Shown: one piece after another, positions 1-63,424 of the stretch
Layout of the letters: each line of letters starts with the position of its first letter
How positions within the stretch are numbered: the first letter of the stretch is position 1
Translations under genes and position numbers: made by a program
Notes under the pieces: model-generated
The model's database searches: none
What the model was told of the DNA's origin: nothing
What the model saw: only the letters and a program-made list of their open reading frames with translations
DNA from: a virus
Lineage: Duplodnaviria > Caudoviricetes
Reading direction: 5' to 3' (one strand)
IMG/VR virus record: IMGVR_UViG_3300028025_001987
Span: 1 to 63,424 of that record
Length of the DNA stretch: 63,424 nt

Positions 1-74
1 GCCCAAACACTACTAGTATCTAAAAAAAGTTTTATCTTTACTCTGAAATATTTCAAACTTCAAAAAAAATTATT

Positions 75-332
75 ATGAAACTAAAATTTGGAAATTCTGT
101 TTACAAGAAGGATTTGTCTAACAGCATCTATCAGCAGAAGGGAGCAAGTTTTGGGTTGACTGTAAACAAGGGTATGGAGATTAATAACCGCCCTGATGGT
201 CAAACCGGAATTAGACAAGCTGCCGATGTTAAGAAGGTTGTCAAAAAAGCTGAGAAGGTTCAGATGATGGCTGAGGCTGTATTCTTGGGCAACATTCGTT
301 CTGAGATGATGGAAGGTCCTGAGATGGACTAG
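75..332 (+). CDS. hypothetical protein
   Basis: 85-aa ORF with A-rich upstream, followed by a terminator. Confidence 0.6.
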   Translation: MKLKFGNSVYKKDLSNSIYQQKGASFGLTVNKGMEINNRPDGQTGIRQAADVKKVVKKAEKVQMMAEAVFLGNIRSEMMEGPEMD

Positions 333-352
333 TAAAACTTCATTACTTTAGG

Positions 353-384
353 AGACCCAATATTAGCATATTGGGTTTCTTTTT
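353..384 (+). terminator. intrinsic terminator
   Basis: AGACCCAATAT-TAGC-ATATTGGGTTT hairpin followed by a T run. Confidence 0.7.
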
Positions 385-391
385 GTCTTGT

Positions 392-707
392 AATGTCAAT
401 ATTGACATTTTTGTCTTGATTTTATGTCGTTTTTATGTCGATTTTATTTTTATAATTTATTGATTATTAATACTTTATTCTTTTAATGTCGAAAATGTCG
501 ATTTTAAAGAGAAAATAATACAGGAAAAAAAATAAAAGGAGGGGAATATATATAAGAAGAAGTAGGAAATTTTTCTGCATTCTCGTCATAAAGATGATGA
601 AAACTCTGTAAATCCTTTATACCATTGCATTTCAGACAATGTCGTTTATTTTAAAGTCGACATAAATCTGTCATAAATCGACATTTCTATGTTAAAAATC
701 GACATTA
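392..707. repeat. ATGTCG/CGACAT iteron-like cluster A (candidate origin or protein-binding array)
   Basis: ATGTCG at 424, 435, 486, 495, 639; inverted CGACAT at 658, 679, 700; AT/A-rich spacers in non-coding DNA. Confidence 0.55.
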
Positions 708-818
708 TGCTGCAATTTTTTAACATTGCAGAGTGCAATCTACTCATCCTAACGGGTGCAATCTATCTTATGGAATAAATATTTTTCTAAAAAGGTGGTT
801 AATATACCACAGGTTGAC

Positions 819-826
819 TATATTTG
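819..826 (+). promoter_or_regulatory. Bacteroidota sigma-ABfr -7 promoter element upstream of groEL
   Basis: TATATTTG matches TAnnTTTG. Confidence 0.6.
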
Positions 827-924
827 TACAATGATAAAGATATTTAAACAAATATGGCTTGGTATTATAATTGCAGAGTCAAATAGAGATAAATGTCAAT
901 TCGGTAAATTTTAAATTCAATCAA

Positions 925-2541
925 ATGGTAGAAACATCAGGCATTGGGTACTCACCCAAAGATTTGCAGTTCGGTTCAGAAGGAAGGAAAAAACTTATTA
1001 GTGGTGTCGTTAAGATGTCTAAGGCTGTTAAGTCAACTCTTGGACCAAGTGGTAACACTGTACTCATTGAGAGTCCACATCACACACACGGCATCACAGT
1101 TACTAAGGATGGTGTAACAGTTGCTAAGTCAATTGACCTCATTGACCCAAGCGAAAACCTTGCGGTTAAGATGATGAAGGAAGCGGCAGACAAAACAGCT
1201 ACCGCTGCAGGGGATGGAACGACAACAGCAATTGTGTTGACTGAGGGATTGGTACTTGGAGGACTTGAGCATATCAAAGAGGATATGAACAGAACCGAGG
1301 TATTAAGACATATGGTGGACATTAGTAACAAGGTGGTGGACAAGTTAAGGCGTAAGGCTAAAAAGGTCAGCAGCACGATGCTATTAGACGTGGCGAGCAT
1401 TTCTGCCAACAACGACAGAGAGATTGGTCGCATTATTGCGGAGGTTTATAAGGATGTGGGTAAGACGGGTATTGTGACAGTGGAAAGAAGTCAGACATCA
1501 GAGACCTATGCAGAGACAACTAAGGGGTTGAAATTTGACAGGGGTTATTTGAGTCCGATGTTTATCAACGATGCTAAGAAAGACGAGTGTGTGTTTGAGG
1601 ATGTGATGGTTTTGGTATGTGATATGGAGATAGCGAATATTTTACAGATTGAGAATGTGTTGAAACCAATTATATCAGAAGGCAAGAAGCTGCTTATCAT
1701 CTCTCCGTGTAACACAAATGTGGTGAACACGCTTGCAGCAAACTCAGTTAAGGGGAACTTGAAAGTGGTAGCTGTGCCTCCGCCAAACTTTGGATACAAG
1801 CAGCACGAGTTGATGCAAGACATTGCAATTAGCGTTGGAGCAACATACTACAGCGAGAAGACGGGTGATGACTTAAGCCATATCAACTATGGAGACTTGG
1901 GGCACGCAGGTAAGGTAATAGTGAGCAAAGATAAGACGGTGATTATAAGAAGTACAGCTAAAGCTGATGAGAAATTAGTTGACGAAAGGGTTAAGCAGTT
2001 ATGGGATGCACACAAAGAAGCGACTAAGAAAGGTGACAAAGACTTTTTGTTGGAGAGAATAGCATCACTTACGGGTGGCATTGGGGTAATATTCGTAGGT
2101 GGTCAGACTGACCTTGAGCAAAAAGAGTTGTATGACAGGGTTGATGATGCAGTTTGTGCAGTTCGTTCCGCACTTGAGGAAGGAATACTACCGGGAGCCG
2201 GTAAGGCATTGCTTGATGAAGCATCTGACTTAGGTGCTCCAAGTCATAGTCTTGAATATAATGCAGCACTTGATATTGTTCGTAACGCATTAATGGCTCC
2301 ATTCCAACAGATATTAGCTAACGCAGGTCTTAAACCAAGCGATGTGTATAAAGATGCTACTCCACTTGGTCACGGGTACAACCTGAAGACCGGTCAGATG
2401 GGTGACTTGGTTGAGATGGGTGTTATTGACCCATTGAAAGTTACAAGGTCAGCGTTGCAAAACGCAGTCAGCGTAGCTGTAACCATCCTAAGTACAAACG
2501 CAATTATCACAATGGCTCGTACATATGAGCAACAACAATAA
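925..2541 (+). CDS. groEL: Phage chaperonin GroEL (Cpn60)
   Basis: TLGPSG, VTKDGVTVAK, AGDGTTTA, FDRGYLSP, GVIDPLKVTRSALQNA motifs; start moved from 871 to the ATG at 925 behind AATCAAATG. Confidence 0.97.
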   Translation: MVETSGIGYSPKDLQFGSEGRKKLISGVVKMSKAVKSTLGPSGNTVLIESPHHTHGITVTKDGVTVAKSIDLIDPSENLAVKMMKEAADKTATAAGDGTTTAIVLTEGLVLGGLEHIKEDMNRTEVLRHMVDISNKVVDKLRRKAKKVSSTMLLDVASISANNDREIGRIIAEVYKDVGKTGIVTVERSQTSETYAETTKGLKFDRGYLSPMFINDAKKDECVFEDVMVLVCDMEIANILQIENVLKPIISEGKKLLIISPCNTNVVNTLAANSVKGNLKVVAVPPPNFGYKQHELMQDIAISVGATYYSEKTGDDLSHINYGDLGHAGKVIVSKDKTVIIRSTAKADEKLVDERVKQLWDAHKEATKKGDKDFLLERIASLTGGIGVIFVGGQTDLEQKELYDRVDDAVCAVRSALEEGILPGAGKALLDEASDLGAPSHSLEYNAALDIVRNALMAPFQQILANAGLKPSDVYKDATPLGHGYNLKTGQMGDLVEMGVIDPLKVTRSALQNAVSVAVTILSTNAIITMARTYEQQQ

Positions 2542-2581
2542 TCCGTAGGCTTTAGCCTACAAAAAATTAAAATTAAATACT

Positions 2582-2833
2582 ATGAATTTTGGACAAGCAT
2601 TAGAAGATTTAAAAATTGGAGCAAAGATTGCTCGCAAAGGATGGAATGGTAAAGGAATTTTTATTGAATTACAAATTCCTGATGAGCATTCTAAAATGAC
2701 AAGCCCATATATCTTCATTGATACAACAGAGTTACAAACAGAAAATCCGGACGCTCCTAAAAGCAGAGTCCCTTGGTTAGCATCTCAAACTGATATGCTT
2801 GCTGAAGATTGGGTAATAGTATTAAACGATTAG
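2582..2833 (+). CDS. DUF2829 / Tad2-like protein (putative immune-signal sponge)
   Basis: MNFGQALE..K.G.K.AR.GWNGKG and PWLASQTDMLAEDW signature. Confidence 0.85.
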   Translation: MNFGQALEDLKIGAKIARKGWNGKGIFIELQIPDEHSKMTSPYIFIDTTELQTENPDAPKSRVPWLASQTDMLAEDWVIVLND

Positions 2834-2836
2834 AAA

Positions 2837-3094
2837 ATGAAACCAATAGGCAAATACATTATCGTAAAAGACATCCAAGAGACAATAACAACTGAAAGCG
2901 GTTTGTTATTGTCAGGGGAGGATACCAATCAGTTACGCTACAAGCGTGCGATGGTGATTGAGTCCGGAACTGACGTAAGTGTTATTGAACAGGGCGATGA
3001 GTTGTACTACGACAAGGCACACAGCTTTACAATGCTGATTGATGATATGCAATATACCATTATTTCTGAGAGGGATGTGGTGGTTGTGGTGTAG
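2837..3094 (+). CDS. groES: Co-chaperonin GroES (Cpn10)
   Basis: MKPIGKYIIV, TTESGLLL mobile loop, GDELYY, ISERDVVVV. Confidence 0.9.
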   Translation: MKPIGKYIIVKDIQETITTESGLLLSGEDTNQLRYKRAMVIESGTDVSVIEQGDELYYDKAHSFTMLIDDMQYTIISERDVVVVV

Positions 3095-3530
3095 GGCTTC
3101 GGTACTTATTGGCTCTTTGATAAGCGTTCATACTAACAATCATATTGCGGTAGACCTTATCATTGTAGGATACATTCTTTAAAAATAGAGGGTTAGACGA
3201 TAGACTGACGGGGATTTCTTCCCCGTTTAGTTTTTTATAGATGTCTACCACCAAGTTATTAGCTTTATAGGATAGTTGATAGAGTGCTCTTCCGTTACTA
3301 CTTCTTGTTCTAAACTTTTCAATCCACCCATCTTTGCGTAAGCGTTCAAATCTTCCTACTTCCCAACTAACAAGTTCATTAAACTCGTCAAACTTCTCTT
3401 TTCCAAAGTAGCTTTCTGAGTAAAGGAACAGAATGGTGTCTAGGTCAGCTTGGCTAAGTCCGTGCTTTGCCTTCATATAATACCTGATGACCCTCCAAAA
3501 TTTTAGGTAATCATTTGGTGGTGATTTCAT
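3060..3530 (-). CDS. hypothetical protein, possible winged-helix DNA-binding protein
   Basis: 156-aa ORF; GLSQADLDTILFLY...FERLRKDGWIE...LYQLS pattern resembles a wHTH. Confidence 0.55.
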   Translation of the reverse strand: MKSPPNDYLKFWRVIRYYMKAKHGLSQADLDTILFLYSESYFGKEKFDEFNELVSWEVGRFERLRKDGWIEKFRTRSSNGRALYQLSYKANNLVVDIYKKLNGEEIPVSLSSNPLFLKNVSYNDKVYRNMIVSMNAYQRANKYRSPTPQPPHPSQK

Positions 3531-3545
3531 TTCATTAAATTTTAT

Positions 3546-3553
3546 TACATTTG
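3546..3553 (+). promoter_or_regulatory. -7 promoter element
   Basis: TACATTTG in the divergent intergenic gap. Confidence 0.55.
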
Positions 3554-3579
3554 TACTGTAAAGTTAATAATTTTAATTT

Positions 3580-3783
3580 ATGGTACAAGGCAAAAAAGTA
3601 GAGACTCTTCAAGAAACATTGAATGGTATTACATTCAAGAATGAGCAAGCAAGAAAAATTAAAGCTATGCAAGAAGGTAAAGAGAGATTAAAAGATGGAC
3701 TAGGTAGGGCTAAAGCTATTAAGCAAAGTGCTATTAGTCGTGTTAAAGGATTAAAAGGTTTACAAGGTTTACAATCATTATAA
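3580..3783 (+). CDS. hypothetical basic protein
   Basis: 67-aa ORF after the promoter. Confidence 0.55.
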   Translation: MVQGKKVETLQETLNGITFKNEQARKIKAMQEGKERLKDGLGRAKAIKQSAISRVKGLKGLQGLQSL

Positions 3784-3803
3784 AAAAAATAAAAATTAAA
3801 AAA

Positions 3804-3980
3804 ATGGCAAAGTCAACTCCAAATTTACCCGCTTCATCAAGAATGCAAATGCCTTCAGGCGGTGGACCATCAATCAAAGGTGCAATCAAAGTAAAAGCAT
3901 TAGGTATGGTAGGTGGTGTTCCTTCTAAAGGAAAGATTACAGGTGCAGGTAAAGGTGCAACTAAAAAAGCAATGTATTAA
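3804..3980 (+). CDS. small Gly/Lys-rich protein (not in ORF track)
   Basis: MAKSTPNLPASSR...KKAMY, 58 aa, poly-A upstream. Confidence 0.55.
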   Translation: MAKSTPNLPASSRMQMPSGGGPSIKGAIKVKALGMVGGVPSKGKITGAGKGATKKAMY

Positions 3981-3997
3981 TCTTTAAAACAAAAGTT

Positions 3998-4174
3998 ATG
4001 GCAAAGTCAAAACTAATTGATGAAGTAATTCAAGAAGATGTTGTGGTATCTGAAGAGGTAGTTGCTGAAGTAAAAAAAGCAGTTGCTCCAAAAGATGCTT
4101 ACGCTATTCCTGAAATAAAAGAAGAAGATAAACCCCAAGAGCCGGGTCATTCAAGAAGAGATTTTAGAAACTAA
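3998..4174 (+). CDS. small acidic protein (not in ORF track)
   Basis: MAKSKLIDEVIQED...RRDFRN, 58 aa, fills the operon gap. Confidence 0.55.
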   Translation: MAKSKLIDEVIQEDVVVSEEVVAEVKKAVAPKDAYAIPEIKEEDKPQEPGHSRRDFRN

Positions 4175-4179
4175 TCTAT

Positions 4180-4470
4180 ATGGCTGATAAGTCAAAAATG
4201 CAATGTAACCGTCCTACTGCTTCGGATAGACCGGGGAAGAAGAAGATGGTTAAAGCCTGTTCCAATGGGGAGGAGAAACTCCTCCACTTTGGAGCAAAGG
4301 GATATGGGAATAATTATTCTGCTGCTGCTCGTAAAAGTTTTAAAGCAAGACATAGTTGCGATACAGCTACAGATAAATTAACTCCAAGATATTGGGCGTG
4401 CAAAAACTTATGGGCAGGTCCGGGTGGTTCAACAACAAGTAATCCTAAAGGTCGTAAAGGAAAATATTAA
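4180..4470 (+). CDS. conserved phage hypothetical protein
   Basis: HFGAKGY...RKSFKARHSC...YWACKNLW motif typical of small phage proteins. Confidence 0.7.
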   Translation: MADKSKMQCNRPTASDRPGKKKMVKACSNGEEKLLHFGAKGYGNNYSAAARKSFKARHSCDTATDKLTPRYWACKNLWAGPGGSTTSNPKGRKGKY

Positions 4471-4480
4471 ATCAAATCAA

Positions 4481-4657
4481 ATGGAACAAGAAGAAAAAAA
4501 AAGTAAAGGTCTTGGCGATACTATTGAAAAGTTCACAACAGCTACCGGAATTAAGAAGGTAGTAGAAACTGTAGCTAAAGTAACAGGTAAAGATTGTGGA
4601 TGCAAAGCACGCAAAGACGCATTAAATAGAGCATTTCCTTATCAAGATAAAAAATAA
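4481..4657 (+). CDS. small phage protein (GLGDTIEK...DCGC..RK..LN type)
   Basis: Start behind ATCAAATCAAATG; CGC motif. Confidence 0.65.
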   Translation: MEQEEKKSKGLGDTIEKFTTATGIKKVVETVAKVTGKDCGCKARKDALNRAFPYQDKK

Positions 4658-4662
4658 AAAAT

Positions 4663-5154
4663 ATGTCAGTTTTTAAAACAACATTTTCAAGAGCATTAAG
4701 AGTTATACCTACTGATAATGCGGTTGTTCCTTCTCCTCAAACTATAAGTACAGGAACAAATACTTCTGCTGTAACCAATCAATTGGTTAACTCAGCAGGC
4801 GACTTCCTAAACTTAAACGTAGCCGTTGGTGATGTTGTTTACAACACAACTGATGGAACAGCAGCAACCGTGGTATCTGTATCAAGTGCAACTGTAGTTG
4901 TTCTTAATGCAGACATATTCACAGCTACTTCTAAGACTTATGTTATTTATCAGCAATCTCCTCAAACAAGCTATGGCAACAATGGTTGTTATTTGTTTAT
5001 TGGCGGTGCAGGTAACGTAGCAGTTACAACTATCGGTGGTGATGACGTTATATTTAACGCAGTTCCAATTGGAACAGTATTACCGGTACAAGTATTGAAA
5101 GTTAAGTCCTCAGGTAGTGGTACAACAGCAACACTTATTAACGCACTTTGGTAA
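4663..5154 (+). CDS. putative virion structural/decoration protein
   Basis: Beta-rich Thr/Val/Ser composition; shares a segment with the 27444 gene product. Confidence 0.6.
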   Translation: MSVFKTTFSRALRVIPTDNAVVPSPQTISTGTNTSAVTNQLVNSAGDFLNLNVAVGDVVYNTTDGTAATVVSVSSATVVVLNADIFTATSKTYVIYQQSPQTSYGNNGCYLFIGGAGNVAVTTIGGDDVIFNAVPIGTVLPVQVLKVKSSGSGTTATLINALW

Positions 5155-5164
5155 TTCAAGGATT

Positions 5165-5458
5165 ATGATGAGTAACCAAGACAACAGCAGACTTGATATT
5201 ATGGCAGACGAGTTAGAGTCTATCAAGACAGAGGTATCTGAGATGAAGGCTATGCTAAAAGATGTATATACTTTATTAGCCGGTAATCCAATAGATAAAG
5301 ATTCAAGTGGGCTCATAGGTAACTTCAAAGAAGTTAAAAAGGAGGTGTATGAGTTAAAAGTCGAACTAAAAAAGTACAAGGCTTACTTCTATGCGTTGGT
5401 TACGTTGGTTGGATTAGGTGCATTAAAAGTTATTACTGAATATATAGTTAGAAAATAA
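5165..5458 (+). CDS. coiled-coil protein with C-terminal TM helix
   Basis: Heptad pattern then YFYALVTLVGLGAL. Confidence 0.55.
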   Translation: MMSNQDNSRLDIMADELESIKTEVSEMKAMLKDVYTLLAGNPIDKDSSGLIGNFKEVKKEVYELKVELKKYKAYFYALVTLVGLGALKVITEYIVRK

Positions 5459-5589
5459 TGGCAAAATCAACAAGTGGCAGTTCTTATATTAAGAAGCCAA
5501 AGAAAAGAGGACTTGCGGCAAAGACACAAACAAGCAAGACGAAGACAAGTAAACTTTATAAAAAAGCGTACCGAGGTCAAGGTCGATAA
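5458..5589 (+). CDS. small basic protein ending YRGQGR (not in ORF track)
   Basis: MAKSTSGSSYIKK...YKKAYRGQGR, 43 aa, TAATG overlap with the upstream gene. Confidence 0.55.
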   Translation: MAKSTSGSSYIKKPKKRGLAAKTQTSKTKTSKLYKKAYRGQGR

Positions 5590-5600
5590 ATAATAGTACA

Positions 5601-5894
5601 ATGGCAGTTAAAAACCTAAATCCTGTAACGAGCATAATGGACTTCAAGACATTTGCAAAGAATCCAATTGTTGCTACGTTATTCTTAGTATTGATAGCAA
5701 TATCATACCTATACATAGACGTTAAGTCTACTTTTAAAGAGCAGATAGTTTCTCAGAATGTAAAGGTTGAGAAGTTAGAAGGCAAAGTTGAGGTGATGCA
5801 GATTACACTTAGAAGAACTGACTCATCATTGGCTGCGGCTACTTCAAAACTTAGTACGTTAGAGCAATTAGGTAAAATTCAAAACATAAAGTAA
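5601..5894 (+). CDS. membrane protein, i-spanin-like
   Basis: N-terminal TM helix followed by coiled coil, in the lysis cassette. Confidence 0.5.
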   Translation: MAVKNLNPVTSIMDFKTFAKNPIVATLFLVLIAISYLYIDVKSTFKEQIVSQNVKVEKLEGKVEVMQITLRRTDSSLAAATSKLSTLEQLGKIQNIK

Positions 5895-6250
5895 TGAAAT
5901 ACTTATTTTTTCTTTTCTTGACAGGATGCACACTTAGTGCTCAACAACAAGATGCTGAGACGCAAAAAGATGCGGAGTTTCATAAGTTAATTACTAAGGC
6001 AAAAGAGAATCACACTAACTTTCATCACGTTCATAAAAAAGCTAAAGCTAAAGAAGAGATTTTGGTTGCTCAGGCAATTACTAAAATTGTAACTTTGAAA
6101 GCAGAAGTGAAAGACCTTAAAAATGAGATTAGTCAAATTAACGGTATTAAAGTTAGGATTGATACGGTATATATACACGATACCATTCAGATAAAAGAGA
6201 AGAAGAATTTTTGGGGAAAGACTAAAGTTGACACTACAAATAATGATTAA
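5894..6250 (+). CDS. lipoprotein, o-spanin-like
   Basis: MKYLFFLFLTGC lipobox, translationally coupled to the upstream gene. Confidence 0.5.
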   Translation: MKYLFFLFLTGCTLSAQQQDAETQKDAEFHKLITKAKENHTNFHHVHKKAKAKEEILVAQAITKIVTLKAEVKDLKNEISQINGIKVRIDTVYIHDTIQIKEKKNFWGKTKVDTTNND

Positions 6251-6517
6251 ATGAAAAAAGTATTTGGATGGCTTTCAGGATTTTTTTCCTCAGAAAGCGG
6301 AACATCAAGCAAGAGATTAGTAGGTATAATTGGTGCGTTTGTGCTATTTTATACTTTGTATGATAACTCAAAGTCTACAGATAATTATGCTCCGGCAGAT
6401 TCTCTTGTATGGGCAACGTTTGCACTTAGTGCTGTAGCATTAGGTCTTACAACCATTGAGTCAGTAACAACCCTTGTAAAAGGATTTAAAGGAAACGATA
6501 CTAAAAAAGAAGAATAA
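6251..6517 (+). CDS. putative holin
   Basis: Two TM helices, SSKRLVG motif, charged C-terminus, directly before the endolysin. Confidence 0.65.
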   Translation: MKKVFGWLSGFFSSESGTSSKRLVGIIGAFVLFYTLYDNSKSTDNYAPADSLVWATFALSAVALGLTTIESVTTLVKGFKGNDTKKEE

Positions 6518-7023
6518 TGAAAGACCAAAAAACATTAGAGCGAATCCAATTGCTCCACCCTAAATTAAGAGAAGAAGCGTTGGCTATGTATGATGAGATT
6601 GTGGCAGCTTTAACAGGCACGGCAGCTTGTCGTTTTGCTTATACGCTTAGAACATTTGCTGAGCAAGATGCATTATATGCTCAAGGAAGAACAAAACCGG
6701 GAGCCATTGTAACAAAAGCTAAAGGTGGTCAGTCTTACCATAATTATGGCTTGGCTATTGATATTGTTCTATTAGTAGATAAAGATAAGAACGGAACATT
6801 TGAGACGGCAAGTTGGGACTTAAAGACTGACTTTGATGGTGATGGTAAGAGTGATTGGCAGGAAGTAGTGGCTATTTTTAAAAGATATGGCTACGAATGG
6901 GGTGGTGATTGGAAATTTAATGATGCTCCTCACTTCCAAAAAACACTTGGTAAATCTGTTTCTGAACTACAAGCATTACATAACACAGGCAAAGTTGACA
7001 AGAATGGCTTTGTATTAATCTAA
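6517..7023 (+). CDS. Endolysin, peptidase M15 (L-Ala-D-Glu peptidase-like)
   Basis: R..AEQDALYAQGRT.PG.IVT.A..GQSYHNYGLAID...WGGDW...DAPHFQ. Confidence 0.92.
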   Translation: MKDQKTLERIQLLHPKLREEALAMYDEIVAALTGTAACRFAYTLRTFAEQDALYAQGRTKPGAIVTKAKGGQSYHNYGLAIDIVLLVDKDKNGTFETASWDLKTDFDGDGKSDWQEVVAIFKRYGYEWGGDWKFNDAPHFQKTLGKSVSELQALHNTGKVDKNGFVLI

Positions 7024-7029
7024 TAATAT

Positions 7030-7485
7030 ATGGGGAAGTATCTTACATTATTGTTGGTTAGTTCCCTATTATTCTCTTGTGCAGCAAGGAAGGTGGCGGT
7101 TACTAAGACACAAGTAGAAACACATATTGACAGCACGGCTGTCGAAAAAAAGGATAGCGTCTCTGTACAACAGAACGCTATTTCTATTAAAGAGGACATT
7201 GATGAGATTGAGATAATCCCCATTGATACAGCTAAGCCATTAATAATTGATGGTAAGCAGTACTTTAATGCTACAGTTAGGCTTAAAAAAACACGTAGAC
7301 ACGTAGTGGATACGTCCAAGATAACTATATCTCAGTCGTCAGAGAACACGGTATTAGTAAAGAAGGATGTAAAAGAAAAAGGATTTGAGAAGAAGACTGA
7401 AAAGAAGGCAAATTTCTTATTTTACATATGGTTATGCCTTATACCTATTTGTCTTTGGCTTATATGGAGATTTGGAATAAAATGA
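7030..7485 (+). CDS. lipoprotein with C-terminal TM (unimolecular spanin-like)
   Basis: LLFSC lipobox, beta-rich middle, C-terminal FLFYIWLCLIPICLWLIW. Confidence 0.6.
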   Translation: MGKYLTLLLVSSLLFSCAARKVAVTKTQVETHIDSTAVEKKDSVSVQQNAISIKEDIDEIEIIPIDTAKPLIIDGKQYFNATVRLKKTRRHVVDTSKITISQSSENTVLVKKDVKEKGFEKKTEKKANFLFYIWLCLIPICLWLIWRFGIK

Positions 7486-7499
7486 TAATTTTTATTTAC

Positions 7500-7507
7500 T
7501 ATATTTG
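7500..7507 (+). promoter_or_regulatory. -7 promoter element for the tail fibre operon
   Basis: TATATTTG. Confidence 0.6.
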
Positions 7508-7597
7508 TATAAATTAAAAATTAAGTCACTCCGTAGAGTAGTACGGAAATAAAAGATATACTTTGTGCTACTCTACAGAGTAAATAAATCAAATTAA

Positions 7598-7840
7598 ATG
7601 GCAAATTTAACAGCAGAAGAATTAGACTTTATTAAGACAGGTTCAGCAGAGTACACTAAGATAAAAATAGGTCTTGGCGAACTTGAATTGCAAAAACAAG
7701 GGTTAATCAAACAGGCACACACTATTGTTGAAGCCTTTACTAACAATGAGAAGATTCTTATTGATAAGTATGGTGCTGATTCAATAATTAATATGCAAAC
7801 GGGCGAAGTAACTCAAAAAGAAAAAGAAAAAAATGAGTAA
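7598..7840 (+). CDS. hypothetical protein
   Basis: 80-aa coiled-coil ORF ending KYG..SIINMQTGEV. Confidence 0.65.
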   Translation: MANLTAEELDFIKTGSAEYTKIKIGLGELELQKQGLIKQAHTIVEAFTNNEKILIDKYGADSIINMQTGEVTQKEKEKNE

Positions 7841-8102
7841 AATTAATTCATATAGTGTTGTTGCGTTACCAAAATTAACAGACAAACTTATAGGAACAAG
7901 CATTGATGGTGTTCCTGCGGATGTCACTTATAATTTTACGTTACAGCAGCTATTAAATTTATTTTCCGCAAATTTTAGTGCTTCAACTATTATAATAGGA
8001 AGTGTCCCAATTTATGCAGACAATGCCGCTGCTGTTGCAGGAGGATTGGCAATAGGAAAACTTTATAGGACAGGAGATACCTTGAAGATAGTTCACGTTT
8101 AA
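7833..8102 (+). CDS. short paralogue of the tail fibre N-terminal anchor
   Basis: First ~44 aa align with the N-terminus of the 8116 product. Confidence 0.7.
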   Translation: MSKINSYSVVALPKLTDKLIGTSIDGVPADVTYNFTLQQLLNLFSANFSASTIIIGSVPIYADNAAAVAGGLAIGKLYRTGDTLKIVHV

Positions 8103-8115
8103 AATTTTATAGCGG

Positions 8116-11100
8116 ATGTCAAAGATTAGTATATACGAAGTTGCTCCTGTACCTAAACTTGCCGACAAGCTAGTAGGTACAAGCGTAGGCGGAGAGCCTG
8201 AGGATATAACATATAACTTTACGTTAAGTGAGTTATTGAACTTATTCATCCCTAATATTCCGGGAAATACCTTACAAGGAGTATTGAATTTTGGTAATAC
8301 CGCAACTCAGAATATTAATCTTACAGGAATTATTACTACTACTACTTTAAATGTAGGTAGTACCGCTAATATATTAAACAGCAATTTAACGGGTCAAACT
8401 AAAATAACAGGCGGATTATATGATAGGTTAAACTCTATCGGTACTGCCGGGCAGGTATTAAGAAGTACAGGAACTCAAGTAGAGTGGTACAGCATTCCTA
8501 ATGTAATACCTACTTTACAACAAGTTCTTGCATCAGGCAATACTGCTGACATAAATGTTATTTTAACTTCTAATATTCAGGCTTTGACGGCTACTGCTAA
8601 TAATGTAGTATCTAATACAAGTTTGAGTGTTAATGGCACTTTAAAAGACAAAGACGCATCAGTTGGAACAGCAGGTCAATTACTATCTTCTACGGGAACA
8701 AAAGTTCAATGGGTAGATTTACCTGTTTATACGGCTACAAGTCCTTTAAGTATAAATAGTATTACTAGGAATATATCAATTCAACAAGCAAGCAGTACTC
8801 AAAATGGGTATTTATCAAGTGCAGATTGGATTACATTTGATGGAAAGCAGGGGGCAGTAAGTTTAACAACTGTTGGCTCAAGTGGACCTGCAACATTAGT
8901 TGGAAGTGTAATTAATGTTCCTAACTATACATTATCAGGTCTTGGCGGTGTACCATTAACAAGAACGCTTACAATTAATGGTGTTACTTATAATTTAGCA
9001 GCAGATAGGTCTTGGACGCTTGCTACAGGCGTTTCGTCTGTTACAGCAACAACTCCATTGTCTTCAACAGGAGGTGCTAATCCTAACATATCAATACAAC
9101 AATCAAGTAGTAGCTTAAGTGGATATCTTTCAAGTACTGATTGGTTGATGTTTAACGATAAGCAACCTGCAGGTAATTATATTACCTCATTAACAGGCGA
9201 AGCCACAGGTGCGGGTCCGGGAGCAGCATCAGTTACACTTAGCAATGCTGCTGTGATAGGTAAACTTTTAACAGGATTAAATATTACAGGAAGTGCAATA
9301 TCTTCTTCAGATAGTATTTTAACAGCTTTTGGTAAAGTACAGAATCAAATTAATGGATTAATTGGCGGTGTTCAATACCAAGGTGTATGGAATGCGGCTA
9401 CTAACACACCTGCTTTAGTAAGTAGTGTAGGTACGCAAGGATATTATTATATTGTAAGTGTAGCAGGTAATACCAACTTAAATGGTATTACTGATTGGCA
9501 AGTGGGCGATTGGGCAATATTTAATGGCTCTACGTGGAACAAAGTAGACAATACAGACTTAGTTACTTCTGTCAATGGACAGGTTGGAGCAGTAAGTCTT
9601 ACGACTGACAATATTCCGGAGGGAGCAACAAATTTATATTACTTAGACTCAAGAGCAAGAGCGGCACTTTCATTTGCTGCAGGTTCAGGAGCGTATAATA
9701 GTACAACAGGGGTAATTACAATACCAACTGACAATAATCAGATATTAAATGGAGCAGGATATATTACATTAGTTTCATTAAGTGCAACATCTCCGTTAAG
9801 TTATAACAATCTTACAGGAGCATTTTCTATTCAAGTAGCAAATACTACTCAGAATGGTTATTTAAGTAGTGCTGATTGGAACACGTTTAATGGTAAGCAA
9901 AATTACTTAAACGGTACGGGCTTAGTTAAGTCTGTTGCCGGTGTTATTTCATATATCACTGACAACTCAGCTAATTGGAATACAGCATACAATGATTCAA
10001 TTATAAGTGCTGCAGTTACGGGTACAGCAACAAAGACACTGACGCTTAACCAACAAGATGGTGGCACAATTACTGCAAGTTGGTCTGATATTGATACGGG
10101 ATTAACGTCAGTAGGTGTAAGTATGCCTGCTGCATTTAGTGTTGCAAACTCACCATTGACTTCAAATGGCACAATTGCCGTTACGGGAGCCGGTACAACA
10201 CTTCAGTATATTGATGGAACGGGAGCACTTAGAACATTCCCGGGATTAACAGGATACGTTCCTTATACAGGGGCAACTACCAATGTTGACCTTGGGGAGT
10301 TTGGCATTTCTGCAGGATACTTCCAAGCTGACTTGACACCAACAGGTGCATTGCAGGTTGGACGTATGCAGTGGAACTCTACCGATGGAACAATGGATTT
10401 AAGATTGATGGGTAACAATGTTACTCTTCAAATCGGACAGGAAATGGTTACAAGGGTAGTAAATAAATCAGGCATTGACTTACTTGAAGCAAATTATCAA
10501 GTTGTAAGAATAAGAAAAGTAGCAGAAGGTGGAGCACAAGGACAGCGTCTCGCTGTTGTCTTGGCTCAAGGTAATAATGAGAATAATAGTACTGAGGTAA
10601 TAGGTCTTGTTACTGAAACAATTAATAATAACCAAGAAGGATTTGTTACTTCTCTTGGTGAGGTTAAAAGTATTAACACAACCGGTTCTCTTCAAGGAGA
10701 AACTTGGGTAGATGGAGATATTCTTTATCTATCAAGCACAATTGCAGGTCAACTTACAAACGTAAGACCTGTTGCTCCTAATCACTCAGTAATTGTTGGA
10801 TATGTAGTATATGCTCACGCTAACAATGGTAAGATTTATATGGCAATTGATACGGGTTACGAACTCGGTGAATTGCACAACGTCTATGCTCCAAGTCCTA
10901 CAGCTAATCAAAGTATCTATTGGGATACTACTAATAGCAGATACCAATTAAATACTATTGGTGGCATATTAGGATACACTCCGGCAAATGCTGCAACAAC
11001 TATTTCAACTACTGCTCCATTACAAGGAGGAGGTGATTTGAGTGAAAACAGAACATTTAGCATTACACAATCAGGAGCGTCAACTAATGGATACCTTTCT

Positions 11101-14100
11101 TCTACAGATTGGAATACATTTAATGATAAGCAACCACTTATTACTGCAGGAACAACTTTGCAGTATTATAGAGGAGATAAAACTTTTCAAACATTAAATA
11201 CAACAGTTGTTCCTGAAGGAACAAATCTTTACTATTTAGATAGTAGAGCAAGAGCGGCTATTAGTTTAACAACTACAGGTTCGAGTGGTGCTGCTACATA
11301 TAATAGCACTACAGGTGTATTTAACATTCCTGATTACGGGTCTGCTTTAAGTGGATATGTACCAACGTCAAGGCAGTTAACCATTAATGGTACTGCATAC
11401 GACTTAAGTGCAGATAGAAGTTGGAGTGTGGGTACAGTTACATCAGTAGCTGCATTAACATTAGGAACAACAGGAACTGATTTAAGTTCAAGCGTGGCAA
11501 CAGGAACAACAACTCCTGTAATCACATTGAACGTACCTACAGCGAGTGCTGCTAATCGTGGTGCTTTAAGTGCTGCTGATTGGTCAACATTTAATACTAA
11601 GGTAGGTGGCGTAACAGCAAGTAGTCCATTAGCATCAAGCGGTGGTTCTACTCCAAACATTACAATTCAACAATCAAGTGGTAGTCAGGATGGATATTTA
11701 AGTTCAACTGATTGGACGACTTTTAATAGCAAACAAGTAGCCGGCAACTACATTACCTCATTAACGGGTGAGGCAACGGCTACAGGTCCGGGTGCTGCTG
11801 CAGTTACATTAAACAACGCATCAGTAACAGGAAAGGTTCTTACGGGAGTTAATATTACCGGAGGAACTGTTCAAGCGACTGATACAATGCTTACGGCATT
11901 TGGTAAGTTACAAAATCAAATCAATGGTTTGATTGGTAGTACCATTTATCAAGGCACTTGGAACGCAGCGACTAATACACCTGCTTTAGCGAGTGGTGTT
12001 GGCGTGCAAGGATATTACTACATTGTTTCAGTGGCAGGTACTACAAATCTTGATGGAATTACAGATTGGTTTGTGGGCGATTGGGCAATATTTAATGGAG
12101 GTGTATGGCAGCAGGTAGATAATACTGACGCTGTGGTAAGTGTGAACGGACAGACAGGTGCTGTTAGTTTAACTACTGACAATATTCCTGAAGGTGCGAC
12201 TAACCAATATTACTTAGATAGTAGAGCACGTGCGGCATTGTCATTTACGGCAGGTAGTGGTGCTTACAATAGCACTACAGGTATTATAACTATACCAACC
12301 AATACAAGTCAGCTAACCAATGGTGCTAACTTTATTACATTAGCTTCATTAAGCGGAACGGCTCCTATTGTGTATAGTAATATTACAGGTGCAATAAGCA
12401 TTACACAGTCAGGTACTGCAAGCGATGGATACCTTTCAAGTACTGATTGGAATACGTTTAATAATAAGCAAGCTACAATAACTTTAACAACTACGGGTAC
12501 GAGTGGTGCTGCTACTTTGGTAGGTGCTACTTTAAACATTCCTCAATATCAAAGTGCATTAACTAATCCGGTTACAGGTACAGGAAATGCTAACTATATA
12601 CCTAAATTTACAGGTACAAGTGCAATAGCAAATAGTGTTATATATGATAATAGTGGAAACATATTAATAGGAACCGGAAACATAACATCAGCACATAAAT
12701 TAACTGTTTATTCAGCAACGGCAACAGCACAAATTAGGGCAGCAGGTGCTGCTCCCGCAATTTTATTTACAAATACTGATACCAATACAAATAGCTATTC
12801 AGGTTATGTAGGTATAGCAACGGCAGTAAATAACTTTATGGCAGGCACTGCTGCAGGTGATATGGTGGTTCAAAACTATTCAGGTTATCCAATATTATTT
12901 GGAATTGGGAATATTATAAAGATGCGATTAGAAGCATCAGGACAGCTTGTATTGACCTCAACTATTAGTAATGGTACTTATACATATACACTTCCGGGTG
13001 CAACAGGCACTTTAGCCTTAACAAGTCAAATACCTTCTTTAACAGGTTATGTTCCATATACAGGAGCGACTACAAGTGTTGATTTAGGTGTTTATAATTT
13101 AACTTCTAATTTACAATATAATAAAGGTATAATAGTTAATAAATCAAGTACCACTGCTAATTCATTAAATATTGAAATTGCGGCATCTGCATCAATAAGT
13201 GGGGTTGGATATATTTCATTAACATCAATAGCAACTGATTCTTTAAGTGTATATTTTGGTGGCAGTACAAAAGTAGCTATATTATCAGGTTCTTCATTAA
13301 GTGCAAATAGAACTTACACTTTACCTGATACAAGTGGTACATTGGCTTTAGTTGGAGGTTCAGGCATTGGTACAGTTACATCAGTAGCAGCTTTAACAAT
13401 TGGAACAACAGGCACTGACTTGTCAAGTACAGTTGCTAATAGTACTACAACACCTGTAATTACATTAAATGTACCTACTGCATCGGCAGCTAATCGTGGT
13501 GCCTTAAGTGCCGCAGATTGGACTACGTTTAATAATAAGCAATCAGCTTTAACTAATCCGGTTACAGGGACAGGTACAGCGGGTTATGTTCCTAAATGGA
13601 CAAGTGGCAGTGCAATAGGAAATAGTATTTTACAAGATTCAGGTACAAGGCTTACAATGACAAGTGGGGATGGATTTCAAATATCAACAGGGTCTAGTGA
13701 TACAGTAGGTGCAGGTTCATTTATTGCTTTAACTAATGTTGGTGCAACAAATTGGCAATTACAACAAATGAATGCCGCTTATGGATTAGATTGGTGGACT
13801 TTAGCAAGTGGGGGTGGTTGGGAAAGAAGAATGGTTTTAACAAATCCCGGTAATTTAATTGTAGGAACTACTAATACATCAACAGGACATAGATTAACTG
13901 TTTATTCAGCAACTGAAACTGCACAATTTAGAGCAGCAGGTGCTGCCCCTGCAATTGCATTTACAAATACTGATACCAATACAAATAGCTATGTAGGTTA
14001 TTTGGGTATGGCAACAGCAGTAAATAATTTTATTACAGGAGCAGCAGCAGGTGACTTTGTTTTACATAACTATTCAGGTGGACCAATTTTATTTGGTATT

Positions 14101-16668
14101 AACAATAGTGAGAAAGTCCGAATAGCGTCATCAGGTCTTGCTACTTTTGTAGGAGCAATAAGTGCAGGAGGAAATATCACAGGTGCTTATATATTTGGAA
14201 GTTATTTCAATGCTTCTGCAGGTAACTCTGAAAACCCTACTATAGGTCAAATATGGACACAAAATACAACTGATAACTATTTAAGAAAATCAACACCTGC
14301 TCATTTTAGAAGTCAAGTTACAGATGGATATTATGTTCCTTCAACAAGTCAAACAACTTGGAATAGTTCTACAGTTATTGGTAATGTTGTAGGATTGTTA
14401 GCTTGGAAAAACTATGGTAATAATCACGTTATATTTGATGCATCTCAAAGCACTTCTCCAAGTGGAACAAGTGTAAATTCCACTAATCCTTCAAGTAATT
14501 GGGTTGCCTCCTACCCTACATTAATGGGATGGAATGGAGCAGGTACTTATGGTGTAAGAGTAGATAGTGCAAGAGTTTCTGATAATACAACAGGTAATGC
14601 TGCCACTGCAACAGCAGCACAGAACTCTTCATTTTTAACTCAAGCTAATGCTACATGGGGTGGAAGAATACAATTAGGGGGGGATGGGGGTGGCGGTACT
14701 GCTTTAATTGCAGTGGTTCAATCTACCAATGGTAATTTACATATGGATGCAGGAAATGGTAATTCTATGTATTTAAATTATTATAATAATGGTATTATAT
14801 ATTTAAATGGAGCTACTTATAATATTAGTTCTAATGGTTCACAATATAATGGTAATGCTGCTTCAGCTACAACAACAACAGGTAATGCAGGCTCTGTCAC
14901 TTACTTGCCTAATAGAACTGATGCAGCCGCTTATCCGGTCCTTTGGGGAGCTGCTTATACAAATACTATAGGAACGATAGCATACTCTTGTGCTGCAGTT
15001 ACTATTCAATCTAGTACAGGTACATTACAAGCTACAAATTTATATGCTACTTTATTGGCTACTTCAAGAACAAGTGGTGATTATAGACAAGCTACACTTG
15101 GAACACTTACAGGAGCAGGGTTGTATGTTACAAATGTTTCAGCAGGTAATGCTTATGGTTTATTAGTAGGTAGTAGTTATACTTATGGTGATGTATGGTT
15201 ACAAGCAGGCAGAGCAGATGGAAATGCTACTCCTTATAATATATCATTAAATGCGTCAGGTGGTACTGTAACTGTTGGAACAGTAACACCACAATCAGGT
15301 TATGACTTAACTGTTAGTGGGGCAGGATATTTTTCAACTAATGTAACAGCAACTCGTTCTTATGCAGCTATGGCACCAACAGTATCAAATGGAAATTGGG
15401 TTACATCTTTTCAGGCTACACCTGTTTCTGCAATGGCTTGGGGTGGTGATGTATCAGCAGGTGGTCCTTTAGGTACTTGGTGGTTCCAAGTAAATATGCG
15501 TCATAGTAATGCATCAAATTATTGGGGAACTCAATTAGCTTATGGATGGGAAGATAATGCAAATGAGATTTATCAACGTAATGTAACGGGTGGTAGTTAT
15601 AGCGGATGGGTTAGGTATTTGAATAGTAATAATTACAATTTATTTGCTTTACCATTAACAGGTGGTAATTTAAGTGGTACACTTACTTTCTCACAACCTG
15701 TGGGTCTTGGTTTTGCAAATGGACAATACGTTAAAGATAATGGGAGTGGTGGTTTTGTTATATATGGTGCTGCATTAATACAACTTAATTCTAATGTACA
15801 AACCTCTAATTATATGCTGATTGGAGGTAATTACACAAATAATGCCTATAGTTCAGTAAGTTCTACTAGATTAATGTTTGGTGGTGGTGATGCTGACGCT
15901 CAAGGTAATTACTACATTGGTACAAATCTGAATAATTATGGTGGCAATTTTACTAAACTTGATTTAGCTTGGCACACAGGTATCCGTATGGGTGCACAAC
16001 CGTCATATGGTGGTATTCGTATGTTTAATACTGAAGATTTAAGTACACAAATATTTTCTGTAGGAGAAACTGATAATAATGTAAGAGTACCTTATAAATT
16101 AGCAGTAGGAACACAAACTACAACAAATCAAAATTTAACAGTATATAGTGCTACAGGAGCAGGTCAAGTTAGAATTGGAGGAGCAGCACCTACTATTTAT
16201 TTTACTAATGTACTAACCGACCCTGCTACTTATGTAGGATTATTAGGATTAGCAACATCTAGCAATAACTTTTTTACAGGAACGGCAGCAGGTGATTTTG
16301 TAATGTATAATTCATCTAGCGGATATAACTTATTTGTTGTAAATTTTAGCGGTGGTGTATATTTGACAAGTGGTGCTACATCTTGGACTGCTAACTCGGA
16401 TATTAGACTTAAAAACATAAATAGTCATATTGAGAACGCAGTTGAAAAATTATCTACCTTGCAGACCATAAACTTCTCTTATAAAGATGACAAGTTTAAA
16501 AAACAAAATCTTGGTTTAATAGCACAAGAGGTAGAAAAGATATTTCCTGAACTAATTGATAAAAATAATGATGGAATGTTAGGAGTAAGATATACAGAAT
16601 TGGTGCCTGTATTAATCAAAGCAATTCAAGAACTTAAATTAGAAATAGAAACTTTAAAAAATAAATAA
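8116..16668 (+). CDS. Giant tail fibre/adhesin with C-terminal peptidase S74 intramolecular chaperone
   Basis: Thr/Gly/Ser-rich repeats; C-terminal SDIRLKNI...GLIAQEVEKIFPEL...VRYTELVPVLIKAIQEL. Confidence 0.9.
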   Translation: MSKISIYEVAPVPKLADKLVGTSVGGEPEDITYNFTLSELLNLFIPNIPGNTLQGVLNFGNTATQNINLTGIITTTTLNVGSTANILNSNLTGQTKITGGLYDRLNSIGTAGQVLRSTGTQVEWYSIPNVIPTLQQVLASGNTADINVILTSNIQALTATANNVVSNTSLSVNGTLKDKDASVGTAGQLLSSTGTKVQWVDLPVYTATSPLSINSITRNISIQQASSTQNGYLSSADWITFDGKQGAVSLTTVGSSGPATLVGSVINVPNYTLSGLGGVPLTRTLTINGVTYNLAADRSWTLATGVSSVTATTPLSSTGGANPNISIQQSSSSLSGYLSSTDWLMFNDKQPAGNYITSLTGEATGAGPGAASVTLSNAAVIGKLLTGLNITGSAISSSDSILTAFGKVQNQINGLIGGVQYQGVWNAATNTPALVSSVGTQGYYYIVSVAGNTNLNGITDWQVGDWAIFNGSTWNKVDNTDLVTSVNGQVGAVSLTTDNIPEGATNLYYLDSRARAALSFAAGSGAYNSTTGVITIPTDNNQILNGAGYITLVSLSATSPLSYNNLTGAFSIQVANTTQNGYLSSADWNTFNGKQNYLNGTGLVKSVAGVISYITDNSANWNTAYNDSIISAAVTGTATKTLTLNQQDGGTITASWSDIDTGLTSVGVSMPAAFSVANSPLTSNGTIAVTGAGTTLQYIDGTGALRTFPGLTGYVPYTGATTNVDLGEFGISAGYFQADLTPTGALQVGRMQWNSTDGTMDLRLMGNNVTLQIGQEMVTRVVNKSGIDLLEANYQVVRIRKVAEGGAQGQRLAVVLAQGNNENNSTEVIGLVTETINNNQEGFVTSLGEVKSINTTGSLQGETWVDGDILYLSSTIAGQLTNVRPVAPNHSVIVGYVVYAHANNGKIYMAIDTGYELGELHNVYAPSPTANQSIYWDTTNSRYQLNTIGGILGYTPANAATTISTTAPLQGGGDLSENRTFSITQSGASTNGYLSSTDWNTFNDKQPLITAGTTLQYYRGDKTFQTLNTTVVPEGTNLYYLDSRARAAISLTTTGSSGAATYNSTTGVFNIPDYGSALSGYVPTSRQLTINGTAYDLSADRSWSVGTVTSVAALTLGTTGTDLSSSVATGTTTPVITLNVPTASAANRGALSAADWSTFNTKVGGVTASSPLASSGGSTPNITIQQSSGSQDGYLSSTDWTTFNSKQVAGNYITSLTGEATATGPGAAAVTLNNASVTGKVLTGVNITGGTVQATDTMLTAFGKLQNQINGLIGSTIYQGTWNAATNTPALASGVGVQGYYYIVSVAGTTNLDGITDWFVGDWAIFNGGVWQQVDNTDAVVSVNGQTGAVSLTTDNIPEGATNQYYLDSRARAALSFTAGSGAYNSTTGIITIPTNTSQLTNGANFITLASLSGTAPIVYSNITGAISITQSGTASDGYLSSTDWNTFNNKQATITLTTTGTSGAATLVGATLNIPQYQSALTNPVTGTGNANYIPKFTGTSAIANSVIYDNSGNILIGTGNITSAHKLTVYSATATAQIRAAGAAPAILFTNTDTNTNSYSGYVGIATAVNNFMAGTAAGDMVVQNYSGYPILFGIGNIIKMRLEASGQLVLTSTISNGTYTYTLPGATGTLALTSQIPSLTGYVPYTGATTSVDLGVYNLTSNLQYNKGIIVNKSSTTANSLNIEIAASASISGVGYISLTSIATDSLSVYFGGSTKVAILSGSSLSANRTYTLPDTSGTLALVGGSGIGTVTSVAALTIGTTGTDLSSTVANSTTTPVITLNVPTASAANRGALSAADWTTFNNKQSALTNPVTGTGTAGYVPKWTSGSAIGNSILQDSGTRLTMTSGDGFQISTGSSDTVGAGSFIALTNVGATNWQLQQMNAAYGLDWWTLASGGGWERRMVLTNPGNLIVGTTNTSTGHRLTVYSATETAQFRAAGAAPAIAFTNTDTNTNSYVGYLGMATAVNNFITGAAAGDFVLHNYSGGPILFGINNSEKVRIASSGLATFVGAISAGGNITGAYIFGSYFNASAGNSENPTIGQIWTQNTTDNYLRKSTPAHFRSQVTDGYYVPSTSQTTWNSSTVIGNVVGLLAWKNYGNNHVIFDASQSTSPSGTSVNSTNPSSNWVASYPTLMGWNGAGTYGVRVDSARVSDNTTGNAATATAAQNSSFLTQANATWGGRIQLGGDGGGGTALIAVVQSTNGNLHMDAGNGNSMYLNYYNNGIIYLNGATYNISSNGSQYNGNAASATTTTGNAGSVTYLPNRTDAAAYPVLWGAAYTNTIGTIAYSCAAVTIQSSTGTLQATNLYATLLATSRTSGDYRQATLGTLTGAGLYVTNVSAGNAYGLLVGSSYTYGDVWLQAGRADGNATPYNISLNASGGTVTVGTVTPQSGYDLTVSGAGYFSTNVTATRSYAAMAPTVSNGNWVTSFQATPVSAMAWGGDVSAGGPLGTWWFQVNMRHSNASNYWGTQLAYGWEDNANEIYQRNVTGGSYSGWVRYLNSNNYNLFALPLTGGNLSGTLTFSQPVGLGFANGQYVKDNGSGGFVIYGAALIQLNSNVQTSNYMLIGGNYTNNAYSSVSSTRLMFGGGDADAQGNYYIGTNLNNYGGNFTKLDLAWHTGIRMGAQPSYGGIRMFNTEDLSTQIFSVGETDNNVRVPYKLAVGTQTTTNQNLTVYSATGAGQVRIGGAAPTIYFTNVLTDPATYVGLLGLATSSNNFFTGTAAGDFVMYNSSSGYNLFVVNFSGGVYLTSGATSWTANSDIRLKNINSHIENAVEKLSTLQTINFSYKDDKFKKQNLGLIAQEVEKIFPELIDKNNDGMLGVRYTELVPVLIKAIQELKLEIETLKNK

Positions 16669-16669
16669 A

Positions 16670-16957
16670 ATGAAAGAAATTCAACCCGTAACAATGTGGA
16701 ATGGAGTAGAGGGAATCTACTTAAACGCTTGGGCAGTAAATGTAATTTTAGAAACAAGTGCAGTATTTAGTTATAATATCTTAAATGCTAGTCAGGAAAG
16801 ATTAGTATCGGGAGAATTGACTATGACAGGCGAAGCATACACCCAATGGACTATTGACCAATACGCTTGGGATTGGGTAGCTGAACAATTAAACCTTACA
16901 ATAATAGGAGATTATGTCCCACCTGTTATTGAAGAAATAAAATCAAGTAGTATTTAA
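16670..16957 (+). CDS. tail fibre-associated protein, paralogue 1
   Basis: Follows the fibre gene; similar to the 16977 product. Confidence 0.6.
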   Translation: MKEIQPVTMWNGVEGIYLNAWAVNVILETSAVFSYNILNASQERLVSGELTMTGEAYTQWTIDQYAWDWVAEQLNLTIIGDYVPPVIEEIKSSSI

Positions 16958-16976
16958 ACAATAAAATAAAATAAAA

Positions 16977-17294
16977 ATGGCAAAAACAATTCAACCCGTT
17001 TCCTCTTGGCAAAATGGCGAAGAGAAAGAAGCAACACAATTTGTATTAAGTTCTTCTTATGACAACTTATCCACAAGTGCAAACTTTCAGTATCAGTTAA
17101 ATGAGCTTATAACTCCTCCTCCTACTCCTCCTACTCCAATGCTTATGTATAATACATTGGTAAATGGTTCATTGACCATGTCAGGACAAGATTATTTGGA
17201 TTGGGATGCTGCTTCAGACGCAAATGAGTGGGCTTATACTTGGGCTGCAGGGAAGTTAAATCTTACAATTATTTCTGACGAAGTAGTTGCATAG
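16977..17294 (+). CDS. tail fibre-associated protein, paralogue 2
   Basis: IQPV..W.NG...G.LTM.G..Y..W...W.A..LNLTII shared with the 16670 product. Confidence 0.6.
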   Translation: MAKTIQPVSSWQNGEEKEATQFVLSSSYDNLSTSANFQYQLNELITPPPTPPTPMLMYNTLVNGSLTMSGQDYLDWDAASDANEWAYTWAAGKLNLTIISDEVVA

Positions 17295-17359
17295 TTCAAT
17301 AAATATTCATTACTTTTACATAACTATGCATAAGCATAGTTATATTAAAATTTAATCAA

Positions 17360-17761
17360 ATGGAAATCAAAAAAAAGTACAATCAATTAAACATTTTAGT
17401 CGCATCAATTAATGCGGTTATCGGGTCTCAAGAGACAAAAATTCAAAAGAAGTTATTCAAGTTGTACGAGAAGGTTAAACCTACTCACGAAAGTTATCAA
17501 TCCCAAGTGGAAGACTTAAGACTTGACAATGCTTCTACTGACGACAAAGACATTCTTTTATTAGATGACAAAGGTGGCTATAAGTTCACTAAAGATGGTG
17601 TTAAAAAACTAACTGCTCAAATTAAAGAATTGGGTGAAAAAGAGTTTGACTTTAAGCCTATTGATGTTATTAATGCAAAAGGTCTTGAAGTTTTTACATT
17701 TCTTGAAGATTGGACCGAAGGTATTGAGTTTATCAAAGATGAAGAAGAGGAGGAGTTATAA
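17360..17761 (+). CDS. hypothetical protein
   Basis: 133-aa ORF, AATCAAATG start. Confidence 0.65.
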   Translation: MEIKKKYNQLNILVASINAVIGSQETKIQKKLFKLYEKVKPTHESYQSQVEDLRLDNASTDDKDILLLDDKGGYKFTKDGVKKLTAQIKELGEKEFDFKPIDVINAKGLEVFTFLEDWTEGIEFIKDEEEEEL

Positions 17762-17988
17762 TGGACATTCGTAAAATATCAATAGGACCCGACTACAAAG
17801 GTGGTGCTATGCACTATATTGTAGGGCAGAAAATCCTTGGTGATACTAACGAAATTCATCTTATCAGGCTTAATCCTGAGAAAAAGTCTATCCAAATCTT
17901 TATTATAAATGAGAAGGCGGAGGTAGTGCTTTGGAAAGAGTTTACCTCCACCATTCCTATATCTATTGAATATAACATCAATATCTAA
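17761..17988 (+). CDS. conserved phage hypothetical protein
   Basis: IRKISIGPDYK..AMHY.VGQ, coupled start/stop. Confidence 0.65.
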   Translation: MDIRKISIGPDYKGGAMHYIVGQKILGDTNEIHLIRLNPEKKSIQIFIINEKAEVVLWKEFTSTIPISIEYNINI

Positions 17989-18551
17989 TGCAGTCTCCAT
18001 TCTATTTCATAGCCAAGCCGGTTAATGGAAGAAGATACGACAATACAAAAGAGATAGGAGGTATTGACTTTATTGTCAGCACTTCCGAGGAGGACCATAA
18101 GTTTTCCAACCGATTTGCAGAAGTCGTTGAACTTCCATTGGGTTACAACGGTCCTATCAGAGCAGGTGACACTTTACTTGTGCACCATAACGTATTCAAG
18201 TTTTATAACGATATGAAAGGTAGGCAGAAGAGTGGCAAGTCTTTTTTTAAAGACGACCTATTCTTTATTGAGACCGAGCAGTTCTATATGTATAAGCAAG
18301 ACTCCACGTGGAACGCTTACGATAGGTATTGCTTTATCAAACCCATTTCTGCTACAGAAAGCTATATCAAAAAACCATTTTCAGAGGAACCCCTTATGGG
18401 TATTATGAAGTACCCTAACGAGTACTTACTTGAGCGTGGTATCAAGGCAGGAGATATGGTATGTTTTAGCCCTGATAGTGAATACGAGTTTACGGTAGAT
18501 GATGAGAAATTATATAGGATGTATGACCACCAAATAACAATGAAATTATGA
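17988..18551 (+). CDS. GroES-like (tandem Cpn10-fold) protein
   Basis: Two repeats of the AEVV..P.......GD.(L/V).F/H...F pattern. Confidence 0.55.
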   Translation: MQSPFYFIAKPVNGRRYDNTKEIGGIDFIVSTSEEDHKFSNRFAEVVELPLGYNGPIRAGDTLLVHHNVFKFYNDMKGRQKSGKSFFKDDLFFIETEQFYMYKQDSTWNAYDRYCFIKPISATESYIKKPFSEEPLMGIMKYPNEYLLERGIKAGDMVCFSPDSEYEFTVDDEKLYRMYDHQITMKL

Positions 18552-19021
18552 ATCTAATCACATTCGACAATATTATCAAAAACCCATTATCATATGTGGA
18601 AGATATACACTTACACGGATTCCAAGACGTGGCAGACGGGGAGTACACTTTCAGAAATATTCAACCAAGGGATAGTAACGATGAGTTTGCCCTATACGTC
18701 ACTAATTTATTCTCTGATTACAAGATAGATTTAAACTTTATTCGTAAGTCACCACTTAATCAAGAAGAGCCAAATTTTGTACATACAGATGAAATGATGG
18801 GTGACATCACCTGTCTTTTGTATTTAAATGAGCAGGCTCCTGAGGATGATGGGACTACTATTTACGATGAAGACAAGAAACCACTGCTTACAATGTACTC
18901 TAAGTTCAATCGTATGATAGCTTTTAACTCAGACGCTCCACACTCGAGGAATTTATTCCATAATTTTGGAGAAGCACAAACTGCAAGGTTAGTTCAGATA
19001 ATATTTTTAAAGGCTAAATAA
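18548..19021 (+). CDS. 2OG-Fe(II) oxygenase-like protein
   Basis: HTD...LLYLN...GT..Y...KFNRMIAF...HS...RL.Q. Confidence 0.75.
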   Translation: MNLITFDNIIKNPLSYVEDIHLHGFQDVADGEYTFRNIQPRDSNDEFALYVTNLFSDYKIDLNFIRKSPLNQEEPNFVHTDEMMGDITCLLYLNEQAPEDDGTTIYDEDKKPLLTMYSKFNRMIAFNSDAPHSRNLFHNFGEAQTARLVQIIFLKAK

Positions 19022-19308
19022 TGAGAGACACTAAAGAAATAAAACTACGTATTATTGAAGCGGGGTACAAGGCGGTTAACCACCTTGTAAAAGTAGCTGA
19101 GGAGGATATTATTAATACCGAGTCAGATACAGACGTGTCAGCAGATAAGATGAAAAACGCAGCAGCGGCTAAGAAATTAGCCATCTTTGATGCATTTGAG
19201 ATACTAAGTAGGATAGAAGCGGAGAAAGAAAATTTGGATTCCGCAGACAGAGGAATAAGTAAAACAGATACAAAACAAGGATTTGCAGAAAGAAGGTCAA
19301 AGCAATAG
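19021..19308 (+). CDS. putative terminase small subunit
   Basis: Helical 95-aa ORF overlapping the terL start. Confidence 0.5.
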   Translation: MRDTKEIKLRIIEAGYKAVNHLVKVAEEDIINTESDTDVSADKMKNAAAAKKLAIFDAFEILSRIEAEKENLDSADRGISKTDTKQGFAERRSKQ

Positions 19309-21532
19309 TTTATGCCGTATAGTGGATAACCATATACCGGCTGCCGTCATCTCTAATAAAAATAGGGTGAGGTCGTGGTTGTATGGTTATAATCCGCAGT
19401 ATAATGTTATTGTTATCTCAAAGACCGGACAGATAGGACAGATAGTAGAGATAGAGGGATTATTTATTGCTCTTCCTGCTACACCCGAAAAGTGTCTTCA
19501 AAGACACTCCACTAAAGCTGAACAATATTGGGAGCGTCAAGAACTGCCACGAGAGTTGTTTAAAATACAATCCATATTTCAATGGAATGAAAAGCCAAAA
19601 GAATTTAAAGACCGTTGGGTTGATTATATTGAACAGGAGTTCGACTATAGAGACCAAGGTTTTTGGTTTATGAATAATGGGGTCAAGACCTACATAACAG
19701 GCTCACATTATATGTACTTGCAGTGGTCAAGCATTGACATAGGGTACCCTGATTTTCGTGAAGCGAATAGAGTCTATTGGATATTTTGGGAGGCTTGTCG
19801 TGCTGACCCAAGGTCTTTTGGTATGATATATCTAAAGATTAGACGTTCGGGATTCTCATTTATGTCATCTTCGGAGTGTATTAACATAGGTACGCTCGCA
19901 CGTGACGCACGTATAGGTATCCTGTCCAAGACGGGTGCTGATGCTAAAAAGATGTTTACCGACAAGGTAGTTCCTATCAATAGTCGTTTGCCTTTCTTTT
20001 TTAAGCCCGTTATGGATGGTATGGACAAGCCAAAGACTGAGTTGGCATTTAGAGTTCCTGCATCTAAGATTACCAAGAAGAATATGTATGAATCTAACGA
20101 CAATGAGATTGACGGATTAGATACATCAATAGATTGGAAGAATACGGAAGACAACTCATATGATGGAGAAAAACTATTGTTCTTGGCTCACGATGAGTCT
20201 GCCAAGTGGACTAAACCTGTAAACATCAAAGAGAATTGGCGTGTAACTAAAACCTGTTTGCGTTTAGGTAGTAAAATTATTGGTAAGTGTATGATGGGTT
20301 CAACGTCTAATGCTTTAAGCAAAGGAGGTCAGAACTACAAAGATATCTACGAGGATTCAAATGTAAAAGTTCGTAATGCTAACGGACAGACTAAGAGTGG
20401 CTTATATGCCCTATTTGTGCCGATGGAATGGAATATGGAAGGATTCATTGATAGATATGGTCATCCTGTATTTCGCAAGCCTGATGAGCCTATAATGGGC
20501 GTAGATGGCAATTGGATTATAAACGGAGCCATTGACTATTGGGAAGCAGAGGTTGAATCTTTAAAAAGTGATGCTGACGCACTAAACGAATTTTATCGTC
20601 AGTTTCCACGTACAGAGTCTCACGCTTTCAGAGATGAGAGCAAGCAGGCTTTGTTTAATTTAACAAAACTATATCAGCAGATTGATTATAATGACTCAAT
20701 GATTAAGGAGCATTACCTTACTCGTGGGTCTTTTTCGTGGAAAGATGGCATTAAGGATACTGAGGTTATTTGGACACCTGATACTCGTGGTAGGTTTAAT
20801 ATTGCTTGGGCACCACCTAAGCATATGCAGAATAATATTCACATACGCAATGGGATTAAATATCCCGGCAATGACCATCTTGGCTCATTTGGGTGTGACT
20901 CGTATGATATCTCAGCCGTGGTTGGAGGACGTGGGTCTAATGGTGCACTACACGGTATGACTAAGTTTCATATGGATGACGCTCCTGTCAATCAATTCTT
21001 TTTGGAGTACATTGCTCGTCCACAAACAGCAGAAATATTTTTTGAAGAGGTACTAATGGCGTGTATATTCTACGGAATGCCTATCTTAGTGGAGAATAAC
21101 AAGCCAAGACTTTTGTATCATATTAAAAATAGAGGGTACAGAGGTTTTTCTGTTAATAGACCTGATAAGCAAATGGCTAAGTTAACAAAGACTGAGAAAG
21201 AGTTAGGAGGTATTCCAAACTCATCAGAAGATGTAAAGCAAGCACACGCTTCTGCAATTGAGTCTTACATCGAGAAGTTTGTAGGATTAGATTTGGAAGC
21301 AAAATATAGAGACCCTGAGGAGATGGGCACGATGCCATTTACAAGAACTCTTGAAGATTGGGCAAGGTTTGATATAAACGATAGAACAAAATTTGATGCC
21401 TCTATTAGTTCAGGTTTATGTATAATGGCTAACCAAAAGCATTTATATATGCCTGAGAAAAAAGAATCAAATTTAATTATTAACTTTGCTAAGTATAAAA
21501 ACGATGGAACAACAAGTCAATTAATTAGATGA
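19283..21532 (+). CDS. terL: Terminase large subunit
   Basis: KIRRSGFS Walker A variant, FLAHDE Walker B, GST, FGCDSYD and ENN nuclease motifs. Confidence 0.9.
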   Translation: MQKEGQSNSLCRIVDNHIPAAVISNKNRVRSWLYGYNPQYNVIVISKTGQIGQIVEIEGLFIALPATPEKCLQRHSTKAEQYWERQELPRELFKIQSIFQWNEKPKEFKDRWVDYIEQEFDYRDQGFWFMNNGVKTYITGSHYMYLQWSSIDIGYPDFREANRVYWIFWEACRADPRSFGMIYLKIRRSGFSFMSSSECINIGTLARDARIGILSKTGADAKKMFTDKVVPINSRLPFFFKPVMDGMDKPKTELAFRVPASKITKKNMYESNDNEIDGLDTSIDWKNTEDNSYDGEKLLFLAHDESAKWTKPVNIKENWRVTKTCLRLGSKIIGKCMMGSTSNALSKGGQNYKDIYEDSNVKVRNANGQTKSGLYALFVPMEWNMEGFIDRYGHPVFRKPDEPIMGVDGNWIINGAIDYWEAEVESLKSDADALNEFYRQFPRTESHAFRDESKQALFNLTKLYQQIDYNDSMIKEHYLTRGSFSWKDGIKDTEVIWTPDTRGRFNIAWAPPKHMQNNIHIRNGIKYPGNDHLGSFGCDSYDISAVVGGRGSNGALHGMTKFHMDDAPVNQFFLEYIARPQTAEIFFEEVLMACIFYGMPILVENNKPRLLYHIKNRGYRGFSVNRPDKQMAKLTKTEKELGGIPNSSEDVKQAHASAIESYIEKFVGLDLEAKYRDPEEMGTMPFTRTLEDWARFDINDRTKFDASISSGLCIMANQKHLYMPEKKESNLIINFAKYKNDGTTSQLIR
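19492..19507. repeat. 16-bp palindrome copy (inside terL)
   Basis: GTGTCTTCAAAGACAC. Confidence 0.9.
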
Positions 21533-23964
21533 AAAATGTAACAGTACAAATAAATGCCACATCTTTCCCAAGTCAATTAGCAACTGATGCGGAAAGAGCA
21601 TCGAAGGAATTTGGACTTCAAGTGGGGCAAGGCATACAATATGAGTGGTTCCGTAAAGATGGTAACTCTTGTAGGTACTATAGCCAATGGAGAGATTTCC
21701 GTAGGCTAAGACTATATGCAAGAGGAGAACAACCAATTGGTAAATACAAAAACGAATTAGCTGTTGATGGTGATTTATCTTATTTAAATTTAGATTGGAC
21801 TCCTGTACCTATCATACCAAAGTTTGTTGACATTGTTGTTAACGGAATGTCTGATAGGCTTTTTAAGGTTAAGGCATATGCACAAGATGCAATGTCTCAA
21901 GCTAAAAGAAGTAAGTATCAAGATATGGTTGAGTCTCAAATGGTATCAAAAGATATTTTGACAACTATAAAAGACAAGACAGGTGTTGACGCATTTATGA
22001 TGGACCCTGAGCAACTTCCTGAAACAGACGAAGAGTTGTCGTTGTATATGCAGCTTAAGTTTAAGCCTGCGATTGAAATTGCAGAAGAAGAAGCAATCAA
22101 TACTATTTTTGATGAGAATCATTATGATGACTTAAGAAAGAGACTTGACTATGATGCAACAGTAATTGGTATTGAGGTTGCAAAGCACGAATTTTTACAA
22201 GGTACAGGCGTTCAAATTTCTTATGTTGACCCTGCTAATATTGTTTATAGTTATACTGAAGACCCATTCTTTAAAGATTGTTTTTATTGGGGTGAGATTA
22301 AAACGCTTCCAATAGGAGAGTTAATGAAGATTGACCAATCTTTAACTAGAGAAGATTTACAAGAGATTACGCAATATAGCCAAGCGTGGTATGATTATTA
22401 TAATGTAGCACAGTTCTATGAGAACAGTATGTTTAATCGTGATACTTGCACTTTATTATATTTTAATTATAAGACCACTAAAAAAGTAGTTTATAAAAAG
22501 AAAATTTTAGAAGGTGGTGGTTCTCGTATTATCGAGAAAGATGAAACTTTTAATCCTCCTACCGAGATGATGGAGGAAGGAAATTTTGAGAAAATAGAGA
22601 AAACTATTGACGTTTGGTATGAAGGTATTATGGTAATGGGTACCAATATCTTATTACAATGGAAGATGTCTGAAAATATGGTTCGTCCTAAGTCAGCATC
22701 TCAACACGCACTACCAAACTATGTAGCTTGTGCTCCACGTATGTATAAGGGAGTTATTGAGTCATTATGTAGAAGGATGATACCATTTGCTGATTTGATT
22801 CAAATTACGCATTTAAAATTACAACAAGTTATTGCACGTACAGTTCCGGATGGTGTCTTTATTGATGCTGATGGTTTAAACGAGATTGACTTAGGCACGG
22901 GTAACGCATACAATCCTGAGGATGCTTTAAGATTATACTTCCAAACGGGTAGTGTAATTGGACGTAGCTTTACTCAAGATGGTGACTTTAACAACGCAAG
23001 AGTGCCTATTACTCAGTTAAACTCTAACTCAGGTGCTGCTAAAACGCAGATGTTAATTACCAATATGAATCACTACGTTGATATGATTAGGTCTGTGACC
23101 GGTCTTAACGAAGCAAGAGATGGTTCTAATCCTGACCCTAACTCATTAGTTGGTCTACAAAAGATGGCTGCCTTAAACTCAAATACAGCTACAAGACACA
23201 TCCTTGATGGTTCTTTGTATGTTTATCGTTCATTAGCAGAGGCTTTAACTTATAGAATTGCTGACATTTTGCAATATGCTGACTTTAAAGACGAGTTTGC
23301 TAATCAAATTGGTAAGTACAATGTATCTATATTAGAAGAGATAAAAGACCTATATATTTATGACTTTGGTATATTCATTGAGGTTTCACCTGATGAAGAG
23401 CAAAAGGCACAATTAGAAGGTAATATCCAAATGGCATTATCTAAAGGTGACATTAACCTTGAGGATGCAATTGACATACGTGAGATTCGCAATATTAAAC
23501 TTGCTAATCAATTATTAAAGATGAAGCGTATTAAAACTCAAGAGCGTTTAGAGAAGAATGAGATGCAGAAGCAGGCAATGATTGCTCAGCAACAATTGAA
23601 GTCTCAAGAGATGGCAGGACAGGTTGCTATGCAAAAGATTGATTTGGAGACAAGGTCTAAGATGCAGATTAAACAAGCAGAGGTAGCCTTTGATATCCAA
23701 AAAATGGAGAAAGAAGCGGAGATGAAATCTTATTTGATGCGTGAGGAGTTTGACTACAACTTGCAGCTTCGTGGTATGGAGACAAGTAATATAAATAGCA
23801 GAGAGCAAACAAAAGAAGATGCTAAAGCAAAAAGAATTAGCCAACAAAATACAGAGCAATCTAAATTAATTAATCAAAGAAAGAACAATCTACCTCCAAT
23901 AAGTTTTGAATCAAATGAGGATAGTTTAGATGGCTTTGATTTAGCTGAATTTGAACCTAGATAA
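21529..23964 (+). CDS. Portal protein
   Basis: 811 aa directly after terL; PIIPKFVDIVVNG; long helical Gln-rich C-terminus. Confidence 0.85.
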   Translation: MKNVTVQINATSFPSQLATDAERASKEFGLQVGQGIQYEWFRKDGNSCRYYSQWRDFRRLRLYARGEQPIGKYKNELAVDGDLSYLNLDWTPVPIIPKFVDIVVNGMSDRLFKVKAYAQDAMSQAKRSKYQDMVESQMVSKDILTTIKDKTGVDAFMMDPEQLPETDEELSLYMQLKFKPAIEIAEEEAINTIFDENHYDDLRKRLDYDATVIGIEVAKHEFLQGTGVQISYVDPANIVYSYTEDPFFKDCFYWGEIKTLPIGELMKIDQSLTREDLQEITQYSQAWYDYYNVAQFYENSMFNRDTCTLLYFNYKTTKKVVYKKKILEGGGSRIIEKDETFNPPTEMMEEGNFEKIEKTIDVWYEGIMVMGTNILLQWKMSENMVRPKSASQHALPNYVACAPRMYKGVIESLCRRMIPFADLIQITHLKLQQVIARTVPDGVFIDADGLNEIDLGTGNAYNPEDALRLYFQTGSVIGRSFTQDGDFNNARVPITQLNSNSGAAKTQMLITNMNHYVDMIRSVTGLNEARDGSNPDPNSLVGLQKMAALNSNTATRHILDGSLYVYRSLAEALTYRIADILQYADFKDEFANQIGKYNVSILEEIKDLYIYDFGIFIEVSPDEEQKAQLEGNIQMALSKGDINLEDAIDIREIRNIKLANQLLKMKRIKTQERLEKNEMQKQAMIAQQQLKSQEMAGQVAMQKIDLETRSKMQIKQAEVAFDIQKMEKEAEMKSYLMREEFDYNLQLRGMETSNINSREQTKEDAKAKRISQQNTEQSKLINQRKNNLPPISFESNEDSLDGFDLAEFEPR

Positions 23965-23982
23965 AATGTCGAAATTTTTATC

Positions 23983-23990
23983 TATTTTTG
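23983..23990 (+). promoter_or_regulatory. -7 promoter element for scaffold/capsid
   Basis: TATTTTTG. Confidence 0.55.
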
Positions 23991-24010
23991 TATAAATAAA
24001 ATCAAATCAA

Positions 24011-25096
24011 ATGGAATATAAAGTTAGAGCCGTAGAAATGCTTGAACCTAAAAGTGTTCAAGAAGTGGAACAACAGTTACTTGATAAACACGAAGAGTCG
24101 TTAAATCAAGAAAACAATGAAGTAGATAAAGAGGTTGTAATAGACCCAATACCTGCGGGTGTTGATTTAAAGGATGAAGACGTTCTTTCATATATTGGTA
24201 AAAGATATAACAAGCAGATAAATTCATTGGATGAATTGGTAGCTGAGCGTAAAGAAGCTGAGCAATTACCTGAAGATGTAGCTGCTTTTATGAAATATAA
24301 GCAAGATACAGGTCGTGGATTTGAAGACTTTGTAAAATTGGGAAAGGACTTTGAAAAAATGGACCCTGACCAATTGCTTAAAGAATACCTTTCTTCCACA
24401 CAGGAAGGTCTTGATAGTGATGACATTGAGACTTTAATGGATGAGTACAAGTTTGACACTGAGTTAGATGATGAGTCAACTATTAAAAAGGCAAAAATCG
24501 CAAAAAAGAAAGTTCTTGCTGAAGCTAAGAAATATTTCACTTCCCAAAAGGAACAATACAAAATGCCCCTTGAGTCAAGAACGGCATTTATTCCAAATGA
24601 GGAGAAAGAAATATACGATAGCTATAAGCAATATGCCCAACAGGCAAAGACCATAGAAGAGGAGAACAATCGTAAACGTCAATGGTTTGACCAAAAGACG
24701 AACGATGTTTTTAGCGGAGAGTTCAAAGGTTTTGAGTTCAATGTTAATGACAAGAAGTTCACGTTTGCTCCCGGAGATGCTAGTGAGTTGAAAAAGAACC
24801 AAGCTACACCACAGAACTTTATTAACAAGTTCTTAGATGAGCAAGGTTTAATGAAAGACGCAGCAGGCTATCATAGGTCATTGTCGATAGCAATGCATCC
24901 TGACAAATTTGCTAAATTCTTTTATGAACAAGGGCTGTCTGATGCTACTGAAGATGTAATGCGTAAAACCAAAAACATCAATATGTCAGAGCGTAAAGCA
25001 CCCGAGGTTAGCAAATTAACGAATGGAATGCAGGTGAAAGCGATAAACCCTGATTCAGGACGAAACCTGAAAATTCGCAGTATAAAAAAAATATAA
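24011..25096 (+). CDS. putative scaffolding protein
   Basis: Acidic helical protein between portal and capsid genes. Confidence 0.65.
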   Translation: MEYKVRAVEMLEPKSVQEVEQQLLDKHEESLNQENNEVDKEVVIDPIPAGVDLKDEDVLSYIGKRYNKQINSLDELVAERKEAEQLPEDVAAFMKYKQDTGRGFEDFVKLGKDFEKMDPDQLLKEYLSSTQEGLDSDDIETLMDEYKFDTELDDESTIKKAKIAKKKVLAEAKKYFTSQKEQYKMPLESRTAFIPNEEKEIYDSYKQYAQQAKTIEEENNRKRQWFDQKTNDVFSGEFKGFEFNVNDKKFTFAPGDASELKKNQATPQNFINKFLDEQGLMKDAAGYHRSLSIAMHPDKFAKFFYEQGLSDATEDVMRKTKNINMSERKAPEVSKLTNGMQVKAINPDSGRNLKIRSIKKI

Positions 25097-25116
25097 ACAA
25101 TTAAAAATTTAAAAAA

Positions 25117-26535
25117 ATGGCAAGTGCACTTTTAAGTTCCCCTACCTATGCCCTGCAGCCTTCTGCAGAACAGGTAGCGTTACAAACAAACTACATTACC
25201 AACTTCAACTTTTTGAATCAGTATCTTCCTGATACTTATGAGAAAGAATTTGAGCGTTATGGTAATAGAACAATCGCATCTTTCTTACGTATGGTAGGAG
25301 CAGAGATGCCGTCTAATTCTGACCAAATCAAATGGGCAGAGCAAGGACGTTTACACATCAAGTACACAAGTTGTACTTCAGCAGCAGCAGCAGGTGCTTC
25401 AACAGCAACTTTTACTGTAGCTGATAGTGGTGTGACTTATATCGCTATTCGTGTTGGACAAACTTTGATGATTCAAAATAATACATCAGGTGTTTTCAAC
25501 AAGGCTATCGTAACTGCAGTTCCTTCAGCAACTACTTTCACAGTAGCTTACTACGAGACTGCAGGTCAATCTTTCGCTGTTTCTACAGCTTGTACTGTAT
25601 TCATTTACGGTTCTGAATTTAAGAAAGGAACTAACGGAATGGTTGGTTCATTAGAATCAGAAGATGATATCTACAGCAACAACCCTATTATCATTAAAGA
25701 TAAGTATGCGGTTAATGGTTCAGATATGGCTCAAATCGGTTGGGTTGAAGTTACTACTGAGAACGGTGCTACAGGATACTTGTGGTATTTGAAATCAGAG
25801 CACGAGACTCGTTTACGTTTTGAGGATTACTTAGAGACTGCAATGATTGAAGCAGTACCTGCTGCATCTTCTTCAGGAGCTGCAACTGCAGGTTACATTG
25901 GTTCTCAAGGTATTTTCTACGTTGTAAACAATCGTGGTAACGTTTGGGGTGGTGGTACTCCAACAACTTTATCTGATTGGGATTCTATCGTTTCTCGTTT
26001 AGATAAGCAAGGTGCTATCGAAGAGAACGTAGTATTCGTAAATCGTGGATTAAGTTTCGATATTGACAATATGTTGGCTCAATTGAACGGCTACACTTCA
26101 GGTGGTGTTGCTCAATCAGCTTCATTTGGTCTTTTCGATAACGATGTTGATATGGCGTTAAATTTAGGTTTCACAGGATTCCGTAGAGGTTATGACTTCT
26201 ACAAGTCTGATTGGAAATACTTAAATGACCCAACTATGCGTGGTGGTTTAAACCAAACTGCTGCAACTGCAACCGGTACTATCACAGGTTTGATGGTTCC
26301 TGCAGGTTCTACTTCAGTGTACGACCAAATTATGGGCAAGAACGCTAAGCGTCCTTTCTTACACGTTCGTTACCGTGCTTCTGAAGCTGAAGACCGCAGA
26401 TACAAAACTTGGATTACAGGTTCTGCCGGTGGTGCTGCTACAAGCGACTTGGATGCAATGGAGGTTAACTTCCTTTCTGAGCGTTGCGTATGTACTTTGG
26501 GTGCAAACAACTTCGTGTTATTCCGTTATGGATAA
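25117..26535 (+). CDS. Major capsid protein
   Basis: Position, size (472 aa), highly expressed-type codon use, strong terminator downstream. Confidence 0.85.
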   Translation: MASALLSSPTYALQPSAEQVALQTNYITNFNFLNQYLPDTYEKEFERYGNRTIASFLRMVGAEMPSNSDQIKWAEQGRLHIKYTSCTSAAAAGASTATFTVADSGVTYIAIRVGQTLMIQNNTSGVFNKAIVTAVPSATTFTVAYYETAGQSFAVSTACTVFIYGSEFKKGTNGMVGSLESEDDIYSNNPIIIKDKYAVNGSDMAQIGWVEVTTENGATGYLWYLKSEHETRLRFEDYLETAMIEAVPAASSSGAATAGYIGSQGIFYVVNNRGNVWGGGTPTTLSDWDSIVSRLDKQGAIEENVVFVNRGLSFDIDNMLAQLNGYTSGGVAQSASFGLFDNDVDMALNLGFTGFRRGYDFYKSDWKYLNDPTMRGGLNQTAATATGTITGLMVPAGSTSVYDQIMGKNAKRPFLHVRYRASEAEDRRYKTWITGSAGGAATSDLDAMEVNFLSERCVCTLGANNFVLFRYG

Positions 26536-26552
26536 TAGGTGGTAAATATAAT

Positions 26553-26586
26553 GGGAGGGTGTCTTTAAAGACACTCTCCTTTTTTT
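26553..26586 (+). terminator. intrinsic terminator built on the 16-bp palindrome
   Basis: GGGAGG-GTGTCTTTAAAGACAC-TCTCCT followed by a T run. Confidence 0.8.
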
Positions 26587-26610
26587 AAATCAAATCAAAT
26601 TAAATATAAA

Positions 26611-27354
26611 ATGTCAAAAGTTATTTCGTCTGTAGATAAAGTTTATAAACTTAAAATAGGCAACCCGCTATCTTATACGTTAGCATCAAGAAACCATCCT
26701 CGATTCCCACTAATGTGGTTCGATGAGAAAAACAACCAAAACCGTGCTCTTAGGTATTCCACAAATCAGAAGTCTCCTTTCGAGGATGAGCAAGATGGGA
26801 ATGCTATTATTGAACCAATCATATTTGAAGATGGGTTCTTAAGAGTACCAAGAACAAACCCCGTACTACAGCAGTTTTTACATTACCATCCTTTAAATGG
26901 TAATATTTTTGTTGAAATAGACAAAGAGAAAGACGCAAGTGCTGAGGTTGAAGATTTAAACATTGAAGTTGATGCCTTAATTGAGGCTCGCCAACTTACA
27001 CTTGACCAAATTGAAACTCTAACAAGAGTGATGTTTGGGAAAGACCCATCTACCGTATCTACTGCCGAATTAAAGCGTGATATATTGGTATTTGCTAAAA
27101 AAGACCCAAGAGAGTTTTTAAATATATTGAATGACCCTGAATTAAAATTCCAAGCAAAAATCCGCACATTCTTTGAAAACAAGTTATTAGTATTAAGAAA
27201 TGGAGAAAAAGAGGTGTGGTTTAATACAGCTACTAATAAGAAAAAGATGTTGTCAGTTCCTTTTGGAGAAGACCCTTATGCTATGGTAGCCCATTTCTTA
27301 CAAAGTGATGAAGGCATAGATTCACTTAAGATGTTAGAAGCTACTTTATCGTAG
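26611..27354 (+). CDS. conserved hypothetical protein after the capsid gene
   Basis: 247-aa ORF, AATCAAATCAAAT leader. Confidence 0.7.
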   Translation: MSKVISSVDKVYKLKIGNPLSYTLASRNHPRFPLMWFDEKNNQNRALRYSTNQKSPFEDEQDGNAIIEPIIFEDGFLRVPRTNPVLQQFLHYHPLNGNIFVEIDKEKDASAEVEDLNIEVDALIEARQLTLDQIETLTRVMFGKDPSTVSTAELKRDILVFAKKDPREFLNILNDPELKFQAKIRTFFENKLLVLRNGEKEVWFNTATNKKKMLSVPFGEDPYAMVAHFLQSDEGIDSLKMLEATLS

Positions 27355-27385
27355 ATATATTTGGTTATTGATTGATTGATAGGTT

Positions 27386-27418
27386 AGAGGGGGTACTGAT
27401 TGTACCCTCTTTTTTTTT
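27386..27418 (+). terminator. intrinsic terminator
   Basis: AGAGG(GG)GTAC-TGATT-GTACCCTCT followed by T8. Confidence 0.7.
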
Positions 27419-27421
27419 ATG

Positions 27422-27429
27422 TATATTTG
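27422..27429 (+). promoter_or_regulatory. -7 promoter element for tail genes
   Basis: TATATTTG. Confidence 0.55.
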
Positions 27430-27443
27430 TAAAAAAAAGACTA

Positions 27444-28382
27444 ATGATAAACTCAGTAAGAAATACGGTATTGTCTGTGTTGAATAAGAACAACTACGGA
27501 TACATATCTCCTTCTGATTTTAACTTGTATTCACAGAATGCTCAAGTTGAGATTTATGAAGAATATTTCAGCAGCTATAACAAAGTTATAAATGCTGAGA
27601 ATGCAAGGATGTCAGGTGTTGATTATGCAGATATGGAGCAGCCTATTGCAGAGGTATTAGAATATTTTTTAAGAACAGACTATTTAACAAAAATAGCTGC
27701 TAATAAATTCTCAATGCCTACGCCTGCGACAACAGGATATTATACTTATATGTTATTGGACATCAAGTGTAAACCGGTTACATTAAGAACAGGGACAAAC
27801 ACATCTGTGGTAGCTAGTCAATTAGTTGATAGCACTGCCTTATTTACTACTTATGGTATTTCAGCAGGAGATATTGTTACCAATATAACTACAGGTTTAG
27901 TATCTACCGTAACATCGGTAGTTAGTAATACTGTATTAGCATTAGATTCAAATATATTTTTAGCATCCGCAAACTCTTATGGAGTTTTTTCTTCATCTAC
28001 TAATGTTCAAGCAGAGAAGGTGATTAATAATAAACTTGCCTTATTAGTTAACTCTAATTTGACACAGCCAACTAAGGAGTTCCCTGTTTATGCATTACAA
28101 GGCGAAGAATTGACTTTCTATCCTACAACGATAAGTAACAAGGGACAAGTGCAAGCAACCTATTTTAGGTACCCTAAAGTTCCAAAATGGACGTATATTA
28201 CCTTGACAAATGGTGAGCCGGTATTTGACCAATCACAAAATGATTATCAAGATTTTGAGTTGCCTATTGAAGATGAATACAAATTGGTTACAAGGATTCT
28301 TCAATATTGCGGTATGTCTATTCGTGAGTCTGAGGTTACACAATTTAGTATGGCTAAAGAGCAACAAGAACAAAATCCATAA
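27444..28382 (+). CDS. head-tail adaptor / tail ring protein
   Basis: MINSVRNTVLSVLNK..GYISP.DFN...Y.RYPKVPKW...DFELP; start moved downstream of the terminator and promoter. Confidence 0.6.
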   Translation: MINSVRNTVLSVLNKNNYGYISPSDFNLYSQNAQVEIYEEYFSSYNKVINAENARMSGVDYADMEQPIAEVLEYFLRTDYLTKIAANKFSMPTPATTGYYTYMLLDIKCKPVTLRTGTNTSVVASQLVDSTALFTTYGISAGDIVTNITTGLVSTVTSVVSNTVLALDSNIFLASANSYGVFSSSTNVQAEKVINNKLALLVNSNLTQPTKEFPVYALQGEELTFYPTTISNKGQVQATYFRYPKVPKWTYITLTNGEPVFDQSQNDYQDFELPIEDEYKLVTRILQYCGMSIRESEVTQFSMAKEQQEQNP

Positions 28383-28394
28383 AAAATTTAAGAT

Positions 28395-29318
28395 ATGGCA
28401 TATATATCACAGTATCAATATTACGAGAATGGAGGAGTTGTTCCTGAAGACACCAATTGGGGGTCTTATCAGTTTATTAGTTTAACTGATATTGTCAATA
28501 ATTTCTTGCTAATGTATGCAGGAAACCATTCATTGGTTAATAACGAAGAAAGATACAAAATATTATTTCACGCAAAGCGTGCTATTCAAGAACTTAATTA
28601 TGATGCTTTTAAAGAAATTAAAGTATTAGAATTGACCGTACCTGACAATTTAAGGTACATATTTCCATCTGACTATGTCAATTGGGTACGTGTATCTTTA
28701 TATAAAGATGGTTGGCTTAGACCTTTAACTGAAAATATTCAAACACTTTCATCTAAGGCTTATCTTCAAGACAATACGGGTCGTATTTTATTTGACCAAT
28801 ATGGGAATGCTTTATCTCCACAATACTCAACTATTGATTTGAATAGATTAGCTAAAACAAAAAAAAGCATTTATCTTAATCAAGGTAATCAATATAATGG
28901 GCAGTTAGGATGGAACTATGATGGAATGTGGTATTTTGAAGCAAACATTGGGGCGGCATATGGACTAAATACAGAGACTGCAAACTTTAATCCTACTTTT
29001 AATATTGATAGAAAATCAGGAGTTATTAACTTTGACTCATCTATGTCAGGGTTATCTTGTATTCTTGAGTATGTGTCTGATGGTATGGAACAAGGAGACA
29101 ATTCTTTGATTACAGTAAACAAGTTATTTGAAGCATATATTTATGCAGCAATCGAGTACGAGATACTTAGTTCTAAACTTGGTGTCCAAGAATATATTGT
29201 TGCCCGTTCTCGTAAAAAAAGAAAGGCTTTGTTAAGTAATGCTAAAATAAGAATCAGTAACATTCATCCCGGTAGACTCTTAATGAATATGAGAGGTATG
29301 GACAAGCAAATAAAATAA
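28395..29318 (+). CDS. virion structural (tail ring) protein
   Basis: Position in the tail module; P.DYVNWVR motif. Confidence 0.55.
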   Translation: MAYISQYQYYENGGVVPEDTNWGSYQFISLTDIVNNFLLMYAGNHSLVNNEERYKILFHAKRAIQELNYDAFKEIKVLELTVPDNLRYIFPSDYVNWVRVSLYKDGWLRPLTENIQTLSSKAYLQDNTGRILFDQYGNALSPQYSTIDLNRLAKTKKSIYLNQGNQYNGQLGWNYDGMWYFEANIGAAYGLNTETANFNPTFNIDRKSGVINFDSSMSGLSCILEYVSDGMEQGDNSLITVNKLFEAYIYAAIEYEILSSKLGVQEYIVARSRKKRKALLSNAKIRISNIHPGRLLMNMRGMDKQIK

Positions 29319-29319
29319 A

Positions 29320-32300
29320 ATGGCAAATTTTACAAGAAACTTTATAGCAGGTAGAATGAACAAGGTAGTAGACCAACGTTTACTTCCTGAGGGTGAGTAT
29401 GTTGATGCTATGAATATTAGAATGGGTTCAACCGAGAACGCTGAGATGGGAGTAGTAGAGAATACCAAAGGGAATCTTTCTCTTACCACATTAAAATATA
29501 ATGGGACATCTCTTAGTTCGTCAGCAAGATGTATTGGGGCGATTGAGGATAGTGCAAACGAAACCATTTATTGGTTTGTTCACGACTCAGCTTTCCCGGT
29601 AGGTGCTACGGGTAAACTTGATTTAATCTTGTCATTTAATGTTTTTACTAATATATTAACCTATCACGTAATAAGCATTAACAATGGCGGAAACGTTAAT
29701 ACTGTGTTAAACTTTAATCCAAGTTATTTGATTACGGGGATTAATGTACTAAACGATTTATTGTTTTTTACGGATGATTATAATCCACCTAGATTTATAA
29801 ATACCAATAGAAATTACGCTAATCCCGTATCTAATATAGACCAATTTACAGCAGAGTCTTTACTTGTTATTAAAAAACCACCGGTAGAATCCCCTGATGT
29901 AGAGCCTATTGTAACTAATGGACAAGAGAATTTTTTAACTACAAGATTCATTTGTTTTGCTTACAGATATAAATATATTGATGGCGAGTATAGTGCTACT
30001 TCTCAGTGGTCTCAACCTGCTTTTGTACCTAATCCTTTTAGTTTTAGTACTGAGAGTTTTTTAAACGAGGGGATGACCAACTTCTGTAACTCTGCACGAA
30101 TCACATACAACTCAGGAAGTTCTCTTGTAGTTGGTATTGATTTATTATTTAAAAGAGCAGATGGTACCGTAATAAAAGTTATCGAGAAACTTGACAAGAC
30201 TAATTTAGGTCTTTCAAATAATACAGAGTATCAATATACATTTACTAATAGCAAAATATTTACAATACTATCTGAGTCTGAATTATTGAGATTATACGAT
30301 AACGTACCTCGTTTTGCCAAGGCTCAGACTATTATGGGCAATAGATTAATGTACGGAAACTACATAGAGGGATACGATTTAGTAGACCAATATGGAGTTC
30401 CTGTTAAGTTTGAATATACTACCGACTTGGTTTCATTGCCTATTGGAAATTCTGATATTAACGATGCTACTTCAGCAGGAAATTATAATATTAATGGAAG
30501 CGTAAGTGTTCCAAGTTCAATAGTTTCATTTGACTTAACAGGTAAAAATTTAGTTGCAGGTTCTGCAGTTAGTTTGGCTGTAACAATTGAGCACGCTCAG
30601 TTTTCAGGTCAAACACCTTTTCCTACAGAAGAAACGGCTGATGTAAATTTAAACTTTTCATTTTTCTTAACTAAAACTTATACATCTGTATATCAATTAG
30701 CAACAAGTGTAGAGTTTCAAACTGCAGTAGGTACATCTGCTAATATCCAATCATTTGCGAATGCGTGTGTTGGTACAACATTTACTGACTCAGTTAACTG
30801 CTTATTACCAAATACTTTAGATGCTTATACAGCTACAGGTAGTGGTATAAGTGCATTAGCACAACCGGTTGGTATTGTAACAAGTCCAATTAGCAATTGG
30901 ATTGGATTCCAATTCATTGCACAAAAATTTGTAAACAACGTATCAACTCCTACTCAAACTTTTTATGAGTACTATCAAGTTGCTTTAGCTGAGGCAACTT
31001 TTCAAGAAGTTGCTAACCCTCAAAGTTTACATAGTAATCGTGACTATGAGATTGGTATTGTTTATATGGATGAATTTAATAGAGCATCTACTGCTCTTGT
31101 AAGTCCTAACAATACAGAGCACGTTCCTTGTGGATTATCGTCATATAAAAATTCAATTAAAGTAACGATACCTGCTACTCAAAAACCTCCGGGATGGGCT
31201 ACTAGGTATAAGTTTGTAATAAAGCCTGACCAAGAGAATTATGAGACAATTTATTGTAGCATATTCTTCCAAGACCCTATAACAAATAATGCATTCTTTT
31301 TATTAGAAGGAGAGAATGCAAAAAAAATAGAGGCGGGAGATAGGTTAATTGTAAAGGCTGATTCAAGTGGAGTAACATCATCTTGCGTATATGCAACTGT
31401 TCTTGAGAAATCTTCTCAAGCATCAAACTTTATTGAAATACCAACAGAAGAAGACCCCGAAGTATTTTTACCAATTCCTGCAGGCGTTTATATGAAAATA
31501 AACCCAAATAGTTTTAGTACAGTTACAGATGAGTATGCTATTATTGCTCCGGGTAAAATAACAGAAAGGGCACCAAGTCCGGGCATATTTGGTTCCGGAA
31601 CTTACCCTATTTTATATTACCCAATGAACACTGCTCAAACAGTAGGATTTGACCCTGCTCATCCAACTTGGGAATTTTCTGATTACACTGTACCTGCAGG
31701 AAGCAGAATTGTATTAGACATAAAACAATTTAGAGGTGGCAAAGGTTGTCAATGCGAAGAAAGAACAAATACTTTAGAGAAAACACTTGTCTCGTCAAAG
31801 ACGTATGACAATATGTATGATTGGTTTGTTGGAGATAACATAGAGCAATTTTTAAATGATGGAGTTAGATATGCTTCTTGTGGAGCCGATGTCCCTGAAA
31901 ATGAATTTGTTCCGGGTACAGGAAGTTCTACATTGATACCTAATAGTGGAATCAATTACTATCAATTTTATAGGAATCCAACAACCAATGAATTATATTT
32001 AATGGTTTCAGGTACTAAAAGCTGTCCGGGAATTGATTATCCAAATTCACGTGCTTCTAATGTTGAGGTAAATATTACAGTATTCCGTTCTGATAAAACA
32101 ATAATATTTGAAACAGAACCAACTGACGCTCTTCCTGACGTATTCTTTGAAAACGAAATGTCTTTTGCTATTACGGGTGGTAACCATATGGGTAACATCC
32201 AAAACCAAAATATAGGAGCAGGTACATCTGCTATAATTGACACTAAGTTTTTTAACTGCTTTGCATTTGGAAACGGAGCGGAGAGTTATAAGATTCGTGA

Positions 32301-34212
32301 TTCAATTATTGGGGGTTCATTTAACTTTGGAAATAGAGTGACAAGCGTTTCTGCTCAAGACTATAAAGCGGCAGATAGATTTGCTGACATCACATATAGT
32401 GGCGTGTATAGTGCTGAGTCAAACGTAAATAAGTTAAATGAATTTAATTTGGGCTTGCTTAACTATAAAGTTTGTGAGCCATCATTTGGAGAGATATTTA
32501 TATTAGACGGAAGGCAAACAGATGTACTTGTATTACAAGAAGATAAGATTTCATACGTATTAGCTGATAAAAATTTATTATCAGATTCTACAGGTGGTGG
32601 GGTTGTGGCTTCAGTCCCTGAAGTGTTAGGCACACAGATTGCCCGTAGCGAAAAGTATGGCATTAGCTTTAATCCTGAGAGTTATATACAATGGGGTTAC
32701 GATAGATATTTTACTGACGTAAAACGTGGTGCTGTTATTCAACTACGTGGAACTTCATATTCTAGTGAGGAACTCAAAGTTGTTTCTGAAATGAATATGA
32801 GAACTTGGTTTAGAGATACATTCAATGAATCTTTTAATACTCAAAAACTTGGTGGATTTGACCCTTATATGAATGAGTATGTCTTAACAAGTAATACTAT
32901 TGCTATACCATCAAATCCTCAGTGTATAAATTGTGGTATTACTCAAACATTTACATTGTCATCTGCGACAAGTGCAACAACAACTTATTGTGTTGACTTA
33001 GGTCCAACGGTAGGACTAACGGATATAAACTATACTGTTTCTTCAATAAGTGCAGGAGGTAATTTCCAAATAGTAGCTACTTATAATGGCACACCATACA
33101 CTACAGGTATAGTTACAACAGGCGGAACGTTATCTTTTACTAAGAATAATGTATCAGTAGAGACTGTAACTCTTGTAATAACTTATATAGGGAATATTAC
33201 ATTAGGCGTTGAGGTAGAGTGTCCTCAGGCAGCATCCTTAAGTATTGTTCAAATAGTGCTTACAAATGATTATGACTCAGGTCAAACCACTAATGCTCAA
33301 TATAGATATGTAAATGGCTCTTATACATCGCCACTACAATCTACCTTGGTGACATTTGCTAGTGGAACAACAAACCCACTTGTGTCATTATATAACATAA
33401 CAACAAATTATGTTGGTACGGGTGGTTTCCCTCCTGCAGGAAGTACAATGAGTTTGATTTCAAATAAACTTGCTACTGACACCTTTATATTTAATCCTGC
33501 TACTGATAAGTTTAGATACCTTGCTAGCAATACTTTATATAATAATACTACAGCAAACATAAATTCATTGTTAGCGTTAACAACAGTTGCCACTCCTAAT
33601 CAGGGTAGTGGAGGTAATAATTATGCAAACTTTACGGTACCTGCTCTTCAAAATTATTTGTATTTAGTATGGGACTTTAGGTCTTCAGTTGCTGTAGAAT
33701 TATGTTATTCTAATTTAAATACAGAAGATGCTTGTTGTGGTTGTGAATTAGAGCCAATATCATATAATTGTATTGATGGTAACTGTGTAGACCCGGGCGA
33801 TGGAACAGGCACATATGCTAGTTTAGCTTCTTGTGAAGCAAATTGTGCTGCCCCTACAACGGTTAGATTAGATTGGAACGTTGGTCAGCAATCAGGAGGA
33901 GCATTAGTAATATTTAACAATGTTGGGTCTCAATTACTAAATGTAACATCTACAGCAGGAACTGCTCAAAGTGGAACAATATATCCTTTGATAAGTCAGT
34001 TACCTTATACCATCCGTGGTGAGTGGGTATCGGGTTCAGGAAATATTATACAATTTAATTTATGTAATATAATAGATGGCGGAACAATATTTACAAGCGG
34101 AGAAATTACTAGCGTAGAGGGTTATGAGGACTATTTAGTTACACCAACGCCTGTTCACGGATTAGTTAGTTTAACTGCACAGAATGTAACACCACCTACT
34201 TGTCCTGTATAA
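29320..34212 (+). CDS. tail nozzle / stabilisation protein (P22 gp10-like), N-terminal part
   Basis: F..GRMNK..D.RL.P.GEY.DA.N, LFFTDDYNPPR, GNRLMYGNY, YGIS.NPES, YFTD.KRG.V. Confidence 0.75.
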   Translation: MANFTRNFIAGRMNKVVDQRLLPEGEYVDAMNIRMGSTENAEMGVVENTKGNLSLTTLKYNGTSLSSSARCIGAIEDSANETIYWFVHDSAFPVGATGKLDLILSFNVFTNILTYHVISINNGGNVNTVLNFNPSYLITGINVLNDLLFFTDDYNPPRFINTNRNYANPVSNIDQFTAESLLVIKKPPVESPDVEPIVTNGQENFLTTRFICFAYRYKYIDGEYSATSQWSQPAFVPNPFSFSTESFLNEGMTNFCNSARITYNSGSSLVVGIDLLFKRADGTVIKVIEKLDKTNLGLSNNTEYQYTFTNSKIFTILSESELLRLYDNVPRFAKAQTIMGNRLMYGNYIEGYDLVDQYGVPVKFEYTTDLVSLPIGNSDINDATSAGNYNINGSVSVPSSIVSFDLTGKNLVAGSAVSLAVTIEHAQFSGQTPFPTEETADVNLNFSFFLTKTYTSVYQLATSVEFQTAVGTSANIQSFANACVGTTFTDSVNCLLPNTLDAYTATGSGISALAQPVGIVTSPISNWIGFQFIAQKFVNNVSTPTQTFYEYYQVALAEATFQEVANPQSLHSNRDYEIGIVYMDEFNRASTALVSPNNTEHVPCGLSSYKNSIKVTIPATQKPPGWATRYKFVIKPDQENYETIYCSIFFQDPITNNAFFLLEGENAKKIEAGDRLIVKADSSGVTSSCVYATVLEKSSQASNFIEIPTEEDPEVFLPIPAGVYMKINPNSFSTVTDEYAIIAPGKITERAPSPGIFGSGTYPILYYPMNTAQTVGFDPAHPTWEFSDYTVPAGSRIVLDIKQFRGGKGCQCEERTNTLEKTLVSSKTYDNMYDWFVGDNIEQFLNDGVRYASCGADVPENEFVPGTGSSTLIPNSGINYYQFYRNPTTNELYLMVSGTKSCPGIDYPNSRASNVEVNITVFRSDKTIIFETEPTDALPDVFFENEMSFAITGGNHMGNIQNQNIGAGTSAIIDTKFFNCFAFGNGAESYKIRDSIIGGSFNFGNRVTSVSAQDYKAADRFADITYSGVYSAESNVNKLNEFNLGLLNYKVCEPSFGEIFILDGRQTDVLVLQEDKISYVLADKNLLSDSTGGGVVASVPEVLGTQIARSEKYGISFNPESYIQWGYDRYFTDVKRGAVIQLRGTSYSSEELKVVSEMNMRTWFRDTFNESFNTQKLGGFDPYMNEYVLTSNTIAIPSNPQCINCGITQTFTLSSATSATTTYCVDLGPTVGLTDINYTVSSISAGGNFQIVATYNGTPYTTGIVTTGGTLSFTKNNVSVETVTLVITYIGNITLGVEVECPQAASLSIVQIVLTNDYDSGQTTNAQYRYVNGSYTSPLQSTLVTFASGTTNPLVSLYNITTNYVGTGGFPPAGSTMSLISNKLATDTFIFNPATDKFRYLASNTLYNNTTANINSLLALTTVATPNQGSGGNNYANFTVPALQNYLYLVWDFRSSVAVELCYSNLNTEDACCGCELEPISYNCIDGNCVDPGDGTGTYASLASCEANCAAPTTVRLDWNVGQQSGGALVIFNNVGSQLLNVTSTAGTAQSGTIYPLISQLPYTIRGEWVSGSGNIIQFNLCNIIDGGTIFTSGEITSVEGYEDYLVTPTPVHGLVSLTAQNVTPPTCPV

Positions 34213-34231
34213 TTAAAATAAAATATAAAAA

Positions 34232-34858
34232 ATGGCAACAAGTTCAACATACTATCTAAATGCACCATCACTTGGTTCGGCAACTGCCGTGTTTACAAAT
34301 AGCACACTAGCAACTTGTGCTCCTAATGGATTTTATTCAGACGGAGTAATTACAAGACAACAAGTGGGATGTGTTTTATTACCACAGCAAACTTGTCCTG
34401 CGTGTGATGGCGTTTCATATAACTGCGTTGAAGGAACTTGCACGGACCCGGGAGACGGAACAGGAACGTATGAGACATTGGCAGCTTGCCAAGCAGTATG
34501 TGGCTCAGGTGAGTCATACAATTGTATAGACGGAGTTTGTGTTGACCCCGGAGATGGTAGCGGAACATACGCAACATTAGGAGCGTGTGAGGGTGCTTGC
34601 AATCCTGAGGTATATACTATTGATTCATTTGCAACAGGCTCATCGGCTACTGCTTGCAGTACCGGAAGTCCATCGGTTACCGTTTATGCTTTACCCGGAT
34701 ATACGGTTCCAATTGTTACAATGATTTTTTATACCGATTTAGCTTTAACAACTCCTTACGTTGGCGGAGCGGGATGGCGTAAATTTACAAATGGGACTAC
34801 AAACTATGCAGGAGAAGTTGATGCTACAGGAGAACTTACAAATTATGTAACTTGCTAA
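34232..34858 (+). CDS. Cys-rich virion protein
   Basis: Two SYNC..G.C.DPGDG.GTY.TL.AC...C repeats. Confidence 0.65.
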   Translation: MATSSTYYLNAPSLGSATAVFTNSTLATCAPNGFYSDGVITRQQVGCVLLPQQTCPACDGVSYNCVEGTCTDPGDGTGTYETLAACQAVCGSGESYNCIDGVCVDPGDGSGTYATLGACEGACNPEVYTIDSFATGSSATACSTGSPSVTVYALPGYTVPIVTMIFYTDLALTTPYVGGAGWRKFTNGTTNYAGEVDATGELTNYVTC

Positions 34859-34867
34859 TAAATAAAT

Positions 34868-35641
34868 ATGCCAAATTATACATTATCATATAGCGATTTA
34901 GTAGGGGGATGGGTATCCTTCTACTCTTACAATCCTGATTTTATGATAGGGATGAACAACTACTTTTACACGTTTAAAGGAGGCAATCTTTACAGACATA
35001 ACGTAAATGCTAACAGGAACACATTCTACGGCACTTTTACGCCATCGTCTATACAAAGTGTGTTTAATACGGCACCTCTTGAAAACAAGCTATTTAAGAC
35101 CATTAACATACAAGGTGATGCTGCTTGGGCTGCAACATTAGAAACGGACTTACAGTACTCAGGATTTATACAAGTAGATTGGTTTTCTAAGAAAGAGGCT
35201 GCTTACTTTGCCTTTATAAGAAATAACTCAGTTGGCGAACTTGCACTTAGAAGTGTTAATGGTATCGGCAAAAGCTACCAAGTGACGGGGTCAGGAGCGG
35301 CTGTGATAGTTAAATTTGCTGTAGAAATAGGAAGCATTATTAGTATTGGGGATTATTTGTACTATTCGGTATCTCCTTATGTGACTCCAATACTTGCAGG
35401 TAAAGTGACAGCTATTACTATTAACCCTTTAAGTTCGGTTAATCAACTTACAATAGATACTACAATCTCAGGAACAACACCTATACCAATACAAGATGCG
35501 TTTTTCTTGTACATCAAAAACTCAGTAGCTGAGTCTCACGGGGTGTTAGGACATTATTGTACATTTACACTATCAAACACTTCTACAAGTAAAGTTGAAT
35601 TGTTTGCAGTGCAGTCAGATGTTATGAAAAGTTTTCCTTAA
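34868..35641 (+). CDS. tail nozzle / stabilisation protein, C-terminal part
   Basis: TLSYS....GWVSFYSY.P...N..P...K.FKT....ELFAV.S. Confidence 0.6.
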   Translation: MPNYTLSYSDLVGGWVSFYSYNPDFMIGMNNYFYTFKGGNLYRHNVNANRNTFYGTFTPSSIQSVFNTAPLENKLFKTINIQGDAAWAATLETDLQYSGFIQVDWFSKKEAAYFAFIRNNSVGELALRSVNGIGKSYQVTGSGAAVIVKFAVEIGSIISIGDYLYYSVSPYVTPILAGKVTAITINPLSSVNQLTIDTTISGTTPIPIQDAFFLYIKNSVAESHGVLGHYCTFTLSNTSTSKVELFAVQSDVMKSFP

Positions 35642-35647
35642 ATTTAA

Positions 35648-35655
35648 TATCTTTG
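35648..35655 (+). promoter_or_regulatory. -7 promoter element for ejection genes
   Basis: TATCTTTG. Confidence 0.55.
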
Positions 35656-35662
35656 TAAGAAT

Positions 35663-36073
35663 ATGGAATTGTATATACGAGAACTGAACGAAACAGACTA
35701 CGATGAGATACTTGTAGGATGGTGGAAAGATTGGGGATGGAATGCTCCTCCAAGAGATTTTCTTCCTCGTGATGGCAGAGGTGGTATAATGGTTTTAGAT
35801 GAAGAAATACCGGTTTGTGCAGGATTTATGTATATTACCAATTCAAAGGTGGCTTGGGTAGATTGGATAATATCGAACAAGGAATATACCAAAAAGCCAC
35901 AAAGAAAAGACGCCATTAAGTTATTGGTGTCAGCGTTGACGGATATATGCAAAACAGCAGGTAGTAAATATGTTTATGCGTTAATAAAAAACGAAAGTTT
36001 AATGAGCACATATCAAGAATTAGGGTATGTAAAGGGAGATAATTATACAACAGAAATGATAAAAGTATTATAA
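35663..36073 (+). CDS. GNAT-fold acetyltransferase-like protein
   Basis: IRELNETDY...PVCAGFMY...Y.ELGY; position matches T7 gp13-like GNATs before ejection genes. Confidence 0.6.
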   Translation: MELYIRELNETDYDEILVGWWKDWGWNAPPRDFLPRDGRGGIMVLDEEIPVCAGFMYITNSKVAWVDWIISNKEYTKKPQRKDAIKLLVSALTDICKTAGSKYVYALIKNESLMSTYQELGYVKGDNYTTEMIKVL

Positions 36074-36074
36074 T

Positions 36075-36905
36075 ATGGCAGCATTTACTACAATCGCAGC
36101 AGGAATTGGGTTAGCCGCAACAGCAGCTACAACTACAATGTCCTTTACTCAAGCAGGCAAACAAAAAAAGGCACAACGTCAAGCTGAAAAAGATGCCGAT
36201 GAGGCTATGGCTGATGCACGTAAAAAATTGGAAACAAATTTTTATGCTGCACAAGGAATACAAAAAGAGCCATATGAGTTAGAAAGAGAAGCGTTGCTTT
36301 CTCAAGGAGCAGGTGCAATTCAAGCAGGTGTAGAAAGTGAAAGAGGTGCGGCTGCAACAGCAGGTCGTATTCAATTAGCACAACAACAAGGTCAAGCAGC
36401 AGTTAGAAGTGCAATGGGTCAAGAGATGATGGCATTAGAAAACAAGCAATTAGCAGAAGAAAGTCGTTTACGTGATATTGGTGTTCAATTAGATTTAGGT
36501 GAAGTAGAGGGTGCTCAATTAGCTGCAGCAAATGCGGAAAGGCTAAGAGCACAATCAATACAACAAGGAATGCAAGGGGTAACAAGTTTTGCACAACAAG
36601 CAGCCGCTGCTCTTCCATTGTTTAGTGGTACTGCAGGTGTAGCCGATGTAAGTGAAGTAAGTGCAACGCCATTAGAACCGATTGAATATATGCCTAGAGC
36701 AAATTTAACTATGCCTGTTGCACCTCAAACTATTAATCCAAATCTTCAGCCTGCTAATATTAGTCCAATAGGAGGAGATGCTAGATTACCTTATCAAGGG
36801 TATCAAGGTCCATTACCTCTTTATTTACAAAAACCAAAAGATTTTAGATTTTATAATCCACCTACGTATAATGACCCTTTTAGTATATACGGTAAAAGAA
36901 ATTAA
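36075..36905 (+). CDS. internal virion / ejection protein
   Basis: Ala/Gly-rich hydrophobic N-terminus, Gln/Ala helical body. Confidence 0.6.
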   Translation: MAAFTTIAAGIGLAATAATTTMSFTQAGKQKKAQRQAEKDADEAMADARKKLETNFYAAQGIQKEPYELEREALLSQGAGAIQAGVESERGAAATAGRIQLAQQQGQAAVRSAMGQEMMALENKQLAEESRLRDIGVQLDLGEVEGAQLAAANAERLRAQSIQQGMQGVTSFAQQAAAALPLFSGTAGVADVSEVSATPLEPIEYMPRANLTMPVAPQTINPNLQPANISPIGGDARLPYQGYQGPLPLYLQKPKDFRFYNPPTYNDPFSIYGKRN

Positions 36906-36907
36906 TT

Positions 36908-38485
36908 ATGGCAACATATTATAAATATGCAGAACGAAGTGCGGATAGTCAGGTCAATTGGGCTGAGGTAGGAAAGGGTATATCTGATATGCTTACCGAA
37001 GAGGTAAAAATTCGTGAAGAAAAAAAAGCTGCAATTGATAAATCAACTCGTGAGTTTCAGCAAACTTTGCAGAATGCCCCTCAAGGTCAGTTTCAAGATG
37101 CTAATAAGTTTACTAATGACTATGCTCATTCTATGATGGAGCAGCAAATGATTGATACCAAGTTATTAAAGTCGGGTAAAATGAAGTTGCAGGATTATAC
37201 TTTAAGAAGACAAAACTACATAGATGGTACAAATACGTTATTTGATTTACAAAAATTGTATCAAGAGAATTATAAACAAAAAATGGATGGTGTTCAAAGC
37301 GGAGAGTTTCAACCATTAACAGGTGCTAATATGGCTTCCGTAGAAGGCTTTTCTGATTTTTCAAAGTCAAAAGCCGTAATTGACCCTGCAACAGGTATTG
37401 TAAATGTTGGTATATTAGAACCTGACCCCAATAATAATGGTGTGATGAGATTAACTAATGATGTAGTTCCTGTTAATGTTATCAGAGGAAAGATATTAAC
37501 AAACATTCCTGCTTTTAAAGTTGAGGAAGCTATGAACAATACGGTTAAAGTTTTTGGTGATAGGGTTCAAACACTATATGATATTGCTACTAAAACAAAA
37601 TCAGGTACTATTACTGAACTAACAGGTATAGGTGCATTACAAGCATACCCTCAATTTAAAGGTGAAATAGAGCAATTTAATAAAGCAATAGACCAAACTA
37701 TTGACGGATATTTCGCAGACCCTTACCACTTGTCATCTGTACTTACAATGCAACTAGATAAGTATGATGCTACTTCATTTACGTATGATAAAGAGTTAGC
37801 TAAAAAAGACCCAAGCAAATTACTTTTAAAAATTAATCCAACTACAGGTCTTGGGATATTAGATGAATCAGGTGCTCATTATAAAGTACAAGAAAAAGAA
37901 GCTAAAGATTGGGTTAGAAACCAATTGTTGGCTAAGATGGATTCTAAAAAAACAATAAAAGAAACAGGAACTGTACCTTATGGTCCGCAACAGCAACAAT
38001 GGGCAGCTATTCAACAACAAAGCGGTCAAAATGATGTTCAGATTTCAAGAAGCATTGGCAGTTTATGGGGTGGTAATGATGCCTCTATACAATCTGCTAC
38101 AACTTATTTTAGAGATATTAATCCTGCAATACAAAGCGTTAAAAGAGACAATACAGGAGTTACAGTTTCATTTATTGGTAAAGACAATAGAGTTCAAGAG
38201 AAAACATTACCATTTAAGACCGCTAGCGGGAATGTAATGAGTCAAGCAGATTTTATTAAATCAGCGGCTCCATTGTTAGTTGGCAATCCAAATATAGGAA
38301 CAGCAATAGAAAGAGGAGGTTTAATAAAAAATGCTACCTTTAATCCAACGGGGAGTGCGTTGTCTCAGACGATAAAACAGGAAGCACCAAAACCTGTTAA
38401 TCCGTTTATTCCTCTAGGATATATTCCTAAGGTTATACAAACACAAACACCAACAACTGTTACAGGTGGAAATATTAGGAAGTAA
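36908..38485 (+). CDS. internal virion / ejection protein
   Basis: 525 aa between ejection-type genes. Confidence 0.55.
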   Translation: MATYYKYAERSADSQVNWAEVGKGISDMLTEEVKIREEKKAAIDKSTREFQQTLQNAPQGQFQDANKFTNDYAHSMMEQQMIDTKLLKSGKMKLQDYTLRRQNYIDGTNTLFDLQKLYQENYKQKMDGVQSGEFQPLTGANMASVEGFSDFSKSKAVIDPATGIVNVGILEPDPNNNGVMRLTNDVVPVNVIRGKILTNIPAFKVEEAMNNTVKVFGDRVQTLYDIATKTKSGTITELTGIGALQAYPQFKGEIEQFNKAIDQTIDGYFADPYHLSSVLTMQLDKYDATSFTYDKELAKKDPSKLLLKINPTTGLGILDESGAHYKVQEKEAKDWVRNQLLAKMDSKKTIKETGTVPYGPQQQQWAAIQQQSGQNDVQISRSIGSLWGGNDASIQSATTYFRDINPAIQSVKRDNTGVTVSFIGKDNRVQEKTLPFKTASGNVMSQADFIKSAAPLLVGNPNIGTAIERGGLIKNATFNPTGSALSQTIKQEAPKPVNPFIPLGYIPKVIQTQTPTTVTGGNIRK

Positions 38486-38503
38486 AAGATAAAATAATTA
38501 ATT

Positions 38504-41500
38504 ATGCCGGATTTAAAACAAGCGTTAAAAGATTTTGTAGCTACTTCTAATAGTGGTGTATATAAAGACGAGACCACTTTATTGTCTAAGTTCCCTGAGT
38601 TAAAGAGTTATGATATTAATGCATTAAAAGATTTTGTAGCTACCTCTAATAGCGGTGTATATACAAGTGAAGATGAGTTATTTTCTAAATTCCCTGAATT
38701 TGGAATTTCAAAAGAAGCCGAAGCATTAAAAAAAAAAGAGTCAATTACTACGGTATCACCTTTGGAAGATACTTTTTTGGCTTCGCAAAAACAACTTCCT
38801 AGCTTTGAGGTTAGTCCATTAAGAGCAGAGGCTCCTGTTAAAAAAGAAAAATTACTTAAAAATTTAGAAGCATTTGAACAGGCTACTGATAGAAATGCTT
38901 ATTTAGATAATATTGGTACAAGAGCATTATCAGGTGTTACTTCTTTCGATAAAATGGTTGCATCTATTCCTGAATCAATTATTAACGTAGCATCATTGCC
39001 TCAAAATGCATTAGCTTGGGCTACGGGTTGGGATATTGCGGCTAATGCTGACACATTTAAGAAAACATTAGGTATAAGCAATCCTATCTTAGATAAATTA
39101 AACGAAGAAGAAAAAAGACTTAGTGCTAAAACTGAAAAGTTTAATCAAGAAAGATATGAGAGTACAGGTATTGTAGATAATATACAAAAAGGAAATTATC
39201 AAGATGCATTTGAATTATTAGGAAGTAATATTATAGAATCTGCTCCTGTAAGTATAGCAATGATGGTTGGAGGAGCAACACTTGCTCCTACCGAATTGGC
39301 AGCAATTAGTACTGCTGCTTTTCTTGAGCAGAATAGAGAGCAGCTAGGAGAAGAAAATCCTGATATGCCTGAAGTAGAAAAGACAGTAAAAGCATTGGGA
39401 ATGGCTGCTGCAGAAACGGTATTTAGTGCTATTGGCACAGGTACAATTGGTCAAGTATATAAGGATATTATAAAAAAAGAAGGCGTAGAAGTAGGAAAGA
39501 ATATATTTAGAGATGGTTTAGTTGCTACATACAAAAGTGCATTAACTAAGTATGGTGTCCCAATAGGTCTTTTAGGAGAAGGTATAGAGGAAGCAGCTAC
39601 CCAAATTACTCAGAATGTACTTAGTGATAAATCCGCATTCCAAGGTGTTGCGGATGCATTTGTAACCGGAGCCGGAAGTGGCGTTGTATTTACTGCACCA
39701 ATTAGTGCAATAAAAGCTAGAGATAAAATAAAAGATTTTGTAGAAACTTCTCAATCTAAAAATGCAATAAAAACTGTATTAAAAGATAATGAGTTAACTC
39801 AAATTTATAATGTTCCTAAAGATAGCCCTATTACTTCTGAGCAAATAGAGATTGCTAATACCAATAAATCAAGAAATATATTGGTAAAAAATTTAGATAA
39901 AAAGGTAAAAAATGGCGAAATATCAGAAGATGACGCTAAACAATCAATATATGTATTTGATAAAATTCAACAAGTTTCAAATTCAGTAAAAGATTTAAAC
40001 GTAACTAATTCTGAAAAGGCAGAGATTGCTACTTTATTAAGCAAAAGAAATCAATTAACTACTGACATACAAAATAAAGACGATGTATTAGTAGTTAAAG
40101 AAAAACAAGAAATAGCAGATATTAATAAAAAAATTCAGGATATTATATTGGTTTCAAAACCACAACAAGTGGAAGAGGTTGCTGCTGAAACAAATTTAGG
40201 TCTTGAAAAAGAATTAAGAGAGGAATTTAATTATGATTATTATGAAGAAAACCTTAATAGCGAATTTGAGTGGCAAAGAGATTTTGCAAAAGAATTTTTA
40301 AATGACCCTAAAGCCGCTTTTGAAAAGAGTATTAAACTTTTTAAAGATGCACTACAACGAGAACCAAATAACCAATCTTACAAGGACTCATTAGATTATA
40401 ATGAAGAACGATTAAATAAGTGGAACGAAATAAATAATAAATATAAAACCGAACAAGATGCCATTCAAAAACAAATCACAGATGAAGGCTTGCTACGCAG
40501 CCAAGGACCCCAATTGGGATTGCAAAAAATGGGCGAAGGAAACCAAGGACTTGAAGTCGCTGCCACAGGGACCCAAGAAGTCGCTCCTACGCAACCGCAA
40601 CAAGAAATAGTAAAAGCAAAATTTGAAGGACCAATAACTCAAGAGTCATTAGAAACAATCCCTGAAAAAGATATTTCAGATGTGACTGAACAAATAAATA
40701 ATGGTCAAGCAAAATTAAATATAGACGCATTCCCTGCTACAGAATTAGGTACAGATAATAAAATCACAAATAACCAAAATGTATATTTATTACATTCGCA
40801 AGGTAAAGAGATTGGGATTTTAACTGTTAACAATGAAAAACTTGGTAACAGAGATGAAAGTTCAATAGCAGGTGTTGTTTTGCATCCTGACGTACAAGGA
40901 AAAGGAATCGGTAAAGAAATGTACCGATATGTAAATAATGATTTAATTGAAAATGGGAAACAGCCATTAAAATCAGATTACGATATAACTCCTGATGCAA
41001 TTAATGTATGGAAGAGTTTGGTTAAATCAGGAGAAGCAACTCAAATTGGAGTCTCTGAAAAAAATAATGTTCCTTTATTTCAAATGAACAAACCTTCTGT
41101 TGAGTTGGTGTCTTTAAAGACACAAGCACCTAAGTTTGTTAGAGACATCTCTGCTCTTATCACTCCGGCTACAGTGCGTGGATTCAGTCCACTTACTGAA
41201 AGGATTAAGAAGTTGTCGTTGAACTATGACAAACTTGTTAAGCAATACGCTAAAAAGAAAGACCCTAAAGTTCTTGCTAAAATAAAAACTGCGGAGGCTC
41301 AAATATTAAATGATGCCAAGCAGGAGATTATTGATGCAGTAGCAAATATTGATGGTGTATCTGTTCAGTTTAAAGATACCAAGCGTGGCTTATGGGATAA
41401 GAAATTTGAACCATCGTTCAATATGACCTTGTCAGTTAGTCCACAGGCGGATACTAAAAAGGTAAGCGACTTACTATTTGACTTTGCAGAGAAGTATTCT

Positions 41501-44500
41501 CAAGACGCATTTATATTAGAAACTAATTCTGACCTTGAAGATGATGTTATAAATAAGGGCAGAGAAATGCCTCTTACAGAATTTGATGAAAATAATTTAA
41601 TGAATTATCCGCAAATTATTTATACATTTGCTGAACCAATAACTGACGAGCAAGTAGCAGACCTATCTGTAGCGTTAGAAAGTGAAGGTATTGATGCATT
41701 TAATATCAATAATAATGAACTTCAGGTATCAGTAATTAAATTTCTTTCACAAGACGAACAAAACAATTTAACCAATGATGAACAATATCAAGAACGCACA
41801 AGAGACTTCGACTCAAAAACAATCGCAATCGCAAAAGCCACGTCTGACGTACTCGGAAGCGATGGCAAGGGTGCAAGCAGCATTCGCATCAAAAAATCTT
41901 CTTACCAAGGAGCAACCAATGAAGGAAGTGCAGACCAAACAAGACAATTCAATAGGAGTGACGTTTTTAAAGCGTTCAAAGAGTCAACCACAAAAGTAGA
42001 AACACTTGCAGTTGAACTTGCTGACTTACGCCAAAAAGAAATAGACCTACAAAAAGAAGGAAAAAAATTATCTACTGAAGACCAAACTCGATTTAACGAG
42101 TTAGTTAAAAAAGTACAGCCTGTAGTACAGCGTACATTTGAAGCAAATAAAAAACTTTATGAAGATGCTAAGACTGAGGTAGAAGGTATCGCACAAGATG
42201 CCATCTCTCAAGTTGACGCATCCATATCTCCATTCCCAATTAAACGTGCCGAGCGTGCATCTGTTAAAGCTATCAGATGGTATAATGCATTCACCGAAAA
42301 ACTTGGTGATGGTTCACGTGTAAATATCGTAGTAGATACTGACGCTAATGCTGATAAAGTATTTAAAATTATTGACGAGAAGTATCCGGGGGATACAGAA
42401 GTAAGAAGAATCACGGAGACTACAGAATTGGGTTACCCAAAAAGACTTATTGAAATTCGTACATCTAATGGTACGCTTGCAGAAATTCAAGTGATTACCA
42501 ATGAAGCCTATTTGGCTAAGGATGGCATCAAAGGATTTACCGGAGATGAAAAGCAAAAAGCTACAGCTAAACAAAAGTTAGATGAAGTACGTGCTCGTCT
42601 TGGATGGAATATACCTGATGGACTTGGTCATTATTTCTACGAGATTCAAAGAGATACCAATGTAGATGATACTTTAAGAGATGAGGCTGCAAGATTAAGC
42701 GACCTATATTATGATGCATTTACTAATCCAAAGTCTACACTTACTGAGTCTTTTATGAATGATGTAAATACATTTAAAAATAATGTAGATGCTGCTGATA
42801 AATCACAATGGGATGTAGGAAACAATGGTAAGGCTCCACAATCTTTAATAGATTATAAACCTGTTCAGGCTGAAGCTGCACTTATGATAGAAGAAGAGCA
42901 GTTTATTCCTATGAAAGCATCTGAGGTTAAGAATGATGCGTTTACCAAAGACAATGCAATAGACTATATTGAAGATGAAAAAGATACTGATAGCGGAAGA
43001 ACTGTAACATATATCTCATCACTTACCGTTGAAGCACGTAATATAGATGGTGAACCTATTGGAACAATAACAAAACTTACCGATGAAGATAAAATATTCT
43101 CATTTACTGCAACAGATATTGATGGTAATGAGATTAATTTTGATGGATTTGAGACATTAGGAGAAGTAAAACAAGCACTTGCTGACAAGAACAATAAGAT
43201 TCAGAAGAAAGAATTTGATAAAGAGCAAAAGAAAAGGGCTAAAGAAAAAGCTAAAGTTGAGGCTAAAAAAGCTAAAGCTAAAGCAAAAGCTAAGCCTACA
43301 GTAGAAGAGCAAGTAACGGGTGCATTAGATGACTTACTTGCATTAGACCCTAACGATAAGACTACATTAAAGAAAATCTCAAATAGCCTTGACCAAGTGA
43401 TTAAGGATATTGATAAGTTTGAGAAAGAAAATCTTGGTGTAAATATAGCATTGCCTGTAATGAAGACCATCCTTAAAGCAATCAAGGCATTGGTTGACGC
43501 AGGTGTTGTATTACAAGATGCAATTAAAAGAGTTGCTAAAGACAACAATGTAAATAGCCGTGATGTAATTGATGGTATCAATGCTATTAGTCAAATTGCT
43601 CCTATTCAATCGCAGTATGATGCATTAATGGCAAAGGCTGATGATTTAATTGCACGTCAAAAATTAAGAAATATAGCTGATGCTAAAATAGTATCTAACT
43701 TAGATACGTTTATTAGAAATTCAGATATTTACAAAGAGAGTAATGATGCACAGAAGAAAATAATGGAGCGTGAGGCTAGACTTAAAATGGGAGTTGGTGC
43801 TAAGCGTGCGGTGTCAATTGGACGTGTGCTTGGTGCATTAAAAGATATTACCAATATATCGAGAGAAGAAAAGATGCTTGTCATCAAGCAAATTAGAGAC
43901 TTATCAAGAGATGCAGCTAAGGAATTGGCTAAGGATATTAGAGAGATGGCATCAAAAGGAAAGATTACATCAATCCAAGCAGCTAATATTGTATCAAGAT
44001 TTGGCAAGGTAAATATGCTTAATGAGATTTCAGTGTCAAACTTTGTTGACTATATGGCTAAGGTATTTGCAAACGCAGAGTATGCTGATAAGATTGATGT
44101 GGCTAAGAGTAAGTTGAAGATGGCTAAGAAAAACATTGTTACCAAGATTGGTATTGCTGATGGGTTGGTTGGAAAATTAAATCAATTATTTTCTATGAAT
44201 CCAACACTTATACCTAATGAATATCTTGGTCGTTACTTAGAATTAGTTGATATGTTTGGTGCAAGACAAGCAGTGCTTACACTTGACGAGAAGTCTGCAG
44301 TGACTAAAGATGTTCAAGCAATTCTTGATGAGATTGACAACGAGCAGTCAAAAGCTGACGAGTTAGCTGATAGATTTAATGCTTCTGAGAATAAAGTATT
44401 TAAAGATGACGAATTAGATTACGCAGCATCAATTAAAAAAATGCTTGACGGGAAAGAGATTGACGAGAAGGAAGCAGAGACTATGCGTAAATATAAAGAG

Positions 44501-47413
44501 GACATTGCTCCTCAAGTTGAAGAGACTGAACTTACTGAAGATGAATTAGCGGCAGAAAGAAAAGAATTAACAGATGCAGTAAAAAAATCGACCATTGATG
44601 GCTCCGGTCTTTCTACTAAATATGAAAGAGATACGGTTAAAGAATTAACTAGACTTATTAGAACTGACGCAGTAGATAGTTTAACTAATACTGAATTAAA
44701 AAATTTACTTAAAGTTATTGACAACATTAACAACAACTACTTACCTCACTACGGAGAGATAATGCTAGAGAAGTTAGATGGACTTAATACTGACAAGGTT
44801 TTAACTAAAGCTGTTGAGCAGAGCAAGATGTATAAGTTCTCTGAATTATATTCAAAAGCAAAAGCTGCTGTTGCGATGCAAGGAAGAACAGGTGTTTTAG
44901 AAATGGTTAGAAGAAACCCTTTATTTTATATTGACCAATTATTTGGGAATTTTAAAACAAAAGAAATATTTAATTCGTTATTTAATGAACCTGCAAAAGC
45001 CGTTGCTGTATTTAAAACTCAATTAAATAGAGTTCAAAACATTTTAGAAAAGGCTGAAGAAAAGGTGGCTAAGTCATTTGGACTTGAACCTAATGCAGTA
45101 ACTATGTCTAAATTTAAGATGATGACTTATATGGTTCAACTTGAATTTGAATCTAACAAAGGGAATAAAGAAGTTAATCCCGCATCTGATTATTTAAAAG
45201 CTACTATAAAGCATATTGATGCAGGAAAGTCTCGATTTGGAGAACGTGATGCTGATATGTTACAACAAATACTTAAAGATTTTGCTCCTGATGGCAACAT
45301 TGATAACGAAAAACTTTACAACTCATTTAATCAAGCTGAGAAAGATGCCATTAAAGACATTCGTGGTATAAACGAATCACTAAGAGAGAAGGCTGAATTT
45401 ACTGCAGCGATTATTCGTGGCGATAGGATTGACCCATTGAATAACTATGTGCACTTAAATGTATTACACGAGTATCAGCCAAACGATTTAACATCGGGCA
45501 GTGCGTTTGTAACTGAGTACAATAATGCAATGAGACCATCTACTAAAGCAAAGTCTTTGATAGCGAGAACAGGTAAGGTATCCCCATTAAACTTTGACAT
45601 ATTTGCAAGTGCTCAGCGTGGTGCCAAATTTGTCTTGATGGATTTCAACTTAACAAAACCAATACGTACATCTCGTAAAACAATCAGCGGCACTATTGCT
45701 AATTTAGAAAGTAAAGGAAGAATACCTAAAGAACAAAGACAAATAATAAATGCTATTAATGCTGCGTTTGAAGAGTCTATTGAAACGTTATTGACAAATA
45801 CATTCACTCAAGATTCAGCATTAGATATAGCTATTGATTACATAAGCAAACAAGGATACCGTGCAGTACTTGCGGGTACAAATAGGTTTACATCTGAGTT
45901 AACATCAAACATAGGATTTGCTGTAATTAGTGACCCTAAGGCTCTCATTACAGGTATAAAATACAGAGGTGTTATTATGTCTTCTGATGCTCCTATGATA
46001 ATGGAGAATTTAAAAAGCAAGCAAACTAATAGAGTTTTTCCTACAGATACATTATCAGGAAGATTAGTTGATACATCAATATTAAGTCAAGCAAGTGGTA
46101 TTAAAGGTGCTGTATCAAAAAATCCTGTTAAAAATAAAATTCAACAAATTTGGAACAGGTCAGGAAAAAAATATGTTAATGCAATTGAACTTCAAGCTGA
46201 TGCTTTGATTTCAACTCCTGATAAACTTACAATGAGACCTATGTGGTTTGGCTCCTTTGCAAATCAATTTGAAAATATCACAGGCAATGAAGTAGACTTT
46301 AAAAAAATTGCAGAGAATGATGAGACATATATGGAAGCCAATAAGGAGGCTCTTGATAAAGCTACTCAACTTGCAGACGAAAGGTCTGTAATGGTGGGAG
46401 CCACAGACAATCCATTTATGGGTATTTTAAAAGGAAACATAAAGCCTGACCAAAAACTTGCGTTAAGAGCATTTAATAACTTCAATAACTTTATGACAAA
46501 GTTCTTGATATTTGAATATGTTACAGCACGTACAGCTATTATGGCAGCTATTGGTAATGGGTCATTAACTAAAAAACAAGGAGGTGCAGTTCTTGGAGCA
46601 GTTGCTACACGTATGGTAGTATATGGATTAATTCTTCAAATGATGGGCACAGGTCTTATGGGATTATTCTTTGATGATGATGAGCCTGAAACAGAAAAGT
46701 CGTTTATGCAAAAACTTGGTCAAGCATTCGCTTCTGCATTTAGTTCGTTATTAATTGGAAGAGATTTTGGAAATGCTGTTAAGACTGTATTAAACTATGG
46801 TATAGAAGAAGCAAATGAAAAGTACCTTGACTTCTTAAGAGAGGGAGAATACGACCCGTATAAAGATGGCATTGCTTACACATTAATACCAAGAGATGAT
46901 AGTAAACAAACAGACTTAGGTAAGCTACTTATGAATATGGGAGGTGCTTATACACCTGCATTAAATACGGCTGCATTTATTGTTAAAAAGGCAACAGAAA
47001 AACCAAAAGTAAAAGAGGATGCTATTGCAAGAAGAGAGAAAGAGATTAAGATAAGGATTCCTCTTGAGGTATTGGGTAACGCAGGTCTTATTCCTTTATA
47101 CAAAGATATCCGTAAGGCTGTAATGAAAGATATGTATAAAGACCTTGAGAATGCTGATAAGACTAAGGGAGATAAAAAGAAAGCTGAGGCTGAAAAACTT
47201 CAAGGATTTAAGAACCAAGAAGATATGAAGCGTTACGATTACGAACTTTGGTATAGAACATTCGGACCTGACGCTGTTGACTTTGATGCAAAGCAAGCAG
47301 AAAAATTGATTAAGAAAACAAAGGATAGCTTGGAGAGAGCAATGAAAGATGATATGTACGACTACACTCCAAAACCTAAAAATAGTAAAGAAGGACTAGA
47401 GAAACTATATTAA
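38504..47413 (+). CDS. giant multidomain (polyvalent) ejection protein with GNAT and RelA/SpoT-like domains
   Basis: 2969 aa; EG.EEAATQ Gly/Ala segment; VLHPDVQGKGIG GNAT motif A; K..ER...K...D..R...GY...NG..AEIQ...H..YE..R nucleotidyltransferase pattern. Confidence 0.75.
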   Translation: MPDLKQALKDFVATSNSGVYKDETTLLSKFPELKSYDINALKDFVATSNSGVYTSEDELFSKFPEFGISKEAEALKKKESITTVSPLEDTFLASQKQLPSFEVSPLRAEAPVKKEKLLKNLEAFEQATDRNAYLDNIGTRALSGVTSFDKMVASIPESIINVASLPQNALAWATGWDIAANADTFKKTLGISNPILDKLNEEEKRLSAKTEKFNQERYESTGIVDNIQKGNYQDAFELLGSNIIESAPVSIAMMVGGATLAPTELAAISTAAFLEQNREQLGEENPDMPEVEKTVKALGMAAAETVFSAIGTGTIGQVYKDIIKKEGVEVGKNIFRDGLVATYKSALTKYGVPIGLLGEGIEEAATQITQNVLSDKSAFQGVADAFVTGAGSGVVFTAPISAIKARDKIKDFVETSQSKNAIKTVLKDNELTQIYNVPKDSPITSEQIEIANTNKSRNILVKNLDKKVKNGEISEDDAKQSIYVFDKIQQVSNSVKDLNVTNSEKAEIATLLSKRNQLTTDIQNKDDVLVVKEKQEIADINKKIQDIILVSKPQQVEEVAAETNLGLEKELREEFNYDYYEENLNSEFEWQRDFAKEFLNDPKAAFEKSIKLFKDALQREPNNQSYKDSLDYNEERLNKWNEINNKYKTEQDAIQKQITDEGLLRSQGPQLGLQKMGEGNQGLEVAATGTQEVAPTQPQQEIVKAKFEGPITQESLETIPEKDISDVTEQINNGQAKLNIDAFPATELGTDNKITNNQNVYLLHSQGKEIGILTVNNEKLGNRDESSIAGVVLHPDVQGKGIGKEMYRYVNNDLIENGKQPLKSDYDITPDAINVWKSLVKSGEATQIGVSEKNNVPLFQMNKPSVELVSLKTQAPKFVRDISALITPATVRGFSPLTERIKKLSLNYDKLVKQYAKKKDPKVLAKIKTAEAQILNDAKQEIIDAVANIDGVSVQFKDTKRGLWDKKFEPSFNMTLSVSPQADTKKVSDLLFDFAEKYSQDAFILETNSDLEDDVINKGREMPLTEFDENNLMNYPQIIYTFAEPITDEQVADLSVALESEGIDAFNINNNELQVSVIKFLSQDEQNNLTNDEQYQERTRDFDSKTIAIAKATSDVLGSDGKGASSIRIKKSSYQGATNEGSADQTRQFNRSDVFKAFKESTTKVETLAVELADLRQKEIDLQKEGKKLSTEDQTRFNELVKKVQPVVQRTFEANKKLYEDAKTEVEGIAQDAISQVDASISPFPIKRAERASVKAIRWYNAFTEKLGDGSRVNIVVDTDANADKVFKIIDEKYPGDTEVRRITETTELGYPKRLIEIRTSNGTLAEIQVITNEAYLAKDGIKGFTGDEKQKATAKQKLDEVRARLGWNIPDGLGHYFYEIQRDTNVDDTLRDEAARLSDLYYDAFTNPKSTLTESFMNDVNTFKNNVDAADKSQWDVGNNGKAPQSLIDYKPVQAEAALMIEEEQFIPMKASEVKNDAFTKDNAIDYIEDEKDTDSGRTVTYISSLTVEARNIDGEPIGTITKLTDEDKIFSFTATDIDGNEINFDGFETLGEVKQALADKNNKIQKKEFDKEQKKRAKEKAKVEAKKAKAKAKAKPTVEEQVTGALDDLLALDPNDKTTLKKISNSLDQVIKDIDKFEKENLGVNIALPVMKTILKAIKALVDAGVVLQDAIKRVAKDNNVNSRDVIDGINAISQIAPIQSQYDALMAKADDLIARQKLRNIADAKIVSNLDTFIRNSDIYKESNDAQKKIMEREARLKMGVGAKRAVSIGRVLGALKDITNISREEKMLVIKQIRDLSRDAAKELAKDIREMASKGKITSIQAANIVSRFGKVNMLNEISVSNFVDYMAKVFANAEYADKIDVAKSKLKMAKKNIVTKIGIADGLVGKLNQLFSMNPTLIPNEYLGRYLELVDMFGARQAVLTLDEKSAVTKDVQAILDEIDNEQSKADELADRFNASENKVFKDDELDYAASIKKMLDGKEIDEKEAETMRKYKEDIAPQVEETELTEDELAAERKELTDAVKKSTIDGSGLSTKYERDTVKELTRLIRTDAVDSLTNTELKNLLKVIDNINNNYLPHYGEIMLEKLDGLNTDKVLTKAVEQSKMYKFSELYSKAKAAVAMQGRTGVLEMVRRNPLFYIDQLFGNFKTKEIFNSLFNEPAKAVAVFKTQLNRVQNILEKAEEKVAKSFGLEPNAVTMSKFKMMTYMVQLEFESNKGNKEVNPASDYLKATIKHIDAGKSRFGERDADMLQQILKDFAPDGNIDNEKLYNSFNQAEKDAIKDIRGINESLREKAEFTAAIIRGDRIDPLNNYVHLNVLHEYQPNDLTSGSAFVTEYNNAMRPSTKAKSLIARTGKVSPLNFDIFASAQRGAKFVLMDFNLTKPIRTSRKTISGTIANLESKGRIPKEQRQIINAINAAFEESIETLLTNTFTQDSALDIAIDYISKQGYRAVLAGTNRFTSELTSNIGFAVISDPKALITGIKYRGVIMSSDAPMIMENLKSKQTNRVFPTDTLSGRLVDTSILSQASGIKGAVSKNPVKNKIQQIWNRSGKKYVNAIELQADALISTPDKLTMRPMWFGSFANQFENITGNEVDFKKIAENDETYMEANKEALDKATQLADERSVMVGATDNPFMGILKGNIKPDQKLALRAFNNFNNFMTKFLIFEYVTARTAIMAAIGNGSLTKKQGGAVLGAVATRMVVYGLILQMMGTGLMGLFFDDDEPETEKSFMQKLGQAFASAFSSLLIGRDFGNAVKTVLNYGIEEANEKYLDFLREGEYDPYKDGIAYTLIPRDDSKQTDLGKLLMNMGGAYTPALNTAAFIVKKATEKPKVKEDAIARREKEIKIRIPLEVLGNAGLIPLYKDIRKAVMKDMYKDLENADKTKGDKKKAEAEKLQGFKNQEDMKRYDYELWYRTFGPDAVDFDAKQAEKLIKKTKDSLERAMKDDMYDYTPKPKNSKEGLEKLY
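38521..38700 (+). repeat. tandem N-terminal repeat in the giant protein
   Basis: ALKDFVATSNSGVY....L.SKFPE twice. Confidence 0.85.
40458..40610 (+). CDS. nested +1-frame small protein (MPFK..Q...W type)
   Basis: MPFKNKSQMKACYAAKDPNWDCKKWAKETKDLKSLPQGPKKSLLRNRNKK; A-rich leader; local GC rise. Confidence 0.55.
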   Translation: MPFKNKSQMKACYAAKDPNWDCKKWAKETKDLKSLPQGPKKSLLRNRNKK

Positions 47414-47424
47414 ATATAAAATGT

Positions 47425-47586
47425 ATGAAAGGAAGTTCAAAAATGATTAAGAGAGCCGATGGCTCTATATCAAAGCGGGGTCTTTGGGATAACATTCGTG
47501 CTAACGCAGGTAGTGGGAAGAAGCCTACTCCTGCAATGCTTAAGCAAGAAAGAATTATAAAAAAGAAGGACGCTAAACGTACCTAA
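47425..47586 (+). CDS. small basic protein (not in ORF track)
   Basis: MKGSSKMIKRADGS.SKRGLWDNIRANAGSGKKPT.AMLKQ, 53 aa. Confidence 0.6.
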   Translation: MKGSSKMIKRADGSISKRGLWDNIRANAGSGKKPTPAMLKQERIIKKKDAKRT

Positions 47587-47986
47587 TATATTTTAGTTCT
47601 TTCTGCTTGTCATAGTAGACCATCATCTCAGCATCATTAACCGCACCGTCACGGGGAGGGCGACCTCCCCATTTAATTTCTCCTTGCAGTTTATTGGCTT
47701 TGCCATAGATGATACCATCTTCGCACGCCCATATAAGTACAGGTGCTATACGCTTGTCAATTAACTTGACTAATTTTTTTGCTGAAATAGGCAGCGGATA
47801 TGCTGCACGCATAGTTCTGATACGACCTTTAACTTCTGCATAAGCTATTAGACTCTTCTCTTTATCAAAAACTTTATAGTCTATATCGTGCGGGTCTAAC
47901 TTCTTAAACGACCCACCAAATATGCTGACGAATAGTTCAATTGCTTTTTTCTCCCTGATTAAGTCCGTCTCTGTTTCAAAAGTCAT
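47573..47986 (-). CDS. PD-(D/E)xK nuclease-like protein
   Basis: IDY...YAEVKGR. Confidence 0.6.
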   Translation of the reverse strand: MTFETETDLIREKKAIELFVSIFGGSFKKLDPHDIDYKVFDKEKSLIAYAEVKGRIRTMRAAYPLPISAKKLVKLIDKRIAPVLIWACEDGIIYGKANKLQGEIKWGGRPPRDGAVNDAEMMVYYDKQKELKYIRYV

Positions 47987-48170
47987 CGTCTTCTATTGAT
48001 TTTAATATCAGTCGTAGGTCTACAATTAAATTTCTTATATCTCTTTCTGCAGGGATAAACTCCCTATCTACTAAATTTTCATATATATTATTCAATAGCG
48101 AGTGCTGTTCAAGTATCCTAAAACAGATACGTTGTGCTCGTGAATTTTCGCTATTAACATTATCTTCCAT
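47976..48170 (-). CDS. hypothetical protein
   Basis: 64-aa ORF in operon. Confidence 0.5.
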   Translation of the reverse strand: MEDNVNSENSRAQRICFRILEQHSLLNNIYENLVDREFIPAERDIRNLIVDLRLILKSIEDDDF

Positions 48171-48188
48171 ATTCCAAAATTAGTATTT

Positions 48189-48392
48189 TTAGTCAATATC
48201 TACATCTAAATTAGGTTTGATGATTAATTCATAGCAATCTATACCATTCAACCTGATTTCAGACATCCATATTTTGTACATCCTTTTCCTATCATATGTA
48301 TCAGTGTAACGATATTCTCTTATTAAGTTGTCATTTTTGAATAACTGCATTGCCCCCTTTCCTTTGTACCACTTTTCGTTTTTCTTTTTCAT
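48189..48392 (-). CDS. hypothetical protein
   Basis: 67-aa ORF with AATCAAATCAAATG start. Confidence 0.55.
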   Translation of the reverse strand: MKKKNEKWYKGKGAMQLFKNDNLIREYRYTDTYDRKRMYKIWMSEIRLNGIDCYELIIKPNLDVDID

Positions 48393-48642
48393 TTGATTTG
48401 ATTTCTTCTCTAAACACTTCCACCTTCACTCCGTGGTTTTGTAGTTCTTTTAATCGGTACTCCTGAAGTTTAGATAGCTTACCGTTTGTGGCTTTGACCT
48501 CAATGAATATTACGTCACTGTCCCTTGGTATGGCAAGCAAGTCAGGTATCCCGTTCTTGTTTGTCATTGTAAGTTTAATGACATAGTACCCCTGAGCCTC
48601 TAACTCTTTAATTTTCTTGGCTTGGACTTGTTGTTCTTTCAT
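48331..48642 (-). CDS. VRR-NUC / Holliday junction resolvase-like nuclease
   Basis: GIPDLL...FIEVK...GKLSKLQ. Confidence 0.85.
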   Translation of the reverse strand: MKEQQVQAKKIKELEAQGYYVIKLTMTNKNGIPDLLAIPRDSDVIFIEVKATNGKLSKLQEYRLKELQNHGVKVEVFREEIKSNEKEKRKVVQRKGGNAVIQK

Positions 48643-48934
48643 TCGTTTGTTTTAATAACTCTTTTATAGAAAGGCTTACGTGTGTACATTCCTCAATAAA
48701 GTCAATCAATTTACCAATGTCTTCATTGCTAAATGCAAACCTGTTTGCCAAAAAGAACTCATAAGGCATACAGCTTTCGTCCAAGTCAATCTCATCCAAC
48801 TGCACTGCCAAAGTTTTCTGTGGGAGAACTACCAATGTAAATATCACTGTGTACTCTTGACCTTCTTTAATCCATTTGTTCTGTGGTATTTTGCTCGGAC
48901 GATTCTTGTCGTTGATGCAGATACATTTTACCAT
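48608..48934 (-). CDS. conserved phage hypothetical protein
   Basis: VKCICINDKNRP...EGQEYTV...F.A.RF. Confidence 0.6.
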   Translation of the reverse strand: MVKCICINDKNRPSKIPQNKWIKEGQEYTVIFTLVVLPQKTLAVQLDEIDLDESCMPYEFFLANRFAFSNEDIGKLIDFIEECTHVSLSIKELLKQTNERTTSPSQEN

Positions 48935-49027
48935 TTTCAATTAGTGTTTGTTTGTTTGCTAATAACCAATCAATAAAGTCATTTTGATTGAGTGTTTCTA
49001 ATGCTTTAAATATTTTTTCTATTGGCG

Positions 49028-50479
49028 TCATAAATAAAAATCTTGTTTAAAATGATTCACCGTGTAGTCTTTCTTCTTTGTGACAGCCTTGTAGATGTCG
49101 TGTTCAATACCACCCTTGGCAAAAATCCAATACACTTGATTCTCAAGCCTCTCCTTTGTAGTCATTCGGTCTTTGCTCTGCCAATAACTCGTAGCACTGA
49201 AGTCAATGTTGTAGTAAACCAAATACTCAGCGTGTCTTAAACTGATTCCTTCTCGTCCACTTACAATCTGCAATGCTATATTCTTATTGGTGTCTTCAAA
49301 GACACTTAACTCGGAGGTTAAGTCGTCACCAAATATTTGTTTGAGTGCGTTGTACTCTTCTTTAAACTTATAGAAGATTCCAATCTTGCATCCTTCAAAC
49401 TGCTCTTTGATAAACTCAGCCTTGCTCAAATCAAGTATCATACTATTCCCACTCTCAAACTTAATCGTCCCGCTGCACAACTGATGCACCTTCATCATCA
49501 ACTTCACAGGAGTGTCCCCCAAAATTATTTCTTCTTTTCCTTCTATCACTAATTCTTTCTTTAATTTTTTTATCATCGCATAAGTTGATGGCTTCATCTC
49601 TACCTCCAATATTTCTTCTTTAGTCTCAGACATAAAACCTGCCTCCTGCTGTGTGTAGTTGATAGTATATGGTTCCATCTCTTTGAGTATGGTGTCAAGT
49701 CCGCCACTATAATCATTAACAAATAGTCCGTTAATCTTACGCTGTTTTACTTTAACATACTTATCGCAGAACCTATAAAAGTTTTTAAATTCTCTGAACG
49801 GGTTGTTAGGTATCGCATATACTTGATGGTACATTTGTGAGTATGACTCAGGTGTTGGTGTACCACTAAGTAATATCACCATTGGTCTGCATTTTTTAAT
49901 TACCTCTGATACCAATTCTGCCCTCCCGCTCGGTTTTGGAAACGCCCCCATCCCGTGTGCTTCATCACAAACAATCAAGTCCCACTTCTTTTCATTCATT
50001 ACAGTGTGTAGGCTTTCATAGTTAATTACTTGCATATAATACGAAGGGCTAAGCATTGAGTAGTCCTCTGATATGGTGCTCAGTGCTTTCTTCTTGGTAA
50101 TAAATAGCACATTTCTTGCAAGCACACGCACAGCTATTCCAAGACTTGTCAATGTCTTTCCGGTACGAACCTCCATTGCTAAATACAGGAAGCCATACTT
50201 AGAAAGTATTTGCTGACCTTTCTCAATTATGTCAATCTGATAATCTCTGTAATTAAATCCTTGTTTGTCCTCCATCTCGTATAAGTTTTTATAATGCTCG
50301 CAACTGCTGATAATCTTGTCTATGATTTCTTGCTCTGTGTTATACTTAAGAACTTCTCGTATCTCAACTGCCTTGCCCCTGCCCGACTTTGTAGTCTTGG
50401 TTTGTAATACAACTTTCTTAAGCGTTTCGCAATAGTCCCACATCGCCTTGTTATTATATCCTGAGGTACGTTCAATCAT
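49028..50479 (-). CDS. SF2 (SNF2-like) DNA helicase
   Basis: RDYQ, MEVRTGKT, INYE, DEAH, SGTP, GREGISL, Q..DR. Confidence 0.9.
   Translation of the reverse strand: MIERTSGYNNKAMWDYCETLKKVVLQTKTTKSGRGKAVEIREVLKYNTEQEIIDKIISSCEHYKNLYEMEDKQGFNYRDYQIDIIEKGQQILSKYGFLYLAMEVRTGKTLTSLGIAVRVLARNVLFITKKKALSTISEDYSMLSPSYYMQVINYESLHTVMNEKKWDLIVCDEAHGMGAFPKPSGRAELVSEVIKKCRPMVILLSGTPTPESYSQMYHQVYAIPNNPFREFKNFYRFCDKYVKVKQRKINGLFVNDYSGGLDTILKEMEPYTINYTQQEAGFMSETKEEILEVEMKPSTYAMIKKLKKELVIEGKEEIILGDTPVKLMMKVHQLCSGTIKFESGNSMILDLSKAEFIKEQFEGCKIGIFYKFKEEYNALKQIFGDDLTSELSVFEDTNKNIALQIVSGREGISLRHAEYLVYYNIDFSATSYWQSKDRMTTKERLENQVYWIFAKGGIEHDIYKAVTKKKDYTVNHFKQDFYL
49290..49305. repeat. 16-bp palindrome copy (inside helicase)
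   Basis: GTGTCTTCAAAGACAC. Confidence 0.9.
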
Positions 50480-50811
50480 TTTCTTATTCTTTTTTCGCAG
50501 TGACCACAATACATTTTCCTTTTATACTCTGCTATAACAGGCTGAGGACATTCGCAATCATTGCTGATGCGTGTGCCATCGTCATTGTAGTTCAGGGCAA
50601 TGTACTCCATCAAGTCTACGCAGTTCTCAAACATATCATAAGACTGAAAGTAGTCCATCATTAACTGAATCAACTCGATTGGTATATCTTCGTCCGGAAC
50701 GTGAGCAAATAAACTTACATCTGACATTCCAATCTCTTCAAGTGTATTTCTTTCTGTAATTAGGTTAAATGAATTAACCATTCCCACGTGTATCATTTGT
50801 TCTTTTGTCAT
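50476..50811 (-). CDS. hypothetical protein with C-terminal Zn ribbon
   Basis: CEC...CGHC. Confidence 0.55.
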   Translation of the reverse strand: MTKEQMIHVGMVNSFNLITERNTLEEIGMSDVSLFAHVPDEDIPIELIQLMMDYFQSYDMFENCVDLMEYIALNYNDDGTRISNDCECPQPVIAEYKRKMYCGHCEKRIRK

Positions 50812-50820
50812 TTGTTTTAA

Positions 50821-53244
50821 TTAAAAAGGTGCTTCTTCAAGTCCCTCAGGTTTGCTTTTAATGATTATCCATCTGCCTTGTTGGTCTCTATCCTCCTGTG
50901 GCATTACTCCTTCCTTATAAATACCGTAAGCGATAAGCCATTTGTAAAACTTGGTTCGACTCACGCTCATCCTACCTCTCGGTCCATAGTCAGGATACTC
51001 ATCCACAAAGTTTGAATACAACTCGTTTTTATAAAGTCTCGTATCAGCCTGCAACATAACCTCTCTGTTCTGATGCGTATCAACAAGTCCACACCACTCA
51101 ATAAACTCGTGGCAAGTCTCTGCTGACAACTGACGAATCTTAAGGTTCACAAACTTACTCTTGACAAGTCCGGTCTTGATATAGTTAGTTAAACAACCAA
51201 TCATATAATTGTCAAACTCACACCAATCCTCATCGTTCCAATCGCCAAACATCAACTTACCAAACTCATCAAGTGGCGTGAACTCTTTGGTATAATACTG
51301 ATGCAACTCCAACTCCCACTTTCTTCTTGCAAATGAATTGCCGGCTCCCTTAATCGCATAGTTCGTAGTGATGGCAATCTTCGGAGACCTACTGAATGGT
51401 ATCTTGATGGCGTCCTTGTTTTTCTTCTCGAGTGTCAACCCTTCTGTAACCACTGAAAATAATCTCTCGAAGTCAAAATGCTTTCTCACATCATCGAAGC
51501 AAAGTATCTGCGTGTCTGCTGACACCAACTGATAAGCGAAGCTACGCTCAAAAGCAAATGACTTGCCATCAATAACAACCAATTTCTTCATCTTACTAAG
51601 TGCGTTCATAAGTAGTCCCTTCCCTGTTCCACCCTCAGGGTTATCGCTGATAACCTCATCGTTCAAGATAATTGCCGGACAAAATGATAAGTTCTTATAT
51701 CCGTGCATCAAGAATCCAAGCGTACTCTCCATTGACTTAACTCGCTGCTCATCTCCACCGTTGATATTACTCACGAATTTTTTGAAGTCACATCTCTCGG
51801 TCACACTGCAGATATTAAAGTTCCTGTCTATCACGTGGTCTTTCCACACGTATCCTCCCAAGTCCAAGTAGTCAAGTGTTATTACTCCATCCTTGCTAAT
51901 CTTCACAGCACAATTCTTGTAGTACAAGTATGACGCATCTTTGGTATCAGCAATAAAATAAATCTCAATCGTTGAAAGCAAAGACAGAAACTCTTCTTTG
52001 AAGAATCTTGTATTGTCAGCGAAGTAATTGTAAACTCCAATGTCATCTAACTCCAACAAGTGCGTAAGCACGAAGTCCTTAATCTCTTTCTCAGAAGTGT
52101 GGTCAATCAAATTGTTTGTAACCTTTACGAATATGTAGTTCTTCCCACCCTCAGGGCAATACTTGTAGAAGCCATTGTCTTCCAAGAACTGCTTGAACTG
52201 TACGTGCACAATCTTTATGACTCCTCTATCGTTTCTGTCCCAAAAAGTTTGCATTGCATTCTCTTCCTCAACTTTATTAAGTACCGATTCAATAGTCTCG
52301 CTCTCCAAATTGGAGTCTTGCAATTGGATGCGAATTTCTTTTTTTGATACACCTCTCCTCAGCTTTGCTTTAATGGTATTGATACGCTCCTCATCTTCGT
52401 AGTACTTAGTACCGAAGTTCGTTGTATGCCTGTACGCAGAGTCAATGGTTGTTCCAATCTCTCTGAGTGTAAAGTCTTCTGTTGCAAACTGATTGATTAC
52501 ATAAGATGCAAGGCTCTTGTTTATACCGAAGTCATTGAACGCCATCGCAAGCACATACGCATTCTGATTACGTTGTCCCTCGTGCATAGGATACTTTTTC
52601 TCCCACCACTTTACAAGTATCTCCACAATCTTATTCTCATCCGTGATAGGAATGGTTGCCTTGTCTCTTGTTCTACTTACCTCAGTGTACTCAGGCTCCT
52701 CAATCTTATCCCAAATGCTACTATTCTCATTAATCGCAATTAGAGGGTCATACGACTCGTAACATACTCGGCTGAGGTTCTTGCTCGTCTTGTCGAAATA
52801 AGCCGAGTTAAAGTACTTTTCTAATGAATTAAAGTACATCGTGTGGTTCTCTGCATCTGCCGGAATCTTAACCAACACTTTTAGACCATTGCCCGAAGGG
52901 GAAATGAATACTGAAAACACATACTTGTTCTTTGATAAGTTCTCTTTGTCTTGCAATAATTCTTTCTGCTTGGTATATCCATCGAAGTCCAAACATATCA
53001 ATCCTGAATGCTCAAGTAATGAGGCATCTGTTCTCTTATTAAACGTACCGCTAAAACATATCGCAGGTAACTGCTTCTTTAGTTCCTGTCTCTCAGGCTT
53101 GCTCTTTTCTAATCGTATTCTCTTCACTAAATCCTTAGTAGCACCGGCTCCGTCCTTCATTCTCTCGAGTATAACGTGTACATCTCGGAAGAATGGCGTG
53201 TCAGTATCTCTAATATTTTGGAATATCGTCACGTTATGTACCAT
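50821..53244 (-). CDS. Primase-helicase (VirE_N/BT4734-like primase, PriCT, P-loop helicase)
   Basis: K..LPAICFSG, SGLICLDFD, FISPSGNGLK, R.CY.SYDP, EGQRN, GGTGKG, FDD, ITTN. Confidence 0.88.
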   Translation of the reverse strand: MVHNVTIFQNIRDTDTPFFRDVHVILERMKDGAGATKDLVKRIRLEKSKPERQELKKQLPAICFSGTFNKRTDASLLEHSGLICLDFDGYTKQKELLQDKENLSKNKYVFSVFISPSGNGLKVLVKIPADAENHTMYFNSLEKYFNSAYFDKTSKNLSRVCYESYDPLIAINENSSIWDKIEEPEYTEVSRTRDKATIPITDENKIVEILVKWWEKKYPMHEGQRNQNAYVLAMAFNDFGINKSLASYVINQFATEDFTLREIGTTIDSAYRHTTNFGTKYYEDEERINTIKAKLRRGVSKKEIRIQLQDSNLESETIESVLNKVEEENAMQTFWDRNDRGVIKIVHVQFKQFLEDNGFYKYCPEGGKNYIFVKVTNNLIDHTSEKEIKDFVLTHLLELDDIGVYNYFADNTRFFKEEFLSLLSTIEIYFIADTKDASYLYYKNCAVKISKDGVITLDYLDLGGYVWKDHVIDRNFNICSVTERCDFKKFVSNINGGDEQRVKSMESTLGFLMHGYKNLSFCPAIILNDEVISDNPEGGTGKGLLMNALSKMKKLVVIDGKSFAFERSFAYQLVSADTQILCFDDVRKHFDFERLFSVVTEGLTLEKKNKDAIKIPFSRSPKIAITTNYAIKGAGNSFARRKWELELHQYYTKEFTPLDEFGKLMFGDWNDEDWCEFDNYMIGCLTNYIKTGLVKSKFVNLKIRQLSAETCHEFIEWCGLVDTHQNREVMLQADTRLYKNELYSNFVDEYPDYGPRGRMSVSRTKFYKWLIAYGIYKEGVMPQEDRDQQGRWIIIKSKPEGLEEAPF

Positions 53245-53405
53245 CTTATGTCGGTTTTATGTCGTTTTAAACTATCTAACTATCTGATTACTAATACTAA
53301 TGTCGATTATGTCGATTTTAAGTTCAAATTATAATCAAAGAAAATAAAAAGAATATAAAAACACATATAGAGAATATAGGGAAAACACATCGACATTTTC
53401 GTCAC
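53245..53405. repeat. ATGTCG iteron-like cluster B (candidate replication origin)
   Basis: ATGTCG at 53248, 53259, 53300, 53309; CGACAT at 53391; A-rich tract; adjacent to the primase-helicase gene. Confidence 0.6.
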
Positions 53406-53416
53406 GCATTAGAGGT

Positions 53417-53443
53417 AAAAAAAGGGGAAGTTTTCACTCCCCC
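53417..53443 (-). terminator. intrinsic terminator after ssb
   Basis: Minus strand GGGGAG-TGAAAA-CTTCCCC followed by T7. Confidence 0.7.
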
Positions 53444-53470
53444 GATTCTTTTTCTAAATGGGTGTTAATT

Positions 53471-53785
53471 CTAAAATGGAAGTTCGCCATCTTCATCTTC
53501 TGCAACCTCAGGTTCAGGTGCCTTTTGCTTAGGCGTAGCCTGTTTCTCTGATTGTGGCTTCATACCACTTTGTGCAGTCGGCTCATAGGTATCCAACTCA
53601 ATGTAATAATTGCCACTACGTGCAGTCTTTACATTAAGGTTAATCCATCCGCCCTTCTCGTGCTGTCTGATGAATGCTACTCCATCGTCTGCCTTGATTG
53701 ATAATCGCCCAACTACAAAGTCAGGTGCTTTTTCGTTCCTCTTGAATGAGAATCCGTCTGCAAAGATTTTTTCTTCGTTTGCCAT
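53471..53785 (-). CDS. single-stranded DNA-binding protein-like
   Basis: Compact beta domain, flexible linker, acidic tail EDEDGELPF. Confidence 0.7.
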   Translation of the reverse strand: MANEEKIFADGFSFKRNEKAPDFVVGRLSIKADDGVAFIRQHEKGGWINLNVKTARSGNYYIELDTYEPTAQSGMKPQSEKQATPKQKAPEPEVAEDEDGELPF

Positions 53786-53861
53786 TTTGTTCTATTTTTT
53801 TTGTTGCCTCAGTCTATTTGTACCAATCAAAGACCTCTGAGGCTAAGCCTATAATTAGTTG

Positions 53862-53947
53862 AGGTCGGGGCAGGAATTGAACCTGCAGTAACCAATTAAC
53901 GGAATCAAGCCACTAACGTAGGTGCCACAATTTTCCGTCACCCGACC
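53862..53947 (-). tRNA. degenerate tRNA-like RNA (loop CUUGAUU; UGA if read canonically)
   Basis: Acceptor GGTCGGG/CCCGACC, T arm GCAGG-TTCAATT-CCTGC, enlarged D loop, G-U-rich anticodon stem, U at position 37. Confidence 0.55.
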
Positions 53948-54026
53948 ATTTGCTTGTCTTTCCAAGCTGTCTGAATGAGGGTATTTTGTACGTAATTCAG
54001 GAACCTCTCATTATCTACCTTAGTTG

Positions 54027-54119
54027 TCGTCAGAGTGGGAATCGAACCCACACCATCTCTTACGAGTGCTCTAATTCCTCTAAGACTCCATTTAATTAGG
54101 AGCATTAAGCTATCTGACT
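54027..54119 (-). ncRNA. tRNA-like RNA lacking an anticodon loop
   Basis: GTCAGA/TCTGAC acceptor, TAGCTTAA start, T arm GTGGG-TTCGATT-CCCAC; anticodon arm replaced by CTC-GTAA-GAG; expanded D region. Confidence 0.6.
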
Positions 54120-54123
54120 GCCT

Positions 54124-54139
54124 GTGTCTTTGAAGACAC
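54124..54139. repeat. 16-bp palindrome copy immediately 5' of the tRNA-like RNA
   Basis: GTGTCTTTGAAGACAC. Confidence 0.9.
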
Positions 54140-54159
54140 TTGCTTCGGGGGATGCAATA

Positions 54160-54906
54160 TTATAATAAATATTCGTCAATGTAGTAGTTCACAATATCAT
54201 CTGATGGGTAAGCACTAAAATATTTATCATATATCTGAATTGCTTTGCCAACTTTGATTTCGCCACCTTTTACAAAGTCTTCTGTTGGTCTAAAAATACC
54301 AAGTACTCCGGTGCCTTTGTCAATAACGTAGAACACCAATGGCTTACCAAACAACTCCTGATAAATGTAGCACTGAGAATCGTAATTGTACTGCTTTGCT
54401 GTGTACTTAAACTTATGAATGTCACTCGTAGTCTTAAGGTCAATCACTGCATTGTCAGTAACAATATCAGCCTTCCCTTTCCACATCCTTCCTTGAATCG
54501 TTCCAACTGCCGGAGTCTCATACTCATTACCTGCTTTGTAAATCTCATCATAGAACGCAATGTTCCCATTGATAATACTTACTAAGTTTTGAATCTCGTC
54601 CTGCTCCTTCTTCAACATACAAAAAGGTAGGTTGTTTTCTTCGCAGAATAACTTATACTCTTTGGTAGTACGTGTACTCACATCTACTGCCGGCATACCC
54701 TTCGCTTTCTCAGGCTCCAAGATTAACTGATGAAAGTATCTGCCATCCATAAATGCTTTATTGTCTTCACGTGTCTTACCGAAGTCTTGAGGATTGCTAA
54801 GCAATATGCCTATGTCTGAATTAGATAAATAGTTCTTGCCATACCCATTGTAATACTCGTTGTCATCTCTGAGCAACGTTATAATTTCTGATACTTGATT
54901 TTCCAT
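54160..54906 (-). CDS. RecE/exonuclease VIII-like PD-(D/E)xK nuclease (DUF3799-like)
   Basis: LSNSD, G..FH..ILEP, KGKAD, IDLKTT, Y..Q...Y. Confidence 0.85.
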   Translation of the reverse strand: MENQVSEIITLLRDDNEYYNGYGKNYLSNSDIGILLSNPQDFGKTREDNKAFMDGRYFHQLILEPEKAKGMPAVDVSTRTTKEYKLFCEENNLPFCMLKKEQDEIQNLVSIINGNIAFYDEIYKAGNEYETPAVGTIQGRMWKGKADIVTDNAVIDLKTTSDIHKFKYTAKQYNYDSQCYIYQELFGKPLVFYVIDKGTGVLGIFRPTEDFVKGGEIKVGKAIQIYDKYFSAYPSDDIVNYYIDEYLL

Positions 54907-55553
54907 TACTCTGCGTTTAAAATGTTAGCGATTTCTTTCTTTAATGCCGGACTGATTTTATACTTGCGTGTAAGCTGTGCACCAATCTTCTCAATACCTA
55001 AAGACTTGTTAGCCGTTACGTATTTCACAACTGCGTTCCAATTGTCAGTACCTTTTTTCAAGTCTACCAATCCATCACCTACTGCAGGTGCTGTCTTTTT
55101 AGGAGCCTCAACTTTTGTAGCTGTAGTCTCTCCCTCAGGTAAATCTTCTCCTGCATAAATATAAATCCCCAACCCAAACATCGCTAAGTTCTTAACCAAG
55201 CAACGCATAATGGTTTTGTTAATGTCGAACGTAGTCGCTGACTCAACCTTCTTGTCGCCATAGCGTGAACTATAGCCGTACTCAGTCTTCTTCATTGATT
55301 TATTCGCCCCATCCATCACCGGCAACCACATCTCAAGCGTCTCGCCTTCGATAGTTACGGTAGTGTGGCACATAAATCCAAGTGCATCGTCATAAGTCGT
55401 TTCACCGATTTTGTACGTGGCATCAGGACACTCAGTCTTTGTCTTTGACCAAGCCCACGCCCAAGATAAATAAGTTAGATTGCTTTTCTTTTCAACGTGG
55501 TCGTTCACATTGATGGCGGATAGCCTTTCAAAAACCGTTGGTTTCTTTTCCAT
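54906..55553 (-). CDS. Sak/Rad52-like single-strand annealing protein (DUF1071)
   Basis: VEKK.NLTYLSWAWAW, LPVMD..NK, DINK.IMRCLVK..A.FGLGIYIYAGEDLP. Confidence 0.9.
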   Translation of the reverse strand: MEKKPTVFERLSAINVNDHVEKKSNLTYLSWAWAWSKTKTECPDATYKIGETTYDDALGFMCHTTVTIEGETLEMWLPVMDGANKSMKKTEYGYSSRYGDKKVESATTFDINKTIMRCLVKNLAMFGLGIYIYAGEDLPEGETTATKVEAPKKTAPAVGDGLVDLKKGTDNWNAVVKYVTANKSLGIEKIGAQLTRKYKISPALKKEIANILNAE

Positions 55554-55585
55554 TTGATTTGATTTGATTGATTGATTTGATTTGA

Positions 55586-55816
55586 TTAAGAAAGTTGATT
55601 ATTCCACGCTTCTTGCATTTCGTGTGGAGCATCAAAATACTTCTGTAATTCAGCAAGTGCTTCCTCTGTACTTGAAAACGGTATTGTCCTACATCCTACA
55701 CGGATTACGCATCCTCTTGACATAAACTGAATGTTGATTTCCCAACGACTTAAAGCCTCTTGCTTTGATGGTTTCCACTCTTGTGGCATAGGTTCTTCTC
55801 TAATTACATTTTCCAT
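55586..55816 (-). CDS. hypothetical protein
   Basis: 76-aa ORF with AATCA-repeat leader. Confidence 0.6.
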   Translation of the reverse strand: MENVIREEPMPQEWKPSKQEALSRWEINIQFMSRGCVIRVGCRTIPFSSTEEALAELQKYFDAPHEMQEAWNNQLS

Positions 55817-55846
55817 TTGATTTGATTTGATTGATTACTGATTTGA

Positions 55847-56149
55847 TTAGATAAACACCGCTCTCTCTACATCCTTGACAATAGACACGTAGTCCTTGTC
55901 TTCTGCAATCTTCTGCTCAACCGCAGTGATGCCGTGAATGATTGAGGAGTGCTTAATGTCGTAGCCTGCTTCGTTCATATACTTTTGGATATAGGTAACT
56001 TGCATAGGTCTCTTTGAGCATAGGTAATACACGAGATGCCTCGCATCCACAAACTCCCTCTTCTTTGACTTTGAGAATATATCTTCCTTATTAATATTGA
56101 ATAAGTCGGCAACCCTCTCCACATACTGATTAAAAACATCGTGCTTCAT
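55847..56149 (-). CDS. DnaA C-terminal-like HTH DNA-binding protein
   Basis: VA..F.I..EDI.SKS..R..V.AR....Y......HSSIIHG. Confidence 0.75.
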   Translation of the reverse strand: MKHDVFNQYVERVADLFNINKEDIFSKSKKREFVDARHLVYYLCSKRPMQVTYIQKYMNEAGYDIKHSSIIHGITAVEQKIAEDKDYVSIVKDVERAVFI

Positions 56150-56171
56150 AAAATAATTTAATTTAAGACAA

Positions 56172-56179
56172 CAAATATA
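56172..56179 (-). promoter_or_regulatory. -7 promoter element
   Basis: TATATTTG on the minus strand. Confidence 0.6.
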
Positions 56180-56205
56180 CGAGAATATGTTCACAACTCG
56201 TTCAT

Positions 56206-56427
56206 TTATTTGTTAATTTTTTCCCACAATTTTATTTCTGTTTCATCAAGGGAACGGCTCTTAAACTCATCATCTAAATAAAACTCACCTGATTCTAAAA
56301 CTTGTATGTACATTCCCCCCACGTAGTGTACAACGTCAGTACAGTCCTTACGTAGCTTCTCATTTGGATTCTTGTCAAGGAAAGATTCCTTGCACATAAA
56401 ACGCCCGCTGTTGATAAATTTTTCCAT
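56206..56427 (-). CDS. hypothetical protein
   Basis: 73-aa ORF. Confidence 0.55.
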   Translation of the reverse strand: MEKFINSGRFMCKESFLDKNPNEKLRKDCTDVVHYVGGMYIQVLESGEFYLDDEFKSRSLDETEIKLWEKINK

Positions 56428-56481
56428 TAGATTAAAGTTTAAGGGAGCACAAGGCTCCCGTTGATTTGATTAAATTTCGTA

Positions 56482-56489
56482 CAAATATA
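56482..56489 (-). promoter_or_regulatory. -7 promoter element followed by a leader hairpin
   Basis: TATATTTG, then GGGAGC-CTTGT-GCTCCC (56443-56459). Confidence 0.55.
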
Positions 56490-56496
56490 GTTCAAT

Positions 56497-56694
56497 TTAT
56501 TTATAAAACAATAAATCGCTATACTTCACATACACAAAACCATCGTGAATGATTTTGTCTGCATTATCCCACGACTCCTTCGTGATGATATGACCCTCAG
56601 GAAAATTTGGATTAGCCTCCAACTCCTGAATTAATAAGGACGCTTGCTCCTGCAACATCCTTAGTCTGTCTATTAGTGTTTCTTGCTTATCCAT
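56497..56694 (-). CDS. hypothetical protein
   Basis: 65-aa ORF. Confidence 0.5.
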   Translation of the reverse strand: MDKQETLIDRLRMLQEQASLLIQELEANPNFPEGHIITKESWDNADKIIHDGFVYVKYSDLLFYK

Positions 56695-57082
56695 AAACCA
56701 CCTCCCCCATAGTTAGGTATTGGAACACAACGTCTGCTGAGTCTCCATCGCCCTCTTCTTTTAAGTGCCTATCTAATGCCCACTTGTTTGGACTCTCTGC
56801 AAGCAACTGCAGGCGTGCCTGCATAGTGCCACGTGTGATGACGCCTATTACCTCATCTTCATCTTCTGCATCATTTATAGCTACCTTCACATCGTGGTCT
56901 AAGATAGCTTTTAGGATTGCTGTACTAAGGTATGGGTCTTCCTCTTTAGGAACCGCTTTGCGGATTGCTTTGATTGACTCCTCAGGTAGAAAGTACCAAT
57001 AGTTACTGCCTCCTTCTAATGCTGTTACGAAAATATCTTCTAAGACTTCTCGCTTTACTCCTTGAATGATTTTGATTTCCAT
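56687..57082 (-). CDS. conserved phage hypothetical protein
   Basis: TALEGGSNYW...D.D.ADV..Q....GEVVYG. Confidence 0.7.
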   Translation of the reverse strand: MEIKIIQGVKREVLEDIFVTALEGGSNYWYFLPEESIKAIRKAVPKEEDPYLSTAILKAILDHDVKVAINDAEDEDEVIGVITRGTMQARLQLLAESPNKWALDRHLKEEGDGDSADVVFQYLTMGEVVYG

Positions 57083-57083
57083 T

Positions 57084-57320
57084 TTATTTGATTTGATTTG
57101 ATTGTAAATATTGAAACACTTCATCGTACACTGCATCGAACTCTTCTTGAATTTTCTCAGTGTACCTCAACTCTCCATTGCCATCATCATCTTCGTTAGT
57201 GTCGTACAAGTTAACACCCTCCCCCTCGTACTTAATTTCGATAAACAATGCGGTCATCTCTGATGCCAATTCGTTCAGGTAGAACGTGGCTTTTGGCGTG
57301 CCATTGATTACATTTTCCAT
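57084..57320 (-). CDS. acidic hypothetical protein
   Basis: 78-aa ORF. Confidence 0.55.
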   Translation of the reverse strand: MENVINGTPKATFYLNELASEMTALFIEIKYEGEGVNLYDTNEDDDGNGELRYTEKIQEEFDAVYDEVFQYLQSNQIK

Positions 57321-57324
57321 TTGA

Positions 57325-57639
57325 TTAGTCTTTTAATTGTTTGATTTCTAAATCCTCACACGTGTAGTCGATGGCTAAAAAGATTTGCTCCATCGTAGCA
57401 TCATTGGTCATTGCCCTGCTAAGCACATCGTAAGCCTGCTCTTTACTGCAATCGTAATTTTGCATAACGTCATCAACGCACCATAGGTTTTCTACAAAGT
57501 ACCCTTTGCTTCTGAGCAACGCACGTGCTGTCGCCCCATCATTCAATTTTTCTTTTAATCGCTTTACCTCATCCCGAAGAAAGTCGATTTCCAAGTTGGC
57601 ACTTGCCACTTGACTCATCTCGTAGTGATTTTTTGACAT
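57325..57639 (-). CDS. hypothetical protein
   Basis: 104-aa ORF; W.VDDV...S.EQA..VL. Confidence 0.6.
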   Translation of the reverse strand: MSKNHYEMSQVASANLEIDFLRDEVKRLKEKLNDGATARALLRSKGYFVENLWCVDDVMQNYDCSKEQAYDVLSRAMTNDATMEQIFLAIDYTCEDLEIKQLKD

Positions 57640-57773
57640 ACTGATTTGATTTGATTATAAATTAATTTGATAAAAATTATTACACATAGTAACGAATAGA
57701 TAGTGATAGCCAAAGGCACCGACACTAAGAAGAAGTAAACAAGCCCGAAGGATATTTTAAAAAACTTTTTCAT
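57615..57773 (-). CDS. small membrane protein
   Basis: MKKFFKISFGLVYFFLVSVPLAITIYSLLCVIIF. Confidence 0.45.
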   Translation of the reverse strand: MKKFFKISFGLVYFFLVSVPLAITIYSLLCVIIFIKLIYNQIKSVCQKITTR

Positions 57774-57783
57774 AGCATTTGGT

Positions 57784-58008
57784 TTAAAATGAAATAACAT
57801 CGAAGTCCTGATACATCTCAACTGTTGCCTTAGGGTACGCATTTTGCAACTCAAAGACATAGTCGTCATTGTCATAAAGAATATCATTCTCCCTTTCATA
57901 GGCTACCATTGGCTGAATGATTTTTTTGATTTGTTCCTCATCTAAGGTTGTCATTAGGTAGAAGTCCTCTTCCGCCCAAGCACTCGTGTTGATTTTAAAA
58001 ACTTGCAT
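57784..58008 (-). CDS. acidic hypothetical protein
   Basis: 74-aa ORF directly 3' of hammerhead C. Confidence 0.55.
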   Translation of the reverse strand: MQVFKINTSAWAEEDFYLMTTLDEEQIKKIIQPMVAYERENDILYDNDDYVFELQNAYPKATVEMYQDFDVISF

Positions 58009-58045
58009 TGTCGTGGTTTTAATGTTTGTTAAATTTAATAAATTT

Positions 58046-58097
58046 TCCGTTTCATCTTTTCAGAATCATCAGTCGGGACAACTCATCCCGATACGGA
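58046..58097 (-). ncRNA. type III hammerhead ribozyme C
   Basis: UCCG-UA / UCGGGA-UGAGUUG-UCCCGA / CUGAUGA / UUCU-GAAA-AGAU / GAAA-CGGA; predicted cut after GUA (58092/58091). Confidence 0.85.
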
Positions 58098-58102
58098 GGG
58101 CA

Positions 58103-58118
58103 GTGTCTTTGAAGACAC
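58103..58118. repeat. 16-bp palindrome copy 5' of hammerhead C
   Basis: GTGTCTTTGAAGACAC. Confidence 0.9.
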
Positions 58119-58135
58119 CACCCATCGCCACAAGC

Positions 58136-59254
58136 CTAAGGTTGGAATCGTAATACCTCAGACTCAGTGAACCACTCATCGCAACCACTACAATGATAAT
58201 TTGCGAACGCATCGTGCTCTAAATCGTGAAAGCAATTCACACATATAGGTTTCTCATTCTCTATGTCGAACTCGCAATCGTCACACTCATCGTCCAATAT
58301 GTCTAACAAGCACACACTCTTCGGCTCATCGTAGCCCATCTGAGAAAATATGCTTTGATATTTTTTACTCTCCCTCTCATCCTCTTTCTCCCAAAAACTT
58401 AACGGCTTATAATTTTGCGTGTAAGTTTTGTGATGCTCTTTTCCGTCTGCTGTCTCACGAATGTTGAAGTATATCCAACACTTAAGCACTCCGTTCTTAG
58501 TAGTCACATCAACTTGCTTCCTGCGATACCAATCAGGATGACCCTCCAATCTATCTAACTGAGCCAACACACCTGAACTGACTTTGAATATGTCCACCTC
58601 CACGTGATGACCTTGTCCACTCTTCTCAATCAAGTAAGGTAGTCCACTGATGATAAGCGGATACTTGCTCTTCGTGTTCCCTTTGGATACAAATTTTGAA
58701 GCACTGAGGTAGTGATGGTAATTGTTGTACCCCTTCTTTAACGTGCCGTAGACAGCAATTAAATTGTCCTCAAGGACGTTGTCCTTGCTGTACCAAACGC
58801 CATCCCTCTGACTCCACAACTCTTTGTTGTAGATTTGGTATGTCCTGCTGTGCGTGTTAACCGATACAAACCTGCACTCATACTGCTCCAACTCCTTCTT
58901 CCACTTGTGGCGTGGTATCTCACCCAAGTTCTCTGCTAATACTTTTGAGTCACTCTTCTTGACATTGCCAAGTGCTCTGATAGTTCCGTTCATCATAAGC
59001 CACTCTTGTTTGTTGCTCCCGCATCTGAATGGATGCGTGTTGTCTTTGTTGATAGCACCAATCGTGGCGTATCTAAAGTGAGCAATGAATGGTCTCGCTG
59101 TGTCGAGTATCTTATACTCTGCTGATTTGTGATACGTTACCTCGAACGTATCCAACCATACAACTCCCAATCCGTGGGGATTAATTCGTGCTGAGGTCTT
59201 TGCAACCTCCTGAGGGACTTTCTTCCCTTTCTGCTTGATAATGATTACACACAT
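58136..59254 (-). CDS. class II glutamine amidotransferase fused to gamma-glutamylcyclotransferase and a Zn ribbon
   Basis: N-terminal Cys (MCVII), NPHGLG, HFRYAT.G....NTHPF, MNG; AVYGTLKKG...LDRLEGHP.WYRR; CVNC/CSGC. Confidence 0.9.
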   Translation of the reverse strand: MCVIIIKQKGKKVPQEVAKTSARINPHGLGVVWLDTFEVTYHKSAEYKILDTARPFIAHFRYATIGAINKDNTHPFRCGSNKQEWLMMNGTIRALGNVKKSDSKVLAENLGEIPRHKWKKELEQYECRFVSVNTHSRTYQIYNKELWSQRDGVWYSKDNVLEDNLIAVYGTLKKGYNNYHHYLSASKFVSKGNTKSKYPLIISGLPYLIEKSGQGHHVEVDIFKVSSGVLAQLDRLEGHPDWYRRKQVDVTTKNGVLKCWIYFNIRETADGKEHHKTYTQNYKPLSFWEKEDERESKKYQSIFSQMGYDEPKSVCLLDILDDECDDCEFDIENEKPICVNCFHDLEHDAFANYHCSGCDEWFTESEVLRFQP

Positions 59255-59276
59255 AAGCTAAATTGGTTTGTGGGCA

Positions 59277-59292
59277 GTGTCTTTGAAGACAC
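59277..59292. repeat. 16-bp palindrome copy in the leader of the GATase gene
   Basis: GTGTCTTTGAAGACAC between a promoter-like TATCTTCG (59321-59328) and the ATG. Confidence 0.9.
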
Positions 59293-59360
59293 AGAACCCG
59301 ATGATTGAACTAATATTGAACGAAGATACGACATAATTTAGACATAACCAAATTTATTTT

Positions 59361-59522
59361 TCAATAAAGTTTTTTGGCTGTCATCATTTTCCTATCTATT
59401 GTCAACCCTTCTGCTGAAAATTTGTAAAACGCTTTGTCGATAGCCTCCCACTTTGTGTGGGCGACTACCAAGCAAAGACTTTTTTTCAAATAAAAAACTC
59501 TGAAACAATACTGATTCTCCAT
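59361..59522 (-). CDS. small hypothetical protein (not in ORF track)
   Basis: MENQYCFRVFY...AKKLY, 53 aa, AATCA leader. Confidence 0.5.
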   Translation of the reverse strand: MENQYCFRVFYLKKSLCLVVAHTKWEAIDKAFYKFSAEGLTIDRKMMTAKKLY

Positions 59523-59569
59523 ATCTGATTTGATTTAAGTTCTCTCATCCCAAAGGGATGCGAGTATTT

Positions 59570-59860
59570 TTAATAATCATCCTCCAACCTCTCCCCTGCA
59601 TACGATGGGTCGAAGTATCTATCCTTACGATACGGGTACTTGTTGCTGTCATAACACTTGTCGCACCAATCCCCCGTACCATACCCGTAGGCGTCACATC
59701 TGCTTTCGACTATCTCCTTCGTGTCTTTGGTCTCGCATCCTCTACACCTCGGTAGATTCTCGTAGCACCTTTCACATAGGTCATCCTCAAACCACATATC
59801 GTGGCGTCCTTGTGGGCGTGAACAACTTGAGCACTCCCACACATCATTTGCTTTTGTCAT
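59570..59860 (-). CDS. Cys-rich Zn-finger protein
   Basis: Four CxxC pairs. Confidence 0.6.
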   Translation of the reverse strand: MTKANDVWECSSCSRPQGRHDMWFEDDLCERCYENLPRCRGCETKDTKEIVESRCDAYGYGTGDWCDKCYDSNKYPYRKDRYFDPSYAGERLEDDY

Positions 59861-60057
59861 TTTAATTTGCGTTTAGTTACGTGATAGATTCTGATTCCGT
59901 CCTCGATTTTCATATCAATGGGATACACTGATACGAGCACATCAAGGTAGTGCTTGTACTCCTCCAACTTATCCGCAGGTAAGTAAAGAAGTCTGTCGAT
60001 AACGTCCTGAATAATCTCATTACGTTGGGTCTCAATAGTCATTTGTTCTTTAGTCAT
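59857..60057 (-). CDS. hypothetical protein
   Basis: 66-aa ORF. Confidence 0.5.
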   Translation of the reverse strand: MTKEQMTIETQRNEIIQDVIDRLLYLPADKLEEYKHYLDVLVSVYPIDMKIEDGIRIYHVTKRKLK

Positions 60058-60068
60058 TTGAATTTGAT

Positions 60069-60365
60069 TTAAACTGTGATTGATAAAACATAATTAAAAA
60101 ACTCGTATAGAGGCATACTTGAATACTTAACCGCATCCGCATACGTATCAAAGAAGTACTCTTCATTATCCCTTTGAATTGCAAACTTAATCGCATACCC
60201 TCCCTGATAATTGGTAAAGTGGATAATCTCAATCCAATTATCTAAGACAATGTGCCCTTGCGTCTTTGTCGGGTCATAGATTGCGTACTTGATTCTTGCC
60301 GTTGGACATTGCTCGTAGTACACCACGAATAATTCCTCCATCATTTGTTGATAATCTTTAGTCAT
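60069..60365 (-). CDS. hypothetical protein
   Basis: Start moved to MTKDYQQ behind AATCAAATCAAG, just 3' of hammerhead B. Confidence 0.55.
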   Translation of the reverse strand: MTKDYQQMMEELFVVYYEQCPTARIKYAIYDPTKTQGHIVLDNWIEIIHFTNYQGGYAIKFAIQRDNEEYFFDTYADAVKYSSMPLYEFFNYVLSITV

Positions 60366-60388
60366 CTTGATTTGATTTAAGTGGTTTC

Positions 60389-60436
60389 CGTTTCGTCCTT
60401 TGGGACTCATCAGCCCGAGCAACACACTCAGGGACG
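60389..60436 (-). ncRNA. type III hammerhead ribozyme B
   Basis: CG-UC / CCUGAG-UGUGUUG-CUCGGG / CUGAUGA / GUCC-CAAA-GGAC / GAAA-CG; predicted cut after GUC (60433/60432). Confidence 0.88.
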
Positions 60437-60438
60437 CA

Positions 60439-60454
60439 GTGTCTTTGAAGACAC
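60439..60454. repeat. 16-bp palindrome copy 5' of hammerhead B
   Basis: GTGTCTTTGAAGACAC. Confidence 0.9.
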
Positions 60455-60463
60455 CGCCACTTG

Positions 60464-61039
60464 TTAAGCAAGGCAATAAGCCTCAGATAAAATTCTCACC
60501 GCCTTATCTACATCCTCAGGACGGACAACTACAAAATAGTTAGGTCGATACACGCCATCAGTATCTGACTCCGTCTTTCTTGTTGGTATCCCTTCCCCGT
60601 TTAACATTGCCTCCACCGGCTCGATGCTTGCCTCTTTCAATGAATGAAACACCGCATACACCGGCTTACTGTAACCCTCCGGCATCCACTCACTCGTCAC
60701 ATCAAACTCAGGCTCCTGCACATTCGCCCCATCCACATATTCAATCCCATCATTCCACGCATCCACGTTGACCCATCCACCCTCCCACGCCCTGCCATTG
60801 AGGAACCAATTGCCCCTGACTTGTTGGATATGCACACCGCTCAATCCATTGAGCCTCTCCTTTGTGGTTTTACTCTTCCATCCTGCATTGCTTATCCATA
60901 AGCCATCCCTCCTGATTTCGGCTATCTTGTTGTCGAATAGCCATAAACTCTCACCATCCGTTCTGCTGTTGTCGATTCGTAATGAACGGCTATTTTGAAA
61001 AGCGTTCACGATATCTTGTGTTATCTGTCTCATTGTCAA
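60464..61039 (-). CDS. conserved phage early protein
   Basis: L..N.IA......I...GW.S.TTKERLN pattern. Confidence 0.65.
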   Translation of the reverse strand: MTMRQITQDIVNAFQNSRSLRIDNSRTDGESLWLFDNKIAEIRRDGLWISNAGWKSKTTKERLNGLSGVHIQQVRGNWFLNGRAWEGGWVNVDAWNDGIEYVDGANVQEPEFDVTSEWMPEGYSKPVYAVFHSLKEASIEPVEAMLNGEGIPTRKTESDTDGVYRPNYFVVVRPEDVDKAVRILSEAYCLA

Positions 61040-61052
61040 TTGATTTAAATGG

Positions 61053-61247
61053 TTACTTAATTATTTTCTTTAACTCAGTCTCAAGCATTTGCATAGAGAC
61101 AGCGACTAAGAAAATTGATGACATCCATACAAAAAGGGTAACACCTGCTGACGTGTTAAACTTGTAAGGCAAATAAACTCCGATAATTGCTCCTAATAAG
61201 CCACTACCAAATAAGATTCCGATTTTTGTGATTACTGATTTTTTCAT
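61053..61247 (-). CDS. small two-TM membrane protein
   Basis: Two hydrophobic segments. Confidence 0.55.
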   Translation of the reverse strand: MKKSVITKIGILFGSGLLGAIIGVYLPYKFNTSAGVTLFVWMSSIFLVAVSMQMLETELKKIIK

Positions 61248-61252
61248 TTTGA

Positions 61253-61381
61253 TTAGATTTGATTGATTAATAAATTTTGTTCTGCTTGCTCCATAAAGTA
61301 GTCGAACTCAAAAATAAGACGCCACTCGTGTAAGGCTTGCTCGTTGGGAAATGTCATCCCGTTGTGGTTTACTGATTCCAT
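61253..61381 (-). CDS. small hypothetical protein (not in ORF track)
   Basis: MESVNHNGMTFPNEQALHEW..., 42 aa, AATCAAATG start just 3' of hammerhead A. Confidence 0.45.
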   Translation of the reverse strand: MESVNHNGMTFPNEQALHEWRLIFEFDYFMEQAEQNLLINQI

Positions 61382-61403
61382 TTGATTAAATTTTTTGTGG
61401 TTT

Positions 61404-61454
61404 GCTGTTTCGTTCTTTAGAACTCATCAGGAGGGATACTCATCCCCCGACAGC
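61404..61454 (-). ncRNA. type III hammerhead ribozyme A
   Basis: GCUG-UC / GGGGGA-UGAGUA-UCCCUC / CUGAUGA / GUUC-UAAA-GAAC / GAAA-CAGC; predicted cut after GUC (61449/61448). Confidence 0.92.
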
Positions 61455-61458
61455 GGAA

Positions 61459-61474
61459 GTGTCTTTGAAGACAC
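61459..61474. repeat. 16-bp palindrome copy 5' of hammerhead A
   Basis: GTGTCTTTGAAGACAC. Confidence 0.9.
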
Positions 61475-61486
61475 TCCCTCTCGTGA

Positions 61487-62365
61487 TTAATAGTTTCGCA
61501 CGTATTGTGCAATATCTTGATGCACCTCACCTTTCAGAATGTACGCCCTGAATAGCTTTGATAACCTCAACACCTCGTTGGCGTCATCCTCATTGCCATT
61601 ATACATTGAAACAATGATAGGCTTGATTTTCTTAAGCAATCCTTCGTGTGAGCCATTAGGCGTTGCGATGCTGTAGTTAACAATCTCATACATTAGCTCA
61701 TATCTCCTCATCATTTGCTTAACTGACTGAAAGCGAGACGGAACCCTAAACTCAAGGCATCCACCCTTTACAAGGGCTAATTGGTACTTGTGGTGCCAAT
61801 TGGTAGACTCGGTTGAATTTTGCATCCTGCTATTGTAACTGCAATAACTATTTGCTATTCGCTTTTTGAATAGAGCAAGGACGATACCGCAATTTTTACG
61901 AATGGCATCCCTCAAGGCATCACCACTCATCCCCTCACAAGCTATGGTGATATGACCGCCACACCTTCTATCCGAAGGGCTAAACCTATCATCGATAATC
62001 TTTTCAGCCTTGTGCATCATATCATAAACTTTTGTCCTCCACCCACCTGCAGGTAACAAAGGGAGCACGTGGGTAACGGCTTCGTATCCGCACGACCCAT
62101 CACGCTCAAACCCACAAAATAATTCATATTCACGCACCGCATTACGGCTCAATTGGTTTTTCTCAACCTCAAACCCAATTGTAAATTTAGAGGCATACTC
62201 ACCGCTTTCAAACTTAATCGAACTACGCTGTTGTGCCGGCTTAAGCCCTGCAATATCGACAGCGTGTTTGCTTTTGTTTAGAAACAATGGCGAAGGCTTA
62301 GAGTGGTAACTTGCCACTTGACCCCTTCGACTTTCTCCTGTTGTTGAATAAATGATTCCGTTCAT
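61487..62365 (-). CDS. putative amidoligase (COOH-NH2 ligase, amidoligase_2-like)
   Basis: IGFEVE, .DGS..YE.VT, CGGHI, KY..L....LEFR. Confidence 0.75.
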   Translation of the reverse strand: MNGIIYSTTGESRRGQVASYHSKPSPLFLNKSKHAVDIAGLKPAQQRSSIKFESGEYASKFTIGFEVEKNQLSRNAVREYELFCGFERDGSCGYEAVTHVLPLLPAGGWRTKVYDMMHKAEKIIDDRFSPSDRRCGGHITIACEGMSGDALRDAIRKNCGIVLALFKKRIANSYCSYNSRMQNSTESTNWHHKYQLALVKGGCLEFRVPSRFQSVKQMMRRYELMYEIVNYSIATPNGSHEGLLKKIKPIIVSMYNGNEDDANEVLRLSKLFRAYILKGEVHQDIAQYVRNY

Positions 62366-62389
62366 TGTAGTAAATTTTAGGTGGTTAAA

Positions 62390-63037
62390 TTATCTATTTT
62401 GTAAACTGAAATTCAATACAGCGATTGCCTCCCTGATTTGCTCATCGCTGTTTGTGGTTTTTACTAAGCCGTTTGCATCGATACGCACTGAAACATTGCC
62501 GGCTTCGTTTTTGTACGTGAAAGTTAAAATGGTTTCAACACGTGTTTCAACTTGTGGCTCACTTTCAGCGTCTCCGCTTTCAGCGTCTCCGCCTTCTCCA
62601 CCTGCATTGGTGCCCGACTCCACCTGCTTTGCAAATTTTAATAAACCCTCAAGGCTTCTATTCGGCTCCTCACCTTGAGCCTCTACCTCATTGCATTTTG
62701 CATTGAATGACTCGATAACCTCGGGCTGTAGGCGTCCTGCTTTCACTACTTTGTAGAAAAAACTTTTTTGCCATCCAAAAACTTTTTGTCCAATCTCCTC
62801 ATTGCTCCAACTGATACCCTCATCGGTGCAAACTCTTTGCCCCTCCGGTGATTGAAACCAATCTACAGCCGTAGTAACTAACTTACTCAAGGCAAGCGTT
62901 TGCTCGAATTTCTTTTTCTTAGCATTCGTGATAGTACGTTGCACGCTCCTAATTTCGCTCAAGTTCAAGCCCTGCTTGACTTGTGGTAGGCTTAGGAAAG
63001 CCGTTTCGATTGATAGTAATTGACTCATTGTGTTCAT
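62390..63037 (-). CDS. hypothetical early protein
   Basis: 215-aa ORF, first gene after the 63068 promoter. Confidence 0.65.
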   Translation of the reverse strand: MNTMSQLLSIETAFLSLPQVKQGLNLSEIRSVQRTITNAKKKKFEQTLALSKLVTTAVDWFQSPEGQRVCTDEGISWSNEEIGQKVFGWQKSFFYKVVKAGRLQPEVIESFNAKCNEVEAQGEEPNRSLEGLLKFAKQVESGTNAGGEGGDAESGDAESEPQVETRVETILTFTYKNEAGNVSVRIDANGLVKTTNSDEQIREAIAVLNFSLQNR

Positions 63038-63067
63038 TTTTTGGTTATTAATTGATTAATTCTTTCA

Positions 63068-63075
63068 CAAATATA
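63068..63075 (-). promoter_or_regulatory. -7 promoter element for the early operon
   Basis: TATATTTG on the minus strand. Confidence 0.6.
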
Positions 63076-63230
63076 GTTTATTACTCCATTCCACCAAATA
63101 AATATTTGCTTTTTTTTGGCTCATTACGTGAAACCCTTATGAATAAAGGGCTTGAGGCTTCGATATTCTTGTACTATGTTTGAACTAAGGATGAACAAAG
63201 GAGGGGCAAAGCCTTCTTTCTAGGGGCTTT

Positions 63231-63246
63231 GTGTCTTTAAAGACAC
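63231..63246. repeat. 16-bp perfect palindrome copy
   Basis: GTGTCTTTAAAGACAC. Confidence 0.9.
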
Positions 63247-63298
63247 TAACAAAGGGGAACGGCAGGCAATGTCAGGCAATTGCAGGCAATGAGCGTAA

Positions 63299-63424
63299 AA
63301 CGTACTATCACGAATGCTAAGAAAAAGAAATTCGAGCAAACGCTTGCCTTGAGTAAGTTAGTTACTACGGCTGTAGATTGGTTTCAATCACCGGAGGGGC
63401 AAAGAGTTTGCACCGATGAGGGTA
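63299..63424. repeat. exact inverted copy of 62815-62940 at the contig end
   Basis: Reverse complement of an internal segment of the 62390-63037 gene. Confidence 0.9.

Follow-up and report, generated by a model that had tools for sequence, protein, structure and literature searches.

A repeated 16-bp palindrome in a water-borne phage seems to serve both message punctuation and control

The window analysed here (IMGVR_UViG_3300028025_001987, a stretch of 63,424 nt) is the complete ~63-kb genome of a water-borne phage with at least 598 relatives in its large family, and it raises the question of what keeps a short palindrome, GTGTCTTNNAAGACAC, fixed in sequence throughout, including inside genes. 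An exact motif scan gave 10 matches, starting at 19492, 26559, 41108, 49290, 54124, 58103, 59277, 60439, 61459 and 63231, compared with an expectation of 0.00 (maximum 0) in 100 dinucleotide-preserving shuffles. The original prediction had proposed such a scan with expected-count statistics and had listed nine copies; their existence is borne out by 10 observed against 0.00 expected, whereas the count is ten, the copy at 41108 in a 2969-aa gene having been overlooked. Its clustering of six copies near the genome end also stands (6 of the 10 lie within 54124-63246, the total again being ten rather than nine), and the exact scan agrees with its invariant arms and its CA, TG and TA centres, which on the plus strand number two, five and three, respectively. 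Allowing up to 2 mismatches still gave 10 sites in the window and none extra (0.40 expected), so the copies appear to be all-or-none. A host repeat was ruled out, since bacterial genomes hold the palindrome as single copies only, one phage-like contig excepted. The answer to which we give about an even chance is that the palindrome is both an RNA 3′-end hairpin and the target of a sequence-specific reader encoded by the phage, and is thus read twice.

With respect to the RNA, the following features are found at copies outside genes, the hairpins having been identified by motif scan and folding.

26553..26587, plus strand: intrinsic terminator of the capsid gene, an extended hairpin GGGAGG-GTGTCTTTAAAGACAC-TCTCC followed by T7
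54124..54139, minus strand: palindrome hairpin, separated by 4 nt from a downstream tRNA-like element
54027..54119, minus strand: tRNA-like element (Rfam tRNA 35.9 bits, gathering score 29)
58103..58118, minus strand: palindrome, core of an 11-bp hairpin adjoining a hammerhead
58045..58097, minus strand: type III hammerhead
59277..59292, minus strand: palindrome hairpin without ribozyme, in front of a GATase/GGCT-like gene whose ATG follows 22 nt downstream
60439..60454, minus strand: palindrome, core of a hairpin adjoining a hammerhead
60386..60438, minus strand: type III hammerhead
61459..61474, minus strand: palindrome, core of a 10-bp hairpin adjoining a hammerhead
61403..61454, minus strand: type III hammerhead

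The three hammerheads, which according to Rfam start 3-4 nt past copies 58103, 60439 and 61459, scored 35.6, 35.2 and 44.4 bits (the last with E 3.1e-07) against RF00008, all lower than its gathering score of 48.5. With R1, our own ribozyme-only covariance model, they scored 71.8, 63.5 and 70.1 bits, the first of these values not being independent because that copy belonged to the R1 training set. Covariation further supports 58045..58097 and 60386..60438; the former has the cleavage triplet GUA and a U-U first pair in helix II. The minimum-free-energy folds of the modules contain the hairpin plus the three-way junction, and the fold at 61459 is exactly this structure (-31.9 kcal/mol, z -3.5). 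Across 1.58 Mb of window and relatives, R1 produced 94 matches, all 94 on the early-gene (sense) strand and 0 antisense. Among 87 distinct hammerheads, 65 are preceded by GTGTC-N6-GACAC, with a spacing of -1 to 6 nt in 61 of the 65; 6 lie behind other lineage palindromes and 16 behind unrelated hairpins, so ribozyme function does not depend on the core. Some of these 16 occur in GTGTC genomes, and 21 of the 22 hammerheads without a preceding GTGTC-N6-GACAC still adjoin a stable hairpin. Contigs from RNA libraries run through the ribozyme sites with no ends there, a result that is uninformative.

The capsid-gene terminator folds at -19.1 kcal/mol (z -5.3), and its slot holds a hairpin and T-run in 12 of 12 compared genomes. 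Of the 9 genomes that bear the system, only 4 (the window, G002, G007 and G009) build this hairpin on their own palindrome, which counts against our preferred reading. In the tRNA-like element the acceptor stem and T arm are canonical, the D loop has acquired a hairpin and the anticodon arm is cut down to 3 bp with a 4-nt loop; ARAGORN gave no match to it, introns allowed or not, and instead of decoding it probably serves as a signal for processing by RNase P. The slot orthologous to 59277 is filled by each lineage's own palindrome. Only some one in four of the gaps between early cistrons has the palindrome, a further point against our preferred reading (5 of 21 in the window, 7 of 23 in the relative MW202828), as counted from crude ORF calls. 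An RNA tag at processed 3′ ends, the alternative raised in the original prediction, is likewise supported by this adjacency to hammerheads, the tRNA-like element and the U-tract.

Comparison of 59 hairpin-ribozyme modules revealed 12-34 double-sided changes at each ribozyme helix pair, and the outer hairpin covaries as well, with 20 double changes at one pair and, at the next, G.U in 28 and A-U in 25. The GTGTC/GACAC core stays fixed while hammerhead helices and outer pairs covary, an invariance that is partly circular in the 59 modules, which were chosen via the motif, and unbiased in the count of 87 hammerheads. At 129 distinct non-coding copies the flanks are 37-55% Watson-Crick paired, with 68 G.U against 32 A.C on the sense strand, where the centre of non-coding copies reads CA ~92 times and TG 7 times. 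Taken together, covarying stem extensions, G.U pairs, ribozyme abutment, substitute hairpins and the U-tract show that the RNA hairpin itself is under selection.

These features bear on an explanation in which the palindrome serves solely as an operator or stoperator in DNA, with a roleless hairpin arising in the RNA as an inevitable by-product of a palindromic protein-binding site. Its 5-N6-5 geometry, the control-region and coding copies and a co-varying helix-turn-helix (HTH)-like protein, all described below or above, are in keeping with such a site, as are the analogies offered by cluster A mycobacteriophages, with their stoperators and cognate repressors (PMC6550527), and by KorB, which acts from distal palindromic OB sites (PMC11790492). 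We consider this explanation very improbable, as it does not account for the covarying extensions with sense-strand G.U, the tight hairpin-ribozyme spacing in 61 of 65 cases, the retention of another stable hairpin at the same position by core-less hammerheads or the U-tract behind the terminator copy.

The fixed core also occurs in three copies inside genes.

19492..19507, plus strand: palindrome copy inside terL, codons AAG TGT CTT CAA AGA CAC
41108..41123, plus strand: palindrome copy inside the gene for a 2969-aa virion protein, exact match
49290..49305, minus strand: palindrome copy inside an SNF2-type helicase gene, AGT GTC TTT GAA GAC ACC (SVFEDT)

Each of the three is in another codon phase (KCLQRH, VSLKT and SVFEDT), and the palindrome is therefore not a protein motif. 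The copies in genes and in the control region consist of the bare core, with folding energies of -6.6 to -9 kcal/mol, the terL copy being a hairpin of 6-7 bp without stem extension. The identical 16-mer occurs at matching terL codons in G002, G003 and G004 and is absent or decayed in relatives without the palindrome system, and homologues of the 2969-aa virion-protein gene in G002, G004 and G005 also contain copies. The helicase copy is exact at 22 of 24 loci having at least two further copies, with variable synonymous sites flanking it, and has drifted synonymously, with the amino acids kept and no system present, in L226, L234, L235, L236 and L239. Decayed relics likewise occupy the terminator, helicase, terL and CxxC-gene slots of genomes lacking the 215-aa protein considered below. 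The comparison of synonymous sites suggested by the original prediction thus supports the view that the terL and helicase copies are frozen only where the system is present and drift where it is absent. Its placements in terL (PHROG terminase, E 1.8e-180), the capsid terminator (hairpin and T7) and the helicase (SNF2-type gene) were also correct.

Could such a pattern arise with no dedicated reader, through hairpin cassettes, with or without ribozyme, that are spread and homogenised by recombination, lineages differing by early-module swaps? The model here is the PeSL promoter/stem-loop cassette of T4-type phages, for which exchange is documented (PMC4122927). Genes between early cassettes do differ among close relatives, and a variant in one run fuses 60413 to 61458, dropping the genes between two hairpin-ribozyme modules. 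Module swapping would also fit G007 and G008, which have close late genes and different early palindromes, the capsid terminator of G008 retaining a GAGGG stem. We nonetheless judge this explanation unlikely: ribozyme and outer stem have diverged by many compensatory changes around an unchanged core, a regex scan found no promoter part alongside the hairpins, and recombination over 16 bp does not explain helicase and terL copies that arose without indels, are synonymously kept and have decayed without the system.

Across relatives, the slots are conserved and each lineage fills them with its own uniform palindrome, which is how the motif conservation asked about in the original prediction turned out. 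The core is uniform within a genome and differs among lineages (GTGTCGT, GAGGGTT, GTTCGGT, TCCGTTA). MW202828, with a terL 78% identical, has 0 GTGTCTT copies and 14 copies of GTGTCGTTAACGACAC, identical hairpins lying mostly 3 nt past stop codons and 16-23 nt ahead of the next ATG; R1 found 0 hammerheads in this genome. Other lineages carry GAGGGTT-N2, GTTCGGT-N1, TCCGTTATAACGGA and GTGTACT-N1 in matching slots, ahead of their own hammerheads, and in some genomes the 5-bp arms alone are fixed, with 6 variable central bases. The earlier argument from fixed sequence to a sequence-specific reader is supported by the core held amid covariation, the frozen synonymous sites and the uniform lineage palindromes.

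A candidate for this reader lies next to the early control region.

63231..63246, no strand assigned: bare copy of the palindrome in the divergent control region; the early promoter candidate lies ~135 bp downstream
63068..63098, minus strand: candidate early promoter, TTTG-N19-TATATTTG (regex scan)
62390..63037, minus strand: first early gene, 'gp215', 215 aa, candidate reader (profile search, AF2 model, fold comparison)

Copy 63231 adjoins three CAGGCAAT iterons (about 63263-63290), and an equivalent copy by G/C-rich iterons is present in G002, G003, G005, G007, G009 and MW202828. The candidate promoter, picked out with an assumed Bacteroidota -33/-7 consensus, precedes the first early ATG by ~30 nt and is the only consensus-like early promoter. 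The N-terminal part of gp215 is helical and contains an HTH-like pair of helices; an acidic linker joins it to a small C-terminal domain of beta-beta-alpha type. Its profile matched a homologue in 13 of 13 near-complete palindrome-rich genomes (dominant palindrome in 7-15 copies) and in 0 of 10 other genomes (commonest palindrome in 2-4 copies), a comparison confounded by kinship among the genomes and by an early module shared between the gene and most copies, and therefore not one of 23 independent trials. G029 has no gp215, yet carries 2 exact GTGTCTT copies and 2 variants. The most conserved helix, KSFFYKVVKAG, is retained in all GTGTC genomes, down to 43% overall identity, and is altered in every lineage with another palindrome; in one genome all six sites are changed at pair 6/11 and the helix has a unique V-to-M substitution.

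The AF2 model of gp215 is confident (pLDDT 90.6). Its top PDB match is a weak one to the KorB DNA-binding domain (8qa8_A, Z 5.0, rmsd 3.2, 81 residues), followed by KorB 1r71_A (Z 4.5) and the VirB, SopB and P1 ParB DNA complexes (Z 3.6-3.9), in a range where, as the structure tool warns, helical proteins commonly fall (Z <8). Foldseek gave 0 PDB matches at E <= 0.001, sequence searches of Pfam, PHROG and PDB gave none, and no search detected an N-terminal ParB CTPase domain. The readers first put forward, a DnaA_C-like protein (55847) and a 156-aa protein (3060), are not supported, both being core genes that occur also in relatives without a repeated palindrome; gene 62390-63037 appears to be a better candidate than either.

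Such a protein might read RNA alone. Specifically, a phage protein (the 215-aa one or another) could bind or cut the GUGUC...GACAC transcript stem, in the manner of SLBP, which acts on the 3′ stem-loops of histone mRNAs, or of Csy4/Cas6, which act on the hairpins of CRISPR repeats, leaving the DNA palindrome functionless. Every non-coding early-operon copy does lie at a module forming an RNA 3′ end, the loop is strongly sense-biased (CA over TG) and the flanks contain more G.U than A.C. Moreover, the MW202828 hairpins lie between genes without a hammerhead, leaving room for a cutting or protecting protein, and the first copy in G008 sits in the 5′ leader of the candidate reader gene, 20 nt ahead of the ATG, like a translational operator. 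We hold this explanation to be doubtful, if clearly worth weighing, as several genomes conserve the stem rather than the loop, which is unusual for RNA-hairpin readers, the best fold matches of gp215 are DNA-binding HTH domains, and the early genes yielded neither a nuclease nor a known RNA-binding domain. The variable centres, the bare cores without stem extension in genes, the control-region copy by iterons upstream of the sole consensus-like early promoter and a phased tandem array in G038 (at least 5 copies, period 23-24 bp) are pointers to the DNA level. We lean slightly toward gp215 acting as a dimer on the double-stranded DNA palindrome rather than on the RNA hairpin.

In the twofold reading that we prefer, the palindrome would form the invariant core of a 'punctuation' element placed between cistrons across the family. 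In the sense transcript it would form the tip of a hairpin directly 5′ of a hammerhead, a tRNA-like element (presumably cleaved by RNase P) or a U-tract, a position from which cleavage or termination would leave the upstream message ending in the hairpin and a tail of just 3-6 nt, so that the hairpin should stop 3′-exonucleases. The comparisons support the structural side of this RNA reading, and its function we infer. The inner 5-7 bp would also be recognised by a lineage-specific, phage-encoded factor, likeliest the KorB/ParB-like helix-turn-helix protein of 62390-63037; here the comparisons show constraint, from which we infer the reader. This second, sequence-specific reading is proposed as the reason why copies within a genome are identical, why bare copies are kept in terL, the helicase and the virion-protein gene, why a copy stands beside iterons upstream of the early promoter and why whole lineages switch palindrome together with a changed protein helix. 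The DNA binding may, as a guess, shut off early transcription or control it over a distance, in the way of stoperators or KorB. For the phage, cutting at the hairpin modules would turn a long, single-promoter early transcript into stable, gene-length mRNAs, and the palindrome seems to combine the punctuation of messages with control.

An exact motif scan with expected-count statistics, the check called for by the original prediction, located the palindrome GTGTCTTNNAAGACAC ten times in the 63,424 bases of the window (at 19492, 26559, 41108, 49290, 54124, 58103, 59277, 60439, 61459 and 63231) and not once in 100 dinucleotide-preserving shuffles. The repeat described in that prediction is thus real, and its count of nine is one short, the copy at 41108 having been overlooked. 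Permitting up to two mismatches still returned ten sites (0.40 expected), so there are no degenerate copies. Isolated half-sites were likewise not in excess, as the window contains 17 GTGTCT and 18 AGACAC sequences, ten of each within palindromes, and about 12 are expected by chance on a hand estimate from base composition. Three copies are coding, one is in the control region (the divergent region upstream of the first early gene) and six are intergenic, which amounts to many identical sites, some of them away from promoters. The coding copies fall in three separate codon phases, which rules out a conserved protein motif as the source of the repeat.

The window is a whole IMG/VR virus record with a completeness rating of 100% and a G+C content of 37%. 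Genes on the plus strand, up to approximately 47.5 kb, encode GroEL/GroES, a 2850-aa fibre-like protein, terL, a portal protein, a capsid-like protein, and virion proteins of 1630 and 2969 aa. The minus strand, read from 63037 to 47573, carries small early genes followed by those for a Sak-type annealing protein, an exonuclease, a primase-helicase, a SNF2-type helicase and nucleases. We also observed a Tad2-like anti-Thoeris domain protein (2582-2833, plus strand; Pfam PF11195, E 7e-24) that adjoins GroEL (871-2541) and GroES (2837-3094).

The surroundings of the individual copies suggest what the transcribed ones may do, and the following elements adjoin them.

Elements adjoining palindrome copies in the window
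After copies 61459, 60439 and 58103, within a few bases, minus strand (early sense strand): predicted type III hammerhead ribozymes (Rfam RF00008)
54027-54119, minus strand: tRNA-like element, 4 nt after copy 54124; Rfam tRNA 35.9 bits (gathering threshold 29)
26559: copy capping a 12-bp hairpin (-19.1 kcal/mol) with T7 directly after it, located 18 nt past the stop codon of the capsid-like gene
59277: copy 22 nt before the ATG of the GATase/GGCT-like gene

The three predicted hammerheads are all in sense orientation and fall within a stretch of approximately 3.4 kb in the early operon. Their RF00008 scores are 44.4, 35.6 and 35.2 bits against a gathering threshold of 48.5, at which none is reported on the whole window, and their E-values range from 3e-07 to 1.3e-04 in a 10-kb search. 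All three align over the full RF00008 model (positions 1-54), and the columns of the conserved core (CUGAUGA ... GAAA) are invariant in a set of 59 hairpin-ribozyme modules. The cleavage triplets are GUC, GUC and GUA. The minimum free energy fold of 61395-61485 consists of exactly a 10-bp hairpin and then the hammerhead three-way junction. More generally, stems are extended at transcribed copies between genes, giving hairpins of -13 to -19 kcal/mol, and only a bare core of -6.6 to -9 kcal/mol forms in terL, the giant gene, the helicase and the control region. The cleavage site implied by the hammerhead consensus is 3-6 nt past the closed stem, a position from which the hairpin would become the 3′ end of the upstream RNA after cleavage. 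RNA-library contigs cross the ribozyme sites, and contigs cannot reveal where transcripts start or end.

Two further copies are associated with modules of a different kind. The element at 54027-54119 has a 31-nt insert in its D region and an anticodon arm of 4 nt in place of the expected 11. ARAGORN called no tRNA at this position, with or without introns allowed, because the D region holds an extra hairpin and the anticodon arm is a stub; since it fails the cloverleaf and anticodon-arm test, we class the element as tRNA-like. Its role may be solely to mark a site for RNase P processing, as in tRNA punctuation. The element is kept in two relative loci (L094 and L169), and in a third (L170) the same slot is called a 93-nt tRNA-Val by ARAGORN. 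With respect to copy 26559, a stable hairpin and U-run at a gene end match the profile of an intrinsic (Rho-independent) terminator. A hairpin with a T-run occupies this slot in 12 of 12 genomes compared, and it is built on the genome's own palindrome in only four of the nine compared that bear the system, by which we mean a genome's repeated set of its own palindrome hairpins.

To place these modules in a wider family, we turned to relatives of the window. Among named relatives, the best match to its terL comes from a spring: MW202828.1, recorded as uncultured 'Caudoviricetes sp.' (77.8% identity). Next, at 44%, are Flavobacterium phages of the genus Elemovirus, and then Cellulophaga, Tenacibaculum and Maribacter phages. 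For the primase-helicase, IMG/VR yielded at least 598 confirmed relatives, and from these 80 loci with 66-99% identity to it were retained. Scanning IMG/VR for the motif gave at least 161 loci, including many contigs of about 60 kb with 2-16 exact copies. The same scan of one genome per bacterial species gave at least 123 loci, and among the matches listed these were single copies scattered across phyla, with the sole exception of a phage-like contig of 56 kb that was binned in a Cytophagales MAG. On these listed matches the element is one of phages and not of a host, and a host-derived repeat is ruled out.

A ribozyme-only covariance model made from the 59 modules was run on both strands of 1.58 Mb of sequence, comprising MW202828, the window and the 80 loci. 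All 94 matches were on the early-gene strand, and none was in MW202828. After removal of duplicates, the remaining 87 were classed by the sequence preceding them: GTGTC-N6-GACAC in 65, with the core ending -1 to 6 nt from the ribozyme in 61 of these; another lineage's palindrome in 6; and unrelated G+C-rich hairpins in 16. A stable abutting hairpin was found in 21 of the 22 cases that lack GTGTC-N6-GACAC. Taken together, these counts establish hairpin followed by hammerhead as the general architecture, with the particular core used in most cases and not in all. No other ribozyme class followed the copies that lack a hammerhead when 53000-63424 and MW202828 45001-60850 were scanned with Rfam by E-value, and the palindrome is present in only about one quarter of early gaps, on crude ORF calls in the relatives.

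Covariation in the 59 modules (RNAalifold) supports all three hammerhead helices, with double-sided changes per pair of 16-34 in helix I, 12-15 in helix II and 0-20 in helix III. Covariation extends to the two outermost pairs of the adjoining hairpin, where one shows 20 double changes and its neighbour 28 G.U and 25 A-U pairs. The five core pairs are constant, in a set itself picked by the core motif, for which the unbiased figure is the 65 of 87 obtained with the ribozyme-only model. Pairing at the four positions that flank the core was seen in 37-55% of 129 distinct non-coding copies (25% by chance), and on the sense strand G.U (68) is commoner than A.C (32). For the centre, about 92 non-coding copies have CA on the sense strand, against 7 with TG, orthologous copies not being independent. 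Hairpins that serve as promoters for a phage RNA polymerase, as in N4-like phages, are ruled out as an explanation on two grounds: a scan of 57 ORFs, both giant proteins included, detected no RNA polymerase domain, and helix III starts 0-6 nt past the hairpin, so that transcription must read through it.

Base pairing is only part of the constraint on this element. MW202828 has no GTGTCTT copy and has instead 14 copies of GTGTCGTTAACGACAC, all identical, which differs from the window core by a symmetric change of T:A to G:C at pair 6/11. All 14 are in the early and replication region, none with a ribozyme beside it, and most are separated by 3 nt from the preceding stop codon and by 16-23 nt from the ATG that follows. 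Other lineages have GAGGGTT-N2-AACCCTC (11 per genome), GTTCGGT-N-ACCGAAC (8), TCCGTTATAACGGA (8), GTGTACT-N-AGTACAC (8) or GTGTCG-N4-CGACAC. These palindromes fill the slots used in the window: the one before the same GATase/GGCT gene, those preceding the lineage's own hammerheads, and the control-region position. A few genomes keep nothing fixed but the 5-bp arms, with variation in the six bases between them.

Coding copies provide a second view of this constraint. Across 76 loci at the helicase copy, we counted those that encode SVFEDT and have at least two other copies. In 22 of 24 such loci the arms are exact (AGT GTC TTT/TTC GAA GAC ACN), and nearby synonymous sites vary freely. The two exceptions (L169 and L230) are loci whose own hairpins differ too, and nine more exact cases in incomplete loci were unclassifiable and are outside the 22 of 24. 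Five loci without a hairpin system (L226, L234, L235, L236 and L239) encode the same six amino acids and read GTA/GTG, TTC, GAG or GAT. Likewise, the terL sequence AAG TGT CTT CAA AGA CAC is exact in the window and in three relatives (G002, G003 and G004), a genome lacking the system reads AAG TGT CAT CAA AGA CAT, and the remaining genomes have different residues at what is evidently a variable linker. The synonymous-site check suggested with the original prediction thus came out as it anticipated, with codons at both copies frozen where the system is present and drifted where it is absent. Genomes without the system also retain relics, decayed by one or two bases, at the terminator, helicase and CxxC-gene slots. 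Separately, in L169 (an IMG/VR contig with 96% primase identity) all six copies have exactly one change at pair 6/11 (C6, G11 or C11), which could be a specificity shift in progress or a systematic sequencing error at a modified base.

As to what might read such a sequence, two proteins nominated earlier, the DnaA_C-like protein at 55847 and the 156-aa protein at 3060, are not favoured because both are found in palindrome-free genomes; the presence count for these candidates is 18 of 20 records, and 16 of 16 among those at least 90% complete. A better candidate emerged from comparing the genes of the window with 11 whole genomes, as 22-kb loci are confounded by locus coverage. The first early gene (62390-63037, minus strand; 215 aa) was present in seven of eight palindrome-bearing genomes and in none of three without, and the homologue in the eighth was found by profile. 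Extending the profile search to whole contigs (23 genomes) gave homologues in 13 near-complete genomes, all 13 with a dominant palindrome of 7-15 copies, and none in ten genomes whose commonest palindrome has 2-4 copies. This contrast of 13/13 with 0/10 does not represent 23 independent observations, since the genomes share ancestry and the gene is physically linked to most copies, within one early module. One of the ten (G029) is intermediate: it has four GTGTC-N6-GACAC copies, of which two are decayed.

Co-occurrence with the system, of the same kind but less strict, was also seen for an amidoligase-like gene (61487-62365) and the GATase/GGCT gene. The former (minus strand) is identified from our own reading of motifs and has no Pfam match; the latter (58136-59254, minus strand) is a fused class-II GATase / gamma-glutamyl-cyclotransferase ORF (Pfam GGACT, 4e-23). 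Their pairing resembles a predicted phage peptide-ligase system.

The 215-aa family comprises 1057 close and 241 representative relatives. Neither the protein nor 78 relatives matched a Pfam family, and the protein matched no PHROG and no PDB sequence save a chance one (E 0.022). Its most conserved stretch, the helix KVFGWQKSFFYKVVKAG, is kept in all GTGTC genomes, even at 43% overall identity, and is altered in each lineage with another palindrome. In L169, the only genome with all six sites changed at 6/11, the helix has a V-to-M change unique among the sequences compared, a single case. In the confident AlphaFold2 model (pLDDT 90.6, pTM 0.77) the chain is helical up to residue 144 and continues through an acidic linker into a beta-beta-alpha domain. 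Foldseek returned nothing from the PDB at E <= 0.001, and a BFVD search returned four unnamed relatives only. The top match in an exhaustive VIA-align comparison was the KorB DNA-binding domain (8qa8_A, Z 5.0, rmsd 3.2 Å over 81 residues; 1r71_A, Z 4.5), ahead of VirB, SopB and P1 ParB DNA complexes (Z 3.6-3.9) and of sigma-factor domain 4 and AraC-type HTHs (Z about 4), where a Z of about 5 or below is common for helical proteins and within the range of chance. No ParB-family sequence similarity and no N-terminal ParB/Srx CTPase domain were detected in the protein. We therefore treat a KorB-like fold as a weak lead that fits, and not as proof. The nearest named Atlas cluster, DUF3102 (0.91, 135 shared features), is likewise only a lead, and is absent from the Pfam matches of the 78 relatives.

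The control region offers pointers to recognition at the DNA level. On the early strand of the early region, TTTG-N17-22-TAnnTTTG, the Bacteroidota -33/-7 promoter consensus, has its sole match at 63068-63098, some 30 nt before the first ATG. Copy 63231 is about 135 bp upstream of this candidate promoter and adjoins three CAGGCAAT iterons. Relatives are arranged likewise, their own palindromes adjoining G/C-rich iterons 170-330 nt upstream of the candidate-reader gene. In one of them (G038; 59934-59995 and 89-103) the control region has a tandem array of at least five imperfect palindromes GTGTACTCAATACAC, each followed by T5-6; the array has a period of 23-24 bp and adjoins six or more GTTGGTAC iterons. 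In another (G008) a -7-like box precedes the first copy, and the ATG of the candidate gene follows it. This layout, together with the conservation of arms only and the retention of bare coding copies, is as a dimeric DNA-binding protein would produce and is harder to explain for an RNA hairpin.

Several other features of these regions were apparent. The final ~125 bases of the window (63300-63424) are an inverted copy of ~62820-62950, inside the first early gene. One DNA run and one RNA run containing the phage of the window both depart from it at 63304, going on as ...GGCAGGCAGGCAGGCAATGA, so its end is probably an assembly artefact, with some 200-250 nt of control region present in relatives missing. 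Control regions of four relatives (G002 5350-5440, G003 10900-10960, G005 and G009) have a conserved hairpin with T8-9 and then GAGGGGTGGGGGG; this terminator-like element is between the start of the rightward operon and the iteron block, with no gene upstream in that direction. A second consensus-like promoter, TTTG-N18-TAAATTTG (3820-3849, minus strand), precedes the 156-aa gene (3060-3530), a lone minus-strand gene in a plus-strand block whose MW202828 homologue is annotated as 'repressor protein'.

Overall, the data need a structural RNA role and an additional constraint on sequence. The former follows from stems that are extended and covary, from strict adjacency to cleavage or termination modules and from the substitution of other hairpins where the core is absent. 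The latter follows from the uniformity of the core within each genome, its replacement as a block from lineage to lineage, the frozen codons, and the decay in genomes lacking the early module. As both are needed, we take the element to be dual-use: a hairpin at transcript 3′ ends whose core would double as the recognition site of a phage-encoded factor. The uniform core of each genome, its switching by lineage and the frozen terL and helicase codons uphold the earlier argument that fixed sequence implies a sequence-specific reader, which on this sequence evidence is a putative one. It might bind DNA, RNA or both, and is most likely the 215-aa first early protein acting on DNA.

Elements of this arrangement are found in known systems. 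Hammerheads flank single genes in prophage and phage operons, with a proposed role in processing the transcript to gene-length mRNAs (Perreault et al. 2011, PMC3088659), and as in those operons several hammerheads are placed here between genes of one long phage transcript. The passages of that paper drawn on here mention no conserved hairpin before the ribozymes. In our set a hairpin abuts helix III in essentially every case, mostly with an invariant, lineage-specific core, and the core of the window also occurs without ribozymes at terminators, inside genes and in the control region. The stoperators of cluster A mycobacteriophages resemble our sites in their many dispersed copies, mostly off promoters and with one near the early promoter (PMC6550527, PMC9283540), and in that related phages have a distinct site consensus (PMC6550527) and a cognate protein, here a candidate one. 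As described in the parts of PMC6550527 considered, stoperators are 13-bp asymmetric sites, oriented with transcription and read by a monomeric repressor of temperate phages, whereas the site in the window is a perfect palindrome that doubles as an RNA hairpin beside predicted ribozymes. Unlike for those temperate phages, no lysogeny genes were seen in the window.

The OB sites of KorB are multi-copy on the plasmid RK2. KorB, a member of the ParB family, reads these palindromic operators, some of them far from promoters (PMC11790492), and the parallel extends to a multi-copy, partly promoter-distal palindrome, a replicon of about 60 kb and the weak best structural match of the candidate protein. 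A partner protein comparable to KorA was not identified. The promoter-early/stem-loop (PeSL) cassettes of T4-type phages are also near-identical stem-loops between small variable early genes, with cassette-bounded gene gain and loss. They contain a promoter where a ribozyme follows the stem-loop here, and the sections of PMC4122927 relied on do not report them inside conserved genes (PMC4122927). No promoter was found behind our hairpins, the sole early-strand match to the Bacteroidota consensus in the early region being 63068-63098. We did observe a metatranscriptome variant (one run) of 60413-61458 that lacks 1044 bases (genes 60464-61380) and has 26 other letters at the joint, which is a cassette-bounded gene gain or loss between two hairpin-ribozyme modules.

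Further analogies come from outside these families. As with the histone mRNA 3′ stem-loop and the T7 intercistronic sites, a hairpin, here of 16 nt (6-bp stem, 4-nt loop), would remain a few nucleotides from an endonucleolytic 3′ end. The histone stem has a conserved sequence read by SLBP; histone cleavage uses U7/CPSF, and T7 intercistronic sites are cut by RNase III. Here the proposed cut is instead by a cis ribozyme or a tRNA-like signal, and no homology is implied. REP/BIME elements with RAYT transposases are genome-specific identical palindromes after genes that can stabilize upstream mRNA. In contrast, copies of the element also occur inside genes without indels, the element is not in host genomes, and a Y1/RAYT transposase gene is absent from the window. 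As they appear in the portions of PMC3088659, PMC6550527, PMC11790492 and PMC4122927 used here, none of these systems combines the features seen in this phage. A limited literature search found no published description of the element, which does not establish its absence from print.

Within this one phage family we distinguish at least six palindrome groups (GTGTCTT, GTGTCGT, GTGTACT, GAGGGTT, GTTCGGT and TCCGTTA). A broader proposal, which we offer tentatively and judge rather more likely wrong than right, is of a virulent-phage network in which the first protein made, with a KorB/ParB-like HTH, reads about ten palindromes and has co-diversified with them into at least six specificity groups, the transcribed sites serving as 3′-end hairpins of a message punctuated by ribozymes and tRNA-like elements. 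If this were true, one sequence would be read as DNA for control and as RNA for message processing.

Hammerhead ribozymes are common in phage genomes, and their biological role is still largely inferred. Hammerheads with a fixed partner hairpin at the would-be new 3′ end provide a concrete, testable model of how early messages are cut and stabilized in Bacteroidota phages, which lack an operon logic led by Shine-Dalgarno sequences. The modules of hairpin with ribozyme and of hairpin with tRNA-like element are compact natural insulators, like those made artificially in synthetic biology. An invariant core that switches by block, freezes codons within essential genes, decays without one early gene and tracks a candidate KorB-like protein also supplies a natural series on how protein and site specificity change together, and this second layer may delimit groups of an 'immunity-like' kind among the abundant lytic phages of fresh and marine waters.

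Follow-up and report, generated by a model that had tools for sequence, protein, structure and literature searches.

A small protein-coding gene very probably lies out of frame within the gene for a giant virion protein of this phage, with the two genes sharing DNA and comparison across relatives indicating that both reading frames are maintained. The window, a viral sequence of 63,424 nt, has the small gene at 40458..40610 on the + strand, where 50 codons are followed by TAG. The host is an ORF of 2969 aa at 38504..47413 on the same strand. The nested start is offset from that of the host by 1954 nt (3 × 651 + 1), which places the small gene in the +1 frame. An earlier note on this DNA had described an ORF in the +1 frame with an A-rich leader and a GC-rich patch, and the coordinates, leader bases, and GC windows bear this out; the translation in the ORF list (50 aa and then TAG) is exactly as quoted there. 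GC content in 100-nt windows is 0.46, 0.55, and 0.45 across 40450–40649, versus 0.21–0.32 over the preceding 450 nt and 0.26–0.32 over the following 250 nt. The giant frame had also been described, correctly, as a low-complexity linker at this point. The main-frame read-through of the small gene (40457..40609, + strand; giant-protein residues 652–702) is rich in Q, E, G, and T, with the main frame reading DAIQKQITDEGLLRSQGPQLGLQKMGEGNQGLEVAATGTQEVAPTQPQQE.

The giant gene is the last in a + strand structural operon, downstream of genes for terminase, portal, MCP, and virion proteins. Sequence matches suggest that its product is a mosaic, polyvalent-type virion protein, an assignment we regard as putative. 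The earlier note had called it an ejection protein, a label that should likewise be read as putative. Residues 2111–2895 match phrog_32588 (E 7e-67), and homologues in relatives are annotated only as “structural protein.” There is also a Tas1/RelA-SpoT-like stretch (E 2e-4) and a GNAT-like stretch that falls below Pfam cut-offs; no MuF or other polyvalent hallmark domain was found in the 2969-aa protein.

The earlier note had suggested looking for homologues of the peptide and for conservation of both frames in relatives. Homologues were found by tblastn (71 phage records, 58% identity over 48 aa), by a peptide scan of IMG/VR (54 loci matched), and by a profile search (655 cluster representatives at E ≤ 1e-3, with 35 matches at E ≤ 1e-10). 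At the DNA level, a conserved island that coincides with the GC spike spans 40439..40564, with 76–77% identity to distant podophages, and is the sole part that can be aligned with distant Flavobacterium podophages. Accordingly, when 39800–41300 (1501 nt) was used as a blastn query, only a patch of ~125 nt aligned, to 69 phage records. Orthologous regions keep the +1 frame open: of 56 related loci, 55 have an intact, ATG-started ORF nested at +1, and the nested state was found in 68 of 80 further loci among close relatives. In a sample drawn independently of the peptide, by way of the C-terminus of the giant protein, the small gene lies within the giant ORF in 40 of the 52 homologues, without exception at +1, and 3 more have it in a split-off upstream piece (43/52). 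The giant frame is open throughout in loci with a nested ORF. The small gene appears to be accessory or replaceable, because 8 of the 52 giant genes are without it and the records of five relatives (90–100% complete) gave no match anywhere to the family profile A1, in a search whose initial filter may miss 50-residue targets. These five records do not support the idea that relatives without a nested copy carry the small gene elsewhere in the genome. Word matching against 5.8 billion protein clusters returned a single called copy of near-equal length; the method is insensitive here, since nested ORFs are seldom called. A literature search found no account of the nested gene or of the family motif, and a search for Ribo-seq or proteome data found none. 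Contigs from RNA libraries overlap the patch (X17 record 1, X18 record 10); such contigs cannot show transcription, strand, or starts.

Substitutions in the patch track the +1 frame. In pairwise Nei–Gojobori comparisons of 30 unique blocks, in which the pairs are non-independent, the peptide frame has a pS of 0.561, a pN of 0.112, and a dN/dS of 0.117; the corresponding values for the main frame are 0.130, 0.206, and 1.69. To address the non-independence of pairs, changes were also counted by parsimony on a tree of 40 unique blocks; the tree itself derives from the same 112 nt. Changes at peptide codon positions 3, 1, and 2 number 217, 83, and 46. Scored in the peptide frame, 197 changes are synonymous and 149 non-synonymous, versus 48 and 297 when scored in the main frame. 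Column entropy is 0.34, 0.20, and 0.74 at peptide codon positions 1, 2, and 3, and the 31 nt upstream vary at all phases (0.9–1.4). Eight copies hosted by a scaffold-position gene have pN/pS values of 0.37 versus 0.85, in the same direction as the giant-hosted copies. Taken across these alignments, the data indicate purifying selection on the amino acid sequence encoded by the small frame.

The main frame bears the mark of the other. Main-frame pS is 0.00–0.20 in the patch versus 0.4–1.0 in the flanks, and several main-frame codons are frozen (Ala GCC, three Gln CAA, and Gly GGA, each in 30/30), including codons that the phage seldom uses (GCC 7%, CCC 4%). None of 20,000 synonymous shuffles of the peptide, made with the phage's own codon usage, left the giant frame open. 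The Phe3 codon is TTC in all 30 nested copies, though TTT accounts for 78% of phage usage; among 10 free or fused copies, 5 have TTT, which there creates TAA in the other frame. GC content in the patch is 0.493, versus 0.344 ± 0.020 expected under phage codon usage, and the local spike can be explained by peptide codons being tuned to avoid stops in the giant frame. These codon patterns indicate that the sequence of giant-protein residues 652–702 is dictated by the peptide frame. The giant frame is apparently selected at the patch mainly to stay open, and its product there has the look of a flexible linker joining exchangeable modules. Several sequence-level marks of dual coding, namely two open frames across relatives, purifying selection in the alternative frame, suppression of synonymous change in the host frame, and cross-frame codon constraint, were each observed. 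Hence, the proposal in the earlier note of a true overlapping gene is supported by homologues, by the open +1 frame, and by the phase of the substitutions. The pattern that the note named as counting against it, a lack of homologues together with many +1-frame stops in relatives, was not observed.

Could something other than the small gene be conserved here? One alternative is that selection acts on a main-frame motif, DA[IV]Q[KE]Q..[DN]E..L….GLQE.GEG, which could serve at module borders for docking or for maturation cleavage, with the +1 ORF as an accidental by-product. The motif recurs in all nested loci, at the module junction, and in elemoA “DAVQKQ” occurs a second time, 132 residues upstream. 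However, main-frame changes are mostly non-synonymous (297 versus 48; dN/dS 1.69), the main-frame K/E and I/V swaps are silent in the +1 frame, and main-frame synonymous sites are frozen on phage-rare codons. Moreover, the peptide exists without the main-frame motif in free or fused copies, in which the other frame is closed. This alternative is extremely unlikely. A second alternative is that the island is a nucleic acid element, either an RNA structure or a DNA “linker” that serves as a recombination joint for module exchange. The modules on both sides differ between relatives and are swapped exactly at the island, a 19-nt direct repeat of the island's 5′ edge flanks the 132-aa insert in elemoA, and metagenome assemblies have contig breaks and depth spikes at the island. 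Nonetheless, a three-base periodicity in the +1 phase, amino acid conservation, and saturated +1 synonymous sites (pS 0.56) would be unexpected for an RNA or DNA element, making this explanation very unlikely. An RNA structure at the patch was rejected, since its folding energy equals that of shuffled sequences (z 0.05, 0.13); Rfam gave no match at gathering level, with the best E of 0.45 lying outside the patch. A recombination-joint role is likely a side effect and no alternative to coding.

How might the small protein be made? The sequence context suggests independent internal initiation at the invariant ATG, which would rely on an A-rich context without an SD sequence, as is typical of Bacteroidia and also of the phage's own genes. 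The leader of the nested gene (40438..40457, + strand) lacks a Shine-Dalgarno sequence, has A at −13, −12, −11, −10, −6, −5, −3, and −2, contains no other ATG, and is predicted to be unpaired. The nested ATG has a context score of 4.84, placing it in the top 3.4% of the giant ORF's 208 internal ATGs; the phage's own 42 gene starts have a median score of 7.2 and are A-rich at −13 to −11 and at −5. Among 48 unique giant-hosted leaders, A is found at −13, −12, −11, −6, and −3 in 42, 41, 40, 37, and 41, respectively, all 48 have the ATG start, and none has a second ATG. In Flavobacterium johnsoniae, A at −3, −6, −12, and −13 is a positive determinant (PMC6847099). Upstream A-richness could partly reflect main-frame K/E/Q codons.

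The +1 frame could instead be translated by a +1 frameshift from the giant ORF, ending at 40610, so that the giant protein would be cut short and finish in a basic tail. The overlap is on the same strand and at +1, and frameshift products are common in phage structural genes. However, the ATG is invariant (48/48 and 17/17 unique leaders), conservation starts at the ATG, and +1-frame stops lie 2–9 codons upstream in most loci. Furthermore, the family to which the peptide belongs starts with Met-Pro-Phe at residue 1 in 136 of the 150 best representatives, and the leader is variable, so there is no conserved upstream slippery motif. Frameshifting is therefore a most unlikely source of the +1 product, and internal initiation is the reading we prefer.

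Sequence comparison places the window peptide in a widespread, unnamed viral family. The peptide is ~5.8 kDa and strongly basic, and its AF2 model (mean pLDDT 77.7) has a helix at 6–15, a loop, a helix at 22–28, and a disordered K/R tail; the predicted fold is thus a helix-loop-helix with a K/R tail. The family signature is MPF-x-[SN]-K-x-Q..AC[FYW]A…W[DN]C. The window peptide has every signature position (M1 P2 F3 K6 Q8 A11 C12 Y13 A14 W20 D21 C22 W25 T29, K33-x-L-P36), and its segments MPFKNKSQ, ACYA, and WDCKKW fit the characteristic start and Cys/Trp pattern of the family. In the 150 best of the 655 representatives, M, P, F, S/N, and Q occur at frequencies of 0.97, 0.97, 0.99, 0.99, and 0.99, and both residues of the Cys pair are present in 146, neither in 4, and one only in 0. 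The window peptide is 36–92% identical to the other 70 aligned members. Most representatives are called genes, either small free proteins or the N-termini of 100–900-aa proteins, and the module nearly always begins at residue 1 of these small or multidomain viral proteins; in free or fused members, the other frames are closed. The earlier note had likened the peptide to widespread small phage proteins that are normally standalone. The likeness holds, but the standalone norm does not: close relatives are nested (68/80), and in the wider family N-terminal modules and small proteins predominate.

Scans with the peptide against Pfam, PHROGs, and NCBIfam gave no family (Pfam and PHROGs at E ≤ 1), and no Pfam or NCBIfam model covers the MPF module. 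The PHROG phrog_1375 has no match to the window peptide at E ≤ 1 and matches seven relatives weakly (E 0.0012–0.091). Similarly, Foldseek searches with the AF2 model gave 0 matches in the PDB at E ≤ 10 and 18 weak matches in BFVD, none at E ≤ 0.001 and most to uncharacterized viral proteins; the family profile had 0 matches to PDB sequences at E ≤ 1. A free-standing variant without the Cys residues (L124) found no match among GenBank phages by tblastn at E ≤ 1e-3. Among the longer members scanned, 11 of 54 have a Pfam match of any kind, and the fusion partners are YkuD, Phage_lysozyme2, DUF5661, DUF6321, DUF3140, PBCV_basic_adap, 2′-5′ RNA ligase-like, and InPase. The breadth of the family bears on a further alternative, which is that the island is a recently spread cassette whose similarity reflects horizontal transfer between co-occurring phages rather than selection on the peptide. 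The flanks are mosaic, and many co-occurring variants share the patch within single metagenomes, as a recent cassette would predict. However, +1 synonymous sites are strongly diverged (pS 0.56) while amino acids are kept (pN 0.11), and the family extends to giant-virus contigs and hundreds of 50%-identity clusters. Recent spread is an exceedingly improbable account of the conservation, and selection on the peptide is the favored one.

Which of the two overlapping genes came first? The earlier note had the small gene overprinted on the giant gene. The order was probably the reverse, with the small frame the older one and the giant ORF reading through it. The big ORFs probably engulfed an older small gene, because relatives carry it free-standing or nested in a scaffold-position gene. 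Free-standing copies are found between the portal and major-head genes (L120), after the portal gene (L124), between the terminase and portal genes (L134), and directly after the stop codon of the giant gene (L183, L181). In L050, the host ORF of 411 aa corresponds to the scaffold-position protein of the window (361 aa; 35% identity, E 7e-53) with ~80 aa added at the N-terminus, and the small gene lies in this added part; the portal and MCP of L050 are 51% and 47% identical to those of the window. Neighboring ORFs would have extended or fused across the small gene in the only alternative frame that can stay open, and each of the two hosts, the scaffold-position gene and the giant gene, probably underwent this engulfment a single time.

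The function of the small protein can be addressed only tentatively. It is possible that the product is an adaptor, expressed late and associated with the head interior or with DNA. On its own, the peptide would act as a small basic internal protein, and as an N-terminal module it would bring cargo enzymes into the virion. A bolder reading, which we consider speculative, joins function to origin as “reverse overprinting.” Specifically, an old, mobile head-module gene of 45–50 codons may have been swallowed repeatedly, by the scaffold-position gene and by the giant polyvalent gene, and be read through as a disordered linker. The island might then double as a homologous joint for the exchange of effector modules between co-infecting phages, because it is the most conserved DNA in fast-shuffling giant genes. 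The peptide itself would be a new pan-viral N-terminal adaptor, found in tailed phages and giant viruses, that tethers cargo enzymes to packaged DNA and carries them into the virion and the next host.

What are the implications of this arrangement? First, a conserved gene is absent from the annotations of well over 100 IMG/VR phage contigs and of all 68 matching cultured Elemovirus records. Elemovirus phages, which are grown on a laboratory Flavobacterium host, share the nested gene, with coordinates 3001..3129 in L001. The earlier note had expected standard annotation to miss the gene, and the two GenBank annotations checked show only the giant gene there. Second, this is a clean case of dual coding, in which the phase of substitutions directly reveals the selected frame and the GC spike is explained quantitatively. 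Third, the overlap apparently arose in a direction that is seldom discussed, with a large ORF extending over a pre-existing small gene, and this links the birth of overlaps to the assembly of giant mosaic virion proteins. Fourth, the analysis delineates an N-terminal module that is widespread in viruses yet undescribed, and whose fusion partners are of kinds typical of injected effector proteins.

Same-strand overprinted phage genes are known from phiX174 and from MS2, with its lysis gene L. As in those cases, one stretch of DNA is read in two frames, the host frame shows suppressed synonymous change, and the second gene was missed by annotation. Unlike in those cases, the small frame here is the more widespread and the more constrained of the two, so the large ORF is probably the newcomer over this stretch, and the same small gene lies engulfed in two host genes and is also free-standing in relatives. 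Within the MPF…WDC family, out-of-frame nesting is a feature of the window copy and its close relatives, whereas most representatives are called genes. DUF3008 (PF11450) comprises short proteins that start with MP-x-KSKAQ and are not known to have the Cys pair or the W-D-C motif. One ESM-Atlas neighbor cluster contains 18% DUF3008 members; assignment of the peptide to DUF3008 was rejected, as neither it nor its relatives have a match to that Pfam family, even at E ≤ 1. The PBCV-specific basic adaptor domain (PF08789) is, like the MPF module, a small basic module at the ends of diverse viral enzymes. The two co-occur in one protein (P0073), and a resemblance by eye is seen in the C-terminal tails of P0055, P0083, and P0090. 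PF08789 differs in having no sequence match to the window peptide, another motif, and a C-terminal or internal position.

The closest functional parallels may be N-terminal modules for capsid targeting or portal binding, such as the targeting sequence of T4 internal proteins and the SPP1 gp7/MuF domain of polyvalent proteins. Like these, the MPF module is strictly N-terminal on varied cargo (cell-wall hydrolases, and the InPase and 2H-type enzymes typical of polyvalent proteins), and its genes lie in the head-assembly module, beside portal and scaffold genes. The packaging of polyvalent proteins is discussed in PMC5512222. The MPF module has no homology to the T4 and SPP1 modules. Its presence in giant-virus contigs, where such portals are lacking, favors a general ligand such as DNA.

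A 50-residue, ATG-started ORF occupies 40458..40610 (+) and begins 1954 nt after the start of a giant ORF (38504..47413, +; 2969 codons), which places it in the +1 frame. The giant ORF is the final gene of a + strand operon encoding the large terminase, the portal (811 aa), a 361-aa scaffold-position protein, the major capsid protein and more virion proteins. Its C-terminal third matches phrog_32588, and its homologue in cultured Flavobacterium podophages (genus Elemovirus) is annotated as a "structural protein". An earlier note had proposed a true overlapping gene here, and the analyses below support it: the finding is real. The peptide it gave is identical to the translation of the small ORF, and the A-rich leader, the low-complexity main frame (Q/E/G/T-rich over the nested gene) and the GC-rich patch (GC 0.46–0.55 over 40450-40649 versus 0.21–0.32 in the flanks) are all present. 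The window, a 63.4-kb phage record, has only one copy, and the peptide matched no family in Pfam or PHROGs.

What is the evidence that the small ORF is a gene? First, it is conserved. In a sensitive blastn search of 50,697 phage records with 39800-41300, the sole aligned part was ~40439-40564 (76–77% identity), with matches in Elemovirus (68 records) and in one uncultured podovirus; at the protein level, the peptide is 58% identical across 48 residues by tblastn. Both annotated GenBank records examined have, at +1 to the giant gene, an intact ATG-started ORF of 42–43 codons. A peptide scan of IMG/VR added 54 loci, and in 55 of the resulting 56 an intact copy of the ORF lies within a long ORF, in its +1 frame; in the exception (L042, a 356-kb contig), the same sequence is the in-frame N-terminus of a 455-aa protein and the other frames are closed. 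Because these loci were found by the peptide itself, an ascertainment bias, relatives were resampled with the conserved last 785 residues of the giant protein as query, yielding 59 loci, 52 with the giant ORF start inside the locus. Forty of the 52 giant ORFs contain the small ORF, at +1 in 40/40; in three loci (L151, L159, L173), where the giant gene is split, it lies at +1 within the separate long ORF upstream; and one (L183) has a free-standing copy six bases past the giant gene stop. The same free-standing arrangement occurs in L181, where the edge of the locus truncates the giant ORF. These two copies (L183 12622-12792, L181 2671-2841) are non-Cys variants whose Phe codon, TTT, closes the other frame, and the giant C-termini are 47–48% identical. 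The remaining 8/52 giant genes have no small ORF, and a search of the whole records, five of them rated 90–100% complete, found no copy; the small gene is therefore common yet dispensable or replaceable. When IMG/VR was scanned again with a family member as query, 80 loci were found: 68 nested at +1, in giant ORFs or ORFs of ~400 aa, 11 small and non-nested (some cut by contig ends), and one fused. Homologues and an open +1 frame in orthologous regions, the test that the earlier note had set, were thus both found (ORF nested at +1 in 55/56 and 68/80 loci).

Second, substitutions at the patch follow the peptide frame. Entropy and Nei-Gojobori values were computed for close relatives aligning without indels, with exact duplicates dropped and L039-L056 left out for their indels. 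Column entropy (31 unique 142-nt blocks) is 0.34 at the first peptide codon position, lowest at the second (0.20) and highest at the third (0.74), so the third positions of the giant frame are the least variable; the 31 nt upstream of the nested ORF vary at all phases. Across all pairs of 30 unique blocks, pS, pN and dN/dS are 0.561, 0.112 and 0.117 in the peptide frame, and 0.130, 0.206 and 1.69 in the giant frame. Since pairwise comparisons are non-independent, a parsimony count of changes was also made over a tree built from 40 unique blocks: peptide positions 3, 1 and 2 take 217, 83 and 46 of them; 197 are synonymous and 149 non-synonymous when read in the peptide frame, as against 48 and 297 when read in the giant frame. 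A rival explanation for the conservation, that the giant protein is cleaved or docked at a motif in the main frame, is contradicted by this pattern, given the giant-frame dN/dS above 1 and the preponderance of non-synonymous changes. Indeed, the K/E and I/V exchanges of the giant frame leave the peptide unchanged, giant-frame codons are frozen at the patch (e.g., Ala GCC and Gly GGA, 30/30 each), and giant-frame synonymous divergence from eight relatives is 0.00–0.20 in the 40-codon patch block versus 0.4–1.0 elsewhere along the gene. Copies nested in the scaffold-position gene (8 loci) point in the same direction, with pN/pS of 0.37 in the peptide frame versus 0.85. Recent spread of the island without selection is also contradicted, because +1 synonymous sites are saturated while residues are conserved. 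An RNA or DNA element would leave the +1 periodicity unexplained, and the folding energy of the island is the same as that of shuffles.

Third, both frames matter at the island. Random re-coding of the peptide with phage codon usage left the giant frame open in 0 of 20,000 trials and predicted a GC content of 0.344 ± 0.020, compared with 0.493 observed; the GC spike is a direct consequence of dual coding. In this peptide, which is rich in Lys, Asp and Glu, T-ending codons before codons starting with AA, AG or GA would create stops in the giant frame. For example, Phe3 is TTC in 30/30 nested copies, whereas the phage prefers TTT (78%), which with the following AAA gives TAA in the other frame; TTT is used in 5/10 free-standing or fused copies. 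This contrast is a natural control that supports codon constraint by the giant frame.

How might the nested gene be expressed? Its leader suggests that it would have its own initiation, at an invariant ATG and via an A-rich context. The ATG is present in 48/48 giant-hosted and 17/17 scaffold-hosted unique leaders, the 20 nt upstream are free of other ATGs, and A occupies positions -13, -12, -11, -6 and -3 in 37–42 of the 48 and 14–15 of the 17. The phage's 42 gene starts lack a Shine-Dalgarno signal and are A-rich at -13..-11 and -5. A matching A-rich start pattern is described for Flavobacterium johnsoniae, in which -3, -6, -12 and -13 promote initiation (PMC6847099), and the A-occupied positions of the nested leaders include these four. 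The nested start context is in the top 3.4% of 208 internal ATGs in the giant ORF and inside the range of the phage's real starts, and the leader is predicted to be unpaired. A frameshift product is argued against by the +1-frame stops 2–9 codons upstream of the nested ORF in most loci, and by the start of the family at Met1. Contigs from two RNA libraries cover the patch, although contigs cannot show transcription or a start.

In addition to coding, the island very likely behaves as a recombination joint, and a module switch between relatives is located there. L004 has only downstream modules in common with the window; in L037 and L038 the upstream modules are shared and those downstream are more distant; most other relatives (within L003-L038) have neither. 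In metagenome assemblies, depth rises 10–20 fold at 40445-40600, and many contigs end or diverge there. Elemovirus elemoA (L001) has two copies of the 19 nt that open the island (GATGCC…GCAAG), at 2604-2622 and 3000-3018, 396 nt apart, and between them the giant protein carries an insert of 132 residues; the upstream repeat opens a 10-codon +1-frame stump, MPFKSKKLMK. This repeat looks like a recombination scar at the island edge.

The giant protein has other distinctive stretches. Residues 1218-1406 (42155-42721) are Tas1-like (a RelA/SpoT-type (p)ppApp synthetase effector; PDB 6ox6, E 2e-4), and residues 757-819 (40772-40960) are GNAT-like, under Pfam cut-offs (E 5e-4); these likenesses would fit a polyvalent, host-manipulating giant virion protein. 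The N-terminus (38522-38665, residues 7-54) is a tandem duplicate, with ALKDFVATSNSGVY twice at 34-residue spacing; that of the L002 giant protein is unrelated, yet it also has a two-fold repeat. A second giant ORF (8116-16668, 2850 aa) matches tail-fibre/receptor-binding PHROGs (phrog_1210, phrog_33119) over its last ~100 residues.

The host gene of ~400 aa has the portal gene on one side and the major capsid gene on the other. In L050, whose portal and capsid proteins are 51% and 47% identical to those of the window, the 411-aa host is the counterpart of the scaffold-position protein of the window (361 aa; 35% identity, E 7e-53), lengthened at its N-terminus by ~80 residues, and this extension contains the small gene. 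Non-Cys variants stand free in L120 (portal and major head genes on either side), L124 (after terminase and portal) and L134 (terminase and portal on either side). On balance, we favor an older small head-module gene across which neighboring ORFs grew or fused, in the same frame in both hosts. In this reading, the relative frame is the same because the third frame is closed, with about 8–29 codons open in most nested loci.

The peptide belongs to a larger family. When 1.84 billion cluster representatives were scored with a profile built from 39 peptides (A1), 655 proteins matched at E<=1e-3, of which 35 reached E<=1e-10. Source names read "hypothetical protein" in every case. Among the best 150 of the 655, 136 start with MPF; 84 have <=100 aa, 44 have 101–300 aa and 22 are longer; and both cysteines are present in 146, neither in four and one alone in none, a pattern suggestive of contact between the two, through a disulfide or a shared ligand. 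An AlphaFold2 model (71-row alignment, mean pLDDT 77.7) has a helix at 6-15, a loop, a helix at 22-28 and a disordered basic tail. Neither its structural neighbors nor a profile search of PDB sequences included a solved or named protein; PHROGs gave weak phrog_1375 matches on relatives, and the ESM Atlas gave small hypothetical clusters and one with 18% DUF3008. No Pfam model covers the module itself; of 54 longer members, 11 have Pfam domains downstream: YkuD, Phage_lysozyme2, DUF5661 (three proteins, one below cut-off), DUF6321, DUF3140, PBCV_basic_adap, 2'-5' RNA ligase-like, DUF4269 and LpxK-like. One IMG/VR member is fused to an InPase domain, described for polyvalent proteins (PMC5512222). 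Three members (P0007, P0008, P0014) have a second short basic Cys motif at the C-terminus (…GYCTPMTKSTCTG/P.RR…), and these plus P0019, P0021 and P0085 have a common internal block, …R.RQN.Y…STLGQIDP.PV.NFQPNPY.LYA…; neither is in Pfam. In P0004 (62 aa, from a 14.9-kb contig), the peptide reads on without a frame change into EEEVTVIQEITEEEV, a stretch similar to the acidic sequence that the main frame has just past the island in scaffold-hosted loci. Either the module is naturally fused in frame to the scaffold-position protein here, or the assembly has an indel. The L042 protein (3001-4365) has the module, then ~20 KRRKSSK repeats, then a region that is kinase-like by eye only; the contig of L128 bears the label GVMAG, and Klosneuvirus-type proteins head the BFVD matches of the model. 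Together, these extend the family to giant viruses.

What might the small protein do? The gene is placed in the head-assembly module, its product is very basic, and the module is strictly N-terminal on enzymes of kinds packaged into virions or acting on cell walls. Relatives in giant-virus contigs argue for a generic ligand such as DNA over a phage portal. Our best guess, a tentative one, is a head-interior or DNA-associated adaptor: the fused module would bring cargo into the virion, and the free peptide would be a small basic internal protein. Alternatively, the peptide could regulate the giant protein or assembly, or be an intracellular nucleic-acid-binding factor.

A literature search found no description of the nested gene. 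Overlapping genes are of a known kind in phages. What is new is a widespread unannotated gene together with an undescribed module family, the recurrence of the small gene in two host genes, and the evidence for its having been overrun by large ORFs.

Follow-up and report, generated by a model that had tools for sequence, protein, structure and literature searches.

Among polyvalent proteins, RelA/SpoT domains were listed as specific to the phage-type ones by Iyer, Burroughs, Anand, de Souza and Aravind (2017, PMC5512222), who named prophages of Spirochaetes and epsilon-Proteobacteria as well as MuF fusions and proposed an alarmone-like shut-down for these domains. Their occurrence in polyvalent proteins, mentioned in an earlier note on the DNA studied here, is a published one. 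Tas1/Apk1 (PDB 6OX6), which Pseudomonas aeruginosa secretes as a type VI effector, is a (p)ppApp synthetase; its domain lies C-terminally behind PAAR, and the immunity gene tis1 is adjacent. The name Apk2 stands for (p)ppApp synthetases that are fused to MuF and encoded by temperate phages (Bacteroides caccae, Streptococcus pneumoniae, Mannheimia haemolytica). According to PMC10083569 and PMC12226406, these are proteins of about 500 aa with a C-terminal toxin, whose genes precede immunity genes of the IapK/Tis1-like and often also of the Aph1 kind, and the PAAR- and MuF-fused enzymes that were tested make (p)ppApp. Co-injection of Apk2 with the DNA is a proposal in PMC10083569, not a demonstration. 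Of the Apk1/Tas1 homologues in PMC12691689, VpEAS and AaEAS make exclusively (p)ppGpp and SaEAS makes both products, so that the product cannot be read from kinship. The toxSAS enzymes (FaRel, FaRel2, CapRel) are described as small, accompanied by an antitoxin gene or domain, and serving host defence and not phage benefit. Finally, mass spectrometry of crAss001 virions detected the cargo proteins whose genes follow the muzzle gene, and unfolding during extrusion was proposed for them (PMC10172136).

The RSH domain and its family

The window, that is the whole stretch of 63,424 nucleotides analysed, contains a RelA/SpoT-homologue (RSH) synthetase domain in the interior of one giant open reading frame:

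38504-47413, + strand: giant carrier ORF, 2,969 aa (ORF list, translation)
42149..42724, + strand: Tas1/Apk-like RSH synthetase domain, residues about 1216-1407 (homology-defined)
42236..42268, + strand: PIKRAERASVK, ATP-phosphate-binding basic motif K1247..R1251..K1255 (alignment)
42299..42331, + strand: KLGDGSRVNIV, motif D1269..R1272, invariant in alignment A1; R1272 aligns to Tas1 R330
42428..42493, + strand: LGYPKRLIEIRTSNGTLAEIQV, containing G1310-Y1311 and E1327-x-Q1329 (A1 and Tas1 alignments)
42626..42652, + strand: GHYFYEIQR, motif G1375-H1376..Y1379-E1380..R1383 (row conservation)

The earlier note had proposed a RelA/SpoT-like domain at 42150-42720 on the basis of four peptide strings, and homology confirmed it with the span given above. 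All four strings lie within that interval and in the same frame of the single ORF, a coding frame that differs from the first frame of the interval. The motif order read from them (K..K, D..R, GY, E.Q, H..YE) was likewise borne out, the motifs aligning with those of Tas1 and YwaC.

A phmmer search of all PDB sequences returned a single match, Tas1 (6ox6_A, E 9.1e-6), over 188 residues, with query residues 19-206 aligned to chain residues 256-433. When 1.84 billion representatives were searched exhaustively with HMMER, 182 matches were obtained at E<=1e-3, 45 of them at E<=1e-30; judged by these E values the RSH match lies far beyond chance. The A1 family profile recovered Tas1 at 2.8e-97; Bacillus subtilis YwaC was a weak match (0.11), and the alignment paired the same motifs. 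The domain has the RSH synthetase fold, with a central antiparallel sheet and flanking helices, and is superposable on solved RSH synthetase domains. Comparison with Pfam RelA_SpoT (PF04607), the check suggested in the earlier note, was negative: neither the whole protein at E<=1 nor the domain alone at E<=10 gave a match, and the PHROG search gave no direct assignment of the domain. Among 88 distant homologues the same model matched 13 at E<=1e-3 in the corresponding stretch, and two of these reached its gathering score (27 bits). We attribute the missing match to a limit of the Pfam model, which is not superfamily-defining.

The catalytic core is retained throughout the family. In alignment A1 (74 sequences) the D1269..R1272 motif and columns G110, E127 and Q129 were invariant. 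All 145 giant rows retain K1247, K1255, D1269, R1272, G1323, E1327 and Q1329, the two lysines also being present in all 90 distant rows, and the G1375-H1376..Y1379-E1380..R1383 motif occurs in at least 92% of giant and of distant rows. Invariant or nearly so across the family are K1247, K1255, D1269, R1272, G1310, Y1311, E1327, Q1329, H1376, Y1379 and E1380. Five ATP-site residues of Tas1 are named in PMC12691689 (R330, K353, N370, E382, Q384), and three of the five were matched by pairwise alignment alone: R330, E382 and Q384 align to R1272, E1327 and Q1329, whereas N370 aligns to L1315 and K353 to E1299, R1301 lying two residues further along. The RSH domain is under strong purifying selection, its median pairwise dN/dS being 0.088 (maximum 0.14, 63 pairs), the lowest value of the four segments compared; the neighbouring domain gave 0.31.

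Phylogenetic analysis of 133 domains placed the window sequence, 37 giants and seven fragments in one clade (SH-aLRT 99), which is separate from Tas1 and has a long stem (1.09 substitutions per site). Its nearest neighbour was a MuF-fused phage protein, P0161 (SH-aLRT 94). The toxSAS enzymes are much further removed from the domain than Tas1. After the GY motif the giant clade reads GYPKRL, in contrast to GYSG in the toxin-like consensus. Relatives of the 2,969-aa protein found through the RSH region number at least 129 in metagenomes, with lengths of 1,632-5,196 aa. In 50,697 phage records, a set from which the identical or a closely similar genome may be missing, tblastn with the domain found nothing at E<=1e-3 and megablast with the gene was also empty; none of three tested giants from cultured or named relatives carried the domain. 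The Apk1 homologue lists of PMC12691689, composed of bacterial UniProt entries, contained no 'virus', 'Caudovir' or 'polyvalent' entries and do not bear on the giant clade in either direction.

Carrier protein, cassette and virion block

The remaining features of the giant protein and of its upstream region are the following:

29320-34212 and 34868-35641, + strand: muzzle-like tail genes upstream of the giant ORF (phrog_14478, Pfam crAss_MUZ)
40772..40960, + strand: GNAT acetyltransferase-like stretch, residues 757-819, borderline (Pfam, ESM Atlas)
41141..41983, + strand: conserved alpha/beta domain, residues 880-1160, directly 5' of the RSH domain
41981..43699, + strand: cassette holding the RSH domain, residues 1160-1732 (BLASTP against the giant of locus L012)
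44834..47188, + strand: C-terminal scaffold, residues 2111-2895 (phrog_32588, E 7e-67)
46580..46672, + strand: sole strongly hydrophobic segment, residues 2693-2723 (Kyte-Doolittle, 19-residue window, >=1.6)

Like the polyvalent proteins of PMC5512222, the protein is phage-encoded, giant and built of several domains, with enzyme modules that are shuffled; it differs from them in that its clade occurs in podophages related to Flavobacteriia phages. Within its 2,969 aa it combines the RSH domain with a further conserved globular domain and the borderline GNAT-like stretch. The latter scored 20.7 bits with Pfam Acetyltransf_1, exactly the cut-off, and 24.8 bits with Acetyltransf_7, under the cut-off of 27, and its nearest ESM Atlas clusters were viral GNATs (score 0.93). 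Shuffling was evident among the orthologues. The L012 giant (6335-14914) has 56 residues in place of the cassette, BLASTP giving HSPs at residues 845-1159 and 1733-1864 with subject residues 1513-1568 between them; the alignment shows the RSH segment to be present or absent as a cassette, here absent from one close relative. The block 870-1451 begins at any residue from 1 to 1936 across relatives, and the upstream alpha/beta domain accompanies the RSH domain in 100 of 142. Kinase-PolyVal, LPD23 and ART-PolyVal signatures were found in three of 12 relatives scanned, and DUF7178 in three; a Pfam scan of the window's own protein detected none of these four, nor a MuF domain.

The upstream domain was also compared with known folds. 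A relation to S-AdoMet_lyase/DUF3293 was indicated by ESM Atlas at 0.85-0.87, under the mark for recognition, and is left as an unconfirmed lead; Foldseek gave no match at E<=1e-3, with the phage SAM lyase 6znb at rank 36 (E 0.12). Complex prediction of this domain docked on the RSH domain reached scores of 0.09 and 0.06 (mark 0.32) and gave no answer either way.

In the gene order of the window the giant ORF is the final gene of the + strand virion block. Among the muzzle-like genes ahead of it there was a match to phrog_14478, annotated 'virion structural protein' (E 3e-218); Pfam crAss_MUZ_C matched at 61 bits and crAss_MUZ on 34868-35641. The source phage is a podophage related to Flavobacteriia phages, including cultured Flavobacterium and Cellulophaga phages, and a scan of 38 ORFs gave no indication of lysogeny genes. 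It is itself uncultured and of marine type. The C-terminal scaffold aligned with the 'structural protein' giant of Elemovirus (21% identity over about 715 aa, E 3e-12). Syntenic giants occur in Elemovirus, phi38:1 and a spring-water phage, and two of the three records label them 'structural protein'. For phi38:1 the GenBank label derives, according to the record, from similarity to a gene of another phage; its syntenic product, Cellulophaga phage phi38:1 gp101, had no mention in the literature searched for virion evidence. In post-muzzle position, size and possession of one hydrophobic segment the protein is like the crassvirus cargo (PhicrAss001 gp45-gp50) and the T7 and P22 ejection proteins. 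A difference is that the giants of crAss001 are related to RNA polymerases; the 2,969-aa protein carries effector-type enzymes.

With Apk2 the protein shares a phage-encoded, Tas1-like domain fused to what would be a particle-interior protein, the nearest neighbour of its clade being itself MuF-fused. It differs in having no MuF, no lysogeny genes among the ORFs scanned and no HD_4 hydrolase: for this alarmone hydrolase (PF13328) no match was found in six frames of the complete record, in a search that gave matches in 10 of 14 control genomes. Unlike in Tas1, the domain is internal (residues 1216-1407) with no adjacent immunity gene found. It ended within 30 aa of the C-terminus in one of 144 giants versus 76 of 96 shorter homologues, and being internal it lacks the layout of a polymorphic toxin, in which the toxin occupies the extreme C-terminus behind a delivery domain. 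A 53-aa ORF at 47425-47586 (+), the sole downstream + strand ORF, was considered as an immunity gene and rejected, as it occurs in only five of 18 loci and is absent from the RSH-bearing L004-L007, L010 and L011. No consistently linked ORF was found downstream of the giant gene among these 18 loci.

Proposed function and alternatives

We favor a reading in which a pyrophosphokinase module of the Tas1/Apk branch forms part of a packaged and extruded polyvalent cargo protein, makes a (p)ppApp-type product and damps the host early in infection, with a probability of roughly 0.55. Residues of about 1216-1407 would constitute a catalytically competent nucleotide 3'-pyrophosphokinase of the RelA/SpoT-homologue superfamily, a single swappable module within the giant cargo protein of the podophage. 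The protein would most likely travel inside the particle and be extruded into the cell before or with the DNA. Once refolded, the domain may transfer pyrophosphate from host ATP to the 3'-OH of adenine, possibly also guanine, nucleotides. The (p)ppApp-type alarmones formed in this way would lower ATP/ADP and thereby restrain metabolism, transcription or ATP-dependent defences of the host as infection begins. Several observations count against this reading: the missing RelA_SpoT match of the domain, the two unmatched Tas1 ATP-site residues, the Tas1 homologues that make only (p)ppGpp or both products, the absence of the domain from the three tested giants and of tblastn matches in the 50,697 records, the negative HD_4 search and the lack of a consistently linked downstream ORF among the 18 loci, the failure of the Pfam scan to detect a processing protease or self-processing metallopeptidase domain in the protein, and the wholesale ATP depletion reported for Tas1, which would harm the phage too. 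The idea of the earlier note, delivery with the DNA to reprogram host nucleotide signalling or translation, is supported in part.

The same fold and delivery could also serve another chemistry, with (p)ppGpp as the only product and the host stringent response mimicked. The divergent products of the EAS enzymes are in keeping with this, as are the long stem of the giant clade, its own residues past the GY motif and the alarmone-like shut-down proposed in PMC5512222; we nevertheless regard it as unlikely. Modification of tRNA by the RSH domain appears very improbable. That the domain might be catalytically dead, a structural or spacer module, would agree with the absent RelA_SpoT match and the two unmatched Tas1 ATP-site positions, but none of the core catalytic columns is lost in any of the 145 giant rows and the dN/dS is the lowest among the segments compared, which leaves this explanation with hardly any probability.

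A further alternative concerns delivery rather than chemistry. An active enzyme might never be injected and instead act late in the producing cell, or belong to an external or tail structural protein that meets nucleotides at lysis. An immunity gene that was not found would be more easily tolerated if activity were wanted late, near lysis, and the PMC10083569 discussion leaves the infection role of the MuF-fused Apk2 toxins open. Against this, the gene closes the virion block right after the tail and muzzle genes, the architecture is like that of proteins proposed as injected (PMC5512222) and of the virion-borne crAss001 cargo (PMC10172136), and the single hydrophobic segment, which lies in the conserved C-terminal portion, would suit passage through a membrane on ejection; we consider late or external action improbable.

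Beyond the favored reading of an extruded pyrophosphokinase module, a bolder possibility is put forward tentatively, as something we would not yet expect to hold: the giant RSH proteins may represent a separate, ecologically widespread Apk lineage in which an interbacterial or prophage toxin became an infection-initiating effector, injected without an immunity partner and kept harmless by its precursor context. Harmlessness in the producing cell may come from unfolded storage or from the conserved upstream alpha/beta domain. The clade-specific residues (GYPKRL, and L in place of Tas1 N370) may set a product or kinetics that disable defences while the phage's ATP is spared.

Implications for phage infection

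Both the RelA/SpoT domains of polyvalent phage proteins and the (p)ppApp synthetases fused to MuF have been published before; the giant RSH proteins extend a published class and do not constitute a new one. Whether the MuF-fused Apk2 toxins ride in particles and are injected to aid infection is posed as an open question in the discussion of PMC10083569, and the giant RSH clade offers a second, independent setting for it in a lytic-type podophage lineage. Its merits as a test setting are that no immunity gene was found, that constraint is strong and that natural 'minus-cassette' relatives exist. If the domain is active and injected, it would provide a divergent Apk enzyme for dissecting adenine versus guanine specificity, and the synthesis of nucleotide alarmones would emerge as a tool that environmental phages generally use for early host takeover.

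Identity of the RelA/SpoT-homologue domain

The four peptide strings quoted in the earlier note share one reading frame, that of the giant ORF at 38504–47413 (+), in which residues 1245–1383 correspond to 42236–42652. The note had taken them for a RelA/SpoT-like domain and proposed Pfam and structure prediction as checks. Pfam RelA_SpoT matched neither the whole giant protein nor, at E ≤ 10, a 240-residue excerpt holding the window's own domain. The RelA/SpoT-type identity nevertheless holds, because the other searches are decisive. With phmmer against every PDB sequence, the sole match was the toxin domain of Tas1 from Pseudomonas aeruginosa (6ox6_A, E 9.1e-6, 188 residues), and HMMER, run exhaustively over 1.84 billion representatives, gave 182 matches at E ≤ 1e-3. 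The alignment of the domain with 73 whole short homologues is invariant at D1269, R1272, G1310, E1327 and Q1329; used as a profile, it matched Tas1 (2.8e-97) and, at 0.11, YwaC of B. subtilis, the same motifs falling in register. AlphaFold2 run on the same alignment gave a model (pLDDT 94.9, pTM 0.89) for which Foldseek against the PDB ranked Tas1 first (E 1.7e-9, TM 0.74 on the target) among 46 matches at E ≤ 1e-3, all of those listed being RSH enzymes. The best matches in a viral-model library are labelled Tas1, RelA/SpoT, DdrB-like and ART-PolyVal-like (uncultured phages). We therefore attribute the domain with high confidence to the Tas1/Apk-type RSH synthetases.

Pfam was also run on the 88 of 96 shorter homologues (P0158–P0253) that have at most 1,300 aa. 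RelA_SpoT reached E ≤ 1e-3 on the homologous stretch in 13 of them and its gathering score in two. Toxin-delivery domains were present in the same set, namely Phage_Mu_F (3), RHS (3), PAAR (2) and, once each, PT-VENN, DUF4123 and WXG100, of which WXG100 scored under its cut-off. Of the 96 shorter homologues, 76 have the RSH domain terminating no more than 30 residues before the C-terminus, versus 1 of 144 giants.

Predicted activity and product

K1247, K1255, D1269, R1272, G1323, E1327 and Q1329 are retained in all 145 giant-protein rows, and the remaining residues of the motif order described by the earlier note in at least 89% of them. Of the five Apk1/Tas1 residues that PMC12691689 assigns to the ATP site, three are matched in the pairwise phmmer alignment (R330 to R1272, E382 to E1327, Q384 to Q1329) and two are unmatched, N370 falling on L1315 and K353 on E1299, two positions past which lies the conserved R1301. 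For this comparison we inferred an offset of 21 between the Tas1 chain index and the published numbering, which is consistent with all five residue identities. Across the window and 11 related viral contigs (81–93% protein identity), the median pairwise dN/dS of the RSH domain was 0.088, with a maximum of 0.14 (63 of 66 pairs, dS > 0.05); elsewhere in the giant the upstream domain (residues 880–1160) had a median of 0.31, the linker 0.15 and the tail 0.18. Judged from sequence, the domain is probably catalytically active.

From 133 segments of the domain (197 columns) a tree was computed with a short IQ-TREE search and rooted at the midpoint only; every representative whose alignment ran to 150 residues or more was used, shorter fragments being dropped. 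In it, 37 giants and 7 short fragments group with the window's domain in one clade (SH-aLRT 99, stem of 1.09 substitutions per site), and the closest neighbour of this clade is a MuF-fused protein of 560 aa (SH-aLRT 94). Three further long proteins fall among toxin-like sequences. From ATP, Tas1 produces pApp, ppApp and pppApp, draining the target cell's ATP and ADP, as described in PMC10083569, and the prophage MuF-fused Apk2 enzymes are (p)ppApp makers toxic in E. coli (PMC10083569; PMC12226406). We favour (p)ppApp as the putative product, because kinship to Tas1 is much closer and the nearest neighbour is MuF-fused. The product may instead be (p)ppGpp or a mixture, since Tas1 homologues vary, some making (p)ppGpp alone and some both products, according to PMC12691689.

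The carrier protein and its setting

The window covers the entire 63,424-base virus record, which CheckV rates as complete. The giant ORF closes its virion block, past which the genes run on the opposite strand.

Virion block, in order
19283 (+), large terminase
21529 (+), portal
after the portal (+), capsid-type proteins
next (+), 1,630-aa protein matching phrog_14478 'virion structural protein'
next (+), 257-aa protein with the Pfam crAss muzzle C-terminal domain
between the muzzle-type protein and the giant ORF (+), four smaller ORFs
38504–47413 (+), giant ORF, 2,969 residues

The named phages closest by terminase and muzzle-like protein amount to 87 records; they comprise a spring-water podophage, whose terminase is 78% identical, Elemovirus phages of Flavobacterium, and phages of Cellulophaga, Tenacibaculum and Maribacter. 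The record also encodes a GroEL-type chaperonin at 871–2541 (+) (Cpn60_TCP1, 205 bits), a GroES-like co-chaperonin at 17988–18551 (+) (phrog_13932) and, at 58136–59254 (−), a 372-aa protein with a gamma-glutamyl cyclotransferase (GGACT) domain and a weak class-II glutamine amidotransferase match. A second giant ORF of 2,850 aa, at 8116–16668 (+), has as its C-terminal domain Peptidase_S74, an intramolecular chaperone that occurs in tail fibres and spikes; outside this domain it has no family match.

A homologue search seeded on the RSH domain gave 129 proteins of 1,632–5,196 aa with 48–100% identity. Pfam on 12 of them found Kinase-PolyVal in one, LPD23 in two (one with ART-PolyVal alongside), DUF7178 in three and no match in six. 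By BLAST coverage of 142 giants, the N-terminal 650 residues of the window's protein are common to about 8%, the block 870–1450 to 70–100% and the C-terminal 1,000 residues to about 37%. Residues 880–1160 lie under an HSP in 100 of the 142, mostly continuous with the RSH domain, at a subject start that varies from residue 1 to 1936. In one related 2,860-aa giant (L012), residues 845–1159 are retained (66% identity) and the alignment resumes at 1733, 56 residues replacing the 573 that contain the RSH domain. The family HMM found no RSH domain in the giants that hold the syntenic place in Elemovirus (3,667 aa), in phi38:1 (gp101, 1,691 aa) or in the spring-water phage. The Elemovirus giant has a C-terminal scaffold in common with the window's (21% identity, E 3e-12). 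In the window's protein the C-terminal part matches phrog_32588 (E 7e-67) and contains the sole strongly hydrophobic stretch, residues 2693–2723.

Further features of these proteins were observed. At 40772–40960 (residues 757–819) lies a GNAT acetyltransferase-like stretch, borderline in Pfam (Acetyltransf_1, 20.7 bits, equal to its cut-off), for which the ESM Atlas gives viral GNATs as the closest clusters. The homologue P0057 has Kinase-PolyVal at 701–834, about the same place, which suggests module replacement. The N-terminus (38522–38698) holds two near-identical units of about 26 residues, 7–32 and 40–65 (ALKDFVATSNSGVY...SKFPE). In Flavobacterium phage elemoA (L015, MT497077.1, 2–11005) the syntenic giant of 3,667 aa, labelled 'structural protein', carries DUF3293 at residues 1296–1365 (E 1e-12), and a short stretch just upstream of that domain matches residues 639–732 of the window's giant.

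Proposed delivery and effect in the host

The window's giant and its relatives show what characterises the polyvalent proteins described by Iyer et al. (2017), who list RelA/SpoT among the domains limited to the phage type and propose that such proteins are injected with the DNA (PMC5512222). The class has been in print since 2017, and Apk enzymes carried by phages were characterised in 2023 and 2025. Full-text searches on phage Tas1/ppApp, polyvalent RelA and virion ppApp turned up no account of this clade as part of giant proteins in the virion block of Flavobacteriia-type podophages; the supplementary lists of homologues to PMC12691689 are bacterial-only, with no viral entries. For Apk2, PMC10083569 states the role in infection as unknown and offers co-injection as one possibility. 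In PhicrAss001, genes past the muzzle gene encode cargo proteins, including three of 154–277 kDa, which were seen in virions by mass spectrometry and for which partial unfolding during extrusion is proposed (PMC10172136).

Difficulties for a role as a cargo effector concern immunity, energy and processing. Behind Apk2 genes stands an immunity gene of the binder type, often accompanied by one of the hydrolase type (PMC10083569; PMC12226406); no immunity gene was found here, PF13328 having no match in six frames of the complete record. A very basic 53-aa ORF lies directly 3' of the giant gene (47425–47586, +); it was rejected as an immunity gene, being present in only 5 of 18 stored loci (L001, L002, L003, L008 and L009; 87–90% over 39 residues). 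ATP use at a Tas1-like rate would harm the phage too, and Pfam detected no processing protease in the giant protein. The best-supported reading is that the RSH domain would ride in a cargo protein and work in the newly infected cell.
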